The notes under the pieces: model-generated
Database searches by the model: none
The model's input: only the letters and a program-made list of their open reading frames with translations
Told to the model about the DNA's origin: nothing
Part shown: in pieces, positions 1 to 64,000 of the stretch
How the letters are laid out: each line of letters begins with the position of its first letter
Position numbering within the stretch: the stretch's first letter is position 1
Translations under genes and position numbers: made by a program
DNA from: a virus
Taxonomy: Duplodnaviria; Caudoviricetes
IMG/VR virus record: IMGVR_UViG_3300031555_003108
Coordinates: 1-64,000 of that record
Direction: 5' to 3' (one strand)
DNA length: 64,000 bases

Positions 1-600
1 ATACTGAGTAACTGTACCAAGATATACTTCTCTTAGAGTGGGCGTTGTAATAATGTCTCCGAAAGAAAACTTAGAAACAGCGTTCTTCTTCGATTCAGCC
101 TTAATTTCCATATCTTTAATTGCGTCTCTATGAACCTGAGATCCTTCTGCACACATACCAACTCTTCCGTTATCAGTCACAAAAAGCAAGTCATCCTGAC
201 AAACTCCCTTAACAAAAGTTGCGTTCTTTAAGAGCTCCAAAAGCATCTCAGAATTAATACCAATCTTAAACTTCTGGTCTTCCTTTGATACAATACAATT
301 CCAAAAACTAAGCTTACCACCCTGGGAAGATCCGCCTGCGCAGTCCAATAGCTCAAGTCTGAAGTGCTGATTACCAAAAGTATACTCGATAGGCTTGTGC
401 TCTTTAATCCAGGTATATTCCCACTTGCCTGACTCTATTTTAACGTGATCACCATATTCAGTATAAGTGGCCCAATTTCGAGCCGCCTTAAGCTGATTCT
501 TATTAGAAGGATCTACAAGGTATGCTTGCAGAGCATCAGAACTTTTGTAGTGCTCCTCATCTCTGCAGACGAGCATTATATTATCTAAAAGCTTATACAT
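1..600 (-). CDS. Hypothetical phage protein, truncated by the window edge
   Basis: ATG at 600 just after the stop of 603..932. It reads MYKLLDNIMLVCRDEEHY... and appears open to the edge; it is not in the supplied track. Confidence 0.75.
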   Translation of the reverse strand, partial: MYKLLDNIMLVCRDEEHYKSSDALQAYLVDPSNKNQLKAARNWATYTEYGDHVKIESGKWEYTWIKEHKPIEYTFGNQHFRLELLDCAGGSSQGGKLSFWNCIVSKEDQKFKIGINSEMLLELLKNATFVKGVCQDDLLFVTDNGRVGMCAEGSQVHRDAIKDMEIKAESKKNAVSKFSFGDIITTPTLREVYLGTVTQY

Positions 601-602
601 AA

Positions 603-932
603 TTACTTACAAACGTGGTCAAGGTAGCTCTCAGCGTCTTCCTGACTGAAAAATACGTCATTGTTATTAAGGCGCTTCACAAGACCGAAGTAGTTCTTCT
701 CATTGACTTCTACCTCAGTAATAGTACTATGCTCACGAGAAGGCTTAGTCTTAGTATATCTACCCTGAGCGTTCTTCAGAGCTACGTCATATACCTTTTG
801 ACCCAGATCAAACGGAAAATCCTCTGCTACGCCATCGAGCTCACCATAAAGAATCTCATTCTCAGTCTCAAGCGCTGCTACTCTCTGCTTAAGCTCCTTC
901 TTAGTTGTAAAATTAATACCAAAAATCTTCAT
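603..932 (-). CDS. Hypothetical protein ('P-x-x-x-G-x-x-V[WY] ... VF-x-[TS]-x-E' family)
   Basis: AGGAG RBS; FPFDLGQKVY...VFFSQEDAE resembles 969..1376, 2153..2413 and 27951..28203. Confidence 0.7.
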   Translation of the reverse strand: MKIFGINFTTKKELKQRVAALETENEILYGELDGVAEDFPFDLGQKVYDVALKNAQGRYTKTKPSREHSTITEVEVNEKNYFGLVKRLNNNDVFFSQEDAESYLDHVCK

Positions 933-968
933 TTATTTTCTCCTTAGTAAATTTTTATTTATATTTTA

Positions 969-1376
969 TTATACAATATGCTGTTTGTAATTTTTAGCTT
1001 TTTTATTAATTGCCGCCAAACAATCTTCTTTTGTGAGAAATACTGTCTTACCAATACTGGAAAACTTATATCTCGTACTATTAGCGACAAACGCCCAGTC
1101 GATAGTTTTTCCGCTCTTCTTTTTATTGATCTCAGTAACCTCTATCTCGCGGGGTTCCTGATGAACGGAATTATAATAGCCACCGTGAATATACCAAACT
1201 TTATCACCTACATCTACAGGAAAGAAAGCAGGAAGCTCAAAGAAAGCCTGCTTCATATCAAGTACAAGCTGTAGCATTCGAGTATCACATTCGTCAGCGT
1301 TATGCAATTTTTCTACTTCATGAAAGTAGCGGTCAAACATCATACCAGCATTTTCTCTTTTAATGCACTTATTCAT
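969..1376 (-). CDS. Hypothetical protein, same family (probable start MNKCIK)
   Basis: PVDVGDKVWYI...IGKTVFLTKEDC; an AAGGAG upstream of 1376 favours the shorter start. Confidence 0.65.
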   Translation of the reverse strand: MNKCIKRENAGMMFDRYFHEVEKLHNADECDTRMLQLVLDMKQAFFELPAFFPVDVGDKVWYIHGGYYNSVHQEPREIEVTEINKKKSGKTIDWAFVANSTRYKFSSIGKTVFLTKEDCLAAINKKAKNYKQHIV

Positions 1377-3617
1377 CTTTAATATCTTCTTTCTCCTTAA
1401 AATTCTCACAGGCTTCAGTATCTTCGTAACATAAAAAGCCACACCAGCGTTCTTTTGCTCTTGCAGGCGGATTAGAGCAACAAAGGTTCCAGTCGCCCAT
1501 GCCCATAAAATATTTACAATCTTTACAAGTTTTATTTTCCATGCTTCCTCCAAAAAGCTAATGTTTTTAATATACGATATTTACGACATGTTCCACAATA
1601 TGCCTTACAAATATAATTATCACAAACAGCGCACATTTTATTTAACAATAAGTTCTTGTTTAAAGTTGACATGAAGCTCTGCCTCCTCTTTAGTCACGTA
1701 AAGCGTAGGTGAATACCATCCATATATTCCACCACCGACCCAATCATACGTTATATAATATTTCTGCAGCCACACTTTGTAATCACCAATTCTTTTCGGG
1801 AATAGTGCAAAACGTGTTTTAATAACTAATTCAGGGTCTGCTGGCTTCTTAACTATCCAAATCATTGTACACCTCTCTGGTATATCTTTCAGGCATATTT
1901 ACATTCCAAGCTCGAATCGTTCGCCAGAACTTTAAATAAATTTTTTGAAAATGTTCTTTATTTGTATAAGGCGAACAGCTCGGGCACTCAATAGTAAAAA
2001 TAGATTTAGGAATAAGCCACTTAAGCTCAAAACTTTTGTCCCACTCATTAAAGATTATATTAATACCGATAGGGTCCATATACTGATAAGACTTTCCTTT
2101 CTCGGTATTAGCTGTGCTCCAAAGAGTAAACTCAAATTCTTTTGCAAGTTCTTCAAGCATCTTCTTCCACCTCCTGGTTCAAAGCTGCTTCGGCATCACA
2201 CTTCCAACGAAAAGCCAGTTCGCCAAAAACATTAAAGCCGATACTTTCAGTAGTACCGTCCGATCTACGAGCGTCTACGTAGCCAATAAAACACTCTTCT
2301 GTTTCTTCAGTGATAATCTTTACAACCTTAAGAGCTTCTACAATACCGTAGCCGGTGAAATAGATAGTTTCTCCAATCTCCGGTCGCTCAAAAGTTTCAC
2401 TATAATAACTCATTTATTCTGCTTCCTCCTCAAGCCACATTTTAATCATTTCTTTATTATCAGGTACGTCGTCAAGCTCCTGAAAAAATCTGCACTTATT
2501 TTCTAATTCGCAATAAGCACATTCAATCTCGCCACTATATGAAAAAGGAGTGATACCGAGCTTTTCTTCTGCATCAGCATACTTACACTTTATTGATTCA
2601 CATTTAGAGCAATACTTCTCATTAAATAAATTCATCCAAGGCGAGTTGTCAAACATGCAGTTTTTATCCAACCACTCCGCAAACTCATCTATAGACATAT
2701 TTTGAAGATATTTAAAATTAGTTATAGCCTTCGTCATATCCGATTTCTCCTCTGCTCAATGCTTCATTAAGTTTTTTCTGTGCATACTTTGCACCTTCTT
2801 TTGTTTCGTACCAATCCCAAAAGGCGCCACTCGAACAGTGCGTAATAGGCACTAAGTGGTACTCATCGCATGTTCCATTGGCGTCATAATAATGATAAAC
2901 CAACGGAACCGGCATCTTATCTTTAGTATACTTACCAGACCAAGGCAGCTCAAGCATACCCCACTTCGCCCAGAGGAAAAGCCCATAAACTTTCGGCAGG
3001 CTCTCCAAATATTTCTTTGTCTTAGGTGTATTCTTAAGAATCTTTCTCATCATTACAGCCCCTCCAGCATTTCATTTATTACTTGATCTATATCTTCTTC
3101 TCTTACTACTGAATATGTTTCTGCGAGTGGGTTATCAACAGCGCACTCGCCCACGCTTTCAGTGTATCTCTGCAGATTTGCATGTACACGTCTTAGAGTA
3201 AGCTTTCTCTCAATTTTACGCTCCTCTGCTATTCGTTCAACCATTTCTTTATAGAGCTCTTCAGTGTCTGCTTTTCGCATCTTAACTTCGTCCTGCAAAG
3301 CCTGCTTCTCGGCAGCAATAACTCGCCACATATCCATTTCAGCAGCGTGCTTCGCAACAGAAAAATCGTAGCCTTCATCTACTTTAATCTTAATATCTTC
3401 CACCATAGCGTGCATTTGAAGAGCATATTCTCTATAAGTGTTTCTCTGCTCGGTAAGTGCTTTATTCTCTTGCATAAGCTTATCAACTACCTCAAGAGTA
3501 TATTTAGCAAGAACACTCTCAAGCGGACTTTCTTCGCACTCTTCCTTAAGCGGACAAGTTTCACAGGAATTACGTCCGTTAAGGCTGCAACACCTAAGAG
3601 CTTCAATAATATCATCT

Positions 3618-3980
3618 TTACTGTACTTCATTTTCTAACTCCTTAACTCTGTTATATGCTCTAATATTTCGTTCGGCAAGGTCAGCTCGTTCATTATAAG
3701 TCTTTACTGCTGCAACAGGTGTCAATCTTGCCTCATCTAGCTGCACAGGCGTTTCATAACATTTAGAACACTCTACCACCCAAAATTCCCTATGGTCGCC
3801 ACACCTAAAAATTCTTGGTTTGCCTCCGCAAAAAGGGCAGGCTCTCGGCATAGGCAGGGGACTTCTTTTAAACAGTTTCATCTTCTTCAGTCTCCTCATC
3901 TGACCAAGCAATAACACTGGAAAAACCATCAAAGGTAGCATTATCAAACCAAAGATCCTCGTCGGCTTTTTCTTTAGCAA
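3618..3980 (-). CDS. Lar-like (restriction alleviation) zinc-finger protein; true start probably MKLFKR
   Basis: ACPFCGGKP...VECSKC...AAVKTYNER pattern typical of the Lar family. Confidence 0.55.
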   Translation of the reverse strand: MLKKKPTRIFGLIMLPLMVFPVLLLGQMRRLKKMKLFKRSPLPMPRACPFCGGKPRIFRCGDHREFWVVECSKCYETPVQLDEARLTPVAAVKTYNERADLAERNIRAYNRVKELENEVQ

Positions 3981-4179
3981 TATCCTTAGCCTCTTCTTCA
4001 GTATCAGCTTCGATATCGTCGTAATCCATAGTAAGCCTTACACTAACACTTACATTCCATTTCATTACTCGACGTCCTCCAAAATAAATTTCATTATTAT
4101 ATAATACAATATTAATGCCGGACGATATAAAAAATAAATGTGAACAATCTGTTAATAAAGATCATTCACATTTACTTTT

Positions 4180-4491
4180 TTACTTCATTTTAGCTCCACA
4201 CTGCGGGCAGAAGTTCAATGCTTCTGCAGGTTCATACTTACAAACCGAACAGTAGTAGTTTCTTGCAGACGGGGTTCGTATCATAGTTTCTTTCGCTACC
4301 CACTCGCCCTTAAGCTGCTTACCATAATCTTTTTCCAAGATTGCATTTGCAAGGCATCTTGCATTACAACTTCGGCAATCAGTCAGTTCGCAGGAACCAC
4401 TTTCTTCTTCGCAAGCAAGACCGCTTACAAACGGCTTGATTATTTCGATCATTTCTGTCAATTGCTGTTCTTCACTAAATTTTATTACCAT
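4180..4491 (-). CDS. Hypothetical protein with C-terminal zinc ribbon
   Basis: GEW...YYCSVC...NFCPQCGAKM. Confidence 0.7.
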   Translation of the reverse strand: MVIKFSEEQQLTEMIEIIKPFVSGLACEEESGSCELTDCRSCNARCLANAILEKDYGKQLKGEWVAKETMIRTPSARNYYCSVCKYEPAEALNFCPQCGAKMK

Positions 4492-4514
4492 TATAGGCCT
4501 CCTAAAATAAAGAT

Positions 4515-4877
4515 TTAATTCATTTTGGCACCACAGTTTTCACAGTAGTGTTTATATCTGTTAACATCATCAAAAGTCCAGGTATGGGATATCTGTCTCT
4601 CCGTACCACATTTAGAGCATTTGGCATAAGATATTCCTTGGTATTCAGTCCTTAGCCACTTACCCTCTTGCGGCCTAGCGCCTCTTTTTATTTTCTTAGG
4701 TATCTCCATTAATCTATGGCATTTTTCTGCATGATTACTCGTGCGCTGACCATTCTCCATAAACAGTGGACACATATAACGTGCTGTACCTGAAAAAGCT
4801 ATATCATAGCATTTACCGGCTTTAAAGAACGGACACTGGTACCCAGAATCTGGCATTTCATCCACAAAAAATTTCAT
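4515..4877 (-). CDS. Hypothetical protein with C-terminal zinc ribbon
   Basis: GKW...KCSKCG...HYCENCGAKM. Confidence 0.7.
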   Translation of the reverse strand: MKFFVDEMPDSGYQCPFFKAGKCYDIAFSGTARYMCPLFMENGQRTSNHAEKCHRLMEIPKKIKRGARPQEGKWLRTEYQGISYAKCSKCGTERQISHTWTFDDVNRYKHYCENCGAKMN

Positions 4878-5206
4878 TTCTTTTTCTCCTCATTTGTTAC
4901 ATCCCAAACCATGGCAATAAGCATTACAACTAGAATGATTGGAACAACAATACTAGCTATCGCAACATAATCCATAATAGCTCCTTTATTGACTATGCCT
5001 GCCGGTGTGTAAAGGCCACTCACGAGGCTCCCAGTTTTCTGCATTATCTGTTCGAAGCTTTACCCGTACCGTAGTAAAACAATCAACAGTGCTTAGTGCT
5101 TTAATCGATCTAAAACAACCTGAGCAAACCTCAGCCCCATTCTCAAGTACTTTGTGCGCATCGCCTGGAAAAAGATCTCCGCAATTATCACACTGAAATG
5201 CTTTAC

Positions 5207-5602
5207 TCAATTTGTTATTCCTCCCATCTTTGCCCCACAATTAGGACAATACTTATACGTGGTATTTGACTTTTTATTACAAGCAGAGCATACTACAAGC
5301 TTAAACATGGAATTAGGCTCCTCTTCATCTGTTTCAAGTCGCCAAGTTCCATATTTTACTGGTGCAACTTCTTCAGCCTTCATAGAATCAATCATGTGTA
5401 TGAAATGTCTGTGCTCTGCAACGTGATTCTGTCTCTGTAAAGGATTCTCATGCTGGTTATAATTTTTACTCTCGATAACTCTATCAACTAACTCATTAGC
5501 TTTTATATACTTATCCATGTTACTTTTTATTTTCCTTCTCCCAGCACTCTTCGCACCAGTAGTAATAACCAGGTCTCTTTTCAGGATCCTTATTGGCTCC
5601 AA
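5207..5602 (-). CDS. Hypothetical protein with C-terminal zinc ribbon (true start probably MDKYIK)
   Basis: GTW...VCSACN...YCPNCGAKM. Confidence 0.65.
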   Translation of the reverse strand: MEPIRILKRDLVITTGAKSAGRRKIKSNMDKYIKANELVDRVIESKNYNQHENPLQRQNHVAEHRHFIHMIDSMKAEEVAPVKYGTWRLETDEEEPNSMFKLVVCSACNKKSNTTYKYCPNCGAKMGGITN

Positions 5603-7201
5603 AAGGTACTCTAAACTGCCAATGAAAAGGCGCTTCCATTATCTTACCACAATCTTCGCAAATGTACTTGACTTCAAGCTCGCCAGTTTTCTGGTCCTTA
5701 ATAAAGAACTTAAGGTTATCAAAAGGTGCCTCAATCTTCTGCCTAGGCTCATGGTCTGCACAAGAAGTAAAGGCCTGAACTAAAGCTCCAGCATGATCTT
5801 TATGAGAGCACCAAGAAAACCTTCCGGGCAGATTCTTAAAATATTTACAATTATCACAAGTCTTATTCATTTTTGTCTCCTCCACTTTAAGTTTATTTAT
5901 TTCCTCAATATATTTATCTACAATATCATCCTGAAACTTAATCCAGTAAGGATTATTATCCGGTCCTTTGTACACATATAGATAACAATGCTTATCAGAG
6001 CGATCGCGTCGATTATGACCACAAGCTATATCTCCTGGTTGTGCTTTGGTCTTAATCCACTCATCTAATTCATCTAGCATTATTGAATAAAACATATCTT
6101 TAGTCCTCCAACAAAGAATCTACAACATCTATATATTCATCAATGATATCTAAAATAAACTCTCTATTTTTATCATCTCTGAGTACACATTCGCCTCGTG
6201 CTTTAGCTTCTTTTACTCGCTTAAGAAATTCTTCTTCTGTTTCATAATCATATTTCATAAATTACCCCGCATCAAACATAGTCTCAGGCGTCCGTTCAGT
6301 CTTACGTCCATGAGTCTTACTGTACTCTGTCTTAATATTAAACGTAGGTCTAAAGTCTCCATCTCCGTCGGCGTAGAAACCAATAAGAGACGAGTGGCCT
6401 ATATTTCCATTATGCTCAATACATTTAAGAAAAGAACAAAAATCATCTACCCATCTTTCAGGTACTTCACATTCAATAATAAACTTTCTATTATCCATTT
6501 TTCTTTTTCACCTCCCACCAGTCTTTAATTTCATCTATCTCACGAGCCATTCTCTTATAGTACTCTTCTTCCGCTAAAACTGTACTGCAGTCCTCACAAG
6601 GATATTCCTGCTCAACTTCGCCATTTGCCACAGGGCAATCCGGGTCGCCATACTTACAACCATGCCACTTACAACAGTGAGCAGCATGTACTCCAACAGA
6701 TCCTCTCATAAATCTTACTCCTTAACACTTAATATCAAAATGGTATAGTAGCTCAGTCTCTGCAAGTAATCTATTTAAAAAATGCTCAATAGTTTGCTTC
6801 TTGCCTTTAAGCTTAACCTTAGCCTTTTCATCCTCAGTAGCTTTAGTACTTACATTAACAGTTTCAGTAGAACTTTGTGTATTAAACTGGAGGGCCGCTG
6901 CTGTAATAACTTTGACTGCATTAGATGCCGGTAGATATTGATATCTTCCACGCACTACCTCTTCAGGTGTGTTGTATAAAAATTCACGTTTACTTATAAT
7001 CTTAACAGTCTTAGTCATTAATCTTTTCTCCTACATCCGTGTTCAATAAGTTCTTTAGTAAGCTTTTCTTTTTCTTCTCTCAGGTCCGCAAGAATAGTAA
7101 AGCCATATGTTCCGTTATGATGATAGGCACGAAGTGCAACTGATAAAATATCATCATATTTTTGCAAAAGGTCTAATACTCTATCAAGTCTGGTCATTTG
7201 T

Positions 7202-7453
7202 TTAATCTGCAATCAACACAATATCTGAGCTATGTACAAGATAAGTGGTACCATTGATCTTTACTTGAATCTGGTCGCTGTCTTTATAATCGACCCAACT
7301 ATCAATCTTACCCTCGATAATTTCACCGTTGGGCAATGAAATAATAGCACGATCAAAGTTGTATGTAGTGTCAAGCAATTGTCGGTTACCACAACCAGCC
7401 AAAGTTGCAGTTAGCATCAAAAGTGCCAGTACAGTAATAATAATCTTCTTCAT
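7202..7453 (-). CDS. Small lipoprotein
   Basis: MKK, a hydrophobic stretch, then an LAGC lipobox. Confidence 0.7.
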   Translation of the reverse strand: MKKIIITVLALLMLTATLAGCGNRQLLDTTYNFDRAIISLPNGEIIEGKIDSWVDYKDSDQIQVKINGTTYLVHSSDIVLIAD

Positions 7454-7474
7454 AATAAATCTCCTTTTTTATAT

Positions 7475-8617
7475 TTAATTAAAATATTGTTGTTTAAGTT
7501 CTTCAAAAGCATCGAGATAAGTATCCCACTTATTCTCATTCCAGCCGGCGGTATAATCCTTAGTAGACATTATACTATTATAATTTCTAAAAGCAAGGTC
7601 CTGATAAATCTTAGGAAGAGTCTGTACCCAAGCTGCATAAGTCTTCTTAGGTATATCATAGAGTCGCTGGCAGGACTTAGCAATCTGATCACCTACCTTA
7701 CAGTAAGCCTTCATAAGTCCCTGAACCTTCTCAAGCTCTTCCTTATAATCGGCGGCATAACAAAGAAACTCTTCAGTCTCATTAGTAAGAATTACATTAA
7801 GAAGATGCTTTCTATTTATTACATTATTGTTGCGGGCAAAGTGAGCCATAACATAAGCAGGCGACTTAATCTTAACACGGTTAAAATTAGCATCACATGC
7901 TACGAAGCCTTCCTGATCCCAGGAAAAGGTTTCAGCAAGCTTTACACAATCATTAACAGAAGTAAGAGGATACTGCTTAGGCAGCTTAAACTTACCCATA
8001 CCAAGAGCACCTGCGATCAAAGGAGAACAATTAAACTCTTCTCCAGTATGCTTATTACGCGCACCAAGGAAATAGATATCTGGCTCTTCATAAGGAACTA
8101 CTACTCTATTATAAGGCCCAACGAGCTCAAACATATAGGTAAGATCAAAATCAAGGTCTTCTACAAAAGCGCCAAAACAGTTATAATAATTTCCCAAAGC
8201 TTCTAAGAAATAATAACCGAAATTAGGCATTCTAGCATCTCCGATTTCTGCTTTCCAAGCATCAATAGTTCCGTTAGTAGAAACATGCCAACCTCCATGC
8301 CAATCCCACCATACTTTAAGGAGAGAGCCGTCTACTTTCTCGGACACGAAAGCAGTATCCCAGTCAAGCTCTGCTGCGTTTGGCTCTCCTGCATTAAAAA
8401 ATTTAAAGAAGGGAACACATACAGGCTCTAAAGTAGATTCTCTAAAAATAATACCTCTGGACTGCTGAACCAGAATGCTGCTAAAATCAGATCTAAGCTG
8501 GTCATAGTTAAACATCACATAAGGGCCATCCCTCTTAACCTTAATATAATAAGGCTCGCCAGTTAGAATCTCTTCCCAGTTTTCGTTCTCTTTTAAGAAT
8601 CTTTCAAGCTCGTACAT
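7475..8617 (-). CDS. T4 Rnl1-like RNA ligase
   Basis: RGIIF, PFFKFFN, motif I EKVDGS, FEL-x-GPYNRVV, EGFV, RVKIK. Confidence 0.85.
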   Translation of the reverse strand: MYELERFLKENENWEEILTGEPYYIKVKRDGPYVMFNYDQLRSDFSSILVQQSRGIIFRESTLEPVCVPFFKFFNAGEPNAAELDWDTAFVSEKVDGSLLKVWWDWHGGWHVSTNGTIDAWKAEIGDARMPNFGYYFLEALGNYYNCFGAFVEDLDFDLTYMFELVGPYNRVVVPYEEPDIYFLGARNKHTGEEFNCSPLIAGALGMGKFKLPKQYPLTSVNDCVKLAETFSWDQEGFVACDANFNRVKIKSPAYVMAHFARNNNVINRKHLLNVILTNETEEFLCYAADYKEELEKVQGLMKAYCKVGDQIAKSCQRLYDIPKKTYAAWVQTLPKIYQDLAFRNYNSIMSTKDYTAGWNENKWDTYLDAFEELKQQYFN

Positions 8618-8622
8618 TTTAA

Positions 8623-9675
8623 TTACCTCCGTACTAAATAATCTTCTTTTTTAAATCCTTGTTCTTTAAACCACGTTATATATGGTTTGTATTTATCAAT
8701 CGTCCATATCTCAACGTTATGTTGAATAAGGCAATTAAGCTTTGCATTTTCTACCGTATCAGGCACCTGCATCCGTTCAAATAAATGAGCGCCTTTTATC
8801 TCAACCAGAGTATCGTCTATCAGAAAGTCAGGAAAACAATAGTGTGTCTTGTTATTGAAAGTGTATTCAAATCGTGCAGGGCTTCTTTGAATAGATATCT
8901 TATTATGTATACAGTATAAATAAACAGCTAATTCGGGATATGAATCAAAATAGATATCATCAATGTGATAGCGTCTAAACTTTATCGATTCTAAGGCTTC
9001 AGTGGTCTGAGAAAAATATTCTGTGCCGAAACGTTCTAAACAGGTCTCCTTAGCCTTTTGTCTATTATTATAGTTTTCATCACCATATCGCTGTTTTTTA
9101 GTATGACAAGCTTTTATATAAAAATCTTCATGCTGCGAAAAGTTTTGTACACCATATTTTTGTAAACAAGTTTGTCTTGTTTTTTCAGCAATTAATAACA
9201 GCTCTTCTGACGTTCTTTGTTTGGCTAAATCAGCTTTATATTGTTTATTTTCTTCGGTACTATTTATATTATAGGCGCCATATCGGTCAAAGCACGTACT
9301 TCGAATTCTTTCTTTTATTTCTTCTGACTGAAAAACGTTATCTACACCATAAAGCTTTTGACAAGTCTCTTTACGCTTAGCATACATGGTGTCTATCTGC
9401 TCTTGAGTATAAGCAGGTCGCGCTTCCCATGCCTTCTGTTTAAGAAGCTTTACATCCTCTTTAGTCTTATCCTCGATATGTAAAGTACCTAATACTACTT
9501 GCTTGAATCTATATAAAGAAATTCCAAACTCTTTAATAGCTAGGTCATTAATGTCTTTGCCGATAGTAGTTTTCCAGTAAACCTGAAGTCGCTCAATGCT
9601 ACCGAAATATTCTAAAATTCTGTCAGCTAGGTTGGTTAACTCTATATCAGTAAGTGGTTTATTATTACTGCTCAT
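8623..9675 (-). CDS. Putative free-standing endonuclease: tandem T-C-x-x-[KR]-[YF]-G repeats plus a C-terminal PD-(D/E)xK domain
   Basis: About five repeats (KETCQKLYGVDNVFQ, RQTCLQKYGVQNFSQ, KETCLERFGTEYFSQ and others); FPDFLIDDTLVEIKG. Start taken at the ATG overlapping the upstream gene. Confidence 0.7.
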   Translation of the reverse strand: MSSNNKPLTDIELTNLADRILEYFGSIERLQVYWKTTIGKDINDLAIKEFGISLYRFKQVVLGTLHIEDKTKEDVKLLKQKAWEARPAYTQEQIDTMYAKRKETCQKLYGVDNVFQSEEIKERIRSTCFDRYGAYNINSTEENKQYKADLAKQRTSEELLLIAEKTRQTCLQKYGVQNFSQHEDFYIKACHTKKQRYGDENYNNRQKAKETCLERFGTEYFSQTTEALESIKFRRYHIDDIYFDSYPELAVYLYCIHNKISIQRSPARFEYTFNNKTHYCFPDFLIDDTLVEIKGAHLFERMQVPDTVENAKLNCLIQHNVEIWTIDKYKPYITWFKEQGFKKEDYLVRR

Positions 9676-9820
9676 GGTTAACCTGTGCTTTATTAGCCTC
9701 AAAGTGCTTGAGCAATATTAATCTAAGTAATGCTGAAGTAGATAGATATTTTGAGTCTGCTTCCTGCTTGAGCTGCTCAACCAAAGCCTTGTCTAATTGA
9801 AAACTAATTGTCTGTTTCAT
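9665..9820 (-). CDS. Ribbon-helix-helix (CopG-like) protein, 51 aa, not in the ORF track
   Basis: MKQTISFQLDKALVEQLKQEADSKYLSTSALLRLILLKHFEANKAQVNHEQ with AAGGAG RBS; alternating beta-strand followed by two helices. Confidence 0.7.
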   Translation of the reverse strand: MKQTISFQLDKALVEQLKQEADSKYLSTSALLRLILLKHFEANKAQVNHEQ

Positions 9821-9866
9821 AAATTATTAACTCCTTAAAATTAAATATTAAGCTTTTCGCTCTATT

Positions 9867-9876
9867 TAATTTAGCT
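9867..9876 (-). promoter_or_regulatory. Class D motif, variant AGCTAAATTA
   Basis: Near match to the TGCTAAATTA motif found at eight other intergenic sites. Confidence 0.55.
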
Positions 9877-9878
9877 AA

Positions 9879-9916
9879 TAATTTTTAATAACTTTTATTA
9901 ATTTTTAATAAGTTTT
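9879..9916. repeat. 18-bp direct repeat, 20-bp period (candidate RHH operator)
   Basis: taatttttaataactttt at 9879 and taatttttaataagtttt at 9899. Confidence 0.5.
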
Positions 9917-9922
9917 CTTTAT

Positions 9923-12900
9923 TTACTTTCCAAAAATATCAAGAGTCTCAATAATACTCTGAAGTCTATCTCTTTCTTTAACTACATCAATATAAGAATC
10001 TGTGCATTCATCATAATACCAATAGCCTGGCGCAGGAATATGAGCACCCATACCTTCATAAAACTGCAGAGCCTCAAAAGCTTCCTGCTGCTGCCAGGTT
10101 TTAATATGTACGTAGAAGGCTTCACTATGATCTTTTGTATCCTGAAACTTACTATCAAGCATAGTAATACCCTTGATATTTTCTAAGTGGTCCTGCCACT
10201 CCTGAGCCTCAGACTGATCATCAAATTCTCTGCCGTCAGTTGTTTCGTATGTATAAGTTGTATGTGTCTTAATCTTAATATCTGCCATAAGCCACCTCAA
10301 TAAATAATTTTTCTTATTATATAATACAATATCAGATATAGAAAAACAGCTACTCCAGAAAGAATAGCTGCTATTTATTTTACCTATTAATCATTTTATT
10401 ATAAAGCTCGCCATCAATATCAAGTCTCGCTCCCATCCAGCAAGTAGGGTAGTCTATCGAGAACCAGCCACCATCAGTAGTTCTTACAAAGTATACAGGG
10501 TTCCTATCATAGTCTGATACTGCCTTAACAAAGTAATCTGTAGCTGTAGCAAAAAGCCAATAGCATTCAATAACTTCATCTGCCCACTTAGACATAAGCT
10601 CAAGGTCTTCGCATTTCTCAAAAGGAATAACCTCTACTATCTTAGCAGTATAATGTCTGCTTAGACTTATCTTGCCGTCGTCGAAAATATGATATTCTTT
10701 TCCTACTTCCGGAACCGGCTGAAGTTTATAAGGTGTTGTATTAATAATTGTTACTGTTCCCATGTCAATACCTCAGTAAATATTCAATATGCTCTACTAA
10801 CTGCTCGGTAGTACTATTATCAAAGCCGCGGTCCAAAAGTACAGACTCCCTAAGCAAACATAAAGTATTATTCAATTTAACTTCTAGCTCGTTAACTTTT
10901 CTCTCGAGCTCATTAATTCTTTCTTCTTGAGTCATTACTTCTCCTCCAGCCACTTTAGAAGCTTCTGTTTACAATCTTCACAGAGTTCATAATCCATAGT
11001 TCCATTGTAATGAAAGTCAATCCAGATTTTTACAGATGGCGCGCACTTTAATATCTTATTACATTTATCACATATAGTTGCTTTACTCATCTTCGTTCTC
11101 CTTCATCATTTTAGCTCCACAGTGAGGGCAAAAATTTGATTTTACTACACAACCTTCATAACCTATCTCATGTGCACAAAGGCTACAAACTGTTTTAATA
11201 TCATAAGACATAGTATACTCATTACATGTTTTGGCCACGCCCCAGAAGCCACGACGTTCCTCAAGCTCTGCAGGCTCCAAGCACATAAGCTCACCTTCAA
11301 CAGCGCAGACTCCGTTATAGAAGTCCTCTCCGTCATGATAATAAGCAGGCTCTTTGGCGAGCTTATTAAGTATCTCATTAACATCACTTACTCTATAATA
11401 CTTCTCCATAAATTAATCCTCCACGTATCCGCTTACTATCGTATCAAGCTCTATCATGAAATCATATTCCTCATCTACGTCTACATTACTAAAGTCTATA
11501 GTATTCCTAGATACCTCACCGCCGCAGTTATACTCAACGTAAATATGAACTAAACATTTATTAAAATCCACTCCAACCCAAATACAATATAAACCAGACT
11601 TAGAGTGAACACACGTTTCATACTGGCAGGGTAGACCCACAACAGTTTTAGAAGTTTCTTCAAAACCATAATCCTGAATCCAGTGCCTAACTCTACTATC
11701 TTTATGAAATACTTCCATTAACTTCCTCCACAACAGCAGTATATTTCTCGGTTTTCTTCACGCCATCATCGTCATAATGTTGCTTAACCAAGTCTGCAAG
11801 CTTAATAATAGCTTCTTCAAAGGTGTCTCCACCACAATCAAGGTCAAAATCGTGTGTAAAGTATTGTTCGCTCCAAGGACCAACTTCAAGCCAAACTTCG
11901 GTCTTAGTATTTTTTGTTCGGTCATCATCAACTTCGCAGGTAGCGGGATTTACTTTGGCTACCATAATATACAATAAATCTCTGAAGTGCCTTTGAAACA
12001 TTTTATGTTCTAATAAAAATTCCCAAGCATCATAAAATGCATTAGCTTTAATATCATCATACAAACTCATTTTATTATCTACCTCTATATCCAAACATGG
12101 CATTAGCCTCAAGATCGTTTATATACTTACGAAGTGCCTTAGCAACTACGTCTTTTTCTTCTTTATAACATAGCTTAGGCTCATCTATCATATTAATACT
12201 ATCTAGCACCCTGCGGGCAAAATAGATTTCTTTCTCAGTATCCATTACTCTACTCCGTATTTCTTTTTTAGTTGAGCCAAGACGCTTGAAATAAATTCTT
12301 TGTTTGGTCGAACCCATCTGTTGTCTATTTCCAGCTCTTCATACAAATCAGCAAATATCTTCTCTGCTGTTTTCTGTTCTGCCTGCTTTATAAGATCATA
12401 TACTGCTTCAGCAGGTTTACACTTATCAAAGTTATAACAGTCTTTACAATAAGACTGAGCTTCTATACTATGACAGATAATTTTAGCCATATGCTGAACT
12501 CTTTCTTCTTTAGTCATACGGTCTCCTTATTAAATATCATCTTAGCAGTACACTTCGGGCAGGCATGCCACTTATATCCTACTACATCTGTTGAGCTCCT
12601 TCCAAGTTCTACTGCCTTATAGTTTTCTACTGTAAAGCCACAGTTAGCACATTCTACCCAAAGATAATCATTACGTGCTTCTCTTGTTTTCCAGCGGGCA
12701 GTTACAGGAATAGTAACGTTATTAGCAATCAAGTAATCTGCTACTGAATGCGGGCCCATAGTAACATGTGCTTTAATAAGTAATTCAACTATCTGCTGCT
12801 TAAAATTTTCATTACTCATAATAGTTCTCCGTCATTAACACTTTTTAATAGTTCTGCCTTAATAGCAACACTACGATACTTCCTACCCCAGTAGTAAAAC

Positions 12901-15132
12901 AATATGTCCTCAACATCTTCTTTCTTAAGACGGCTGTCAAATATAATATCTAACTTAGTATTATCATCTGCCGGACCGTCATAATCATTCTTACCTCGAT
13001 AGCCGGTAATTCTCCAAACGTTAGCTTTCTGGTCTTTCATAACTCTTATAAGTTCCTTCCTCTATACTATCTATTGCCTGAATAACTATAGCTTGAGCAA
13101 GACCATCATATTCAGCATCCGAGCTATGCCACATTAAAATAGGCTTAGTATCTATTTTTATAGTAGCAAGTGCTTGTCCACCAGCTTTTGGATCTTCAGA
13201 CAGCCAACCAACAACATAAATAGTCTCTTCCTCTTCAATATAGTATGGTCTAACGTCTGCATAAACAGTTGGTACTTGCGCTGTTATGTATCTTTTCATA
13301 TTTCCTCCAAAACACCATTAGCATTACGAATAGCAATAATCTTCTGCTGCATGACTTTAGCTTTATCGTGCAGCTCTTTGTACTCGATATAACCTAAGCT
13401 ATTCTTAGGATACTGATCCATAGCATTCTTGCAATAAGATATTTCTCCCTCACAATAAACTATCAGCTGCCAGATTTCATCCGGAGTAAAGGTAATAGAA
13501 ACATCTTCTTTTAATACATAACACTTAGTCATAAGTTATTTACCCTCCTTAATTCTCTGCTTACGCAATGCTTTAGACTCTTGCTTATTAAGCACATGCT
13601 CTCTTGTTGCCAAAATCTTCTTTATCTGTTCCATATTATATTCATTATTCTGACAACAGGCTGCACATTCAGGGCTATTAGAAACATAATAACTACCGCT
13701 GCATCCACTGTGATATAATGAATTACGTTCATTAAGTAATTGCTTAGTATGCTTCTTTTCCATGGCTTCTATATCAGCCTCAGAATACCTTGTACAAAAA
13801 TCAAAACACAACATATAAATCCTCCCATAATTTTACTATTATATAATACAATAAGGAGTAGCTTAATTTAGGCCACTCCTTACATTTTATAATTTACTTT
13901 TCACAAGGATTTTCTACTTTAAGCTGTTTAGCAAGTCTGCAGATAATATCATAGGCACTCTCTGCTCGAGCAAGTTTCTCAGCATCTTGAGCATCTTGGA
14001 CTGCCTTATGAGCTCCCATCAAAAATCCTTTAATAATAGTCTCTTCACCTTTAGTCATATTAAGTCTCCTTACGGTGTTTCATCAGTAATTTGTTCTAGT
14101 GCTTCTTCTACTGCTTCTTTAAAAGTAATATCCGGATTCTTAGTTTCCGGCACGTTCTGATATTCAGTATAAAGTTCTGACTCATAAACGTTTTCGGTAA
14201 GCTCACCTGTTGCGGACTTAACTGTATAAGTAAACTCTCTAAAGATAAAGCCGCTTTTCTTTGTAGATACTCCTGTAATCTCACAGGGCACGCAGAGCTT
14301 CTGTAGCTTTCTTTTATTAAACTCCGGCGGAAGAACAAGTAGTCTATATACCTTGTCTCCTACCTTATACTTTGGTGTTTTGCCACTACTGTAAGTGGCT
14401 GCCGCGTCAAACCAACCCATATTTAAATATCTCCTTTATAAATAACCTTCATACTAAATCCAATACTCTTCTCTGTTAATTTGGTGCTTACAGCCCTTGG
14501 GGCAATACTTATAAGTGTATCGAACTTTACGATTCTCATACTCATCTCCTCCGCTATTAATAGGATCAGAGTAAGTGCAGACTCTTTCATCGACAACCTC
14601 AGTCTCTACAAAGAAGCTCTTACTATGATAGTAGTCACCACACTTCTTACAGTAAGTAAACTCTCCAGCAAAGATTTTTTCAGCTATCTCTATAGATGCT
14701 TTTAATTCTTCAATCTCCGCCGCCTTCTTTTCCGTTGGACTACTACTATCTAAAATTTCTTTAATTATTTGATGCATTATTTTATCTCCTCTCAGCTATT
14801 TCTTATCTATTATTTCTATCATCTTGATAGTTACACCCCTGATACTTCATTAAGCAGATATGATCACAACTGGTAGGTCCATTACCACAATGAATCTCCT
14901 TTGCAAGATTAGGTTGCGTGCAGTAATAAGGATATTCATATTTTTCTTTCTTACTATATAGCTTGCACCAACGTACTCGCCATAGCACAAAAGGAATAAT
15001 AGTCTGGACACTCAAGCTATTACAGTCAGCACAATCTAACATAGCTTTATAATCAAATAGGTTCTTAAACTTTCTATGCCTACAGGTTCTACAGTCAGCA
15101 CAATATATGAATAAAGGAAACTTCTTTCTCAT
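9923..15132 (-). other. Run of short hypothetical genes, including zinc-ribbon paralogs 11083..11409 and 12514..12819
   Basis: Tightly packed minus-strand ORFs with RBSs; NFCPHCGAKM and ACPKCTAKM endings. Confidence 0.75.
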
Positions 15133-15143
15133 AATATGCTCCT

Positions 15144-15977
15144 TTAAAAATTAGTTATAATAACTTCTTTGCCTTTTCTATTATCACCGTTTCTATTAAT
15201 ACTCCGGCGAACGTCTACTTCATGAATATTATAATCTTTAAATAGCTCTCTGACAAAAGCAGTATCGTTATTGCTTACAATAACCTTACAGCCCTTACTA
15301 TTAAGTTTATCGCAGACAGACTTAAGTCTAATGGTATCTTCTTTAGACCAGCCCTCTTTTTGATATCCTACAAAACCGTCTGTTTTAATACCTTCATCTT
15401 TATCATAAGGTGGATCAAAGTAAACCCAATCACCAGGTTCTATGTCTCGAATAGCTTCTGCATAATCGCCTTCTCGAATTCTTACTCCCTTAAGAAAAGT
15501 AGAGAGCTCTCTAATAACATCTTCTTGAACAATATCAGGACACTTGCCATTCGATGTTCTGCCAATAGGAGTATTAAAATACCCCTTAGAATTTACTCTA
15601 TACAAGCCATTAAAGCATGTCTTATTAAGATAGATGGTTCTTGCTGCTCTTACTACAGGTGGTAAGTTAGCAAAGCCGGCTTCACGATCCCATGCTCTTA
15701 CTTCGTAGTAGTGCTCCTCACAGTGATCTTCCTGATGACCCTGCAACCGCCAGATAAGCTTTTCCGGCTCGTCTCTAATAACCTTATAAAGATTTACTAA
15801 CTCAGGATTAAGGTCACTAATTGTAGTATACTTATAACCTAGGTCAAAAGCTAAGGCACCACCGCCTATAAAAGGTTCGTAGAAAACGTGGCCATATAAT
15901 TTATCAGGGTCTACATATTTCTTGAGCTCAGGTAAAAGCTGTTGCTTCGAGCCAGCCCATTTAAGTATTGGTTTCAT
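15144..15977 (-). CDS. dam: DNA adenine methyltransferase, Dam/D12 class
   Basis: LKWAGSK, EPFIGGG, CFNGLYRVN, YFDPPY. Confidence 0.92.
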   Translation of the reverse strand: MKPILKWAGSKQQLLPELKKYVDPDKLYGHVFYEPFIGGGALAFDLGYKYTTISDLNPELVNLYKVIRDEPEKLIWRLQGHQEDHCEEHYYEVRAWDREAGFANLPPVVRAARTIYLNKTCFNGLYRVNSKGYFNTPIGRTSNGKCPDIVQEDVIRELSTFLKGVRIREGDYAEAIRDIEPGDWVYFDPPYDKDEGIKTDGFVGYQKEGWSKEDTIRLKSVCDKLNSKGCKVIVSNNDTAFVRELFKDYNIHEVDVRRSINRNGDNRKGKEVIITNF

Positions 15978-16227
15978 CTTCTGCCTCCTCGCTCTCAGGT
16001 GGTTCAGGTAAGTAGGTCCAATGAGTTACCATATCTATGCTACCAGGAATTCTCCAGGAATAGCCCCAGTCACCCCACTCACAATAACCTTCTTTTACCA
16101 TCTTCTTTCCACTGTACTGTTTACAAGCACAGAGCACTCTGATAGATACTTTACCATCTTTATATCTACCCTTCTTATCAGGGTCTATCTCTGGAAGTCT
16201 TTCATCTACACTTATCCAATTAGTCAT
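15961..16227 (-). CDS. DUF551-like protein
   Basis: WISVDERLPE...VTHWTYLPEPP. Confidence 0.75.
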   Translation of the reverse strand: MTNWISVDERLPEIDPDKKGRYKDGKVSIRVLCACKQYSGKKMVKEGYCEWGDWGYSWRIPGSIDMVTHWTYLPEPPESEEAEDETNT

Positions 16228-17570
16228 TTTCTTAATCTCCTGCGCTTTTTAAGCTTAGTAATCCAAGTAGTAATAGGTTGGATAATAAATAATATAGTCA
16301 AGGGGCTGAGTATACAGCTTAGACCAACACCGGCCCAATCGCTCGCTTTCGCTGGGGTACCTTCATCAATACAAATAATAACCAAGGTAGCCAAGGTATT
16401 AAGTAATAGCCAAGCAAGTATTATTATAGCAACTATCATATTTGTCTCTCCTCAAGTTTTTTACCACAGTACGGACAGTATTTAAAATCCTGGACTAGGT
16501 CATTATCAATGATATTACCACTAATCCAGTCCCAGCCTTCCCAAAGGACTTTCTCCAGAGTCTTTCCACAGCAAGTAAAGGTCTGCTTAAAAATCCTATC
16601 AGGTTTCATCTTAGGGTTTTCTAACGAAGGCTCTTCAAACACTTCTATAATTATCTTATTCATAATTACTCCTTAACAGTCTTTCGTGCCAGCCTCAGTT
16701 CTTTCATTCTTGTTTTAGCTTCTTCCTCTGTACTAAAGTTATCTTCTATAATAGTAGAATTAAAAGAAGGCTGCCAGTGCCAGCAATAAAGAGGTTCACC
16801 AGTCTTAAGCTCTTCTCCATAAATATAATAGGAAGCTACCTTAAGAGGCTTTCCCTTCTGGCCCCAGTATTCCATGATAGCCCACTTAGTTTCATAAGGG
16901 CCTGGATAATAAGCAAGTACCTTATCTGCTCTCTGTATCTTCTGCTCTATTGTCATCTTCTTCCTCCAACCATTTATCTAAATCAAAATCATCCTCTTCT
17001 TTTTTAGTCGCTGCGTCAATACAAGCTTGACAAACTGTCTTACCTTCTACAGCAGGTTCCTCAAAACACCACTGACAAAGAGGTTTCTTTTTGTGTGCAG
17101 CTTTATATAGAAGTATCTGTTGCTTTGCTACAACTATCATTCTTTGTAAAGGAGTTAGTTCCATTAGCATCCTCCTTAAAGTCTACTATAATAATTCTAC
17201 TTCTGTATTCCTCGGGAATATAATAAGCATCTCTAAACTGTGCTGTGGATATGTAGATAGGTTTCCCTGGTCTCGATAATATACTTTGACTAGGTTCAAG
17301 TCTTGTAAACTCAGCTCTCATATTATAGCTCCTCAAGTTCTTTCTGTAAGTCAAGCTTCTTGGTTCTACAGTATAGCTCAATGATCTCTGCCAGCTGTTT
17401 ATCATTTAAAGTAATCTCTATATCATTATTATATCTTGATGCGCCAATAGAAGCATGTCTTCCGAATAGCTTAAACTTCTGCCACGGGAAAGACATAGCA
17501 AAAGCTATCTCATCATAATATTTTATCTGCTGCTCAAGCGCTTTCGCTCTATCTAAAGTTTCTTTCTTCA

Positions 17571-18581
17571 TTATATCTCCTCAATATTAGCAAAGTCTAC
17601 TTTCTTGAAACGCTCAAAGCCGTTATCATAGGCGTCAGCCGACACTAATGCTACGCAGTCGCTACAGCAGCTATGCCAGTACCAATGACACTTTGCTTTC
17701 TTAGCACGCTTCTTGCAACTATCGATAGCAGTATCCCAAAGCTTCTTCATCTCTGTAGCATCAGCTTCTTCGTAGAGATCAAATAGCCTGTAGCAGCCAT
17801 CTTCAATTCCCCAAGTATTCTTAATAATGATTTCATATCTAGGGCTGCAACAGTCTCCACGGTCCTGAACAAAGCAGGTGCCTTCGTCAATCTCGTCCGT
17901 AAGCATTTCATAAACAGCCTTAAGCATTTCTTTGTCGTTCAAAGTCTTAGTATCTTCCTCAAGCTTCTTCTGCTTATAATGTCTTTCGAAGTAAGCTTTA
18001 GCTTTTGCTCTGCTGACATACTCTTTGTTGAAATCAGTGTAATGCATTTCTCTATAGAAAGCAAGGTAGGGTTCATCATGGATAAATTTAATATCGCTTG
18101 CGAATGCCCAAAGTCTATTAGCAGTAGGGCTCGCAAAATAAAGACCAAACTCTTCACATATCATAGAAGCAGAAGGCTTGAACTTATCTATCTCTTCTTC
18201 ATACTGAGCGAAGATATCACAGTGCAATCTATCAGTATGGTACTCTTCATGTGCTTCATCGCTTACGTCCTCAGACTTAGACACAGGCTCCCACCAGATA
18301 CCGTACTTCCAGCCGGGAGTTTCTTTAATATGAAAATGTACTACTGAGTTAGTTCCTCTGCCGAAGATGAAATAACCATCAAGATACTCTACATCTGTGA
18401 TAGTAATATCAAAGCCACACTCTGCTCTCAGAGCATCAAATACCATAGCAGTTGCCTGCTTATATACTTCAGCCAGACCTACAGCATCTGCTTTCTTAAC
18501 AGACTCGGTATAAAGTTCAACAATACTTTCAAAAGGGTTACTCATATCACATCTCCTCCAGTTCTTTAAGTAGTTTATCAA
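17571..18581 (-). CDS. Hypothetical protein, about 325 aa (start probably MSNPF)
   Basis: Long ORF with phage-like codon usage; no motif recognised. Confidence 0.7.
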   Translation of the reverse strand: MINYLKNWRRCDMSNPFESIVELYTESVKKADAVGLAEVYKQATAMVFDALRAECGFDITITDVEYLDGYFIFGRGTNSVVHFHIKETPGWKYGIWWEPVSKSEDVSDEAHEEYHTDRLHCDIFAQYEEEIDKFKPSASMICEEFGLYFASPTANRLWAFASDIKFIHDEPYLAFYREMHYTDFNKEYVSRAKAKAYFERHYKQKKLEEDTKTLNDKEMLKAVYEMLTDEIDEGTCFVQDRGDCCSPRYEIIIKNTWGIEDGCYRLFDLYEEADATEMKKLWDTAIDSCKKRAKKAKCHWYWHSCCSDCVALVSADAYDNGFERFKKVDFANIEEI

Positions 18582-19096
18582 GTCTCAGCTGCACAACAGC
18601 AATAAGCTCTTCCTCAATAGATTCTCCATAAGCCTGAACAAGTTCATCTAAGGTCTGCAACCCAGTGATCTCATCTATCAAAGCTTCATATGTTTCTATC
18701 TTATAAAGTAAGCTGGATACTTGTAAAGCTTTCTCTCTTGTCATGTTGTCGCCCTCCAGCAATCCATCAGTCTGTAACCTTCTCCTTGAATAAATTCTAA
18801 ATACTTTTCTGTAACATCTTCACCAGCATAATAGATAGCTTCGACTTCATCTACAAACAATGTTTCTTCTTTACTAAGCTCTCTTATCAATTCTTCCTCG
18901 GTGTCAATTCTATAAGATTTATATTTGCTCGGAAAGATCCCGTCATATGGAAATGCACCATAATCCTCAAAAGCTACTATCACTGTAAACTTATCTTTAT
19001 AGCTTCTACAAAGCTTTAACTCTTTCATTTATTATTAACCCCTTCAATAAATTTCTATATTATATAATACGATCTTTCCTAATAAAATTTTCATAT

Positions 19097-19130
19097 AAAA
19101 AGAAAAGTTCCTGATATCAGGAACCTTCTT
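19097..19130 (-). terminator. Intrinsic terminator after the nuclease gene
   Basis: gttcctga/tcaggaac inverted repeat with a U-tract on the minus strand. Confidence 0.65.
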
Positions 19131-19131
19131 A

Positions 19132-20364
19132 TTAGTAACTATATCTATTAAGAAATACTTGGCATAAATTTTGTTTGGCTTCTTTAGATAACTTATGACC
19201 TAAGCTGTTACAAATAGCTTCTAAACACTTAAGGTAATCAGCTTCCTCTAAACGTAAGAAGGGCTTACTAATAGTAATTACTGTAGCAAGTGTCTCCGGA
19301 AAAGGCTCTGCGCCAGCTTCTCTGATTCTAATAAACTTATAATTGTAGTTATCAGAATATAGTTTAGTTTTATTTATGTCCGATTCTATTTGCTTTCCTT
19401 TATGAAATCCGTGACCATCATATTCAATAGCAATGGGTTGTCCTTTAAAATTAAATAGAATATCTACATTTCTGTATTTAGTGCCTTGCAGCTTAGGTGG
19501 ATTTTTAATCTCTGCTTCTTCTCCAAAAATAGCTAGCAAAGCCGCTCGCAAGAAACGTTCGCTTCGAGAAGATTGACTACCCCTGCTTTTGTTAACACAA
19601 TTTATACAGCCATAATAATCATCTCTTACAGCATTATACAGCTGAGTTTCATAATCCTGCCCGCAGTCAGGGCAATGAAAAGGAAGAATTACTCCAGCAG
19701 TTTTTGTAAAATTCAAAACTACTTTATAATCGTTAGAGCGTTGCTGAAGCGCCTGCCAAAAGGTATCTGGTATTTTATCTGCATTATTACGATTAAGCCT
19801 AAGCAGCTCAGTATAACCAAAGCTCGAAAGCACCGCGTCTTTACCTTTAGCTTTATCTATAAATAGTTTATCAGGTAAGCGGTCCCAAACGGGTTTAGCA
19901 ATTTCTACTATGCTGCTTTCAGCATTAACTTTATTTTTAGCTACACCGTTTTTCTTGGCCGCACAACTTCTACATAGGACCATATCTGCAGCGGAGTAAC
20001 TACACTGATTATCTCGTGATCTAGATCTATAGCCATAAATATCCCTAGATTTTTTAGAGAGCTCAATGCCAGTACAGCCTGAACACTTAAAAATGTATTG
20101 AACTTTTCGGTCGTCTACCTTTAGCTTAGGCCAATTCAAAGGGTCCTCGTCTAGTTGTACCTGAGGCTTATTTATCTCAATAGTTTTTTCTACGTTCAAA
20201 TAATTTAATAAGCTTGCACTCTGGTTTGAAGCGGGTATTAAGTTACCGTTATCAAAGCCACCTATCTCATGCATGTAATATATCTGAGCAGTATTCTGGT
20301 TACCGCCTTCGTTAAGTTCACTCAGCTCTTCATAAAGCTTCATGAATTCATTATTTAAAAACAT
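19132..20364 (-). CDS. Zinc-ribbon plus Vsr/DUF559-like endonuclease with an N-terminal leader peptide
   Basis: Two CxxC...CxxC pairs; SRSE...VDILF...IAIEYDGHGFH...DINK...FIRIRE; N-terminus MFLNNEFMKLYEELSELNE. Confidence 0.7.
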   Translation of the reverse strand: MFLNNEFMKLYEELSELNEGGNQNTAQIYYMHEIGGFDNGNLIPASNQSASLLNYLNVEKTIEINKPQVQLDEDPLNWPKLKVDDRKVQYIFKCSGCTGIELSKKSRDIYGYRSRSRDNQCSYSAADMVLCRSCAAKKNGVAKNKVNAESSIVEIAKPVWDRLPDKLFIDKAKGKDAVLSSFGYTELLRLNRNNADKIPDTFWQALQQRSNDYKVVLNFTKTAGVILPFHCPDCGQDYETQLYNAVRDDYYGCINCVNKSRGSQSSRSERFLRAALLAIFGEEAEIKNPPKLQGTKYRNVDILFNFKGQPIAIEYDGHGFHKGKQIESDINKTKLYSDNYNYKFIRIREAGAEPFPETLATVITISKPFLRLEEADYLKCLEAICNSLGHKLSKEAKQNLCQVFLNRYSY

Positions 20365-20396
20365 ATACAGTATTCTCCCGTAATTTCAGTACTGTA

Positions 20397-20406
20397 TAAT
20401 TTAGCA
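20397..20406 (-). promoter_or_regulatory. Class D motif TGCTAAATTA
   Basis: Exact motif between the upstream terminator and the gene at 20364. Confidence 0.7.
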
Positions 20407-20408
20407 AT

Positions 20409-20443
20409 AAAAAGGCTAACTACCGGTTAAGATAGTTAGCCTT
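20409..20443 (-). terminator. Intrinsic terminator
   Basis: aaggctaacta/tagttagcctt stem followed by a U-tract on the minus strand. Confidence 0.75.
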
Positions 20444-20469
20444 CTACTTATTCTATTTATGTTAGTATA

Positions 20470-20892
20470 TTACTGAAGCCTCTTAATGCCGCCACCAAAA
20501 GATCTTACAGCAATATCACCAAACTCAGAAAAGAAGTCGTAGCTCTTATTCCAAGTATAAGTAAAAGCGTAGTATTCATTTTGGTTAATCGGGTTTATCA
20601 CGCCCAAGATATCTTCTACTCCGTCGCACTCACTAGGTACGCAGAGCATGGACCACAGATCTGCAGAGTCTAATATATTATGAGAGACAGCATAAACGAG
20701 GCATCCGTATTCTTCTTCTACTTCTTTAATCTTCTGCCAAAGCTCCGGTTCCTGATCCGCCCAGAAGCCAGCGTAGTTTTCAAAGAAGCAAGGTGTTCCT
20801 GCCTTAGACTTAAACTTTCTGATATAAGGTTTGTAGATGTCGAGTATCTCCAAACATTGTACTGCGATTTCTTTCTGTTGTACTTTATCCAT
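20470..20892 (-). CDS. Hypothetical protein, paralog of 24951..25355
   Basis: Both share QKEIA-x-QCL, LVYAV-x-H, WSMLCV and FSEFGD...G-x-I-x-RL. Confidence 0.75.
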   Translation of the reverse strand: MDKVQQKEIAVQCLEILDIYKPYIRKFKSKAGTPCFFENYAGFWADQEPELWQKIKEVEEEYGCLVYAVSHNILDSADLWSMLCVPSECDGVEDILGVINPINQNEYYAFTYTWNKSYDFFSEFGDIAVRSFGGGIKRLQ

Positions 20893-22850
20893 AGTATCCT
20901 CCTTAATTATAACTGATTATAGAATTCTTTAAGCATCTGCATTTTATTAGCCAGCTCCGAAGGTGAGCACTTCATCAACTCTTCAAACCCCAGTGTGCTT
21001 ACACCAAGGTCAGCTTTGCGTAGAATCTTACCGTAAGCTGCTATAGCATTACTGAGTTCTTTCTTAAGCTCTTCTGTCATAGTTACTCCATAATAAAATC
21101 TAAATGCTTGCAATCATCGAGCCAAGTAAACATAGGCTGGAACTTATCGCCCTCGAAGTATCCCAGAGAATAGTAAGCTTCGAAGTCATCATCGTTACAT
21201 TCCTCATACAGGATATTGCACTTCTCTGCAAGGATATAATCCCCGTAAGCATCAAGGTCAAGCTCGTAGTAGTTATGATTATAACTCGATCTTTCTTTCA
21301 GGTGGATCATTGCTTTCTTATCTAGCTCGAAGCTAAAGGTTACTCTTCTTGGATACATATCTTACTCCTTAATCTATCTTAAATACTCTCTTAAACTCTG
21401 CAATCTTTTTATTCTTACCCTCTATGATACCGTAGCCATAAGCATGCAGAAGCCCCTGCATAACTACAGGTCTTACATCTTCTGGAATAGCTTCCATCTG
21501 ATTCTGAAGTTCTATAACTACCGGACATACAGGTTCAGCCCACTCGCTATAAGTTCCATCTGAGCGCTGTTGAATAATCTTTCCATCTTCATACTTATAC
21601 CAAGTATCTCCATACATAAATTCAAATGACTTCATCTTTAGTTCTCCTTATACTGAATAGTAATATAAAGTTCGTTAATGGTTCCTACAGGCGTAGTCTG
21701 CCAACTAATGATTTCTACATTAGGGTTTTCTTCTAACCACTGGTTAAGATGATCCGCCGCATTATATCGATCATTATGTGTGCCCTTATAAACCAGATAA
21801 GGATGGAAAGTCTTAAACTTAATCTTCATTCTCGTCCTCCCAATCTTCCGGATAATCATACCAGTACTCTTCTTCGTAGTAATCCCCAATGTCATCATCA
21901 AAGAATCTATTTACTATAGTAAAGTAAGATCCATCATATTCTGCCCACCAAGTACCAAAATACCCAGGAACAGTTTTAATAACCTTAGCAATATCAGACT
22001 TAGACTTACAAGCTTCAAAGCATTTCTTTACATCCTCGATATACCTCATAGGCATAGTAAGAAGCTCCTCGAGAGATTGTTCATACTTCTTAACCTCCCA
22101 AGCAGGAAGAGGATCAGGCTTCTCTCTCAAGGTAATAGTTAAAGCTTCTGGTTTGATACCCATGAGCTTCAAGGTATTCTCTAGGTGCCGGTCCAGAAGT
22201 TCTTTCTGCTCTGGAGTAAGGTCTGCTTTAAAGTTAATTTCGAATTTCATATTAATTTACTCCGTATTTCTCTTTAAGTTCTTTAAGTGCTCTGACAATC
22301 ATAGCCACGTTGTCATGAGCACATCTATCTAAGATATCGTCTATCTCATCAAGTATCATGTTCTTACCTGCTTCGTAGCCTTCATCATACTTTGCTTCTT
22401 TGGCAATAGCATCCGTCAACCAGTTATTACTCATAGTCATCCTCCGGCATATCAGAGTAGTATTCGTCTTCATCTCTGTACCAATACTTAGGATCAATAA
22501 GCGACTGGCCAAAGAGATTGTACCACTTTCCACACTCACACTGTGTAGCTCCTTCATAACCGCCTTCGAGAACAACCTCCTTACCACAGGAGCAAAGACC
22601 AACAGCAGGATTCATATAGGTCCAGTCACGGACTTCAAATTCTGCTTCTGTGAGACGTTCATCAGTAAGGCAAGCTTCGTAGTTAGCCTTTGCTTCCGGG
22701 CTCATACAGGAGAAATCTGGCTCACCAGAACGAGTGGCAGGAAAACAGAACCCGGCTTCAGGATCATCCTTGTACCAGAAGTTAATGTAATACTCCTTGA
22801 TTGTTTCAGGGGTTCTTTCTTTTATAATCTTAAGCATTATGTACTCCTCC

Positions 22851-23000
22851 TTAATTAACTTTCATTCCGTTAGCATTACTTACTACTGTATAACGACCGT
22901 CACATTCTGCGTAGTCTTCTACGTCAGACCAATCACCCTGAGTAACTACCTTATTAGTTCGATTATCATATACGGTATATGTATCAATAAAACTTGTCAT
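22851..23000 (-). CDS. Small hypothetical protein (49 aa), not in the ORF track
   Basis: AAGGAGG RBS; MTSFIDTYTVYDNRTNKVVTQGDWSDVEDYAECDGRYTVVSNANGMKVN. Confidence 0.6.
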   Translation of the reverse strand: MTSFIDTYTVYDNRTNKVVTQGDWSDVEDYAECDGRYTVVSNANGMKVN

Positions 23001-23047
23001 AACAATCTTCCTCCTTTATGTTTAAGGTTCCAAGACAGAAGCCCAAG

Positions 23048-23136
23048 GAACTCCTATTCGTTTTACACTCGATTCGAACGAGACACAGAAGGCTCTCCGT
23101 TTCTGTGGCAAACCAATCTTACGTAATGAGAAGTTC
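23048..23136 (-). ncRNA. tRNA-like structured RNA (Y RNA/YrlA-like candidate)
   Basis: Non-coding leader behind a consensus promoter; T-arm CTCG-TTCGAAT-CGAG, stem CACAGAA/TTCTGTG, closing stems TTACG/TGTAA and GAACTTCT/AGGAGTTC. Confidence 0.5.
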
Positions 23137-23185
23137 AGATAATTTCCTATTGATCATGTAGTTCTTTATCGTCACTCACATATAT

Positions 23186-23214
23186 ATTATACCACAAAAA
23201 CCATATTTTGTAAA
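23186..23214 (-). promoter_or_regulatory. Class A sigmaA-type promoter TTTACA-N17-TATAAT
   Basis: Hand-counted 17-bp spacer and extended -10 TG. Confidence 0.8.
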
Positions 23215-23608
23215 CCTCTTTTCTGAATTGTTAGTAAATTGTTTACAAATAGAAAGAGCCCAACATATTCCAGTCAGACTCTTTGTTTTTTATTAGTTAT
23301 CAAGGTCTCGAATAGTTACAATAGCCTGCTCAAGAGAATCAACGATAAGCTCATGAGCTTCATAGTCTTCAGCTTCATAACAATACTGAATAACTACTTT
23401 AGTCGGGTCTTCAATGAGATTAAAGAAGTTACAAGACACGGAATTAGTCTCAGAGCTGTGGTCAAGCTTGCCACGGTCATAGTAGGGTTTAAGTTCTCTG
23501 TAGTCTGCATCAAGTTCGGGATTCGCAGCGATGATTTCGATGGCTTCGTCTTTTGTGTATTGTTTCATGTGTTGTTCTCACTTTCTTTTATTCGTTCTTA
23601 CATTATAT

Positions 23609-23662
23609 ATTATACCGCATATTTATTAACTCAACGTTATATAAATGTGAATAACCTGTAAA
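23609..23662 (-). promoter_or_regulatory. Class B promoter: TATAAT plus upstream TTHACA-N5-TTHACA
   Basis: -10 at 23609-23614; boxes at 23646 and 23657. Confidence 0.7.
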
Positions 23663-23970
23663 TAAAAAAGAACCATATCATTTATCGACACAGTTCTTTT
23701 TTATTTATTAGAAGCTTTCCACATTGAGATCAGCATCCAGAATCTCTACGATATTTCCAGAGTAAGTAGGATTCTCAGATACAGTGAGTACCTTGAATCT
23801 GGTAGGATACTGACGGAAGCCATCGTGAGAAAGGATTCTGAAGCACTGTCCTTCCTTCATTTCAATCTTAGATTTGAACTCGAGGTTCATCGGCCAGTGG
23901 CTTGATTCTACTGTGTAATAAAACATAAGGTGGTTCTCCTTTGATTTATATTATTTGTTCTTACATATAT

Positions 23971-23999
23971 ATTATAACATGTTTTCCGTATTTTGTAAA
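23971..23999 (-). promoter_or_regulatory. Class A promoter
   Basis: TTTACA-N17-TATAAT with TG. Confidence 0.8.
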
Positions 24000-24850
24000 C
24001 CCCTTTTGGCGATTGTTTACAATTTGTTCACAATTAAATAACCCCGTCGTCGTACGAAACTCTTTCAATAGAATCGATATCTTGAAAATACTTTGTCTTA
24101 AAAATTTGCTCGGCCTCACCAAAGCTTACAGCTTTTACCAAGAAGCTCTCATGTGCCATACCGCTATGTGTTCTAATTAGAAAAATCATAATTGAAATCC
24201 TTTCAAATTTTCTTAGTAATATTTTAAACCATACTTACCAGCTCAAGCTGAATAGTATCCTTACCGGGAGAATACATAGACGACCACTCTCTGGTAATCT
24301 TCGCGAGTGCCTGGCTCTCAGCTACCTTATCAGTATCTGCATGTACTACCACAGTCTTATGCAGGGGCTCGCTGCCGTTCACTCTTACTCTATAGGTATA
24401 CATCTTTCTTTCCATAGCTAATACTCCTTTCCTTTATATTTCTTATCTGCCCTCTCGAGTTTAGTTTTCTTAGTAGGGGTTGTGCGGGTATAAAGTCCGA
24501 CCCAAGTCTTTCTGTTCTTACGCTCAAGTTTGTCTTTTGTCTTCTGTTGCATGTTCTTTCCTCCTGACTTCTATTTAAGAATTAGCCATGTCGATAACTG
24601 TCATCAATACTTCGTTAGATGGATTAGGGTCAAGCTCCATCCACTCGTCCGCATAGACATGAGTACTTCCGAAAGAGAATACATGATTCACATCGATATA
24701 GGCAACTAGAGTTTTGTTTCCTCTGTCTTCGAGAACAATATATCTTTCTTCACCAGTCTCTCTAGGTCCAAGCCACTCAGGCTTTGCTTTAATGATATCC
24801 CCAACGTTAAACTTACTCATAATTAAACCCTCCTGCTTTTATCTACATAT

Positions 24851-24904
24851 ATTATACAATATATTTATTACTTTATGTTAACAGAATTGTAAATAATATG
24901 TAAA
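24851..24904 (-). promoter_or_regulatory. Class B promoter
   Basis: -10 at 24851-24856; boxes at 24888 and 24899, plus one at 24876. Confidence 0.7.
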
Positions 24905-24950
24905 TAAAAATTCCCCCGATATTTTAATCGAGGGAATGAGGATTAGCTAG

Positions 24951-25355
24951 TTAACCCAATCGTCTGATTCGTCCGTCATAAGTATTAATCACTACGTCAC
25001 CAAACTCTGAGAAGTGTTCCTGGTCTAGGTTCCAGACATAAGAGTTCACGAAGAAAGTATCCGAGTGCACAGTATCCATGATGCAGTCATCCAGACTCTT
25101 AGAGTTTTTATAAACGCACAGCATGGACCAGCACTCCCCAAACTCTAACCACTCATGAGTGACAGCATAGACCAGGACATCATTCTTTTCCTGGACTTCT
25201 TTTACTTTCGCTTGCAGTACTACTTCGTGCGGCAGGTAGTATCCAGTAAGTCTTTCATAGAACATTGGTATATCTTCTTTCTCAAACTTTTCTACGTAGG
25301 GACCGTAAACACCTAACTTCTTTAAACATTGAATTGCAATTTCTTTCTGGTTCAT
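24951..25355 (-). CDS. Hypothetical protein, paralog of 20470..20892
   Basis: End-to-end similarity visible by eye. Confidence 0.75.
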   Translation of the reverse strand: MNQKEIAIQCLKKLGVYGPYVEKFEKEDIPMFYERLTGYYLPHEVVLQAKVKEVQEKNDVLVYAVTHEWLEFGECWSMLCVYKNSKSLDDCIMDTVHSDTFFVNSYVWNLDQEHFSEFGDVVINTYDGRIRRLG

Positions 25356-26526
25356 CTTTTGTTCCTCCTTGGAATATTATTTGTAAAACCATTTATGCAT
25401 CAAGTTATCTACATAGCATCTGGTGCCACGCGCAATAACATAGAAGCCGCCGTTTTCACTACGATATACTCTAAGCTTTCGATGGAAAGCTCTCTTGCCA
25501 GAACACTCTGAGCAGACATACTGTAAAGTCATAGTATCTGGATTAACATTCGTCTGCGGTGTTTGATAGAGAGTGCAGTTATATGTACAGGAAATTAAAT
25601 CAGTATCACTAAGCTTTTTCATATGTACTCCTTTCGTATAAAGAAAGAGCCGGCCTAAAAGAACCGGCTCGTATTTTAGAAACACAACTCAGTACAATCT
25701 CTCACTACATAGTCCTGACCCCAATCCTGATGGAAACGGTAGATAGCATCATTTCTATCGTAAGCTTCTACGAGTGTCGATCTACGCTTATCGCCGGACA
25801 TTACCCTGTTGTCGTAGTAAACAACCTTAAAAGTTTTAGTAGGTCCCATAATTTGTTCTCCTTTGTATTTTTATTTTAGTGCTTCATAAGCCAGTTAAGA
25901 TAGGTGCGAGCAGACATAATAGCAAAGCCGCCGTCTACTTTCACAGTCATATCACTGGTGCTGTACTGGGGGTTAGTTCTCTTTGCCTCTTCGGCAGAAT
26001 CGCGGGTAGTAAAGATTTCCATTTTACTTATATTCCTTTCTTTTCTTTTGTTTAAATTTTTCCACCGTAACTTTTGTATCTCTCTGTTGCCGAACTACGA
26101 GAGAGGGAAGTATACAGCACAGAAACTTCTTCTCGTTCGGACCAACCTGTAACTCTCCAGACTTTGATAATTGCATAGAGCTCGAATTGCTTTATCAGCG
26201 AAACTGACTCATGGATATAAACATCGTTGCCCGGTCTTGAAAGGTCTGTAGTATAAATTACTTCCATAGCTTTCCTCCTTACTGCCAGCCGTACTTTTCG
26301 TTCAAGGCTGAGTAATTATGGATCCAGTTGCAGAGGATTTCTTTTGCTTCTTGATGAGAAAGCTCAGGGCAGAACTCTTTGAGATAAGGTGCAGCACCGA
26401 ACATATTGGTGATACCGCTTTGACGAATTCTTTCTAATATAGTATAGTAAGCTTCCCACTCTTCTTTAATTGGATATTTGTCGTTATCGTTCATGGTAGT
26501 TTCTCCTTTGTTTTGTTTACATATAT

Positions 26527-26562
26527 ATTATAACATATTTTCGGTGATTTGTAAACTGACAA
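26527..26562 (-). promoter_or_regulatory. Class A promoter with GTCAG extension
   Basis: TTGTCAGTTTACA-N17-TATAAT. Confidence 0.8.
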
Positions 26563-27134
26563 ATTAGACAAAGTTTTCGGTTCTTTTATTGATTGTCCTG
26601 TGTGTATTGCATGAATCGGAATAATTTCGGTATAACCATCAACCCACACAGTTTTAAAATAGTTTCGGGTAGTGTCGATAAACTCTTCTACTTCACACCC
26701 TGAGATAGATCCGGAATTAATCCGGATCCACCGCAGAGTATGAAATCTGACTTCGCCGTTCATTAGCTCTCTAGCTCCACAGGTTCCCAACCCATTTCTA
26801 CCTGTGCTCTATAAATTCTTACTTCCTCATAGTACCCGCCGTCAAGATAAGAAGCGATAGTTCTGAGGTTAGCTATATTGCTGCATCCTGTTGACTGAGT
26901 AGCTAGCATCGCTCCGCCCTCGAAGTGAAGAATCAACCACTCCTTGAATCTCATTGCATCACCGATCTCTTTCTGATAGACTTCATATTCTATCTTCTCG
27001 ATTAACGATCCAGCAGGCTTCGTCTGGAATACTCCATCGATAGCTTCGATAAATCTCTTCTTCTCTGACCACATAGCAACTTTTTCTTCAAATGTCATTT
27101 CCTGTATCCTCCTTAGTTTTACTTTTATAACTAT

Positions 27135-27163
27135 ATTATAACATATTTCGCCACAAAAGTAAA
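27135..27163 (-). promoter_or_regulatory. Class A promoter variant
   Basis: TTTACT-N17-TATAAT with TG. Confidence 0.65.
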
Positions 27164-29312
27164 TAGAAGAAGTGCACGAAGTTTCCTGTGCACTTATTTT
27201 TCAGTCATCTTTAGTTTCCCTCTCGAATTCTTCTTTCGAAACTTCTACTACGTCATATCTTCCATCTCCCTCTCCGAGATGGAGTGCCATAGCAAGGTGC
27301 AGAGGGGTTTCATTAGGAAGGGTAGAAGATACATAGAACTCCTCTTCAGGATCATCTACATTAGTTACCTTAAAATATTTCATAAGTTACCTCACTTAAT
27401 TATTATATCATTAATTTCTTTGTCGTAGTAAATCTCAACAAAAGGTTCCGGCCACTGAGTTGCACTCAAGGTGATAGTCGCAGAAGAGCTTACCTTACTC
27501 AGGAGCTCCTGTAGTTCTCTTACGTTTCTCGCTGTTCCGATATACTTTTCCATAAGTTAATCCTCCTTCTGCTGCACCACAGGGTTAGAAAGCCTGCGAT
27601 AGATAGTACTAAACTTTAGTTCCAGATCCTGCAGCCAAAGTAAAAGACTTACGTCAGCAGTCTCTGAAGCTACATAGTCTATGATCTCGGAAAGGTCTTC
27701 TTTAGCTTCTTCAAGAAGTTGAGTAGTAGGTTTAATCATTTATTGTCCTCCCTTTTGTATCCGGCTTCGGTAATCACTCTGCAGAGAAAAGGTAAGTAAG
27801 CCTTCTCAAGAATCTGGTTAATAACTTCTATAGCTCTGGAATCTGGATTAATCTCTTCCCCGGTATCGAGTCTAAAAACAGGTTCTACGTTTGCGGTGCT
27901 ACTCTTATCGAGAAGCAGCTGATAGAGTTCATTATATCTTTCTTCGTTTGTCATACTTCCTCCAAGGTTCCGCAGAGCTTCGCAATCATAAGCAAAGCTT
28001 CATGCTCAGTCTTAAATACTGTCTTACCCCAAGTGTAAGTCTTTCCGAAATCTTTATGACCTCTCAACTTGATCCGGATACTTCTGGTAGTGAAGCCGAC
28101 CATCTCTACCTTATCAGATCGACACCAGTACTTAGATCCAACTGAATCGATGTACCACACATCATCTCCGGGATAACAGGGGAATTCATATTTGATTGCC
28201 ATCTTTAGAAGCCTCCTTAGTTGCATCAGCCTCGATAGCTTTCATAACTCTGAGAGCCGCTCGGTAATCTACGCAGTCTTCGTCACAAGTCTTGCACTTA
28301 CCGTGCTGACAGATAGCTCTTGCTATAAGTTCTGCATTAATCATCTTCTTTATCCTCCAGCTTCTCAATTCTTGCTTCAAGAGCTCTTATGTATTCTCTA
28401 TCTATCTGATTTGCCTCGACAAGTTCTTGTACAAGAGCATACATAGAATCATCTCGCTTTTGCTTCTTCTCGAGCAACTCAATTCTATCATGATTATATT
28501 CTACTCTAGCCATAACAAGCCAGACATAAGCTGAAGCAAGCCAGAGACATGCGGATATTCCCTCTCCTCTAATAAGGTTGAAGACGAACATGCCAAAAGC
28601 AATTGTTCCGGCAACTAAACCAAACCACTGTGTTTTCCAAAAGCTTACCATATCAATACTCCTTAAATTTAATTGCTGCAATTTCGGATACAGCTACCGT
28701 GAGTTTGCCGAAAGTGATATTCGAACATGCCGGCTCTTCGTAACCGAGACTGTTCTCAATACCCCTTCTCATTTCGTTAATCGCCCGGAATGCTTGTTTG
28801 TTTTTCTTATCTACTTTAATAGTATCTTCTACAGCCACTCCAGATTTCAGAATACAAGTCAGTGTTACTTTCTTTTTCATTAGTCGTCTCCCCACTTAAT
28901 CAGAATATAGTTTTCGTAGCCATTAGGTCCATCGTAGTAAACGTGCTCTGCTTCGAAGCCTTGCTCCTCAAGCTGTCTTACTACCTCGGCTCCAACTTTA
29001 TCAGGATTAATAACTCCCTCGAAACTTACTGTAGTATGGAAATGTCCGTTATTGATCGCGTCCTGAATCGGGATTCCGGTATTGTTGATAATAAACTCTT
29101 TAGCCATAACAACAAGTCTGTCGTTAGTTGCTGCTCTTGCTTCTTTTGCACTTATCATTTGTCTTCTTCCTTTCTGGGTTCAGAGGCAGTGCAGTTTTCT
29201 GTTGCCTTCTCTCTTCTTGCTTTCTTACATGCTTCACACAGATCCTGAAGCTTTTCGAAATCCTGCGCCATCCACTTATTAGGAAAGGCGTATCTGTCAG
29301 TATCCTTGTACA

Positions 29313-29723
29313 TTATTCTTCATCCTCCTGCTGATGATTAGTCATATACTTTCCGCAGTGAGGGCAGAACTTAGAAGCAGTACTTCTACCACGATAATCA
29401 TTTAGAGCAGAGTAACCACAGTTTGAGCAGACGAATACTATATCTTCTCCAGTAATCGCTCTGCACTGCAAGGTATCCCACTCAGCTTCAGTATCCTTGA
29501 GTTCCTGAGGTGGAATTACTTCAATTACCTCGAGAGTAATAGAAGCATCAGCAAGGTACTTTCTTTTTCGCAGTGTATCGATCATTTCCTCGGCTGCTTC
29601 TTTCCAGTGATAGATCTGAGCTTTTCTGAGTTGATGATCGAAGTGAGCATTACCGCACCAATAGCCGCCGGCACTTGTCTTTATAACCCAATTTCCTTTA
29701 GTCTTCATCAGTCTTCCCTCCAA
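29313..29723 (-). CDS. Hypothetical protein with C-terminal zinc ribbon
   Basis: FVCSNCG...KFCPHCGKYM. Confidence 0.7.
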   Translation of the reverse strand: MEGRLMKTKGNWVIKTSAGGYWCGNAHFDHQLRKAQIYHWKEAAEEMIDTLRKRKYLADASITLEVIEVIPPQELKDTEAEWDTLQCRAITGEDIVFVCSNCGYSALNDYRGRSTASKFCPHCGKYMTNHQQEDEE

Positions 29724-29934
29724 ACTTTCATTCCTGCAGGATAGCCATTCTCGAATCTATACTCCTTATAAACTGTGAAGTTCTCATCTACCTCACAAAT
29801 AGTGCAAGTACCTTTATTACACCACCAGTCAGCATAATTAGGAACTTCCTTTTTTGCTTCATCGAGAGTGTCACAAATTTTCTTATAACTAAAGTCACGC
29901 TCATTGTTAGTTGTTTGTATCAAGTAATAACGTT

Positions 29935-31163
29935 TCATTCTTTAACCTCCTTAGTTGCTTCGAGAACAGCTTCAGTAAATTCGAGGAGACTTCCAACCTC
30001 AACAGTTTCAGTTTCGAAGGGCACCTTGCCATAAGTCTTTTTCAGGGCTTTAAGATACAGCTCTCGATATCTTGCCTGGTCCTCAGAGGCTCCAGAATCT
30101 CCTGTATCGCATTTTGTTTCTTTTTGAGTATTGGTAATAGCCCCAGAGCTTTCCTCACAGCAGTGAAGGTTTTCGGGGCCTCTGGACACAAGCACAAGAT
30201 ATTCCTCAGGCCACCAGCCTGTAAAGCCGTCCACTCTGTATTCAGGACCTCCGCTTGATCCACAGCCTTTTCTTGAGATTATTTTGCCGCCATTTACTAC
30301 GGCCTCAAACATACCTATCTTACTTGGGCTGAAGACTGAGCCATATACAAAGGATACATGATCTCCTTTATTAAACTTAAATTCCATCTTAAGTCTCCTC
30401 GATTACAAGACCGTCAAGGTCATAGATTTCCATACTCTCGTTCATAGCATCAAAGAAACATTTCTTCATTGCTCGCAGGTCATCAGGAGTAAGCTTAGCA
30501 GAGAAAGAAATCCTGTACCACTTTGCTTCCTCAAGAGGAAGAACATCAAGCTCAGACTCGCCAGAATCGTCTGTATCGCCTTTTGTCTCAGTGCCCTGTA
30601 AAGTACCTACCTCAGCATCCAAAGCAAGCTGTGCGTGAAATTCGGACTCCGTGGCAAGTCCTGCAAAACAAGACTCTCTGTATGCACCACAGATGTTATT
30701 ATCAAGATAGTAATGAGGCTTGTTATTATAGGAAGGGGCAATTCCTGTTATCTTCGCTATAGTTCCCTCTCTGCCTACGAGGCCTGTAGAAGAAGGGGAA
30801 TTGAACTTATCCTTAAACCTTACGTAATCTCCTACGTTATACTTATAAGTAATGTTTCTCATCTCTTTAATTCCTCTCTGATGTTAATTATGAGTTCAGG
30901 GCCATGTAAAGTATAGTAGCTACCTCAGGGTCTCCACCTGCCTCTGCACGAAGGTCAGCCATCTTAGCAAGTCTCTCAAATACAGTTTCAGGGAAAACTT
31001 CATCCTTGACTCCGTTAATATAATAATGAGGCTCGTTGTAAGGCGGAGCAAAGCCTGTAATCTTCGCAACTGTTCCTGCCCTCTCCTCGAGTCCACAAGT
31101 GGGGTTAGTGAACTTAGCTTTGAATTTTACATAGTTTCCTACCTTGTATTTATAATCAAGCAT
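29935..31163 (-). other. Three tandem paralogous genes (29935..30387, 30389..30862, 30888..31163) with an N-terminal SH3/KOW-like domain
   Basis: FKFNKGDHV / YKYNVGDYVRFK / YKYKVGNYVKFK; the last two share GT-x-AKITG-x-AP-x-YN...PHYY. Confidence 0.7.
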
Positions 31164-31197
31164 CTTTTGTAATCCTCCAAGTTTCGTTTACATTTAT

Positions 31198-31259
31198 ATT
31201 ATACCACATAATTGCTACCCTGATATTATATAAATGTAAACGAATTGTGAATATGTAAA
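31198..31259 (-). promoter_or_regulatory. Class B promoter
   Basis: -10 at 31198-31203; boxes at 31235 and 31246. Confidence 0.7.
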
Positions 31260-32134
31260 TTATTTGAAATTCTTCCAAACAACCTCATTAATGTCGTCGT
31301 TATCTTCTGGCATATAGACTACTTCCGTGTATTTAAGTCCGGGAATTTTTTCCGCAGCGAGTCTCTCTGCACCCGTGATAGCATCTTCTTTAGTTTTGTA
31401 GGCACAGGCAGGGCGAAGGTTATCTTTAGCAGGTCCTGCATTTACGATGTAGTCAAACTTATCAGTCTTCTTCATCTTCTTCGTCCTCCTCAAAGAGTTC
31501 ATTAGCTTCTGCCATTGCTTTAACATCGTCCTCGCTCATCCACTCGAGAGCCATAAGAGCAACGTCTTTAGGGTCAAGCAACCCCTCGTCGATCATCTCA
31601 AGAATTTTATTAGTGGTTTTACGTACAGGAGGTTTAGGCATCAAATCCTCCCACCATTGTCTAATCAAAGGTCTCATTCTTCTTCCTCCTCATCAAAATC
31701 GATATAGTCTTCAAGGTCTTCTTTACAGGTTATAGGTGTCGGGGTTTCAAGAGTTCCCATCGAGCGGTCGTAGAGATAGTAGCTATCGTCAGGACAATCG
31801 CTCTCATAAACAGCAGTAAGAATATGTACAGCCATCTGAAGATTCTCTTCGTCAATCTCGTGTTTGGCCATAGCAATCAGACCATCTTCTGAGTGTACAT
31901 CATCAAGATGACCGTAAGCCCACTCAAGAAGTTCTTCAAAGGTCAGGGCATCAAAATGTTTTCGTTTCATTCTTGGCATCATAATTAAGTTCCTCCGTTA
32001 ATTTATCTTACATATATATTATATCACATTTGAAAAATAATGTGCTACACAATTTGTTATATTTTGTAAACAAACTGCAAATAAAAAAGAGCTCCGGAGG
32101 TTTAATTACCCTCAAGAGCTCTTTTTTACTTTAT

Positions 32135-32710
32135 TTAGTTTTCTTCGATTTTTTCAGGTTCCTCATCAACAGGCTCATCTACAGGTTCTACAAAGAAACT
32201 AAGAGAACAATCACAGGATTTAACAAGTGTACCATCAACTTCTACATAAGGACTGGAGTCATAGCCACGGTATCCCCAATACTCATATGATCCAATACCA
32301 CTATCTTCGTGGCTAATATGATCAACTATAACTTCGATAGTCTCTTCCTCATCTACATCTGCAATGTCTAATGTAACTTTATAACCGTCTATGATGGTAG
32401 CAAGAGTCTTAAATGCTTTCTTTGCATCTTCATAAATAGAATCTACGTATTCTACCTCATAGCCGGGGTCTCTCTTGGCGTCGTCTTCATCATCACAAGT
32501 CCAAGATGCCTTACGACTTACACTAACAAAATCTGTATGAGAGACATAGATTAGAAGCTCGCCCGTCATATCATCTACTTCAACCTCAGTAAGCTCAAAG
32601 TTGACCTCAGAAGAGAAAATACTCTCTGAGTTAATTGTTTTTAGGAGAGCTTCCGCAAATGATCTTTGCTCCTGTGCAGACAAAGTCGCAAAATTCTCTA
32701 TAATCGACAT
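32135..32710 (-). CDS. Acidic hypothetical protein behind a class D motif
   Basis: Single-gene unit; TGCTAAATTA at 32771-32780; downstream terminator near 32085-32125. Confidence 0.75.
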   Translation of the reverse strand: MSIIENFATLSAQEQRSFAEALLKTINSESIFSSEVNFELTEVEVDDMTGELLIYVSHTDFVSVSRKASWTCDDEDDAKRDPGYEVEYVDSIYEDAKKAFKTLATIIDGYKVTLDIADVDEEETIEVIVDHISHEDSGIGSYEYWGYRGYDSSPYVEVDGTLVKSCDCSLSFFVEPVDEPVDEEPEKIEEN

Positions 32711-32807
32711 AATCGTAATCTCCTTAATTTATTATTTATTATATTAAAGTAGGATAACTTTAATACTACATAATTTAGCATTAAAATTACCCTTAACTTT
32801 TATCTAA

Positions 32808-33674
32808 TTAAGTAAGACCAGCTTCGAAGGAAGCAAAATAGCTGGCCGGCACGTGGCTTCTTATCTTATCAATGCTCTGCTTCTTGCCAAACTGGAAACC
32901 ATAGTTGTCGACAAGATCCCAGATGAAAGAAGTATCAGAAATAGCTTTTCCATTCTGACTAAGATATTTTGTCAGAAAAGCAGGCATATTTGTTGCTTTA
33001 GTGGAAATATTAGCCTTCATACTTAAAGCCCACTGCATTGCGAACCCGTTAATAGTTCTCTTCTTAGAGTCTACAACTGTAGGCTTATAGTCAGTTCCAA
33101 ACTGTCTTTCAAAAGACGACAACAGATAGTCAGGCATTGCAGCAGAAAAGCTCGTAGCATTTTTTGTAAGCCAACCAAGAGAATAATAAAATTCATCTGC
33201 GGTACTTACAGGTCTATCCACCTGAGTAAGAGCTTCAAAATCCCTAAGAGCCTTTGCTTTAGCTTTCTCATATTTCTCTTCGTTCTTCCGATCTTCTTCT
33301 GCTTTCTTCCTTGCTGCCTTAGCTTCTTCACAAGCCTGTCTATCAGCAAGTCGTTGAGCTTGTTCACGTTCGATGAAGTCTGCCTTATATACAGACTGAG
33401 CCTCAAGAAGAGTATTGAGCAGAATTTCAGGCATCTCAAGCAAGTTATGCGTAAGCACAACATCCAAAGCAATGGTCTTGGTACCGGCAGATGTGAAATC
33501 AATAGTAGCATACAAACTACCGCCGGTCAAAGGTGCTTTAACAAAAGTAAGCTGGCCTTCGCCGTAGGTTCTGTGCTTTACTGTGAAAGGATAAGCAAGA
33601 GCAGCGAGATCAGAGTTGATAGCATTTCTAAGATCTTCAGCGGTGGTGTAGTCAATGTTGTTGTAAGTAGTCAT
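32808..33674 (-). CDS. Hypothetical early protein with a Tudor-like motif and a coiled coil
   Basis: Own class A promoter (33745-33778); VKHRTYGEGQL; charged helical middle region. Confidence 0.7.
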   Translation of the reverse strand: MTTYNNIDYTTAEDLRNAINSDLAALAYPFTVKHRTYGEGQLTFVKAPLTGGSLYATIDFTSAGTKTIALDVVLTHNLLEMPEILLNTLLEAQSVYKADFIEREQAQRLADRQACEEAKAARKKAEEDRKNEEKYEKAKAKALRDFEALTQVDRPVSTADEFYYSLGWLTKNATSFSAAMPDYLLSSFERQFGTDYKPTVVDSKKRTINGFAMQWALSMKANISTKATNMPAFLTKYLSQNGKAISDTSFIWDLVDNYGFQFGKKQSIDKIRSHVPASYFASFEAGLT

Positions 33675-33864
33675 AGCAAGTTCCTCTTTCGTAAAAAATA
33701 AAAATTATTTCTGTAAGTTATTGTCCTCCATAACTTACATATATATTATAACATACTTTTGCCCGTTTGTAAACTGACGAAATAAACAAAATTTCATAAA
33801 ATTCAAAAGAAAAACCTGTGTAGTTTTATACACAGGTTTAATAATTTATTAAATTGATAATTTA

Positions 33865-34635
33865 TTAGTTCTCTACGTACTCCCAATGATAACCACCAGC
33901 AGTTAAGTTAGGATTCTTGCAGCACTCAGCTACGTGTCTAATATTAAGTTGCTTAAAAACATCATGTGCGCTTCTAAACGTACTACCAGTCTCTACACAC
34001 AGCACCGCTCGACAACGAGTACAGTTCTCAGTCATTTTCTTTCGACGTTCTTCATCATGCCGGTAGCCGAGAGCATTAGTATTACCTTTGCTACTCTCAG
34101 CGAGCTTGAGCTTTACCTCCTCAGTGTGATGCTTACCTTTTATCCACGGTGTTGAACCGAGTTTTGCTTTACTCATTTTTTCTCGTGACACTTCAGACAC
34201 AATCTTATCTTTATGAACGCGACTAACATCAGCCACAAACTCTTGGTATAGCTCTAAATAAATATTTGGGTCTACTTGATCTAGGTTATCAGACAAGGCA
34301 ACTCCTCTTAGCATCAATCCTAAAGCATTTACCATGCCAGTATGTAATCTACCAGAAGAACAAAGACTAAGATAGTAGTGCGCCAGTATATGTTGGTCAT
34401 GTGTTAAATATACTGTTTGATTGGCTGCAGCGATTGAGAATATCATAGCTTCTTTTCTTGTTTTGCAGTTATGCTTGTACTTAAAATAACACACTGGTAT
34501 GACATGATGTTTTGCTGTTTTAAAAGATTCCTGCTCTTGAGATTCTGCATCTTTAATCAGTTTACAGTACTGATCTAAGTAATTGTTATCAATAATTTCG
34601 TCTAGACCAATTAAAAGGTCTCTAATCTTTTGCAT
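33865..34635 (-). CDS. HNH homing endonuclease with NUMOD3-like and NUMOD1-like modules
   Basis: KHHVIP...LTHDQHILAHYYL; SEVSREKMSKAKLG, GKHHTEEVK; AVLCVETG...GGYHWEY. Confidence 0.8.
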   Translation of the reverse strand: MQKIRDLLIGLDEIIDNNYLDQYCKLIKDAESQEQESFKTAKHHVIPVCYFKYKHNCKTRKEAMIFSIAAANQTVYLTHDQHILAHYYLSLCSSGRLHTGMVNALGLMLRGVALSDNLDQVDPNIYLELYQEFVADVSRVHKDKIVSEVSREKMSKAKLGSTPWIKGKHHTEEVKLKLAESSKGNTNALGYRHDEERRKKMTENCTRCRAVLCVETGSTFRSAHDVFKQLNIRHVAECCKNPNLTAGGYHWEYVEN

Positions 34636-34642
34636 AGAAAAA

Positions 34643-34740
34643 GATGCTCCTTAATCCTGATGTTCATTAGCGGGCGCGCCAACACCAGAACTAAAGAGCA
34701 TCATTATATTAGTGCTTCTCAACACTCATATAATTTAGCA
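34643..34740 (-). promoter_or_regulatory. Class D motif plus a long RBS-occluding hairpin
   Basis: TGCTAAATTA at 34731-34740; GATGCTCTTTAGTTCTGGTGTT pairs with AACATCAGGATTAAGGAGCATC. Confidence 0.7.
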
Positions 34741-34760
34741 AATGTTCTCTAGCAAATTTA

Positions 34761-36080
34761 TTAAAAATCAGGATTAGCTTTATCCCTTGGATCTCTGATA
34801 TTAGAAACCCAAGTAGGAAATCTCAAAGACTCAGTTCCATCTGCATTTCTGCTGGACTCAAAATATTTGACTTCTACAATCTTATTCATAAGAAGATCAG
34901 GCTGCTCCCAATAAAGCTTTCTCTCTTCATCGCTAAAGCCAGAGCCTACCTTAACGATATTGCCGCCTTTATAACGTACGTGAATTGCTCCAAGTGTTCC
35001 GGCGAGTCTTCCTGATCCTTCCTCATAGCCAACTACAAGAAGGTCAAGAGACTGAAACTTCTTTACCTTCATCAGATCCCAAGTACGAGAGAAACGATAG
35101 AGAGACTTTGTGATATTAATCATTACTCCCTCTCCGCCCTTAGACACCACATCATCAAGAAACTCCTGTACCTTACTTACATCAGCGCCTCTATAGAGAA
35201 TAGGAAGCAGCTCAATGTGAGAAATGGGCACAGCAGCATAGCCAAAGAGTCCTTCAAGAAGATTTCGTCTCTCGTCATAAGTATGAGTGCAGTTCTGAGT
35301 GCGCCATTCATCGATATGCATACCGTCAAAGACTCTATAAGTCAAGCCTCTCTTAGGGGTATCACCTTTGAGTCGGATAATCTTAGATGCTGCTTTATAT
35401 GCTTCCTTACTTTCCATCTCAAAGTAGTTGCTAATAGTAAGCTCACCATCAAGTACAAGACCTGCCGGAAAAGCATCTTTCATTTCTTCTTCTATTTCAA
35501 CCAAGCCTTCTACACGCTGACCAACTCTGGAATAAAACGAGATGTTTCCGTGTTCGTCTTTCATTGCAATCAGACGAAAGCCATCAAGTTTCGTAGTAAT
35601 AGCAAACTCCTTTCCTTCGAGTTTAGCGGGTTTCTCAAAGTATTTTTCGGCAAGCATTACGGAAAACTGCGGTATCAAGTTCGGAATCACAGCATTGATA
35701 GACTTCGCATCGACTCCAAGGTTGAGATCTTTGCAAATAAGGAGCTCAAGAAGCTGTGCACACTCAGTATCGTCCTGTGCGAGCCACTCCAGAGCGATCT
35801 GGCAGACAGCTACGTCGTAGTCTCTTCCGGTATTATGCTCTGCAAGGTAATCAAAGAGGTCGAAGACAGTGAGAGGACACTGAACCTCTCCTACGCTTAC
35901 TTCCTTGTAGAGTTTCTTAACCGAAATTCCGTATCTGGTGTAAGGATCGAAGTTAATCTTAAGGTACTTCTGAATTATCTCATCATCCTTGTACTTCTGC
36001 AGCACCGACTGCTTAAACTTCTTAGAGCCGTTGGAAGTGATCTCCTTTACGAATTCATTAAAATGCTGAAGTGTAGTCAT
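34761..36080 (-). CDS. lig: ATP-dependent DNA ligase
   Basis: KLDGFR, VLDGEL, EGVMI, LMKVK, VGSGFSD, SLRFP. Confidence 0.92.
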   Translation of the reverse strand: MTTLQHFNEFVKEITSNGSKKFKQSVLQKYKDDEIIQKYLKINFDPYTRYGISVKKLYKEVSVGEVQCPLTVFDLFDYLAEHNTGRDYDVAVCQIALEWLAQDDTECAQLLELLICKDLNLGVDAKSINAVIPNLIPQFSVMLAEKYFEKPAKLEGKEFAITTKLDGFRLIAMKDEHGNISFYSRVGQRVEGLVEIEEEMKDAFPAGLVLDGELTISNYFEMESKEAYKAASKIIRLKGDTPKRGLTYRVFDGMHIDEWRTQNCTHTYDERRNLLEGLFGYAAVPISHIELLPILYRGADVSKVQEFLDDVVSKGGEGVMINITKSLYRFSRTWDLMKVKKFQSLDLLVVGYEEGSGRLAGTLGAIHVRYKGGNIVKVGSGFSDEERKLYWEQPDLLMNKIVEVKYFESSRNADGTESLRFPTWVSNIRDPRDKANPDF

Positions 36081-36634
36081 CTTATGTGTCCTCCATTAAA
36101 GTATTCCGAGTTCCATTGCCTTCTGCTCGATCTCCGTGAGCTGCTCAGCAGTAAGGTCAAGCTTCTCGTAGTTGATTCTGTAGCTCTTTGCTACTTCATA
36201 AAGAAAGTCTGCATCAAACTCCTCTACCGGCAAATCACCATGACAGATACCGATCAAGTACTCAAGTCTGCCGACGTCCGAACAGATGTAGTCATCCCAA
36301 CAATCCTCACAGAGCCAGTCTCCGTAAGCGGTCTTAAAAGAATCTCCGCCTAAAGTCTTATCACAGTTTGCACAACGCATATTTTTATCCTCCTTAGTTA
36401 ATTCTAAAACAACTTACTGCCGGTCCATCAACGAAAACAAGCTGAATGCCGTTGTTCATAGCTACCAGACACTCTGCTTCATCAAAGCCGTCAACGAGTT
36501 CCCAACAGCCTGTATCTGGATTAAACCAATAAAGATTGCCGTCGGGGTGATTATAATAGTAATGAAGAGTTTCAGAATTAACTGCTGTAATTGATTTCAT
36601 GTTTTTATCCTCCGTATCATTAACTTACATATAT

Positions 36635-36670
36635 ATTATACCACGTTTTGGTTGATTTGTAAACTGACAA
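36635..36670 (-). promoter_or_regulatory. Class A promoter with GTCAG extension
   Basis: TTGTCAGTTTACA-N17-TATAAT. Confidence 0.8.
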
Positions 36671-36712
36671 ACCGCACGAAGTTTATTTATTTTTCCGTGC
36701 GGTTTTGTTTAA

Positions 36713-37360
36713 TCAGGCTTTCATACAATATTTTCCAAAGAGCTCTTTGAGATATGTAAACCAGTAGCTCTCTTCCATATAAGTATCAGGCTTAACAAAG
36801 TCGAAGCTATAGCTTTTTCCTACAACAGTCTGCGGGAAAGTTTCAGGATCGAATCTCTTTACATCTGCCATCAGATGCTTAGTATACTCCTGTACAGTCT
36901 TCCACTCGTAAGGAGAGAACTTCGTAGCTGCCTCGAGGCCGTAGTTCTTAAGAAGCATTTCCACCTTCGTGAGTTCTACCAGAGACTTAGCAGTAACCTT
37001 TACTGCCTTCTCCTGAATCTCATCAAGTGTAGGATACTGAATAGAGTTCTCAGCATCAGTGTACTCCTTATCATAAGCCTGACAGCTTTCATAGAGTTCC
37101 TGAAGGTCCTCGTCAGTGAGAGCAGCAGCCGGTACTCCGTTCAGCTTACCGCAGAATACATAGTGAGGAAGCTTGGAGTAAACTTCATAAGGAAGCTTTC
37201 CATCGTTAATACCGCCGTCGATATAGGCTTGGCCGTCAGCTACGAGCTTAGTAACTCTTACTCTGCCTACCTTATAAGCCTGAAATCTATTACCATCGTC
37301 AGAGAAATCCTCTTCGGGGCAACGAACAAATCCGTACTTAGCCATCATAATCTTTTTCAT
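36713..37360 (-). CDS. Hypothetical protein
   Basis: AGGAGG RBS; 215-aa ORF. Confidence 0.75.
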   Translation of the reverse strand: MKKIMMAKYGFVRCPEEDFSDDGNRFQAYKVGRVRVTKLVADGQAYIDGGINDGKLPYEVYSKLPHYVFCGKLNGVPAAALTDEDLQELYESCQAYDKEYTDAENSIQYPTLDEIQEKAVKVTAKSLVELTKVEMLLKNYGLEAATKFSPYEWKTVQEYTKHLMADVKRFDPETFPQTVVGKSYSFDFVKPDTYMEESYWFTYLKELFGKYCMKA

Positions 37361-37654
37361 CTTTAGTCTCCTCCTACTTTAATCAAAACGAATTTCGGAC
37401 ACAACCGCAACCTTTTTGATTTCAAACTCTTTCTTATTCTTATGAGTATTATTAAACCAGACACAGTGCATTTCACATATTTCAGGTGTAGGCTGAATAT
37501 CAACCTTGAGCGGGTCTTCCGTCAAAGAAAGCCGATTAGTAATTCCATAACTGATAGCCAATCCCTTACGAGACTCCTTATCAAAAGCTGCATAGCCGAT
37601 AGTTTCTTTTTTCATTTGTATTTCCTCCAAAATGTATTGCTTGATTACATATAT

Positions 37655-37690
37655 ATTATATCACAAAATCCTCATTTTGTAAACTGACAA
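37655..37690 (-). promoter_or_regulatory. Class A promoter with GTCAG extension
   Basis: TTGTCAGTTTACA-N17-TATAAT. Confidence 0.8.
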
Positions 37691-37744
37691 AACAGCCAGA
37701 GTTTCAGAAATTTTTCATCCTTGCTCTGGCTGTTTTGTATAATA

Positions 37745-38467
37745 TTATTTTCGATTGTTATAATACCCGGAAAGCTTTGCAAAAGACTCAGCAGACTTTA
37801 TCTGTCCGATTGCCTCATAACCATCATAGACTGTCCACTCGATACCGATGTATTCTCCCTTAGTAGTAATCCTCTTCCTGAAATTATCCACCGAGAGGGG
37901 CGACTTAAAGAGATTCGTCATGAGAGTTACGAAGAAATCGAACTGAGTCATATCTACTCTTATCTGGCTGCCCTCAATTCGGAAAGGCAGAAGTGATTGC
38001 CCAAGAGTCCGTCCCTTTGCCGGCTTATAGTCTTCTACTACCGCGGAGTCAACAACAATCTCGCCAACCCCAGAAGTTAGAGTAATGTCCCCGAGACCCA
38101 TTAGCTTATACTGTGTCGCTACCGGAATCTTGGGAAGATCGAGTACGTCTCCAGACCATTTAGTAATTGCTTTGATAGTAGGTCGGTACTGCTGATACCT
38201 CTGCATAGCATAAGTAAACTTCATCATCTGCGGTGGAGTCAGATCTCCCATCCCAACGATGTGATAGAGATCAACCATAACTATCTTAGTCATGATTTCT
38301 TCTTCCACCGCACAGAAACTCTTTAGGTCCGTAGCTTCTGCGATAGTTAGTCTACCAAGATCATCAGTAGTTGTCACCTCACCAAGATGTACGGAACAGT
38401 GCTCAATACGCTTTTCCAGCGCTTCCATGATTTTCTGAAATTCTATCTTTTCCATATCTTTAATCAC
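37745..38467 (-). CDS. Hypothetical protein
   Basis: 240-aa ORF in an operon; no motif recognised. Confidence 0.7.
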   Translation of the reverse strand: MIKDMEKIEFQKIMEALEKRIEHCSVHLGEVTTTDDLGRLTIAEATDLKSFCAVEEEIMTKIVMVDLYHIVGMGDLTPPQMMKFTYAMQRYQQYRPTIKAITKWSGDVLDLPKIPVATQYKLMGLGDITLTSGVGEIVVDSAVVEDYKPAKGRTLGQSLLPFRIEGSQIRVDMTQFDFFVTLMTNLFKSPLSVDNFRKRITTKGEYIGIEWTVYDGYEAIGQIKSAESFAKLSGYYNNRK

Positions 38468-39459
38468 AAAATGCGTAGCTTACCTTCTGAGTAAACACTT
38501 GAGAACGCTCAAGTTCCTTCTTTCGGGCAAAGTCCTCAACGGTATGCTTCTGGTCAAGAACCTGCCTTACCTGTCGAGCATTAAGTCGGATCATCTTCAT
38601 TGCCTTCTGATCAGAAGTAAGTCTCTCAAAGATGTAGTAGTAAGACTGATGTCCCGGATACTTATTTCGTACTCTTCTTCCGAGATAGTCTCTCTTCTCC
38701 TTAAAGGCGGGCTGCACTCTCTCCACTCCCACGTGCGTGCACTCCCAGTCTCCAGACTTCATTCCAAGATATTTAGATTTTCTCATTAGTATGTTCCTCC
38801 GTTCAATTATTAGCCTGCACCTACACAGACGTCAAGTTTAATTTTTGTTTTAAGAATTTTATAACTCATGATCTCACCAACGTCGAGTTGCTCGCCGTCG
38901 ATATAAAGTTTCCAGTATTCCCACTGATGTACATAATCAAGAGTAGAGTAACGAGTCTCGCCGGTAACTTTCCAAATTTCGAATTTCTTCGGTGAGTCAA
39001 ACTTATGTTGGGTAGACTCGTATTCAATACGCTTACCGTGTGAGTCCCAGAAGTTCGTGCAGTCTACTTTAGCAGTATAGCCTTCACAAAGAAGCTCACG
39101 CGACAGGTCTCTTGATGTAATTCCAGTAATAGTCGGCATACTTAGTCCTCCTCAAACAGTTTAAGGATAGCTTCAGGATACTTCGCCATTCTGCGATACA
39201 TCTTTGCCATCTCAAGGCAGTGTCTTGCATTCTCCTGATGCATCTCAACAGCTTCGTCGGTCTCAGCACCAAGAGCCCAGAGATTTTCGTTATCTGCTGC
39301 ACCTTCGTACTGCTCTGCAAGTTCATTCATGTCCTGAGTAATCTGAATAATAGTAAGTTCGCGGTCCATAAATACATCCTCCTAAGTTTCATTGACATTT
39401 ATATTATAACAGGAAGATATTAATTGCACACTATGAAATTATTACGAAATTGTAAATAA

Positions 39460-39753
39460 TTAAATTATGATATTTCTGACAAAGACTTTCGAAACCCACT
39501 GTCTTGAAATAAGTTCGATAACTCGGTCTACTTCTTCATTCCAAGTTTCCTTAGCTCTGCGAATTGCGGTTTCAGTAGGGCAATAGATGTCATCAATATC
39601 TTTACCTTTTACAAGCCCGCAGCACTCACACTTATACTGATAGGACTTATGTCCGGGATAACCGTGACCTCCGGGTCTACCGAGGTCATAAGAAGTTTTC
39701 TCTGGTACTTCACCGCAGATAGGACAAAGTTTAATCGATACGTAATTCTCCAT
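39460..39753 (-). CDS. Lar-like zinc-finger protein
   Basis: LCPICGE...KCECCG...AKETWNE. Confidence 0.5.
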   Translation of the reverse strand: MENYVSIKLCPICGEVPEKTSYDLGRPGGHGYPGHKSYQYKCECCGLVKGKDIDDIYCPTETAIRRAKETWNEEVDRVIELISRQWVSKVFVRNIII

Positions 39754-39764
39754 ATTAACTCTCC

Positions 39765-40463
39765 TTAAAATACGTCATTAGAAACGCCAGTACAAATCTT
39801 CTGCTCAGGAAGTTTAGTAGTAGTCTGCGTAAACTTTCCGGGGTTGTAGATTCGGTTAATTGCCCAAGTAGCATCCTTATAACTATTAGTAGTAGCAATC
39901 TCAATGATCTTAAGCCGCAGAGCTTTGTCTGTAGTATATCCGGTAACTGTCTTCTCAAACACCTGCACTACTGCTTTAGTAAACTTACAGTTCTGCGCGT
40001 CTACCATTCCGTCTACCCAACGTTCATAAGCCGCTCTCAACTCGAGGTCATCTTCCAAGATAGCTTTCTTCATGTTCGCTTTGATCCCGGCAACCTTCGC
40101 TGCCTTAGCATCAGCAGAAGTCTTACTGGTCTTCTTAAGCTTAGTAGTATCCTCATCAGTAATGATCGCAACCATTCCGTTTACTGCGATAGAAATCTTA
40201 TTAGGGTCTTCCGGGTCTTTGAGTAACACCCCGAGACTAAGAAGCTTTTCATCGCACTTCAGCTGCTTTGCAATAGTAAGAGTCGTCTCCCTCTCAACAT
40301 AATCTCGATCCAATGTAAAGAATCCTTTCTCATCGGCAGTCTGCTTCTTTACTACCTGCTTAAGGATACTCTGAAGCTCCGCCCAGTAAGCTGCAACTTC
40401 AAAGCCAGCGAGCTTTACTAACTTCTTATTCAATCTAAGTTCATCAAATAGGTCAAGGTACAA
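39765..40463 (-). CDS. Winged-helix protein, possibly replication-initiator-like
   Basis: GFEVAAYWAEL...GFFTLDRDYVERETTLT...LLSLGVL resembles the wHTH N-termini of phage replication proteins. Confidence 0.4.
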   Translation of the reverse strand: MYLDLFDELRLNKKLVKLAGFEVAAYWAELQSILKQVVKKQTADEKGFFTLDRDYVERETTLTIAKQLKCDEKLLSLGVLLKDPEDPNKISIAVNGMVAIITDEDTTKLKKTSKTSADAKAAKVAGIKANMKKAILEDDLELRAAYERWVDGMVDAQNCKFTKAVVQVFEKTVTGYTTDKALRLKIIEIATTNSYKDATWAINRIYNPGKFTQTTTKLPEQKICTGVSNDVF

Positions 40464-40540
40464 AATCGTAATCCTCCAAGTTTCGTTTTATATAATATTA
40501 TACAATAAAATAGGCCGGGGTTTTAAGCCGGCCTAAATTT

Positions 40541-41401
40541 TTATAGTGCGTAAGATACCTTAAGGTCTTTCAAGGTGTGATCAAGATAACGATAAATTTT
40601 CTGATTATTTGATTTATTGATTACTCCAAGAACAGTGTCAAGTTTCTCCTCGGAAATGTTGTAACGCTCCATAAAGGTCTTCTTATAAGTCTCAGGAAGC
40701 TTACTTACAATCTGAACCAACTTATAAGGCCAGAACTCAGAGCTGTGCTCAATATATTTGTAAGCATCACCTTCACGGTTGGTAGTCTTAATAACTTTCT
40801 TAAAGTGCTTCTGCACATCATTGAAAGCAATATTATCAATTAAGATTGCCTCAATGACCTTATTACTGTTTATGTAATTCTGTACGAGCATAATGACTGC
40901 GTCTGCTTCTGCTCCAAAGTCTACATTATCATCTTCGAGAGTATCAGCCAAAGTCTTTTCAGCATCATCTCCGTCTCCACAGATAGGTGCATCCATACTG
41001 GTACAGTGATTTACTGTCTTCTTTTTATCAAGTCTGAGGTCGTAATATTTCTGAAGCTTAATGGTATCAATACACTTATTGATACACTGCTGAGCATTCA
41101 GTTTTTTAGTGGGGTCCTTCCAACCTCTGTACTTACAAGCGTACTCGATTGCCTCGTAGAGCCACCAGAAGAAATCTTCGTACTCAAGGCAGGGAGCTAC
41201 GGTATTATTCTTATACATCTTATCGATAACGTACCAGAATCTGAGAATCAAAGCAGAAATATAAACGTCCTTCAGCGTAGAGTTATTAGTATCTACTGCT
41301 TCGCAGTAAGCGTCTGCGAGTTCGTCAATAGTGTAGCTCTCGTAAGGCTGGCTAAGCTTCTTAGCACAAATCATGAGGTCTCTTTTTGTTTCCTGTAACA
41401 T
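40541..41401 (-). CDS. Putative phage RNA polymerase sigma-like factor
   Basis: Region-2-like SALILRFW...EDFFWWLYEAIEY and region-3-like SMDAPI...TLADTLED; AGGAG before the ATG at 41401. Confidence 0.55.
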   Translation of the reverse strand: MLQETKRDLMICAKKLSQPYESYTIDELADAYCEAVDTNNSTLKDVYISALILRFWYVIDKMYKNNTVAPCLEYEDFFWWLYEAIEYACKYRGWKDPTKKLNAQQCINKCIDTIKLQKYYDLRLDKKKTVNHCTSMDAPICGDGDDAEKTLADTLEDDNVDFGAEADAVIMLVQNYINSNKVIEAILIDNIAFNDVQKHFKKVIKTTNREGDAYKYIEHSSEFWPYKLVQIVSKLPETYKKTFMERYNISEEKLDTVLGVINKSNNQKIYRYLDHTLKDLKVSYAL

Positions 41402-41470
41402 AGCAAGTATATCTCCTGTCAAATTTATCAAGTCGTAGTTTAGTCGTAGTTTAAGTTAATAATATGTAAA

Positions 41471-42196
41471 TTAAATCTGCTCGAGCTTTACTTTTGTTCC
41501 GCCGTCGTAAGCAAGACGATAGCCAACGTCTTTTCTATCAGCGAGTCTCTGGAAAGCTTCAGCAAGGCACTGCAGTTGGTAAATTTCAGAAATGTCTACT
41601 TCGCCAACTTCGCTAACTTTGAGGTCATCGAAGCCGAGGTACTCAAGGTCATCAGCATAAGTAGCATTGAAGTTTTCTACAATCTTCTGCATCTCCTCAA
41701 GCTCGTAAGAAAGCTTAGAAAGCTCATTAACAAACTCTCTAATCTCATCACAAAGTCTGTCAAAAGCCTGAACGAGTCTGACAAACTCTACAAGCTCATC
41801 TCTATTTGCTTTTACAGAGCCGTAGTAGTCTCTCATATCAGCCTTATAATCTTCGTAGGTTTCATAGTCAAGAGTCTCAGGAAATACAGAACGATAATTA
41901 TCTTTATTATAAAGAACAAGATAACCGCTGCTTCTACCATTAAAGCCAACGCTATAGCCGGGATGCTCACGCTCCCAATCTTGGATCAGCCAGTTGATAG
42001 TATCATACTCACCAGACTCAAGATGAGCGAGCGCTCTCGTCCAGTCACCATCAAGACCGAGCTTATAAAGTTTTACGTTATGTGCAATGGAACGCGTTCC
42101 GTTCCAAGAGTTCATAGTATAATATGTAAAATGCTGAGCAATGAAATTAAACATGCTCTTATCTTTAGTAATGTCAACGCCTTTCGTATAAAACAT
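41471..42196 (-). CDS. Hypothetical early protein
   Basis: GGAGG RBS; class B promoter at 42238-42291. Confidence 0.75.
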   Translation of the reverse strand: MFYTKGVDITKDKSMFNFIAQHFTYYTMNSWNGTRSIAHNVKLYKLGLDGDWTRALAHLESGEYDTINWLIQDWEREHPGYSVGFNGRSSGYLVLYNKDNYRSVFPETLDYETYEDYKADMRDYYGSVKANRDELVEFVRLVQAFDRLCDEIREFVNELSKLSYELEEMQKIVENFNATYADDLEYLGFDDLKVSEVGEVDISEIYQLQCLAEAFQRLADRKDVGYRLAYDGGTKVKLEQI

Positions 42197-42237
42197 CTTT
42201 CGTATCCTCCAAGTATGTATTCGTGATTACATTATAT

Positions 42238-42291
42238 ATTATAACGTATAATTGCTACGTAGGTATTACATAATTGTAAACAAATTGTGAA
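42238..42291 (-). promoter_or_regulatory. Class B promoter
   Basis: -10 at 42238-42243; boxes at 42275 and 42286. Confidence 0.7.
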
Positions 42292-42746
42292 TTAACCGAT
42301 ATTGATTTGCGTTTCCCAAATGGTATCGATGTTCTCGGTGCCGTCTTCCGGGTCTTCACACTCAACCACAGTTTCAACCTCAAGACTAAAGTAAGCAGTT
42401 TCAGAAATGTCTGCTTTCTGCTCAACAGCCGCACAGCATACTACAAGAAGGTCTACTGTCTTTGCGAAAGCAATAGCTTCAGCCGGGTCCTCAAACTCTC
42501 CGAGATACACTTCACAGTCCGTAGGCTCATCATTTTTATCATATCCGAGGGCACAAACAAGATAGATTACTTCCTCATTAGCCTCAAAGTCCTCAAGCTC
42601 CTCAACAGCAAAGTCCTTAATATTTTCATTCAACATAATAAATTCCTCCTGAATTATGTTCGTTTTGATTACATTTATATTATAACGTATTTTAACAAAA
42701 AATGTGCTACCAAATTGTAAATGAATTTTACATAATTTGTAAATGT

Positions 42747-43070
42747 TTAAAAAGGTTTCAGGTCATGTCTATTCAATCTCGTGAAGCCGCACATGTCGCA
42801 ATAGTAGAACTGCTTGCGTCCGTCTCGATTAAGTTCGATAACATCGCTCATTGAAAGACTGTGGCCCTTAAAGTCTGAAGGTGTGCGCATATTAAATATA
42901 TGGAAGATAACCTCACAGATTTCAATATTCGTCTTTTCATCGAAGCTCTCGAATTCCATTTCGTATTTAAGTTCGTAATCACCGAAGTTAAACTTACCGG
43001 GATTAAAACTTCTGAACGCGTATTCAGTATTTCCAACGTCCTTGATTTGATGAATCTTAAAAGTTATCAT
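42747..43070 (-). CDS. YodL-domain protein
   Basis: FN...PSDFKGHSLSMSDVIEL...YYCD-x-x-GF. Confidence 0.75.
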   Translation of the reverse strand: MITFKIHQIKDVGNTEYAFRSFNPGKFNFGDYELKYEMEFESFDEKTNIEICEVIFHIFNMRTPSDFKGHSLSMSDVIELNRDGRKQFYYCDMCGFTRLNRHDLKPF

Positions 43071-43101
43071 AACTTTGGTCCTCCGTTTCTTTACTACATA
43101 T

Positions 43102-43137
43102 ATTATAACACATTTGTCAATATTTGTAAACTGACAA
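43102..43137 (-). promoter_or_regulatory. Class A promoter with GTCAG extension
   Basis: TTGTCAGTTTACA-N17-TATAAT. Confidence 0.8.
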
Positions 43138-43251
43138 AACTAACAAAGTTTCAGAAAATAAAAAAGGATAATCATGCGTAATGCACAACTATCCTTTAAT
43201 GTTTATTATTATAAGTAAACCCTATCAGTTTGCTTATAAATTTAAACGTTA

Positions 43252-43746
43252 TCAGTTTTCTTCATATAATACAATATCACCGGTTCTTAAGGTTTCTTTC
43301 AAATCGATAACTCTTTGGTTCTTAGAGCCGCGATACTTTAATCTAAGGTCCTTTAGCTCTTCAACAAACTTTCCATCAACTACTACATCGATCTTTGAAC
43401 CTATAAGGTCCTCGAAGATTTCTTCTAGTTGATAGCCAGTCCAAAGCCAGACAGTTTTATCCGGATACACTTCCTTAAATCTTCTGGCAAGTCGACATAC
43501 CTCAACAAGGTTCTTAGGGTGCAAGGGTTCGCCACCAAGAATACTCAGTCCGCTAATATGGTCCGGCTTAGCGAGTTTGAGGATACTGTTTAAAGTATCC
43601 TCAGTAAACTCCTTGCCATGATCAAAGTTCCAAGTTTCCGGGTTGAAGCAGTTCTTACATCTATGCTCACATCCACTAACGAAGATGCTGATCCGGCAGC
43701 CAGGTCCGTTAGCAATATCTAAACTTCTAATTTGACTATATCTCAT
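43252..43746 (-). CDS. nrdG: Anaerobic ribonucleotide reductase activase (radical SAM)
   Basis: NGPGCR, CEHRCKNC, LGGEPL, RGSKNQR. Confidence 0.93.
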   Translation of the reverse strand: MRYSQIRSLDIANGPGCRISIFVSGCEHRCKNCFNPETWNFDHGKEFTEDTLNSILKLAKPDHISGLSILGGEPLHPKNLVEVCRLARRFKEVYPDKTVWLWTGYQLEEIFEDLIGSKIDVVVDGKFVEELKDLRLKYRGSKNQRVIDLKETLRTGDIVLYEEN

Positions 43747-45974
43747 TAGCAACACTCACGACAGTCCATATGAACATGTCTATCTTTAATCTCAGCAGTT
43801 CTACCTTGGTTAAAGAACTGAGTTCCAATGTATCCACAAGTTCTTCTTGCAACATTCATCTTCGACTGATCTCGGTTTCCGCAGTTAGGGCACTCCCAGA
43901 CAAGCTTACCTGACTCATCTTCTACGATGAGGATCTCACGATCCCAGCCACACTCCTGGCAGTAGTCTGACTTAATATTAAGTTCAGCATACATGATGTT
44001 ATCATAGATGTACTTGATCACAGTAAGTACTGCTTCGAGATTATTCTCGAGATTCGCACTTTCAATATAGCTGATCGCACCGCCGGAAGAAAGTCTCTGG
44101 AACTTCGCTTCTACTGCAAGCTTCTCAAAAGGATCAATCTCTTTAGTTACATGAACATGGTAACTATTAGTAATATAGTTCTTATCTGTAACTCCGGGAA
44201 TTTCGCCCCAGCGCTTCTGCAAGCACTTAGCAAACTTATAAGTAGTTGACTCGAGAGGGGTTCCGTAGATTCCGAATCCGAGATAGAGTTCCTTATTCCA
44301 GTCATCACACTTCTTATTCATGTAACGCATGATCTCAAGTCCGAGTTCCTGACCTTCCTCAGTAAGTAGGTCCTTACCAATGAGTTCTACTACACATTCC
44401 CAAAGTCCGGCGTATCCAAGTGAGATAGTTGAGTATCCACCAGTAAGAAGCTTATCGATGGTCTCACCCTTCTTTAGTCGAGCAATAGCACCATGCTGCC
44501 AAAGGATCGGAGCGACATCACTTACTGTACCCTTGAGTCTCTCATAGCGGCAAAGCAAAGCTTTATGACAGAGCTCGAGTACTTCATCAAAGTTCTTCCA
44601 GAAACTATCAAGGTCTTTAGCGTAGTTAGCACCGCTTGCACCGCACGCTACATCTACTAGGTTGACTGTGACTACACCTTTATTAAATCTACCGTACCAC
44701 TTCTGCTTTCCGTTCTCATCATACCAGGGGCTCAAGCAGGATCTGCAACCCATAGGTGCGAAGCAGCCGCCTTCTTTGAGTTCCTTCATGATCTTCTCAC
44801 TAATGTAATCCGGGACTAGCCGCTTTGCAGTGCACTTCGCCGCAAGCTTAGTGAGGTACCAGTACTCGGAATCCGGATACACATTATCTTCTTCTAGAAC
44901 ATATACAAGTTTCGGGAATGCGGGGGAAACCCAGATACCTTTCTCATTCTTGATTCCCTCACGTCTTTGAAGAAGTACTTCTTCGATCACCATCGCGAGA
45001 TCCTTCTTGGTTCTTTCATCTTCTACTTCATTAAGATACATAAACACCGTGATGAAGGGAGCTTGACCATTAGTAGTGAGTAGAGTATTAACTTGGTACT
45101 GAATAGTTTGCACTCCGCGCTTTACTTCTGTGCGAACTCTCTTCTCTGTAATTTTGTTAATTATGCTAGTACGGTATTTAGATGGTAGTAACTTCATAAA
45201 CAGCTTAATGATCTTAAAAGAATTAAACTCTTCTTCTACTTCGGCTCTGATCTTCTGTCTAGAAATATCTACGAAAGGAGCCAGGTGGGAGAGGGTGATA
45301 GACTGTCCACCGTACTGGTTACTGCTTACTTGTGCGATGATCTGCGTAGCGATATTACAAGCAGTCGCGAAACTATGAGGCTTCTCGACTAGAGTTCCGG
45401 AAATTACGGTTCCGTTTTGAAGCATGTCTTCGAGATTAACGAGGTCGCAGTTATGCATCTTCTGAATAAAGTAATCTGAGTCATGGAAGTGAATAGTTCC
45501 TTCGTCATGCGCCTTCACTACATCCTTAGGAAGAAGAAGTCTTCTAGTAATGTCCTTACTAGTTTCTCCAGCCATGTAGTCTCTCTGAGTAGAGTTAACT
45601 ACCGGGTTCTTATTTGCGTTCTCCTGCTTGAGTTCCTCATTACTTAGATTAATCAAACTAAGAATCGAATCATCGGTAGTGTTAGACTTTCTTACTAATT
45701 CTTTATTGTACCTATACCGAATAAACGCGCGAACGAGATCGTTGTAATTTCGGGAGATAAGTTCGTCTTCGATAAGATCGTTAATGTCTTCAACCTTAAT
45801 TGCTCTCTTATACTCCTTACACTTCTCTTCTACTATGTTAGCAAGCTGATCAATCTTTCTAGGACCAATCTGCTTTGATTTGATAACTTCCTGATTAGCA
45901 TGAGAAATTGCCTTGATAATCTTGGACTTATCAAATTCGACTTCTCTGCCATCACGCTTAATAACTCTTTGCAT
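43746..45974 (-). CDS. nrdD: Class III anaerobic ribonucleotide reductase with ATP cone
   Basis: VIKRDG ATP cone, MGCRS, YITNSYH, two CxxC, RRTCGYI; start at MQRV. Confidence 0.95.
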   Translation of the reverse strand: MQRVIKRDGREVEFDKSKIIKAISHANQEVIKSKQIGPRKIDQLANIVEEKCKEYKRAIKVEDINDLIEDELISRNYNDLVRAFIRYRYNKELVRKSNTTDDSILSLINLSNEELKQENANKNPVVNSTQRDYMAGETSKDITRRLLLPKDVVKAHDEGTIHFHDSDYFIQKMHNCDLVNLEDMLQNGTVISGTLVEKPHSFATACNIATQIIAQVSSNQYGGQSITLSHLAPFVDISRQKIRAEVEEEFNSFKIIKLFMKLLPSKYRTSIINKITEKRVRTEVKRGVQTIQYQVNTLLTTNGQAPFITVFMYLNEVEDERTKKDLAMVIEEVLLQRREGIKNEKGIWVSPAFPKLVYVLEEDNVYPDSEYWYLTKLAAKCTAKRLVPDYISEKIMKELKEGGCFAPMGCRSCLSPWYDENGKQKWYGRFNKGVVTVNLVDVACGASGANYAKDLDSFWKNFDEVLELCHKALLCRYERLKGTVSDVAPILWQHGAIARLKKGETIDKLLTGGYSTISLGYAGLWECVVELIGKDLLTEEGQELGLEIMRYMNKKCDDWNKELYLGFGIYGTPLESTTYKFAKCLQKRWGEIPGVTDKNYITNSYHVHVTKEIDPFEKLAVEAKFQRLSSGGAISYIESANLENNLEAVLTVIKYIYDNIMYAELNIKSDYCQECGWDREILIVEDESGKLVWECPNCGNRDQSKMNVARRTCGYIGTQFFNQGRTAEIKDRHVHMDCRECC

Positions 45975-46061
45975 AATTTCCACCTTTCTATAGTAATTAT
46001 CTCCCAAAGTTCATTTACCTGGGGTAATAAATTTAGCAAATTTTTAAGCTATTTCGGGTTA

Positions 46062-46138
46062 TAAAAAAGGAGACGGGACGGCAGATCTTTAACCCACCAT
46101 CCCGATGCCAATGAACACTTTAACCCTAATCACTCACC
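46062..46138 (-). ncRNA. Candidate small RNA or terminated leader upstream of nrdD
   Basis: Class C promoter at about 46145-46153; GGGTTAAAG occurs twice; ends in a GC-rich hairpin with a U6 tract. Confidence 0.45.
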
Positions 46139-46765
46139 TATAATATTATACGATATTAAAGGTTTATTTTTTGATAAAACGAGAAATAAATCCCAAGTCC
46201 GTCTACATATAAATAATACTTCTCAGAGTTATTAGTTTCGGATACTATAAAGTTTTTATACTTAAACTTATCGAAGTAGATGGCTCCCACAGGTTTCTTA
46301 TTTATATCAAGCAACTCGATTACCGGAGGCTTCTCTTGATCCGCATAAGCATGAAATAAAGTAGTTAGCGAATGTTCCATATATCTCTCTCCTCTCCGAA
46401 AAGAAAAGCTTTTAGGAAATTGCCGGCGAATAGCCAGTTTTCGTAATCTATTAAAATATCCTTAATGATCTTCTGCTCTTCTCTATAAAAATAAATTGCC
46501 TGCTGAAGTTGCTTATAAGCTAATATCAGATTAACATCAGCCTGATGATGTTTAATAGCCTTACAGTACTTTTTAAATAAGGTATTTGCAGAACCTTCTA
46601 AAATGTCTATAACTTTCATAACTGCACGTAAAGTAGCTCTTCCACCGGCATACTCGCTAAAGAAGCGTAATTGTTCAAATTTCGTATGTTCACCGGCTTT
46701 AGCATTTTCTATTAAATTTAAAAATAGTTCTTTTGTGTCGTCCATGTTAATAAACCTTTGTAATT

Positions 46766-46847
46766 AAAATAATAGAGCCTCGGCAGGAGGAAATCCGAGG
46801 CTCTTACGAAAGGAGGAAACTTGTCTATAAGATTTAGTATCTTATAG
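46766..46847 (-). ncRNA. Candidate small RNA with two anti-Shine-Dalgarno motifs
   Basis: Class C promoter at about 46851-46859; two hairpins; TTTCCTCCT occurs twice. Confidence 0.5.
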
Positions 46848-46901
46848 TATATTATACGATATGTAATTTGAAATTTTTCAAATTGTCTGAAATTTTTCAA
46901 A

Positions 46902-47393
46902 TTAATAACCAAAGAAAAGATCGAAAATATCTATTGCTTTCTTTGTAGGTACATTATCGGAAGTCTGCTTGCTAAGTGTTGTCTCGAAGTCTCCATCTTT
47001 TAAAGTGATGTGATAAGAATCATACTTATCAGTAAACTCCTTAAGTGCTACCTGATAGACTTCTTCAGCCTCAGCAAGCTTGTTATGGATATCCTTCTTG
47101 CCGAGCTCAAAAGCATTCTTAAGGTTATCAAGAGCTTCAGCATACTCCTTGGTAAGCTGAGTAAGCTCTTCCTTATAAGTCTTACGTGCAGCATTGAGTG
47201 CCTTAAATGCATCTTCTACCTTAAGAGCATCAGCTTTCTTCTGAGCAGCAGCGTCTTCCTTAGTTTTCTGTTTAGCATAGTAAGCTTCCTCAGCTTCCTG
47301 AAGTTCCTCGATAGTATCAAAGGGTTCCTTCAAAAGCTTTGAGTAGTAACCATACTCTACATCTGTTTTTCTGGTGTCATTCTTCTTTGTCAT
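46902..47393 (-). CDS. Coiled-coil hypothetical protein
   Basis: A/E/K-rich helical sequence with strongly biased codons. Confidence 0.7.
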   Translation of the reverse strand: MTKKNDTRKTDVEYGYYSKLLKEPFDTIEELQEAEEAYYAKQKTKEDAAAQKKADALKVEDAFKALNAARKTYKEELTQLTKEYAEALDNLKNAFELGKKDIHNKLAEAEEVYQVALKEFTDKYDSYHITLKDGDFETTLSKQTSDNVPTKKAIDIFDLFFGY

Positions 47394-47480
47394 TTTTAAA
47401 TACCAATCCTTTTTGTTATTTTTATATTAAGCCGGACAGAAGTCCTCTCAACTGCCTGACTTTATATTATACGATAAAAA

Positions 47481-49529
47481 TTAATTAAATCCGCAATCTA
47501 CACAAATGCCAGTTTCGATATCAAAGGTTTCTTTACCACACTCAGGGCAAAGCCTTAAATGAGAATCTGAAACTTCTGAAGTTTCGTTAGGATAACCGTC
47601 ATCATATTCATTACCGAGGTCATGAAGCTCTTCTGGATCAAAGTCTTCTTCAAAGCGTTGAAGTGCTCCAGGGCCTGGACCTTTGCCGGCAACGACTCTT
47701 ATGTCAGTTTCTTTCCAATCAAAGCGACCACCAGCTGCACGTCTTTCTGCTTCTAAATTTTTCATATAATCTAATGCCCAACTCTCAGCGGCTTCTTTGG
47801 TTGTAGCTGTAGTATTCATTAAATTATGCCATTTACCATTATATCTAGTTTGAATATACCAACGTGGTTGATTATGACGTTCTTCGTATTCAGCCATCCT
47901 TTTTGCATGTTGTTCATCCTCAAACTTTTTAACTAGCTCATCTCTACGTTCGCCTTCTACAAACTCCCCGGTAGCTTCATCATAATAAGGCCACTCTTGT
48001 CTCCAATTTTGACGTCCAACAGGGTACTGAGTGTTATATCTTTCGGCACCATACTTTGCCACATAGCGTTGAGCAAAACGCATATTCTTCTGTCTTTCAT
48101 GCTCAGCAGCTTTGGCTTCACGCTCAGCAATCTTTTCTGGGCTCAGCTCTCTTGCTTTTCTTACTTTAGAAAGTGTATCACCAAAGCTGTCAATCGATCT
48201 GAAATCATCATCGACTCCGGCTACATCTAAAAGGTAGTCATCATCCCAAGAACTACCAAATTCACTATTAGCTGCAGCAGCAATATCAGATAAAGAAGCT
48301 TCAGTAAGGTCTTCATCTGCAGGATAAACCATAGCTACACCATCATATAAACCATAGTTATAGTCATAGTACTTGTGCTCCATTGCTTCATAAGCTTCTT
48401 CTTCTGTTACTGCTTCCACAGTTCCAATTTCTTTACCATCAAATTCACAAATCCAAGTTTTAGTCTCAAGTTCTTCGTCGAGCTGGGGTTGGTTATTAAG
48501 TTGTCGAGAAATTTCACAAGCTATAGCACTTGCCCAACCTCTATATTTTTCTGGATCCTCTGGAACTTCAATATCGTAGTTGTTCTCTATGTCTGCAATA
48601 ACATCATCTACGAAATCTTCTGCAGAAGAATCATAGCCAATATCATTCACCAAGTGATTAATAGAATCTTTTACAAGGTCAGCGAGAGATTTAGCGTTGT
48701 CAATGTCCTCATCAAGGAAATCCCAATAGTTATTCTCTCTAAACGTTAGAGTCTCGCCTCTAGACTTAATAGCCATCTCACATCTGCTGCAGAGCCAGCC
48801 TAGACCATCATCTGGTCCGCCTGCTCCAACCTCATAACGACACTCACTCTTATCAAAGAGGTCATTACACCAAGCACACTCTACGGTATCCTCGTTCTCT
48901 TCCATCTCTTCTACTAGCTGCTCGATAGTCATTCCTTCTGGAATAGGCTTTCTGCGGAGCTCATCAGCAAGTTCTACAATCTTAGCCTTTGAGCCTTTCT
49001 TGTAACCAGCGAGAGAAGCCTCAGCATCGGCTAATGAACTAAATATTGACAAAGCGTCTGAATCGATACGTACGAGACTTCTACCACCATTGCCTTCATA
49101 GTTATATCCATCGCTGTCGTTACTCACTTTTATTACATATTGTTTAGCAGTCTCTTGTCCAGGGGTAGTTACCCACTCATCTAAGATAGGTTCCTCCGCT
49201 TTGCAGTCTACGGAGTTGTCTAATGAATCAAACTCGGGATCCTGACCATCAGCCATAAGCTTAAGGTCGTCTTTAGTGAAAATAGACTTAGTCGGTTCTG
49301 CTTCGGTGTATCCACCCTCGGACTCACCCATTATATCTTCCCAAGACCAAACAGTTCCGAGATCAGCAGAATCAGTACACTCGCCGAAGTCGTTGCGGCA
49401 TACCTCTGTCTGAGTAATAATAGGTTTCTGACTTAGGCAACCCAAAGCAAACTCTTTTGCTTCATCAAAGAAATCGAAGTGCTCATCTTCACAGTTGGGG
49501 CACTTTACAAAATAAATATATGTTACCAT
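47481..49529 (-). CDS. Large acidic modular protein behind a class D motif
   Basis: TGCTAAATTA at 49557-49566; modules separated by ILDE, FLDE, QLDE and DLTE; several CxxC motifs. Confidence 0.75.
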   Translation of the reverse strand: MVTYIYFVKCPNCEDEHFDFFDEAKEFALGCLSQKPIITQTEVCRNDFGECTDSADLGTVWSWEDIMGESEGGYTEAEPTKSIFTKDDLKLMADGQDPEFDSLDNSVDCKAEEPILDEWVTTPGQETAKQYVIKVSNDSDGYNYEGNGGRSLVRIDSDALSIFSSLADAEASLAGYKKGSKAKIVELADELRRKPIPEGMTIEQLVEEMEENEDTVECAWCNDLFDKSECRYEVGAGGPDDGLGWLCSRCEMAIKSRGETLTFRENNYWDFLDEDIDNAKSLADLVKDSINHLVNDIGYDSSAEDFVDDVIADIENNYDIEVPEDPEKYRGWASAIACEISRQLNNQPQLDEELETKTWICEFDGKEIGTVEAVTEEEAYEAMEHKYYDYNYGLYDGVAMVYPADEDLTEASLSDIAAAANSEFGSSWDDDYLLDVAGVDDDFRSIDSFGDTLSKVRKARELSPEKIAEREAKAAEHERQKNMRFAQRYVAKYGAERYNTQYPVGRQNWRQEWPYYDEATGEFVEGERRDELVKKFEDEQHAKRMAEYEERHNQPRWYIQTRYNGKWHNLMNTTATTKEAAESWALDYMKNLEAERRAAGGRFDWKETDIRVVAGKGPGPGALQRFEEDFDPEELHDLGNEYDDGYPNETSEVSDSHLRLCPECGKETFDIETGICVDCGFN

Positions 49530-49578
49530 TTATGTTCTCCTTAAAGGTTAATCGTATAATTTAGCAAATCGAAATTAC

Positions 49579-50016
49579 TTAAATTTCATCAAGTAATCCG
49601 GACTTTCTTAACATCTTCTCAGATTCCGAAATTAGCTGAATCTCGTTTACTTCACCGGCAACTAGGAAGACTTTGAGTATCCTGCCTTTGTAGCAAAGCC
49701 GGATATCTCTGAAATCTCCATTATGAAAATACTCTAATTTCGCACCGGCGAAATCCGGATAATTACGGAAGTCAGTTATAAGGTCGAGTTCTCGATCCAC
49801 AAACTTACACATATCTTCTTTGTAGTAGATATTGTTTAATCCTAGGTCTACTAGCTTCCCTCTCCACTGAGCGAAGCATTGAACTCCAGAGGGATCACTT
49901 AGAAAATTGATCTCGTGATCCCTGTACCTTATAGTATCATATCTAACTACAAGGCCAAGCTCCCTGGCTTCCTTAGAGATTGGCGTAATTTCGTTAGCCG
50001 GTATTAACTGCTCCAA
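49579..50016 (-). CDS. Hypothetical protein
   Basis: 145-aa ORF with a GAGGAG RBS. Confidence 0.65.
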   Translation of the reverse strand: MEQLIPANEITPISKEARELGLVVRYDTIRYRDHEINFLSDPSGVQCFAQWRGKLVDLGLNNIYYKEDMCKFVDRELDLITDFRNYPDFAGAKLEYFHNGDFRDIRLCYKGRILKVFLVAGEVNEIQLISESEKMLRKSGLLDEI

Positions 50017-50017
50017 C

Positions 50018-51142
50018 TTAATTCTCCTCTACAACGTATTCGAAATGTAACCCTTTTACGGACTTTAATTTTCCTCGTAAATTTGATTTTACACTTATCC
50101 CATATTTTTTACAAGCTTGACCAACTGAAATAAATAATTCGCCAGTCTCCGTACAACGTACACTTTTTAAACGTTTGATGTTATAATCATTAGGAATTTT
50201 CAATTTAAAGGCTCTTTGCTTGAGACTATTTATACTTCTACCTAAATAATCGCTACAATACTGCCAGGTATTGGCAGGTAAGTTTTCTCGTAACCAAGCG
50301 TCTTCTTCAACCGTCCAAAAAGTAGCCTTACTTAACTGAAGACGAGCTGCCTTCGAGGTTATACTACTAGGGCTTCTATTCAAAAATTCAACACAGGCGG
50401 TCATCGACGTTGTAGCATAATTAGCTATTAGCCACTCCGTATCTTCGTCTGTCCATAAGCGGTCAGAAATTTGTAAATTAGTTACTTTGTGCTCTATTGA
50501 GCCAGGTGTTCTACTTAAGTATTGAGCGCAAGCCTCTCTACCTAAATCTACATAGTTTAATTTTAGCCAGGTTTCTTCTTCAGAAGTCCAAATACGATCC
50601 GAAAGCCCGAGTGTACAGACTCTGCCTTTGACCGCTGCAGGTGTTTTATTTAAAACTTTGGCGATATTTTCCACAGTTTCTGCTGAGGTGCCGGTACGAT
50701 AAAGTTCGGCTAGTTTAGCATCATCTTCAGGCGACCAATAGAAATCCAAATTTCGTTTTATCTCAGTACAAATCTGCATAATAGCATCTTTAGAAAAGTG
50801 TAAAATGTCGGGTTTACCGCTCATTGCGAGAATAGCTTTAGCGTTACTCGTTTTTAGCTTACCAGTAGTGCAATTAAACAAAAGCCAATGAGCATAAAAA
50901 TGATCTGAATAAGTCAAGTCTACTAATCGATTGTGCGGGTCATTTAGTGAGATATCCTCAGTTGAAGCAAACTTTGAATCCTTTGAATAATCTGAATTGT
51001 AATAGCTTCTTGGAATTACATGATGCTTTTCAGTGTATTCAGTACTGGAAAAAGAAAAAGGCTGCTCAATAAATGACAAATACTCTTCCAAGTACTCGTT
51101 ATCGATAAAACAACCCAAAGATAATAAATAAGATTTTAACAT
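50018..51142 (-). CDS. HNH homing endonuclease with four Myb/SANT-like repeats and a NUMOD1-like tail
   Basis: EKHHVIP...LTYSDHFYAHWLL; W[ST]-x-E[DE] repeats about every 45 aa; SVRCTETGELF. Confidence 0.78.
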   Translation of the reverse strand: MLKSYLLSLGCFIDNEYLEEYLSFIEQPFSFSSTEYTEKHHVIPRSYYNSDYSKDSKFASTEDISLNDPHNRLVDLTYSDHFYAHWLLFNCTTGKLKTSNAKAILAMSGKPDILHFSKDAIMQICTEIKRNLDFYWSPEDDAKLAELYRTGTSAETVENIAKVLNKTPAAVKGRVCTLGLSDRIWTSEEETWLKLNYVDLGREACAQYLSRTPGSIEHKVTNLQISDRLWTDEDTEWLIANYATTSMTACVEFLNRSPSSITSKAARLQLSKATFWTVEEDAWLRENLPANTWQYCSDYLGRSINSLKQRAFKLKIPNDYNIKRLKSVRCTETGELFISVGQACKKYGISVKSNLRGKLKSVKGLHFEYVVEEN

Positions 51143-51229
51143 GTAGATCTCTCCTTCGACAATGTGTCAGAATTTTAATCACTCCAACAGGCATGCCACT
51201 GCCGAAGGAGCTATCTACATAATTTAGCA
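51141..51229 (-). promoter_or_regulatory. Class D motif plus a hairpin occluding the RBS and start codon
   Basis: ATGTAGAT..CTCCTTCGGCAGTG pairs with CATTGTCGAAGGAG..ATCTACAT(G). Confidence 0.72.
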
Positions 51230-51234
51230 AATAA

Positions 51235-52962
51235 TTAAAGCTCCAAAATAATTTTTCTTAGCTCATCCTGTAAACCTGTTGATAAGCTACTAGAATCTTT
51301 ACCATCTACTAGGTACTCGCCCAAATCTTTCTTTGTTGATACTATTTCCTGAACTCGCTCATCAATAGTTTCCTTACACACAAGTACCTTAATATAAGCA
51401 GGTCTAGTATTAGAAATTCTGTGTACGCGTTGATAACACTGCTCAAAAAGGGCGAAGGTATACGGAGTATCAATAAAAATCAGGTACATAGACGAATTAA
51501 GTGTATAGCCAACACCCATCTTAGAACACGAACCCAAAAAGACTTGCTCATCTGAGTCCTCTTGGAATCTAGCAACATTATTCATTACTGTTGCATCATC
51601 TACATCTCCTGTATTTAACGTATATCGAAATCCTTCTAATTTTGTGGCCAACTGATGCAAAGGCTCTTTAAACACAGAAAATACTACAACCTTTTCACCT
51701 TGAGACACAATCTCTTGGATATATTCAAAAGCTCTTTGTACTTTTACTGAATCAATACTTTGAGTAGTAAGCACGTTTGGACATGCTGTGGCCTGCCTCA
51801 ACCGTGTAGTAAGCGCAAGTAAATTTCCAGACTTGAGTTCAATCTTATCTGCCTCTTCTTTGACCCCTTCTTTGATAGCCTCATAGAACTTTTGTTGGCT
51901 CTCATCCATCTCAAGGTATTCAGTATCTATAGTAAGCAGCGGAATATCAGCTCTAACATCATATAAAGTACGTCTAATAGAGCAGCTATCAATTTCCTCT
52001 CGAAGTACCTCTAAGTTCTTATAACCAATAATTTGGCTATTTCCGAAAGGGCCACCAAAATTACAGTACTGAGATTTGAAATTCGTAAGTGTCGCACTTT
52101 CGTTATCAGTGAACTTTAGACTAGGAAAAGCAGAGAGAGGGCTATTAACTATGAGAGTACCAGTGGCTGCTACCTTAAAGTCTGCGTCTAGTTTCATTAG
52201 GTTATTATACTGAGTAGTATCCGGTGCTCCAATCTTATGAGACTCATCGAAAGCTATTAACCCAAATTTATTTTCAGAAGTCTTTATAGCCTCGACAATC
52301 TTGGGGTCTCTAATAGACTCAACGTTAATTAAAACGAAGAACTCATCGATTTTATTCTTAAGCTGCTCAGCTCTTTTAACCATAGAGTGATATCTGGTAG
52401 TACCGGTTCTAGTAACATACTTTCCGATAGTAACTACCGACTCGGTCGAAAACTTCTGAATTTCGCGTTCCCAGTTTCCTCTAAGTCCGGCAATTCCGGT
52501 AATTACGAGACAGTGCTCTATAATCCCTCTCTTCTTAAGAGTTTCTGCAAAGAGGATCATCTCGAGAGACTTACCAACTCCGCAGCCGTCAAGTAACAAA
52601 GACTTCTCCTGTTTAAGTAGAAAGTCTACAGCTTCTAATTGGTGTGGGAAAGGGGAAGCCTTAAACGAAATCTTCTCAATCTCGGAGAGGGCCTCAAGAT
52701 TATATTTTCTGTGTAAACGAAATCCGTCTGATTCCGGTGTATCTAAAAGTTTAAGTTGTATATCGTCCAGGAAAGTAAGACTATCTAAAACTCTGCCTAG
52801 GTAGCAAATGGGAACCTCCCAACATTTCTCCTTCTTGAAGTAATGATAAGTAGGGAGTGTCTTAAGGGCGTCTACTATGTACTGATTAAAGTCGAAATCT
52901 ATAATTAGTGAGCTTAAGCCCGAAATCTTTTTTCCCGGAGATATTTCAAATATTCTTATCAA
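51235..52962 (-). CDS. SNF2-family helicase/ATPase
   Basis: DGCGVGKS, FDESH, TGT, LRQ, GVGYTL, QCYQRVHRI. Confidence 0.88.
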   Translation of the reverse strand: MIRIFEISPGKKISGLSSLIIDFDFNQYIVDALKTLPTYHYFKKEKCWEVPICYLGRVLDSLTFLDDIQLKLLDTPESDGFRLHRKYNLEALSEIEKISFKASPFPHQLEAVDFLLKQEKSLLLDGCGVGKSLEMILFAETLKKRGIIEHCLVITGIAGLRGNWEREIQKFSTESVVTIGKYVTRTGTTRYHSMVKRAEQLKNKIDEFFVLINVESIRDPKIVEAIKTSENKFGLIAFDESHKIGAPDTTQYNNLMKLDADFKVAATGTLIVNSPLSAFPSLKFTDNESATLTNFKSQYCNFGGPFGNSQIIGYKNLEVLREEIDSCSIRRTLYDVRADIPLLTIDTEYLEMDESQQKFYEAIKEGVKEEADKIELKSGNLLALTTRLRQATACPNVLTTQSIDSVKVQRAFEYIQEIVSQGEKVVVFSVFKEPLHQLATKLEGFRYTLNTGDVDDATVMNNVARFQEDSDEQVFLGSCSKMGVGYTLNSSMYLIFIDTPYTFALFEQCYQRVHRISNTRPAYIKVLVCKETIDERVQEIVSTKKDLGEYLVDGKDSSSLSTGLQDELRKIILEL

Positions 52963-53059
52963 TTCTGAAATCTCCTAAATTACATAATATAAAAAGCAAA
53001 AGAAGCTAAATCCGGCGTAAGTGCAAGCAATAGCCTTAAATTTAGCCTTATAGGTGCAA

Positions 53060-53392
53060 TTAATCTAAAAGAGGAACGTATTGGGTTGAGAAGTCAGCTT
53101 CCGGAGCCTCTTTCATAGACTTATATGTAGTAGTAGCCTCAATAACAAAAGGCTTATCACAAAATTCGCAGATAAAGTGCTCGATCATGTCCGGCTCTCG
53201 AGCTTCAGTAGAATAATCCTCATAGATAATCTTTCCTACTGCATCTTTTACTATATCATCCGGCTGGCCTATCAAAGAACCAGGCATGTAGATCTCACCG
53301 GGAAGATATTCTGCTCCGCAGTGAGGACATCTAATTACGGGGGTTTTATGCGCAACTAATGTTTTCATATGTATTTTTGGCTCCTCTAACAA
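53060..53392 (-). CDS. Zinc-finger hypothetical protein
   Basis: CPHCG...CEFCD. Confidence 0.65.
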   Translation of the reverse strand: MLEEPKIHMKTLVAHKTPVIRCPHCGAEYLPGEIYMPGSLIGQPDDIVKDAVGKIIYEDYSTEAREPDMIEHFICEFCDKPFVIEATTTYKSMKEAPEADFSTQYVPLLD

Positions 53393-54260
53393 AAAAAATA
53401 TTTTTTCTTTAAAATTATTTGCTAAACTTTAAGTAAAGTTTATAAGAGTATTTAAAAAACTCAATACGTTGAGAAAACCGTTAGGTTTTCGAAACGTAAA
53501 CAATCAGCTTGCTGATTGTAAAGATAAATAATTAAATATATTTTTTATAGATCATTATTTAGCTCGAGATCTATCTATAGAAAAAATAAAAATTTTCCAA
53601 AGGCTATATAGATATACAGTAAGTATATTTATATAGTATTTTTTATTTATATATATAATTATCTAATATATTATACAGTATATACTATAGTAATTTAATA
53701 AATTATTAAAAAATTTTTTAGAAAAATATATATTTATTTACCGGGCGGGCTATTAATTTAATAAATTAATAATTTAATAGTTAAAAACGAAATTTTGAGA
53801 ATTGCTTAATTCATTTTTTAAAGAAAACTCACTTTTACCCTAAGGAAAAAGTAAACTTTTTGCAGCTTGAGATTTCTAAAATTTCGTTTTAAAGAAATTG
53901 TAAATTTTTCGTGAGCCTGTCGTAAATTTTTTGTTAACAAAATTCTGTGAGTTCCGGGGCTTGCAAGCCCGCCAGACGCACGCTAGCATGCCATAAACTC
54001 TCTGTATCGCCCTTGAATACTAGTACCCTAGTAAGTAGTAGCCTACAGGCTTTCATCGCGTTATAGGTACCTTAAATTGAACCAAACGAGGTTGTGAACA
54101 TTTCGTAAACAATTCCAGGTAGGCCTTATATTTTTAAAACACACACAGACGGCCCTAAAACCCTCTCTGTCGCGTTTTCTTCCTCGGGCCTATAACTTAT
54201 ATACCTACGGCATTAAATGACGAAATTGGATGAATTACAGCTGCCTGGGAAAGCATAAAC
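53393..54260. other. About 0.85-kb non-coding region; candidate replication origin or control region
   Basis: Very AT-rich core, several inverted repeats and an 11-bp-period hexamer array. Confidence 0.5.
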
Positions 54261-54295
54261 AAAAGGACCCTCAAAAAGAAGGTCCATTTATTTTT

Positions 54296-54826
54296 TTATT
54301 TAATAACAGAATCAATACGAGAAAGTATGTCTTCTATAATTTCCTGTGTGGCTTCAGAAAGATTTTTCTCTGGGTCGGCTTTAGCTTTATTATAATAAAA
54401 ATCACTAAGCTCTTTTATATCTCCCGAGGCTATAGAGAAGGAACCCCAGTCGCAGATCATCTCGAGTATATAGATATAAGGCATGTCCTCGCCGTCCCAG
54501 TACTCAGGATGATGCTCATTATTCATATAATGGTGTTCCCAAGCCTTTTCATATTCAGGAGTCTTCTTTCCGTCGCCGAACCACTTCTGAGCGTAAGGTT
54601 CAAACTCTTCTTCTGAGAACTTAGATTCGTCGTGCTCGGCTATGAGATCATTAAATACTTCTATATCTATATTCTCGAAAAGGTCGGGACACTCTTTCTG
54701 GAGCCAAGAAGAAAACTGAGTAACTCTTTCTTTATGTTCTATAACATAGTTCTTATATTCTTCCTGATAACCGTCGAGGCCTTCAGTAATCATATCTAAA
54801 AACTTATAAGCTTGAAGTAAATTCAT
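54296..54826 (-). CDS. DUF5662-like HD-superfamily phosphohydrolase
   Basis: H...HDESK...AWEHHY-x-x-N-x-HHPEYW...MP...EMICDW. Confidence 0.75.
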   Translation of the reverse strand: MNLLQAYKFLDMITEGLDGYQEEYKNYVIEHKERVTQFSSWLQKECPDLFENIDIEVFNDLIAEHDESKFSEEEFEPYAQKWFGDGKKTPEYEKAWEHHYMNNEHHPEYWDGEDMPYIYILEMICDWGSFSIASGDIKELSDFYYNKAKADPEKNLSEATQEIIEDILSRIDSVIK

Positions 54827-54852
54827 TTAGTTTTGCCTTTCTATAAATAAAA

Positions 54853-56055
54853 TTAATCCCAAAGATTTTCGTAAAGCTTGAAGTCGTCGGCTATAGAAAA
54901 AGATTCAGTAAGACTTTTATGTTCAGGACTTCCTGTCTTAGGAACATGAAAGTGAGTTTTAATTTTTAATAATAAGTCTTCCCAGCCGACGGCGGATTTA
55001 GTAGCTATTCGCTGTCCGTCCATATCTAAATGAATAAAAAATAGATCACCAAATTTACACTCTACTTCTAAACTAAGGTTATACTCGTCTCCATTGGTAA
55101 AGGCTCTCTGCTCTTCGTACTCGAAGCCAGTGTCATTCGGCCCGTTTACAGAAGTAAAAATAACAGAAGAATCTTTATGCTTCTGCATATAAGCTACTAA
55201 CTCAGCAAATTTTTCTTTATTAGTTTTAGAAGAAGTTGCTGAAGCGGACTGAGAAGCTTTAGGAGGATTCATAAGCTGCCATTCATTAAGAGATTCAGTA
55301 AGAAGGTCGTCATAATCTGAAGTTCCTTCGTTCGGAAGAAACATATAGGTGTCAGTAAGAATTTCTAAAACTTTCTCATAGCCTTCGTAATCGTTTTGAT
55401 AAACTACTTTGCCATCCACGAAAATACTAAGATAGAATTCATCAGTATATTTATTAACACTTACTATAATAGTTCTATCGAATTCATCATTACCAGTATT
55501 ATAGTGCTCACTAAGGTGGAAGCTGTATTCCTTAATATCCTTGTAAGTAATGCTCTCTAGCTCGGAGGAAGCATGGTCTATATGATACTTAATAAGTTTT
55601 TCAAATCTTTTCTTGTAGCCGCCGGTAGAAGGAGTTTTATTGTTCATAGCAACCCACTCAGTAAGTAAGTTCTTATACTCAAGCTCTCTAGTTTCCGGAA
55701 CCACTATATAAGGTCTAAGAGTTTTTAAAAGCTCAGGCCAGCCGGTTCCTTTTAGTTCCTCATCAAGTTGTCTATTAACAAATATTCTTACTTGCCAATC
55801 TTCTGAAGCAGGGTCAATAGAAATTTTATATTCTACTACCTGTCCGTCATCGTACTGCTCAGCGAACCCGAGCCTGTCCTTAGTAAGTAAGCCGACGAAA
55901 AGATAATCTACGTCAACGGGAAGATTGTCACCATGATATCTAATTAACTTCGCAAGCCGCTTCTTAAAACCTGTATTAGAAGAAGTACTCACTACTGAAG
56001 CTGTATTAGAACTCGCAGCAGGCTTATTTATATATTGCCATTCTCTTAATTCCAT
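54853..56055 (-). CDS. Three-repeat protein behind a class D motif (possible polyprotein)
   Basis: Repeats begin LREWQYIN, LTEWVAMN and LNEWQLMN; C-terminus SLTESFSIADDFKLYENLWD; TGCTAAATTA at 56155-56164. Confidence 0.78.
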   Translation of the reverse strand: MELREWQYINKPAASSNTASVVSTSSNTGFKKRLAKLIRYHGDNLPVDVDYLFVGLLTKDRLGFAEQYDDGQVVEYKISIDPASEDWQVRIFVNRQLDEELKGTGWPELLKTLRPYIVVPETRELEYKNLLTEWVAMNNKTPSTGGYKKRFEKLIKYHIDHASSELESITYKDIKEYSFHLSEHYNTGNDEFDRTIIVSVNKYTDEFYLSIFVDGKVVYQNDYEGYEKVLEILTDTYMFLPNEGTSDYDDLLTESLNEWQLMNPPKASQSASATSSKTNKEKFAELVAYMQKHKDSSVIFTSVNGPNDTGFEYEEQRAFTNGDEYNLSLEVECKFGDLFFIHLDMDGQRIATKSAVGWEDLLLKIKTHFHVPKTGSPEHKSLTESFSIADDFKLYENLWD

Positions 56056-56304
56056 GTTAAGTTCTCCTTATAATAAAAGCTCCCGAGAAAGCCAGCTCTC
56101 AGAAGCATACTATCAAATGAGTCTATTTGTCGCATCCACTTTTTCCCATTCATTTAATTTAGCATAATATTTTAATTAATTTATTATTTTAATAATCTGA
56201 TAATTTATCAGGTATGAAGGATTAAGGAAGAAAGAAGTATGTTATTTATCATATATGATAAATTATAAAAAGAACTTAAGTATTTCTACCTAAGTTCTTA
56301 TATT

Positions 56305-57090
56305 TTAATTATCTGCTTTTATACATTCTTCTTCTGTATATTCATCTACAGGTTCTTCAACAATTTGTTCTTCTGTTTCATAGGTGACCGAGATCTCAAT
56401 ACCGAAACGAGACTTTAATAGTTCTTTTGCTTTTTCTCCTACTTCATTATTATTAAGAGTAAGATTAAATAAAGCTTCTTTTAGATGAGTACAGGGAACA
56501 CATTCTCCACATACTTTTTCTCCTTCATATATAACAGCCTCGCAGGAAGTGCAGAGTTCTACCAAGTAAGGAAATTCTTCCATAAGTGTTTTAACTACAT
56601 CTGTTTTATTAAAGTACTTAAGAGGATAATGTGTATAGATTATTTTATCTTCTTGTATTTTACATGCCGCCTTAATTAAGTTATTAATATTTTTTTCATG
56701 GAGTATCGCTTGGTCATTTTGATTATAACCCAAATACAAGGTATCTTTATGTTCCAGGATGGGAATAATATTGCACAGCCAAAAAATAGGTTGAGCTAAT
56801 CCTCTGCTATTATAAGCGTCGCCTGTGATCCAATTCGATTCTACATGAATTACTTCATGTTCAATTTTAATTTTAGGAAATTGTTTGCGCAGTTCCCTGA
56901 GAATTAAGAGCTGACTCTCATATTCTCTTCTAAGCTTTTGTGTTCCTGTAAGATTGTGATCAATCGTGACGGCACAAACAGAAGTGTTATCTTCTGCTTC
57001 TTTTACTAATCTCGCAAGAACAAGAGCAGAATCAAAGCCACCAGAGAAGAGAACTATTTTTCTATTTCCTTTTTCTAAAGTATAAGACAT
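56305..57090 (-). CDS. QueC-like PP-loop ATPase with a zinc site
   Basis: IVLFSGGFDS; CTSC...CGECVPC. Confidence 0.72.
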   Translation of the reverse strand: MSYTLEKGNRKIVLFSGGFDSALVLARLVKEAEDNTSVCAVTIDHNLTGTQKLRREYESQLLILRELRKQFPKIKIEHEVIHVESNWITGDAYNSRGLAQPIFWLCNIIPILEHKDTLYLGYNQNDQAILHEKNINNLIKAACKIQEDKIIYTHYPLKYFNKTDVVKTLMEEFPYLVELCTSCEAVIYEGEKVCGECVPCTHLKEALFNLTLNNNEVGEKAKELLKSRFGIEISVTYETEEQIVEEPVDEYTEEECIKADN

Positions 57091-59325
57091 TTAGTTTTCT
57101 CCTCTCAGAAATTCTTTATGGTCATTGCTATCAAGGTATTCAGCAGTCAAAGGAGTTCTATTAAGAGGAATTCCCTGCTTATCAAGATACTTACATACTT
57201 CAAAGCTAAGGTCCTCAAGGGCTTCCTTATAAGAACCAATTAAACAACCATCATGCAGAGTTCTTACTTGTTTACCAAGGAAATCTACGAAGTCATAGAA
57301 CTTCTTATTCTGGTCCTCAAAGGAATCTACAGTAGGTTCCTGGTCGAGAAGGCAACCGGCCAGATTAAGACCATCGCGCCAGTCCTCGCCTTCATGTTGA
57401 TAGTCAGGTTCTCTACTTACTTTGTCAAGGGTTTCTTGAAATTTGTTCGCGTCAATAAGTCTCATATTATCCTCCTTCAGTTATATCAATAAGTTCTTTC
57501 TGCCAACTAAAGATTTTTCTTTCCTGCAGAAATCTTTCTGACTCATACTCATTGAAAATATATTTCATGTAAACATTAGAAGCTTTAATTACAAGACCGT
57601 TACCAGCTTCAACTACCAGTTCGGCAGTATCCTCACCTAAAAGGCCTTTAGTTACATTAATATTAAATTTATAATTTTCTGAATATGTTGAGTGCAGGAA
57701 CTTAAGAACATCATTATAAAATTGTGTAGTCATAGTATTCCTCCTAAATATTCTTTAATATATAATACAGCAGCGACAGATAGATTTTAACATGAAATAT
57801 ATTTTTCTTATCTTAAAACTTAAACTCATTTTCTATATAGGTTATTTATTATATTGTTTTATATATGAGATTAAGGTAAAACCTTAACTCATTTATTTTT
57901 TTTCATGTCGCCGGAAAAGAAAAAGAACGATACCCATTAGATACCGTTCTTTTTATATTATACTGCTACCTTTGCAAACTCTTCTCCACGGTCGCAGAAG
58001 CTATAAATCATGCTTCTAACAAGTCCCCAGCTCATGCCACTATGATTCTGAGCTTCCATAAGTTTAAGGGCGTGAGATAAGTCACAACCCTCGTTGAGAG
58101 CTTTTACAATCTCAAGGCAGCAACCAAGCTCCATACCGTGATAAAGATCATCTAATCTAATAGGAACACACTTATCCCAATCTTTCCAATATTTTTCATC
58201 GATAATCTTATGGCCTTCTTCAATCCAATGTTTAACATTATTATCCATATTATTTTTTACCTTTCTTAAAATATATTTTTAATATTAATATTATACAATA
58301 TAAAAATCTAAATTTTGATAAAGATTACAAATAGATAAGGAACCTGCTCATGCGGAAATACATCTTCTATATCATCTCCAATATTTCATAGACTCAGTAA
58401 TTTTCTTATAATTATCTCTTACTTCTTGCTGAGTCATTTTTCTTACTTGCTCCGGCGTGAACATATCTTCTTCGATAGTAGTAATTTTAGAAATTGCTTC
58501 TGCAGCTAAAGAAGGTCTGGCTTTACAGATACCCGCTTCAATCAGATATTCCCCGAGGTCTTTTAGAATATCGTATGTATTTCTATAATAACCGTAATCT
58601 GTTTTTGTTTCTACCCCAAAACGCCTTAGATAATATTCTGCAGTAGCTACCCTGCTTTGTTCTTCCTGCTCTTCTTCATAGGTTTTAGTATATTCTAATT
58701 TTGTTGATTCGTACATATTAAGCCTCCGTGTTATTCAACCCAGTCCTCGAAATGATAGATTCCGTCTTTGCAGTAGCTGTGGCTATAAGCTTTCATAAAT
58801 TCATTATATTCTGCCACAGTCATATTTTCTTCATCTATAGTTGCCTCGTATTTATACCTTCCACTTGGTACTCTGAAAAATAGCCCGAGGGTGCAACCCA
58901 TGATTAAAAGCACGCATAAACCAGCTGTGCCAATATAAAGAATAGCCTTTGACAACTTTTCGTTAGAAAGCTTTTTATGATCCTTAAAAGAATAGATTAA
59001 CAAACCTATAAGAAAGATGATCATAGAAAAACCAAAGATGCCAATAACATTAGTTGCCCAAGGCGCCATCATTGTAATAGATTCTTTAGAAATAATATTT
59101 ACATGATCCATTTGGTTAGTCCTCCAAAATATTTAGTTATCATTTCTTTTTCCATTTGTCATGTTCCGCCACGAGATACTCAAATACCTCAGGTGAAACT
59201 AAACGCTCTAAAAGTTCAGTACGAACCTCGATAAAGTGATATGTATTATCAAGATAATTATATCCACATTCAATACAAGTACCGCAAGCAAAGCCGCGAG
59301 TATTTTTACAACTAGGACATTCCAT
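57091..59325 (-). other. Short hypothetical genes, including a two-TM membrane protein (58731..59111)
   Basis: RBSs, class C promoters and terminators between units. Confidence 0.7.
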
Positions 59326-59433
59326 TAATACTTCCTCCTATTAATTTCTATATAATATTATACAGTAGCAATCTGCCTAAAATAAAGGAAAAAGAAAAAG
59401 CTTAAAGATTTTACTCTCTAAGCTTTTATTATT

Positions 59434-61341
59434 TTAATTATTGTTCATGGTTTCGGCTTTATACTCTCTAAAGTATTTTAGCACTTCTTCTTTGGTTAAT
59501 TTAACTGGCCCATTTGGGTCTGTAACTTTTTCAAGCCAAGCTTTATAGTTATAGTCAGTATTTCCATAAAGTGCAACTGCGCTTATATCAGTTGCATACT
59601 TTCCCATATAATTATTATATGCAAGAGACAACGCCGTTGGATATTCTGTAGCAAAATTTTTAAGATATTTTAAAGTGTTTTTCCTATTTGTGTTAGCAGC
59701 TTTTTTAAATAAATCTTTTATTGGTAACCGGTCTACTGCTGGCATGCCTTTGCTTAATGTTACTAAATCTCTTGAGTTATAATTAAACTTTTGTTTACAG
59801 TACTTTGAAAAATGGCTCCAATCTACATTTACAGGCTCTAGTGCAGTTATATTAGTACGAATAGCGTTTGTATTTTTGATGAACCAGTCGGTATAAGCTA
59901 TCGCCAAACTTTTCTCAGGAGACTCTGTAGTAAGTTGTGTAAGGAATGCTTGAATTGTATCGGCACTTTTAGTTTTGTCTGCGAAGGCTTCTTCTGCATT
60001 AAATAGTGACTGGCCTGTATTATAGATCGCATAAATATCTTTTATATTTAGCCCATGTTCTTGTATTGCTTCTAAGAAAGCTTTGTAGTTGTATTTTTCA
60101 TTAGTTGTTATGTCTGCAGTAGAGGTAGTATTTTTAGATAGTGCCGCGTTATATGCTATATTATAGCCATTAGTATTCTTATACTTTGTTAACTCATTTT
60201 TAACAAAATCGATAACTGCTTCTCGAGAGCTTGTAATTTTGTAGAAGTATTCCATAATAGAAGGTTTTTTGAGTGTCTTAGCTCGTTTTATGCTCAAGTC
60301 AATCTCTGGGATATTAGATTCTTCTTTTGACTGATAAACATAGATTGTGAGGTCTTGCTCTTTTACTAATTTACGAAGCCACATTACATCAGGTGCAGTA
60401 TTTTGTTCGTTATCATAATTATTTTCTTTATAATTAGAAGGTAGAACAATACCGACTATGCAGTCTTCTATCCTTAGATACGGCTGATCGTCTGCTAGCC
60501 ATACTCTAAACTCACCTTCATTAAGATTAGTGTGCTCTTTTATATAATCTAAAAGTCCCGGTATTTCTTTATAGAGGTCAACAAAGTATGGAGACAGAAT
60601 CTGCGTTCTACAGAAGCCTCTTAGAATAAAGCCTTCGACTACTCTTGATTCTATAGGACGACGTTTTACTAAATGTTTTTCTATTTCTTCTATATCTTCT
60701 GTATATGATATTAGAGTATCAGGCTTAGTTTCACGTCGTTCTTCGATAAAGGCATCAAAAAAGTTTTTTATTTTATCATAAAAGTCAGTTCTTCCAACGT
60801 CAACACCTTGATGCTGTTTGAGTGCTTGTCTTATATTATCATTTAAGTTGATTGTAAAGCTACCAAACGAAGTAATAAGTAATTCAGTTCCATCTTGTAG
60901 CTTCGCTGCGCCATATACGTGCATAGTGCTGCCGGGGTGGTCGAAGTCAGTGCTAATGTTAGCACCTTGTAATTGTTGTACTCTATCCTCAAGCTTTTCT
61001 TGGCTTACAGCAATACCATATTTCCATTTTTTTGGCGCACGATAAGCATGACTAAACAATTGACGAGAGAAAGATACAAATGGACGTTTTTTATGCTGTT
61101 TTTCTCCACGAGGTGTTTGAGTATCCGTTTCTTTCTGTTGAGAAGCTTTGATACGTCCTCTGCCTATAATAGCAGCTAAAGTATGTATATCTTCTACAAA
61201 GTAACGTAATACACCTTCTATAGTGGTAGCTTCTTCTCCGTAAACTACTTCAGCTCCAGGAGTATCAAATTTTTCTTCTAGGCCATTATTAATATCTGAA
61301 AGTTCTTCATATATACGTAAAAACTCTTCATTTAAAAGCAT
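59434..61341 (-). CDS. Large protein with a leader peptide; possible ADP-ribosyltransferase-fold N-terminal part
   Basis: N-terminus MLLNEEFLRIYEELSDINNGLEE; VLRYF...FVSFSR...NEGEFRV; TGCTAAATTA at 61377-61386; terminators on both sides. Confidence 0.6.
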   Translation of the reverse strand: MLLNEEFLRIYEELSDINNGLEEKFDTPGAEVVYGEEATTIEGVLRYFVEDIHTLAAIIGRGRIKASQQKETDTQTPRGEKQHKKRPFVSFSRQLFSHAYRAPKKWKYGIAVSQEKLEDRVQQLQGANISTDFDHPGSTMHVYGAAKLQDGTELLITSFGSFTINLNDNIRQALKQHQGVDVGRTDFYDKIKNFFDAFIEERRETKPDTLISYTEDIEEIEKHLVKRRPIESRVVEGFILRGFCRTQILSPYFVDLYKEIPGLLDYIKEHTNLNEGEFRVWLADDQPYLRIEDCIVGIVLPSNYKENNYDNEQNTAPDVMWLRKLVKEQDLTIYVYQSKEESNIPEIDLSIKRAKTLKKPSIMEYFYKITSSREAVIDFVKNELTKYKNTNGYNIAYNAALSKNTTSTADITTNEKYNYKAFLEAIQEHGLNIKDIYAIYNTGQSLFNAEEAFADKTKSADTIQAFLTQLTTESPEKSLAIAYTDWFIKNTNAIRTNITALEPVNVDWSHFSKYCKQKFNYNSRDLVTLSKGMPAVDRLPIKDLFKKAANTNRKNTLKYLKNFATEYPTALSLAYNNYMGKYATDISAVALYGNTDYNYKAWLEKVTDPNGPVKLTKEEVLKYFREYKAETMNNN

Positions 61342-61455
61342 TTGTTTAATTCCTTTCAGTTATAGTTTCTTATGTATAATTTAGCAAATGCTTAGTTCAA
61401 TAGAAAAAGAACAATACGAAGTTTTTATCCTAAGTATTGTTCTTTATATTGTTCT

Positions 61456-61845
61456 TTACTTATTCACATCAATATCGGGGAGCGCCGTATAGAAGTGTAC
61501 TTTATAATGATAAGGGTCGGTAGCAGTACCTGTAATATCTTCTACGACATAGATAACGTATTCATTAAGGTAAATATAATTCTTTTTGTATACATTTTCG
61601 CCGGTCTTACAAGTAACCACAAGTTCATTCGTAGAATTATTAGAAAGGCTCATGTAGCCTTCCATTTCCATAATGATTAGGTCTGTGCGTGCGTTGTAGA
61701 CTGTAATCTTTCGAAGACACTCGAAGTTATCTGCTGCTTTGGAAAGATTGTTATTTATATTGTCCGCCGCCGAACAGGAAGCAAAGCCAAGGCAGCAAGT
61801 TCCAAGAACAGTAATACAAAGAAACATTATAAGAAGCTTTTTCAT
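61456..61845 (-). CDS. Phage lipoprotein
   Basis: MKK, a hydrophobic signal and FASC lipobox; beta-rich mature part. Confidence 0.7.
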   Translation of the reverse strand: MKKLLIMFLCITVLGTCCLGFASCSAADNINNNLSKAADNFECLRKITVYNARTDLIIMEMEGYMSLSNNSTNELVVTCKTGENVYKKNYIYLNEYVIYVVEDITGTATDPYHYKVHFYTALPDIDVNK

Positions 61846-61902
61846 TTTTAATTATCCTTTCAAATTTAATTTACTATATTATACAATATTTAATTATTTA
61901 AA

Positions 61903-62589
61903 TTATGCAGCCTTCTGAAGCAGGGTCCAGTTGTACCAACCATAGAAAGCATTAGCAGTCCAAGCAATGTACATAGCAACCATAGACCACTGACCGAGAA
62001 TAATAAACATAATCAAACTTACTACGTCGATAAGAATCCAACAAGCCCACTGTTCTCTGTATCTCCAAACCATAAGAAGCTGAGCAATTACAGCGAGTGC
62101 GACAGTCATAGCATCAAGATAAGGAAGAGTACTTCCAAGAACTGCTTCGCCAAAATAACCAAGCAAGAAGGTACTAAGAGCAACTACACTGGTAGCCACA
62201 AGCCACTGCCAAAGTTTAAACTTCTTAGCTTTTACCTGTTTAGTTCCGTCGTCATTCTTCTTCATATTTTTCTTCCACATGAATACACCGAAGATACAAA
62301 CAATAAAGTAAAACACCTGTTCACCAAACTCAAGATAAAGAGCGAAGTCCCAACAGATAATCATGTAGGTAATCATCTGAACAAAGTTAAAGATATACGA
62401 AGAAATCTTTCCCTTCGCTGTAAGGGCGACGCAGATAACACCGGCAAGTCCGCAGACAATCCCGATAGCAGAGTCAGGTACAATGAAATACATAATCACC
62501 TGAAGCAGGATCAAGGAAGCGAAAAAGATTTTCTCAAAAGTAGTGTAACCATTCCAAAATTCATTCTTAAGCCATTTTACCATTTTCAA
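61903..62589 (-). CDS. pnuC: Nicotinamide riboside transporter PnuC
   Basis: Multiple TM segments; PYLDA, AQLLM-x-x-RYREQW-x-x-W, YGWYNW. Confidence 0.9.
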   Translation of the reverse strand: MKMVKWLKNEFWNGYTTFEKIFFASLILLQVIMYFIVPDSAIGIVCGLAGVICVALTAKGKISSYIFNFVQMITYMIICWDFALYLEFGEQVFYFIVCIFGVFMWKKNMKKNDDGTKQVKAKKFKLWQWLVATSVVALSTFLLGYFGEAVLGSTLPYLDAMTVALAVIAQLLMVWRYREQWACWILIDVVSLIMFIILGQWSMVAMYIAWTANAFYGWYNWTLLQKAA

Positions 62590-63676
62590 TAATCTCCTTT
62601 ACATCATCAACAATTTTCTTAAAGTTATTATAATATCCGCCATCGAGAATAACTACCTTATCCCAATTACCGGAAGCTTTGATATTATTACAAAGAATTT
62701 CAAAGAGCTCTCTTCTTTCTGTGTCACCGCTAAAAGCCATATAGCGAGTGTGATCATCTACAAATGTTCCGTGAGGGCAGAGTAGGTAAATCTTATCCCA
62801 ACGACATTTCTTAGTGATTGCATCAGCTGCAACAGCAATATCTTTAAACTCTTCTTCAGTAAGGTCGAGCTCAGGATCTTTGTGATAATATTCAGCATAC
62901 ATGCGAGTAGTCATGCTATCAGAGTCCGCAAAGAAGATTCCCTGATTACTCGGCGAGTTAATCAACTTCTTATTCATCTGATACTGTCCGTCGAGAAAAG
63001 CAAGGTAGTCAGCTCCGTCAAGTTCCCATTCTGAGATAGAGCTTTCTTTCATATAGTCTCGGGCATATTCGTGAGAATAAGGTGCATTGAAATATTTGCC
63101 GAGGTCTTTTACTAAAGTTGTCTTACCTTCACTCGCTGTACCGCAGATCAAGATGTTAGTGCTGAATACTCTTCTAAAAGGAAAAGTAATTTTATCCCAA
63201 TACTTAATGGGATTCTGTCTAATCATCGTTGCCGAAATAGGATTAAGTGTTCGGTCGAGCTTTACTACTCCATAGCCGAGGCTTTCAAGATGAGTTGCAT
63301 ACTCTTCTTCGCTCACATAAAATACAAGCCGACCAGCAGCAGTAGCAGATGCAAGAATTTCTTCAACTTTGGCCATGAACTTATCCCAGCCATTCGGATA
63401 AGCTTCAATGCCGAGTTCAGTTTCATCAATAGGGTAAACCGCCACAAGATCGTCGTCAGCAAAGAGTTCTCTCACATAGCGATAACGCAGCTTAAGAGGC
63501 ATAAGCTCTCCACCTCTGTCACCCTCTCTACCATCTACGAGAACTACACATCCTCCGTCGCATTCTTTCTTAGCTCTCATAATAACATCGAGATGTCCTT
63601 GATGAAGAGGTGCAAAGGTTCCGAAAACAACTCCGACCTTTTTTCCTTTCAATCGTTCCTGATAAGTATAAATCAT
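62567..63676 (-). CDS. nadR: NadR-like bifunctional NMN adenylyltransferase / ribosylnicotinamide kinase (no HTH)
   Basis: FGTFAPLHQGH, ISATMIR, P-loop GTASEGKTT, EYAR. Confidence 0.9.
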   Translation of the reverse strand: MIYTYQERLKGKKVGVVFGTFAPLHQGHLDVIMRAKKECDGGCVVLVDGREGDRGGELMPLKLRYRYVRELFADDDLVAVYPIDETELGIEAYPNGWDKFMAKVEEILASATAAGRLVFYVSEEEYATHLESLGYGVVKLDRTLNPISATMIRQNPIKYWDKITFPFRRVFSTNILICGTASEGKTTLVKDLGKYFNAPYSHEYARDYMKESSISEWELDGADYLAFLDGQYQMNKKLINSPSNQGIFFADSDSMTTRMYAEYYHKDPELDLTEEEFKDIAVAADAITKKCRWDKIYLLCPHGTFVDDHTRYMAFSGDTERRELFEILCNNIKASGNWDKVVILDGGYYNNFKKIVDDVKEIIENGKMA

Positions 63677-63705
63677 TTTATCCTCCGTAATTATTACTAT
63701 ATTTT

Positions 63706-63715
63706 ATAATACAGT
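63706..63715 (-). promoter_or_regulatory. Class C promoter core (YGTATWAT), representative of about 14 copies
   Basis: Same core near 968, 4101, 10321, 13843, 19064, 40498, 46145, 46851, 47466, 57762, 58290, 59357 and 61878, mostly just downstream of a terminator or gene end. Confidence 0.6.
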
Positions 63716-64000
63716 AATCAGCTGGCTAATTTTGTGAACTAAAAAAGAACAATATTAACATGTTTTGTTAACATTGTTCTTTATAATGTTTTAAAATATT
63801 TTATGAAGCTGTCTCTGCCTGTCTTAAAGCTACATTTTGTCTAAACAGATTATCTAAATCTTTTTTCATTTGTATATATCTGTTAGCTACATCTTCTATC
63901 GAGTCACACTCTTTAAAAATATCATCTACCATTGACATAAAATCGTATCTATCCATTTATTTTCTCCCGTCTAAATTAAAGAAATCTCAATTTTCTAAAT

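Follow-up and report, generated by a model that had tools for sequence, protein, structure and literature searches.

In bacteriophage T4, the internal proteins IPI, IPII and IPIII and the protein Alt carry a capsid-targeting sequence (CTS), which is removed by the prohead protease gp21 (Mullaney and Black, 1996; PMC9026906; PMC9958956). The protease cuts after L/I-x-E, the CTS propeptides comprise 10–19 residues with F7 as a targeting residue, and Alt is processed at both of its ends (PMC9026906). IPII and IPIII start with MKTYQEFIAE followed by A, and IPI starts with MKTFKEF...ITE, also followed by A. Encapsulins use cargo-loading peptides, in which a short N- or C-terminal peptide addresses unrelated enzymes into an HK97-fold shell. 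In the phages phiKZ, 201phi2-1 and SPN3US, propeptides of head and ejection proteins are cut by gp175/gp245 (PMC5694885). ADP-ribosyltransferase (ART) and Nudix enzymes have been reported as frequently head-packaged in myoviruses, and the polyvalent and MuF-fused ART/Nudix effectors of these phages are predicted to travel in the head and be injected (PMC9503650).

The window analyzed here (64,000 nucleotides) comes from an uncultured jumbo phage of the gut whose head is of the T4 type. It lies on a contig that represents about 42% of the phage genome, of which 91 kb was read. The sequencing runs that contain the phage were DNA from animal feces, and none was listed as RNA. Searches of GenBank phages by megablast and tblastn gave no useful relative, and no relative was found in IMG/VR in a search for related loci. 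Two unrelated proteins encoded on the minus strand (19132–20364 and 59434–61341) have the N-terminal peptide F-x-x-[LI]-Y-E-E-L-S-x-[LI]-N-E in common. The sequence-only reading had pointed to the near-identical starts of these proteins, and the N-termini were as quoted; in a six-frame scan of the 91 kb, the strict motif occurred at these two N-termini only.

In the first protein, of 410 aa, the tag MFLNNEFMKLYEELSELNE (type 1; 20308–20364, minus strand) ends with L-N-E ahead of GG, matched the tag profile with an E value of 5.7e-13 and is kept in the homologues P0045 and P0101. The body behind it (19132–20307, minus strand) is a putative Vsr/REase_MTES_1575-like nuclease with a conserved D..EYDG..H..K motif and zinc-ribbon-like Cys pairs. 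Its Pfam matches were weak and under the cut-off, and its structural model was of low confidence (pLDDT 52), too poor for a structure search. In the second protein, of 635 aa, the type-1 tag and its linker MLLNEEFLRIYEELSDINNGLEE (61273–61341, minus strand) end with L-E-E ahead of KFD. The body (59434–61272, minus strand) comprises a putative ADP-ribosyltransferase-like domain (residues ∼42–340) and a C-terminal helical repeat region. AF2 predicted a helix at residues 5–17, disorder at residues 18–39 with the [LI]-x-E site inside, and then the folded body. The body had no match in Pfam, and Foldseek with the model returned nothing at E ≤ 0.001. VIA-align gave Z 7.9 with Tpt1 and 7.8, 7.0, 6.8 and 6.2 with DarT, with many ART toxins lower; these middling values (Z 6–8) suggest that the body may have an ADP-ribosyltransferase-like fold, like T4 Alt.

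The distribution of the tag was then examined more widely. A profile of 32 positions was run against 1.84 billion proteins (threshold E ≤ 1e-3) and retrieved 58 matches, 54 of which begin at residue 1–7. BLAST clustering showed that at least 11 unrelated protein bodies carry the tag; members of the largest tagged family end in a BspA-type LRR or an L18-like domain. Some homologues of the 635-aa protein are NUDIX fusions with the insert behind the tag, and the tag keeps its N-terminal place when either NUDIX or a 150-aa insert enters at this point. Metagenome contigs were scanned with a degenerate DNA pattern that did not require Met, yielding 19 tagged ORFs with the tag 4–8 residues past the start. 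The remaining matches were all internal or in short ORFs and were therefore taken as chance; the tag pattern likewise gave only chance internal matches in IMG/VR. The tag is about 19 residues long and ends in a head-protease cutting motif, many copies open with M-[IV]-K-T-E-F, and F, Y, E, E, L and N are invariant positions. An invariant Leu and an invariant Ser are each encoded by six codons across the tag copies, indicating selection on the peptide and not on the DNA. These comparisons support a portable and strictly terminal tag, and the portability across unrelated proteins that had been proposed extends to at least 11 bodies.

Both tagged genes are preceded by the promoter motif TTGCTAAATTATACA and lie between terminators, all on the minus strand. 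Before the nuclease-like gene, the motif is at 20393–20407, its core starting 42 nt ahead of the ATG; before the 635-aa gene it is at 61373–61387, its core starting 45 nt ahead. Directly upstream of the first promoter is a hairpin with a T-run (20414–20441), the terminator of the preceding gene, and upstream of the second is another (61407–61444), the terminator of 61456–61845; both were read from sequence. Downstream terminators are at 19103–19128 and 59396–59427. The two genes are single-gene units, as originally described. The window has 7 copies of the motif TGCTAAATTA, each on the minus strand, versus 0.6 expected, and the whole contig has 10. Among the tagged metagenomic genes, the promoter motif stood 35–48 nt upstream in 16/19, compared with 10/170 ORFs of the phage's own genome (Fisher p = 7e-14), and the untranslated spacers from promoter to ATG differ in sequence between tagged genes. 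The late promoter is also found ahead of a neck gene (87499–88221), a sheath gene (81119–82918), 80210–80392 and homing-endonuclease-like genes. Because it also drives the neck and sheath genes, the promoter previously called class D is a general late promoter and is not cargo-specific. Read in this way, TTGCTAAATTAT is the late promoter of the clade, which corrects the earlier reading of the motif, and would presumably act late in infection. The proposed cassette of promoter, tag and cleavage site was right in that tagged genes commonly have this promoter, but the promoter is no part of a cassette.

We were particularly interested in the [LI]-x-E motif as a putative cleavage site. In all 41 homologues of the 635-aa protein, [LI]-x-E was found 1–17 residues past the tag core, while the chance expectation in a 15-residue stretch is ∼21%. 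The linker before it varies in both length and sequence in these homologues, and the motif stands at the linker end. The succession of tag and conserved [LI]-x-E is therefore borne out at the sequence level by 41 of 41 proteins. In most other tags, the final L-N-E precedes A, G or S and could be no more than the end of the helix. The motif is short and common, with 0.0154 occurrences per residue in the proteome of the source phage, and is present within the first 12 residues of 17% of ORFs and within the first 40 of 43%. The early or internal sites of other late proteins (MSIIE, MITE, ILDE and others), which had been counted as part of the same system, are at this chance level. The density of [LI]-x-E in the scaffold and capsid proteins was not above that of composition shuffles (p ∼ 0.1 and ∼ 0.33).

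A related peptide was found at the C-terminus of a third protein. The 400-aa protein with three repeats (54853–56055, minus strand), whose gene has the variant late promoter ATGCTAAATTAAAT (56155–56164, minus strand) 109 nt ahead, ends with a module of L-T-E followed by SFSIADDFKLYENLWD-stop (54856–54912, minus strand), which we call the type-2 tag. A relative has kept the full ending ...SLTESFSIADDFKLYENLWD-stop, and an otherwise unrelated Tpt1-like protein in L052 ends with the same 25-residue module. The type-2 tag, DF[KQ]LYENLW[DN]-stop behind L-x-E-S, is thus carried by two unrelated bodies. The C-terminal peptide after LTE was present as the sequence-only reading had described, and its suggestion that the tag works at either terminus holds for a C-terminal version on unrelated bodies, which is however a distinct variant and not the type-1 tag itself.

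The contig terminates within a T4 gp23-type (Gp23-family) capsid gene, and the fragment was 97% identical to that of a relative, L104, over 180 residues. A gp21-like protease had been expected for this phage. An S77 (gp21-type) protease gene was not found on the source contig, which covers about 42% of the genome, but in L104 a 638-aa Peptidase_S77-scaffold fusion is encoded directly upstream of the gp23-type capsid gene. It scored 37.3 bits against Peptidase_S77 (Pfam gathering cut-off 27). Proteins of the relative that carries this gene are 70–97% identical to those of the source phage, and synteny suggests that the source phage would have the protease as well. In an alignment of the 638-aa protein to the T4 gp21 structure 5jbl, the His of GHP was aligned with an Ala of the solved chain, and SRG was identical in GVSSRG/GVASRG; by analogy with T4 gp21, this His and the Ser of SRG are the presumed catalytic residues. 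Near the N-terminus of the protease, I-L-E is conserved (residues 6–8 in most homologues), like LIE-9 of T4. Homologues of the protease-scaffold protein number more than 1,800, which would make up a large clade of animal-gut jumbo phages, and a second relative carries a Portal_T4 gene. Longest contigs of 206,229, 221,988 and 223,988 bp were common to the tagged proteins and the S77 protease, as judged by equal sizes only. The conserved C-terminus of the scaffold, DDLSDLYELAGLKK, resembles the tags in LYE.L only. As a possible model for the tag it was a weak lead and was set aside, its profile not retrieving the tags. A complex prediction of the capsid protein with the tag scored 0.01; controls were not run, and the value is no evidence for or against docking.

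These results suggest that the tag is probably a propeptide for capsid targeting, either an extended relative of the T4 CTS or its analogue. Late in infection, genes behind TTGCTAAATTAT would make proteins that begin with a free, amphipathic and acidic helix of about 19 residues, F-x-x-[LI]-Y-E-E-L-S-x-[LI]-N, joined to the body by a flexible linker. The helix would dock the tagged protein on the assembling prohead core or shell. Once the shell is complete, the scaffold-fused gp21-type protease would cleave behind the terminal [LI]-x-E of the tag, freeing the mature enzyme in the head. The mature proteins, including the ART-like protein, the NUDIX fusions, the putative nuclease and the LRR proteins, would then leave with the DNA. 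The shorter variant [DE][DE]-F-[KQ]-x-Y-E-[NE]-L-W may serve in the same way at the N- or the C-terminus. That the tagged proteins are docked, cleaved, packaged and injected is what we infer from these features.

Other functions of the peptide were weighed against the same observations. The helix could be a docking peptide for another common partner, such as a host or phage hub protein, a chaperone or an oligomerization partner, in which case [LI]-x-E would belong to the binding helix or the linker and would be no cut site. A free helix, amphipathic and acidic and tethered by a flexible linker, as predicted here, is a generic short-linear-motif architecture, and L-N-E falls within the helical periodicity of most tags. 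However, a docking peptide of this kind is unlikely, as it leaves unexplained the extreme-terminal position of the tag, the [LI]-x-E at the end of variable-length linkers, the tie to a late, virion promoter, and the T4-type head and protease together with the match in register between E6-F7 and the T4 CTS. If the tag instead acted as a degron or timing signal, an AAA+ protease of host or phage would recognize it and limit the lifetime of potentially toxic late enzymes; this would suit the strictly N-terminal position and the harm that nuclease-like and ART-like cargo would do to the phage's own replication. On the other hand, the C-terminal variant sits on other proteins, a cognate protease or adaptor was not seen, late synthesis only for destruction would be unparsimonious, and the conserved [LI]-x-E is left without a reason; we consider a degron improbable.

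The invariant F, Y, E, E, L and N could also be read as the leader of a RiPP-like substrate recognized by a modifying enzyme, for example a radical-SAM/SPASM protein. Within the ∼42% of the genome that the contig covers, the sole radical-SAM gene was NrdG, located beside NrdD, and the radical-SAM reading was rejected on this ground; moreover, the tagged genes are dispersed single-gene units without a conserved neighboring enzyme, which makes a modified leader very improbable. Least probable, and disfavored here, is a nucleic-acid feature, either a promoter/5′-end cassette that spreads through recombination or an mRNA element boosting late translation. Promoter, spacing and N-terminus do co-occur, and the genes are moron-like units between terminators. 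Nevertheless, the variety of codons for the invariant Leu and Ser and the differing spacers place the conservation at the protein level, and the use of six codons for each of the two residues led us to reject such a cassette.

Should the tag serve as an address for the capsid, it would provide a sequence rule that lists the proteins which abundant uncultured gut jumbo phages inject before gene expression, and the listed proteins are likely counter-defense and host-takeover enzymes. The T4 CTS principle would then be old, extensible and usable at both termini, and the tag would offer a compact means of loading proteins into these heads. A broader proposal, which we put forward tentatively as its chances appear somewhat short of even, is that this clade of animal-gut jumbo phages has a descendant of the T4 CTS that is extended, works at either terminus and is clipped at [LI]-x-E, and that defines a polymorphic and rapidly swapped repertoire of injected proteins (ART-like, NUDIX, nuclease, BspA-type LRR and L18-like). 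Were this true, the injected proteome could be read from sequence, and the tag could be used for loading proteins into such heads.

Compared with the described systems, the tag resembles the propeptides of phiKZ, 201phi2-1 and SPN3US in its proposed use: these too belong to jumbo phages, their gp21-related protease cleaves behind Glu, their propeptides are thought to target ejection proteins, and their paralogues have conserved N-termini in common. Those propeptides, however, are mostly longer than 100 residues with the motif S/A/G-x-E, and no single portable tag runs across unrelated families there. Like the encapsulin peptides, the tag is a short peptide at either terminus of unrelated enzymes with a shell interior as its presumed destination, but no protease removes the encapsulin peptides, which are unrelated in sequence and involve no virus. 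The MuF and polyvalent systems share ART and Nudix enzymes as predicted cargo, whereas they are addressed through fusion to a structural domain (MuF or portal) and not through a short cleavable tag. Relative to the T4 CTS, the tag has about twice the length (19 versus 10 residues) with an added L-Y-E-E-L-S-x-L-N helix, heads many more families of protein bodies (at least 11), has a distinct C-terminal variant and a scaffold-fused protease, and belongs to phages of an uncultured gut bacterium; the present system is predicted from sequence. On the other hand, both are short N-terminal peptides common to unrelated late proteins, the tags end with [LI]-x-E followed by a small residue, and the clade has gp20-, gp21- and gp23-type head genes. 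E6-F7-[ILM]8 of the tags is in register with MKTYQEFIAE, a stretch too short for statistics. Moreover, one putative cargo appears ART-like, as is Alt, which is itself processed at both termini.

The proteins of 410 aa (19132-20364) and 635 aa (59434-61341), both encoded on the minus strand, begin with MFLNNEFMKLYEELSELNE-GG and MLLNEEFLRIYEELSDINNGLEE-KFD, respectively. When the whole contig was scanned in all six frames, the strict motif F-x-x-[LI]-Y-E-E-L-S-x-[LI]-N-E (type-1 tag) was confined to these two N-termini, which matched the tag profile with E values of 6e-13 and 1e-11, confirming that two unrelated proteins start almost identically, as noted in the sequence-only reading. Reading both flanks also confirmed that each gene is a single unit flanked by terminators behind a promoter motif: the core of TTGCTAAATTATACA lies 42-45 nt upstream of both, with a hairpin and T-run immediately upstream and a terminator immediately downstream. 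Apart from the additional L-x-E sites once proposed with it, the tag observation holds up and far exceeds chance.

For the 635-aa protein, all 41 full-length homologues retained the tag, including the most divergent at 34% overall identity, in which no other part was as well conserved. About ten of them carry a NUDIX domain inserted after the tag, which remains N-terminal. Homologues of the 410-aa protein, a putative nuclease, also retain the tag, one with a 150-aa insert straight after L-N-E-A. Metagenome contigs were searched with a degenerate DNA pattern that did not require a start codon. Nineteen tagged ORFs were obtained, with the tag 4-8 residues past Met; the remaining matches were internal or within short ORFs. 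When a 32-position profile was compared with 1.84 billion representative proteins (E<=1e-3), 54 of 58 matches started at residue 1-7. The tag-stripped bodies form at least 11 groups unrelated by BLAST, including the 635-aa/NUDIX family, the nuclease-like family, coiled-coil proteins, several singletons and a large family with a common N-domain and variable ends. These searches of the genome and metagenomic relatives bear out the proposal that the tag is portable among unrelated proteins.

The N-domain of the large family (~160 aa, AKADTQRLIDFAGEDLANRF...ENDLYYWIK; metagenome loci L010, L022, L034, L037, L046 and others; proteins P0046-P0098) weakly matches phrog_28193 and Salicola phage SCTP-2. 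The C-termini are swapped (BspA-type LRR, L18-like domain, zinc ribbons), which looks like polymorphic effector architecture. A divergent tag, MNFLEVFEELTVLNEEVLTE-K, was observed on a 237-aa protein of MAG contig C63 (L115 9379-10092), whose gene has a late promoter upstream and adjoins a clamp-loader-like gene; its Y to F and S to T changes illustrate the extent of possible tag drift.

Within the window, the promoter motif TGCTAAATTA was counted seven times, each time on the coding strand; 0.6 occurrences were expected. Elsewhere on the contig it lies upstream of the neck/adaptor (87499-88221) and sheath (81119-82918) genes and of 80210-80392, and in relatives it stands ahead of homologues of these genes too. 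Because it is found before neck and sheath genes and also before homing-endonuclease-like genes (NUMOD3, Myb-like), the motif reads as the late promoter and the tagged genes as a subset of the late regulon. It lies 35-48 nt upstream of 16 of the 19 tagged metagenomic genes, compared with 10 of 170 ORFs in the contig's own genome (p = 7e-14). The expected co-occurrence of tag and promoter (formerly class D) therefore held, but the motif is not specific to cargo. Two late-promoter genes of the window, 33865-34635 and 50018-51142, are alike at their N-termini; NUMOD3 motifs are present in one and a Myb-like DNA-binding domain in the other, and both are likely late-expressed genes of homing-endonuclease type.

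A C-terminal variant (type-2 tag) ends the 400-aa protein (54853-56055) as ...SLTE-SFSIADDFKLYENLWD, in agreement with the peptide previously noticed after LTE. The module, L-x-E-S followed by 8-10 residues and D-F-[KQ]-L-Y-E-N-L-W-[DN]-stop, also ends its 287-aa homologue and a 184-aa protein that matches Tpt1 weakly, below the cut-off. The latter resembles the other two in the last 25 residues only, and its gene has a late promoter upstream and terminators on both sides. The core was also found at the N-terminus of two further proteins, MNLFEEFKAYENLWEA and MKLHEEFKLYEELWQD. Since it ends unrelated proteins and heads two others, the suggestion that the tag works at either terminus is plausible; the placement at both ends stands as observed. 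The 400-aa protein consists of three ~125-aa repeats (two in a relative), each beginning just past an L-x-E-W junction, and may be a protease-cut polyprotein.

[LI]-x-E is common in this proteome (0.0154 per residue) and falls within the first 40 residues of 43% of ORFs, so the further sites proposed in other late proteins are at chance level and were given no weight. In all 41 homologues of the 635-aa protein, [LI]-x-E lies 1-17 residues beyond the tag core and marks the exact junction between a linker variable in length and sequence and the conserved body; the next residue is K, A, S, G, D or E. As modelled by AF2, the 635-aa protein has a helix at 5-17, disorder at 18-39 containing the [LI]-x-E, and a folded body thereafter. 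For most other tags the candidate site is the terminal L-N-E of the tag, with A, G or S as the next residue. The DUF5662 protein (54296-54826) starts with MNLLQAYKFLDMITE-G and that of a relative with MNLLQAFNFLNMINE-G; this extension precedes the Pfam domain, terminates in I-x-E-G, and may represent a third type of tag or mere chance.

Residues 42-340 of the 635-aa protein matched ART-fold proteins, led by Tpt1 (Z 7.9) and DarT (Z 7.8, 7.0, 6.8 and 6.2) with many ART toxins below; the Z scores are middling and the list is consistent. PnuC-NadR genes for NAD salvage (61903-63676) lie 0.6 kb from this ART-like cargo gene. In myoviruses, ARTs and Nudix proteins are reported to be packaged into heads often (PMC9503650); the ART-like fold, the fusions to NUDIX and the neighbouring pnuC-nadR fit such reports. 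The window also encodes an ATP-dependent DNA ligase (34761-36080), a SNF2 helicase (51235-52962) and a QueC-like protein (56305-57090).

The contig is linear and viral (91,269 bp, 37.7% GC), with the window as its first 64 kb and sheath and tail genes at 64-91 kb; its candidate genes are on the minus strand throughout. The sequencing runs holding it are animal feces metagenomes, and no near relative was found among GenBank phages. No Peptidase_S77 match was found on the contig, which CheckV estimates as 42% complete and which ends within the capsid gene. The last 180 codons of this gene encode a sequence with 97% identity to the C-terminus of a Gp23-family protein (440 aa) of a relative (locus L104), from a MAG binned as Bacteroidales that contains two related phages. 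Directly upstream of the relative's capsid gene is a gene for a 638-aa protein (L104 1546-3462) whose N-terminus is Peptidase_S77 (37.3 bits, cut-off 27). It aligns to the T4 gp21 structure 5jbl, with SRG identical in GVSSRG/GVASRG and the His of GHP opposite an Ala of the solved chain; this His and the Ser of SRG we take to be the gp21 catalytic positions. The rest is acidic and coiled-coil, scaffold-like. The gp21-like protease that had been sought is therefore present beside the capsid gene of a relative, but was not matched on the contig itself. In the second phage of the MAG, the same protease occurs along with a terminase and a Portal_T4 gene. This fusion has >1,800 homologues, with PF03420 on all 120 listed, and the longest contigs of three are equal in size to those of tagged proteins (206,229, 221,988 and 223,988 bp). 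The fusion has a conserved I-L-E close to the N-terminus, at residues 6-8 in most homologues, and the almost invariant C-terminus DDLSDLYELAGLKK (L104 protein and P0103-P0222) is a candidate capsid-binding element. Between the capsid and neck genes of the contig, an HNH endonuclease gene and a gene weakly matching DNA methyltransferase were observed (G000, the whole contig, 88310-90598; L002, part of it, 10310-12598; minus strand). Since the equivalent site of L104 lacks the pair, it appears to have entered the head-neck module as a mobile insertion.

Tag similarity might reflect a nucleic-acid cassette, but the invariant Leu and Ser use six different codons each across copies and the untranslated promoter-to-ATG spacers differ, indicating that selection acts on the peptide, as judged from sequence; the cassette is disfavoured. 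A leader for a radical-SAM enzyme was considered and rejected, as the only radical-SAM gene on the contig, an estimated 42% of the genome, is NrdG, adjoining NrdD (43252-46007). The tag may instead serve as a degron or as a helix that docks onto a different partner, but neither explains all at once why the tag is terminal, why [LI]-x-E persists, why the genes lie behind the late promoter and why the head is of T4 type. On balance, the tag is probably an extended capsid-targeting and cleavage tag of T4 style, carried by a polymorphic set of cargo proteins in an uncultured gut jumbo-phage clade.

In T4, propeptides of 10-19 residues direct the IPs and Alt to the core, and gp21 cleaves after L/I-x-E; in the capsid targeting sequence (CTS) of IPIII, residues 4 and 7 are important to targeting and residues 8 and 10 to processing; Alt loses residues from both ends, and gp21 itself carries LIE-9 close to the N-terminus (PMC9026906, PMC9958956, PMC5694885). 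IPII and IPIII begin with MKTYQEFIAE-A and IPI with MKTFKEF...ITE-A. The E6-F7-[ILM]8 of the tags is in register with these N-termini, and many metagenomic copies begin M-[IV]-K-T-E-F, a resemblance to the T4 CTS that is suggestive and too short to prove homology.

What the first reader, a model, noticed from the sequence alone, without database searches (positions are those of the whole stretch)
46766..46859. Small RNA displaying two anti-Shine-Dalgarno sequences
Seen on the minus strand after a class C promoter: a hairpin CTATAAGAT/ATCTTATAG, a single-stranded ACAAG-TTTCCTCCT-TTCGTA, then a perfect 10-bp stem AGAGCCTCGG/CCGAGGCTCT whose loop is A-TTTCCTCCT-G. Known: the Firmicute 16S rRNA 3' end contains CCUCCUUUC, and C-rich loops in Gram-positive sRNAs pair with RBSs. 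Inference: a phage sRNA that broadly blocks AGGAGG-type RBSs for host shut-off or temporal control. If read on the plus strand instead, it would be a GGA-loop (CsrA-sponge-like) RNA.
Basis: partly seen in the sequence, partly recalled or inferred. Interest (0 to 1): 0.7.

Follow-up and report, generated by a model that had tools for sequence, protein, structure and literature searches.

The report
Conserved phage small RNA, anti-ribosome-site motifs
An uncultured large phage of a probably Gram-positive (Firmicute) host, and six relatives, carry a conserved RNA unit of about 80 bases that exposes two copies of the sequence ribosomes use to dock on messenger RNAs, so it most likely blocks ribosome-binding sites, but no transcript or target has been shown.

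Summary
On the minus strand, a -10 box is followed by a 9-bp hairpin, a single-stranded UUUCCUCCU, and a perfect 10-bp GC-rich stem with UUUCCUCCU in its loop. A U-rich tail follows, and the start codon of a 126-aa gene lies 20 nt beyond the tail.

All six related metagenome loci I could fetch carry the same unit. The 13-mer UUCCUCCUUUCGU is invariant, although only 20% of third codon positions next door are. CCUCC is always in the second loop, and that stem covaries (6 of 11 pairs compensatory). CCTCCT is rare on the coding strand: 4 in 64 kb, two of them here. There is no Rfam family and one copy per genome.

Best reading (0.45): an ~80-nt RNA with its own promoter and a leaky terminator, built like Listeria LhrC, that pairs with Shine-Dalgarno regions. 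Read-through must also make it the leader of the promoter-less 126/74-aa gene pair. A purely cis role (0.3) is not excluded.

No specific target stood up to controls, and no RNA data could be reached. Host shut-off or temporal switching is untested. This scan has reported similar anti-SD-loop RNA candidates in other phages. New member of a known kind; moderate interest.

The parts
46869..46900 (-). Two tandem copies of a 13-nt near-palindromic box (TTGAAAAATTTCA; 46900-46888 and 46881-46869), just after the stop codon of the 163-aa gene (46904-46902). It is either a -35-region element or a regulator-binding site.
   Evidence: the only exact copies in the window; in the whole 91-kb record only two one-mismatch variants occur elsewhere. 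The proximal copy is conserved in all relatives. Its spacing to the -10 is 19 nt, too long for a standard -35 (read).
46848..46860 (-). -10 region ATCGTATAATATA (TATAAT at 46856-46851). The predicted transcription start is about 46845-46843.
   Evidence: TATAAT (or a one-base variant) is kept in all 7 sequences. The same 13-mer class recurs at 47475 and 46154. The start site is inferred from spacing only.
46825..46847 (-). Hairpin 1: 9-bp A/U-rich stem with a 5-nt loop, at the very 5' end of the predicted RNA.
   Evidence: Seven of 9 pairs never vary and one shows a G-U change. It is therefore conserved in sequence, with no proof from covariation. It could also be a palindromic DNA operator. 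Other promoters of this class also start their RNAs with a hairpin.
46806..46819 (-). Single-stranded anti-SD motif 1. UUUCCUCCU is at 46819-46811; the 13-mer UUCCUCCUUUCGU (46818-46806) is invariant in all 7 sequences.
   Evidence: It is unpaired in most predicted folds. It is identical to the Bacillus-type 16S 3' tail over CCUCCUUUC.
46774..46804 (-). Hairpin 2, a terminator-like stem: 10-bp GC-rich stem (46804-46795 with 46783-46774) and an 11-nt loop holding anti-SD motif 2 (46793-46785).
   Evidence: Six of 11 pairs have compensatory changes and 96% of cells are paired. CCUCC is kept in the loop of all 7. Stem energy is -17 to -25 kcal/mol.
46766..46773 (-). U-rich tail (AUUAUUUU) after hairpin 2. 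Together they form the predicted intrinsic terminator and the 3' end of the ~80-nt RNA.
   Evidence: A U-rich tail is present in all relatives. My relaxed terminator scan, which allows loops up to 12 nt, picks this site. The standard scan misses it because the loop exceeds 8 nt.
46365..46765 (-). Read-through part: weak SD AAAGG (46759-46755), then the 126-aa ORF (46745-46365). This is an all-helical protein of unknown function. It overlaps the start of a 74-aa ORF (46380-46156).
   Evidence: 47 homologues; helical hairpin, pLDDT 78. No family or fold match. There is no room for a promoter between the terminator and the ATG.

Best explanation
This is a dedicated small transcription unit of the phage. 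It lies on the minus strand between the stop codon of a 163-aa gene and the start of a 126-aa gene.

Proposed working:
- A phage-type promoter fires at about 46845. It has a -10 box and an upstream palindromic box.
- The RNA begins with a 5'-terminal hairpin, which probably protects it from 5' exonuclease.
- It then exposes the invariant UUCCUCCUUUCGU as single strand.
- It ends at a GC-rich hairpin plus U-tail that shows a second CCUCC in its loop.
- Most transcripts stop there, giving an RNA of about 80 nt. A fraction reads through and serves as mRNA for the 126-aa and 74-aa genes.
- The two exposed motifs are identical to the mRNA-docking tail of Gram-positive 16S rRNA. They pair with Shine-Dalgarno regions of mRNAs and compete with the 30S subunit. 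This is the mode of action of LhrC, RsaE/RoxS and the RNAIII loops, most likely in trans on phage or host messages.

Shown here: the anatomy, conservation, covariation, strand and single-copy status.

Inferred: the transcription start, termination, pairing with SD regions, and action in trans.
For: 1. Anatomy confirmed, and it folds better than all 200 shuffles.
2. All six fetchable relatives (126-aa protein 62-86% identical) carry the unit at the same place.
3. Selection: the 13-mer is invariant, while only 20% of third codon positions and 0 of 9 four-fold sites in the adjacent gene are invariant.
4. CCUCC is kept in the hairpin-2 loop while the stem changes by compensatory pairs: 6 of 11 pairs, 0/500 shuffles reach the covariation score, and slid controls collapse to 27-55% paired.
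5. Terminator features are present in all members: stem energy -17 to -25 kcal/mol and a U-rich tail.
6. Unusual gene order. The other 10 strict terminators of the genome lie 3-198 nt (nine of them 3-25 nt) after a stop codon, and none has a -10 box within 110 nt upstream. Here the promoter lies between the stop codon and the terminator, as expected for a unit made to produce a short RNA. A second conserved unit of the same build lies 700 nt downstream.
7. The coding strand is strongly depleted of CCTCC (8 against 76 GGAGG), so two copies 26 nt apart stand out.
8. Not coding: relatives differ by 2-nt and 8-nt insertions.
9. The layout has an experimentally proven precedent. In LhrC, a CU-rich motif in the single-stranded spacer and in the terminator loop both bind the SD region of lapB mRNA (PMC4132741).
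10. This phage uses strong SDs: 57 of 147 genes have GGAGG.
Against: - There is no transcript evidence.
- No specific target. The best translation-initiation site (288-aa gene at 33674, -21.4 kcal/mol) is matched or beaten by 44% of shuffled-flank controls.
- The 126-aa gene has no promoter of its own, so the element is certainly also a 5' leader. The unit was never seen apart from that gene.
- Hairpin 1 is invariant rather than covarying, so it may be a DNA operator.
- The -35 region is non-standard: TTGAAA sits 19 nt from the -10.
- There are only 7 sequences from one lineage, and six come from one metagenome assembly.
- A stoichiometric sRNA is an unlikely way to block all SD-bearing messages.
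Confidence: 0.45

Rival explanations
1. Purely cis-acting leader or attenuator. The promoter exists to express the 126-aa/74-aa gene pair. Hairpin 2 is a conditional terminator or checkpoint. Read-through would be set by a factor (an antiterminator protein or RNA) that recognises the conserved CCUCC motifs or hairpin 1. This would resemble the lambda PR'-6S RNA-tR' unit with Q, or LoaP- or put-type leaders. The short RNA would be a by-product.
For: - The 126-aa gene starts 28 nt after the stem, with no promoter between.
- The element is always immediately upstream of that gene.
- Another promoter of the same class (47475) directly drives a protein gene through a structured leader.
- A second promoter-then-terminator unit lies upstream of nrdD, so the pattern recurs.
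- Hairpin 1 and the palindromic box are conserved in sequence, like protein-binding sites.
- A -10-like TATAAG lies at about the transcription start (read).
Against: - No alternative (antiterminator) pairing to either arm of hairpin 2 is visible in the single-stranded region (read; folds).
- Pairing of the anti-SD motif with the gene's own weak SD is only -5 to -8.5 kcal/mol. It appears in only 2 of 7 predicted folds.
- No known bacterial or phage antiterminator recognises CCUCC (own knowledge).
- The nrdD unit is followed by its own promoter motif, so there the short RNA cannot be a leader.
- Other hairpin-plus-U sites in this genome also sit 23-24 nt before a gene, so leaky read-through seems routine rather than regulated.
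Confidence: 0.3
2. Protein or enzyme decoy. The RNA mimics the 3' tail of 16S rRNA and titrates a host or phage factor that recognises that tail, rather than pairing with mRNAs. Candidates are an rRNA-tail-binding KH protein, a maturation RNase, or a toxin that cuts the anti-SD.
For: - The invariant block extends beyond the SD-pairing core and equals the Bacillus-type tail over 9 nt.
- Two copies are shown in two different structural contexts.
- No specific mRNA target emerges.
Against: - No candidate binding protein was identified. The neighbouring proteins have no recognisable family or fold.
- The resemblance to the tail is equally explained by selection for SD pairing.
- There is no precedent that I know of.
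Confidence: 0.1
3. 3' UTR element of the upstream 163-aa gene. The motifs would fold back on that mRNA's own ribosome-binding site to repress it, as the icaR 3' UTR does in Staphylococcus aureus. Or the stem would be nothing more than that gene's terminator.
For: - No other terminator follows the 163-aa gene, so its mRNA must run through the element to hairpin 2.
- Precedent for a 3' UTR anti-SD: PMC3868564 (title and abstract).
Against: - Duplex energy with the 163-aa leader and start region is only -10 to -13 kcal/mol in six genomes. That is at or weaker than the genome-wide mean of -12.2 for start regions.
- A conserved promoter inside the 3' UTR is unexplained by this reading.
- A plain terminator would not keep its loop and a 13-nt upstream block invariant.
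Confidence: 0.08
4. The functional strand is the plus strand. The RNA would show AGGAGG/GGA motifs in a loop and in single strand, and would act as a CsrA-type sponge or ribosome decoy.
For: - The plus strand also folds well (z = -3.27).
- GGA in a hairpin loop is the CsrA-site format (own knowledge).
Against: - All genes of the region are on the minus strand.
- The conserved -10 box and the U-tail are on the minus strand.
- G-U pairs at several stem positions would be A-C mismatches on the plus strand.
- No conserved small ORF follows the plus-strand SD-like motifs (read).
Confidence: 0.02

Closest known systems
LhrC1-5 sRNAs of Listeria monocytogenes (PMC4132741)
   Same: - A small RNA of a low-GC Gram-positive system.
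- The same CU-rich SD-complementary motif is repeated in the single-stranded spacer between two hairpins and in the loop of the terminator hairpin.
- Both of these sites were shown to bind the SD region of a target mRNA.
   Different: - No sequence or covariance-model similarity.
- The motif here is CCUCC(U), a full anti-SD, rather than UCCC.
- The first hairpin loop carries no motif.
- Single copy, phage-borne, and fused to a downstream operon as its leader.
Cuckoo / alpha-r14 sRNAs (NfeR1, CcsR1-4; Rfam RF02344; PMC4615179, PMC10746234)
   Same: - The anti-SD-like motif CCUCCUCCC is repeated in exposed positions, on stems that vary freely (abstract of PMC4615179).
- NfeR1 pairs with translation-initiation regions (abstract of PMC10746234).
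- It is the only Rfam model to give even a weak match here.
   Different: - The match is 18.2 bits against a gathering score of 58.8.
- That family belongs to Alphaproteobacteria and has the motif in every hairpin loop.
- Here one copy is single-stranded and one is in a loop.
C-rich-loop sRNAs of Staphylococcus and Bacillus (RsaE/RoxS, RNAIII hairpins, SprD, FsrA)
   Same: C-rich exposed motifs that block translation by pairing with SD sequences (summarised in PMC4132741).
   Different: - Different motif (UCCC or CCCC).
- No Rfam hit.
- These are encoded in bacterial genomes, not in a phage.
Lambda PR'-6S RNA-tR' unit
   Same: - A promoter is followed at once by a terminator, which gives a short RNA.
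- The genes behind it depend on read-through (own knowledge; the 6S RNA is listed among phage sRNAs in PMC12197685).
   Different: - No Q-like protein or binding element was identified.
- The lambda 6S RNA carries no anti-SD motifs.
- The host type is different.
icaR mRNA 3' UTR anti-SD of Staphylococcus aureus (PMC3868564)
   Same: A C-rich anti-SD motif downstream of a coding sequence, within the same transcript as an upstream gene.
   Different: - Pairing with the upstream gene's own start region is weak here.
- The element has its own conserved promoter.

Membership tests
LhrC (Listeria sRNA family in Rfam) | Match to the family covariance model at or above its gathering score | tested here: not met
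   No Rfam family reaches its gathering score anywhere in the window. LhrC is not among the permissive hits up to E = 10 on 46600-47000.
LhrC (Listeria sRNA family in Rfam) | CU-rich SD-complementary motif repeated in loop A, in the single-stranded spacer and in the terminator loop | tested here: inconclusive
   The spacer and the terminator loop carry the motif. The first hairpin loop (ACUAA) does not. The motif is CCUCC, not UCCC. So the working principle is shared, but not the family signature.
Cuckoo / alpha-r14 (RF02344) | Covariance-model score of at least 58.8 bits | tested here: not met
   18.2 bits, E = 0.27 in a 401-nt search.
Cuckoo / alpha-r14 (RF02344) | Two to four adjacent hairpins, each with CCUCCUCCC in its loop (PMC4615179) | tested here: not met
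   Only hairpin 2 has the motif in its loop. The motif is UUUCCUCCU, or CCUCC in relatives.
Rho-independent (intrinsic) terminator | GC-rich stem directly followed by a U-rich tract, conserved as a structure | tested here: met
   - 10-bp stem with 7 G-C pairs, tail AUUAUUUU.
- Stem energy -17 to -25 kcal/mol and a U-rich tail in all 7.
- Compensatory changes in the stem.
- Termination itself is not testable with these tools.
Trans-acting base-pairing sRNA (generic class) | Own promoter and own terminator giving a discrete short transcript | not testable with these tools
   Promoter-like and terminator-like signals are conserved.
Trans-acting base-pairing sRNA (generic class) | An identifiable target whose complementarity exceeds chance or covaries with the seed | tested here: not met
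   - The best start-region site (-21.4 kcal/mol) is reached by 44% of shuffled-flank controls.
- Targets in relatives could not be examined: their contigs are short or not held.
SD-sequestering 5' leader (cis translational control) | Stable, conserved intramolecular pairing between the anti-SD and the SD of the downstream gene | tested here: not met
   Duplex energies are -5.0 to -8.5 kcal/mol. The pairing appears in the predicted fold of only 2 of 7 leaders.
Lambda Q-type promoter-proximal antitermination unit | Promoter, then a short terminated RNA, then dependent genes, plus a Q-like protein and its DNA site | tested here: inconclusive
   The layout fits. No Q-like protein or site was sought or found. 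The proteins next door have no family.

The most novel reading that the evidence does not exclude
The RNA is a deliberate mimic of the free 3' tail of the host's 16S rRNA and acts globally rather than on one target. One version: it soaks up strong GGAGG-type ribosome-binding sites to re-route ribosomes during infection. The other: it decoys a factor (a toxin, RNase or tail-binding protein) that would otherwise act on the ribosome's anti-SD. Similar CCUCC-loop RNAs noted by this scan in unrelated phages would then form a widespread, undescribed class of phage translation-takeover RNAs.
Probability: 0.12. Interest if true: 0.8.

Novelty: new member of a known kind. Interest (0 to 1): 0.48.

Why it matters
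Nearly all characterised phage small RNAs come from temperate phages of Gram-negative bacteria. A 2025 review of phage sRNAs does not contain the word Gram-positive and describes no phage RNA that itself carries an anti-SD seed (PMC12197685).

This element is a conserved, structurally supported RNA in a large uncultured phage, probably of a Firmicute. It carries the exact ribosomal docking sequence twice. That makes it a concrete and easily synthesised candidate for testing whether phages use RNA to interfere with translation initiation.

It also shows a compact design in which one promoter yields both a short regulatory RNA and, by read-through, an mRNA. The finding is limited because the phage and its host are uncultured and no target is known.

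Tried and rejected
1. Known RNA families. Rfam at gathering scores over the whole window gave nothing. A permissive search gave only sub-threshold hits; the best relevant one was ar14 at 18 bits.

2. Closer relatives.
- There is no similar DNA or protein in the cultured-phage collection. The only DNA match was a 48-nt stretch in a Vibrio phage, inside the neighbouring 163-aa coiled-coil gene.
- IMG/VR searches by protein and by alignment found none.
- An exact-element search found none.
- A motif-pair pattern gave 24 hits in IMG/VR and a second pattern gave 2 hits in GTDB genomes. On inspection all were unrelated, mostly the antisense of ordinary ribosome-binding sites.

The records behind L002-L007 are not held for the genome search.

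5. Specific trans target.
- The 288-aa gene at 33674 looked attractive. It has 18 complementary positions with two bulges, plus a GGAGGA loop in its leader.
- The energy is not better than shuffled-flank controls (p = 0.44). I therefore rejected it as a supported target.

6. Cis pairing with the SD of the 126-aa gene: weak and not conserved.

7. Pairing with the 74-aa gene start: -10 to -19 kcal/mol. That purine run encodes the conserved C-terminus of the 126-aa protein, so it is uninformative.

8. icaR-like pairing with the leader of the 163-aa gene: weak.

9. Temporal-switch prediction, that one promoter class would lack complementary SDs.
- Genes behind the TGCTAAAT promoter motif (which an earlier first-reader note guessed to be late) seldom have GGAGG (1 of 11), against 8 of 16 for extended -10 promoters.
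- However, they use AAGGAG, which the 13-mer also pairs with. There is no selectivity.

10. Function of the 126-aa protein. There are no Pfam or PHROG families. The model is a helical hairpin with no significant PDB match. The atlas search was uninformative.

11. Extra copies. The covariance model finds one copy per genome.

12. Hairpin 1 as a repeated operator. There is no second copy in the 91-kb record.

13. Sample origin. Searching the literature for the JAEIGA prefix found nothing. Cluster look-ups gave no names.

Full report
**Setting**

The window is the first 64 kb of a 91-kb IMG/VR virus record, estimated at about 42% complete. It has 38% G+C. Essentially all genes are on the minus strand. 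It encodes phage-type functions: NrdD, an SNF2 helicase and homing endonucleases. The nearest helicases in cultured phages, at 31-35% identity, belong to Bacillus, Streptococcus and Clostridium phages. The genome uses strong Shine-Dalgarno sites: 57 of 147 genes have GGAGG. A Firmicute (Bacillota) host is therefore likely but not shown.

Reading the minus strand, the order of features is:
- The 163-aa gene stops at 46904-46902.
- Two copies of a near-palindromic 13-nt box follow (46900-46888 and 46881-46869).
- Then a -10 box, TATAAT at 46856-46851.
- Hairpin 1 spans 46847-46825.
- The single-stranded motif UUUCCUCCU lies at 46819-46811.
- A perfect 10-bp stem (46804-46795 with 46783-46774) has an 11-nt loop holding the same 9-mer (46793-46785).
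- A U-rich tail covers 46773-46766.
- A weak SD (AAAGG) precedes the ATG of a 126-aa ORF at 46745.

The fold prediction reproduces both hairpins, at z = -4.05 with no shuffle as good.

The 9-mer is over-represented: 4 copies against 0.81 expected. The other two copies are ordinary ribosome-binding sites read from the other strand. On the coding strand CCTCCT occurs only 4 times against 31 AGGAGG, and CCTCC 8 times against 76 GGAGG. The two other CCTCCT copies are inside genes.

**It is conserved and under selection**

- The 126-aa protein has 47 homologue clusters at 58-99% identity in public metagenomes.
- Only six contigs could be fetched, all from one assembly.
- All six carry the element directly upstream of the homologue.
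- The block UUCCUCCUUUCGU is identical in all seven sequences. Among the same seven, only 20% of third codon positions and 0 of 9 four-fold sites in the adjacent gene are invariant.
- The loop of hairpin 2 always contains CCUCC, although the stem differs.
- On a model-guided alignment, 96% of hairpin-2 cells pair and 6 of 11 pairs show compensatory double changes. No shuffle of 500 reaches the covariation score, and sliding the partner by 1-3 columns drops pairing to 27-55%.
- Hairpin 1 is conserved in sequence: 7 of 9 pairs never vary. It is therefore not proven as RNA structure.
- The -10 box, the proximal palindromic box and a U-rich tail are also kept.
- Insertions of 2 and 8 nt in relatives exclude a coding reading of the 64-codon ORF that spans the element.
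- A covariance model finds exactly one copy per genome.
- No member was found in IMG/VR, in GTDB genomes or in cultured phages.

**Strand**

The minus strand is favoured for three reasons. The genes, the -10 box and the U-tail are all there. Several stem positions are G-U on that strand, which would be A-C on the other. No conserved ORF follows the plus-strand SD-like motifs.

**What kind of unit is it?**

A relaxed scan of the whole record found 11 strict hairpin-plus-U terminators. Nine of the other ten lie 3-25 nt after a stop codon, and the tenth lies 198 nt after one. None of the ten has a -10 box within 110 nt upstream.

Only this one lies 97 nt after the stop with a -10 box 54 nt upstream. 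The order here is stop, promoter, short RNA, terminator. That order makes sense if the unit exists to make a short RNA.

The same -10 class (ATCGTATAAT) occurs twice more nearby:
- At 47475 it drives the 163-aa gene through a leader that begins with a hairpin.
- At 46154 it is followed after about 40 nt by a strong terminator (46104-46074). After that, nrdD has its own upstream motif. That second promoter-to-terminator unit is conserved in five relatives.

Two such units 700 nt apart argue that short RNAs are real products of this region.

Against this, the 126-aa gene begins 28 nt after hairpin 2 with no room for a promoter. Transcripts must therefore read through the stem, and the element is also that gene's leader. 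Other hairpin-plus-U sites in the genome sit 23-24 nt before a gene, so leaky termination seems common here.

**How it most likely works**

The invariant block equals the Bacillus-type 16S 3' tail over CCUCCUUUC. That tail is GAUCACCUCCUUUCU in B. subtilis, whereas the E. coli tail ends in CCUCCUUA (PMC5427494). An RNA that shows this sequence in single strand and in a loop is complementary to GGAGG-type ribosome-binding sites.

The closest proven precedent for the layout is LhrC of Listeria. In LhrC the same CU-rich motif sits in the single-stranded spacer and in the terminator loop, and mutational and probing data show that these sites bind the SD region of lapB mRNA (PMC4132741).

My preferred reading is therefore an ~80-nt RNA, stabilised by a 5' hairpin and a 3' terminator, that pairs with SD regions and competes with 30S binding. 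It also serves as an operon leader by read-through. Only the anatomy and its conservation are shown; transcription start, termination and pairing are inferred.

**Tests that failed to sharpen this**

1. Target search.
- Duplex energies against 147 start regions put a 288-aa gene (33674) on top at -21.4 kcal/mol. The complementarity runs beyond the SD, and a GGAGGA hairpin loop lies in the same leader.
- Genome-wide, only three sites reach that level.
- However, keeping UCCUCC and shuffling the flanks gives an equal or better best hit in 44% of trials. No specific target is supported.

2. Cis sequestration. Pairing with the 126-aa gene's SD is weak (-5 to -8.5 kcal/mol). It is predicted in only 2 of 7 leaders.

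3. icaR-like fold-back. Pairing with the 163-aa gene's leader is -10 to -13 kcal/mol, no better than the genome mean of -12.2.

4. Temporal selectivity. Genes behind the TGCTAAAT promoter motif (which an earlier first-reader note guessed to be late) rarely have GGAGG (1 of 11, against 8 of 16 for extended -10 promoters). They use AAGGAG instead, which the 13-mer also matches.

5. Neighbouring proteins.
- The 126-aa protein is a helical hairpin (pLDDT 78) with no family, fold or atlas match.
- The 163-aa and 74-aa neighbours have no family match either.

6. RNA data. None could be reached.

**Comparison with known systems**

- It works like the CU-rich or anti-SD-seed sRNAs: LhrC, RsaE/RoxS, RNAIII loops, and the alphaproteobacterial cuckoo/alpha-r14 RNAs, whose loops carry CCUCCUCCC (PMC4615179; NfeR1 in PMC10746234).
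- It is a member of none of them. Nothing reaches an Rfam gathering score, and the ar14 model gives 18 bits against 58.8.
- The promoter-terminator-genes layout also recalls the lambda PR'/6S/tR' unit. No Q-like component was identified.

**Novelty and weight**

- This is a new RNA family of a known functional kind, found in a phage setting that is poorly explored for Gram-positive hosts (PMC12197685).
- This scan's own notes list at least eight other phage or bacterial candidates with CCUCC-type loops on unrelated DNA. Those are unchecked AI notes. They suggest the theme recurs, which slightly lowers the surprise of this single case and raises the value of a joint experimental test.
- I put the probability that the element is a real, selected minus-strand RNA feature at about 0.9.
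- I put the probability that it acts through SD pairing as a short RNA at 0.45.
- I put the probability that it is only a cis leader or attenuator at 0.3.

Noticed in passing
window 46154-46064 (-); L002:2176-2275, L003:953-1050, L004:3095-3192, L006:3101-3198, L007:2155-2248: A second promoter-to-terminator unit lies between the 74-aa gene and nrdD. A -10 box of the same class (ATCGTATAATATT) is followed by about 40 nt with a conserved GUGUUCAUUGGCAU block. Then comes a terminator stem that varies with G-U and compensatory changes, followed by an invariant UCUCCU at the start of the U-tail. nrdD then has its own TGCTAAATT motif. This is a candidate second small RNA of about 70-80 nt.
   Followed up: partly
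window 47475-47394 (-): The leader of the 163-aa gene starts with a hairpin (about 47462-47429) whose 12-nt loop carries an SD-like GAGAGGAC. In four relatives the stem differs while the loop is kept (L002, L005 and L007 shown). It is a possible partner or counterpart of the CCUCC loop, but the predicted pairing is only 5 bp.
   Followed up: partly
window 33742-33675 (-): The leader of a 288-aa gene of unknown function has three features. A 5' hairpin (33738-33713) has GGAGGACA in its loop. A U-rich run follows. The start region is complementary to the anti-SD RNA over 18 positions with two bulges. It was the top hit of the target scan, but is not significant against shuffled-flank controls.
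   Followed up: yes
window 46869-46900 (-): The near-palindromic box TGAAAAATTTCA occurs twice in tandem, 19 nt apart, upstream of the -10 box. There are no other exact copies in the 91-kb record. It is possibly the binding site of a dimeric regulator specific to this promoter.
   Followed up: partly
whole record (window 1-64000 and beyond): Promoter classes differ in SD type. Genes behind extended -10 promoters (TTTACA-17-TGnTATAATATA) often use GGAGG (8 of 16). Genes behind the TGCTAAAT motif use AAGGAG (GGAGG in 1 of 11). The three ATCG-TATAAT promoters cluster within 1.4 kb (47475, 46860, 46154) and have long structured leaders.
   Followed up: partly
window 25670-25622 and 56106-56055 (-): Two more hairpin-plus-U terminators lie only 23-24 nt before the next start codon, with no promoter between them. 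Read-through of terminators therefore seems a regular way of expressing downstream genes in this phage.
   Followed up: no
L006:2410-2425: One relative has an 8-nt insertion that partly duplicates the anti-SD block (UUCCUCUU before UUCCUCCUUUCGU). This gives a third CU-rich tract in the single-stranded region.
   Followed up: no
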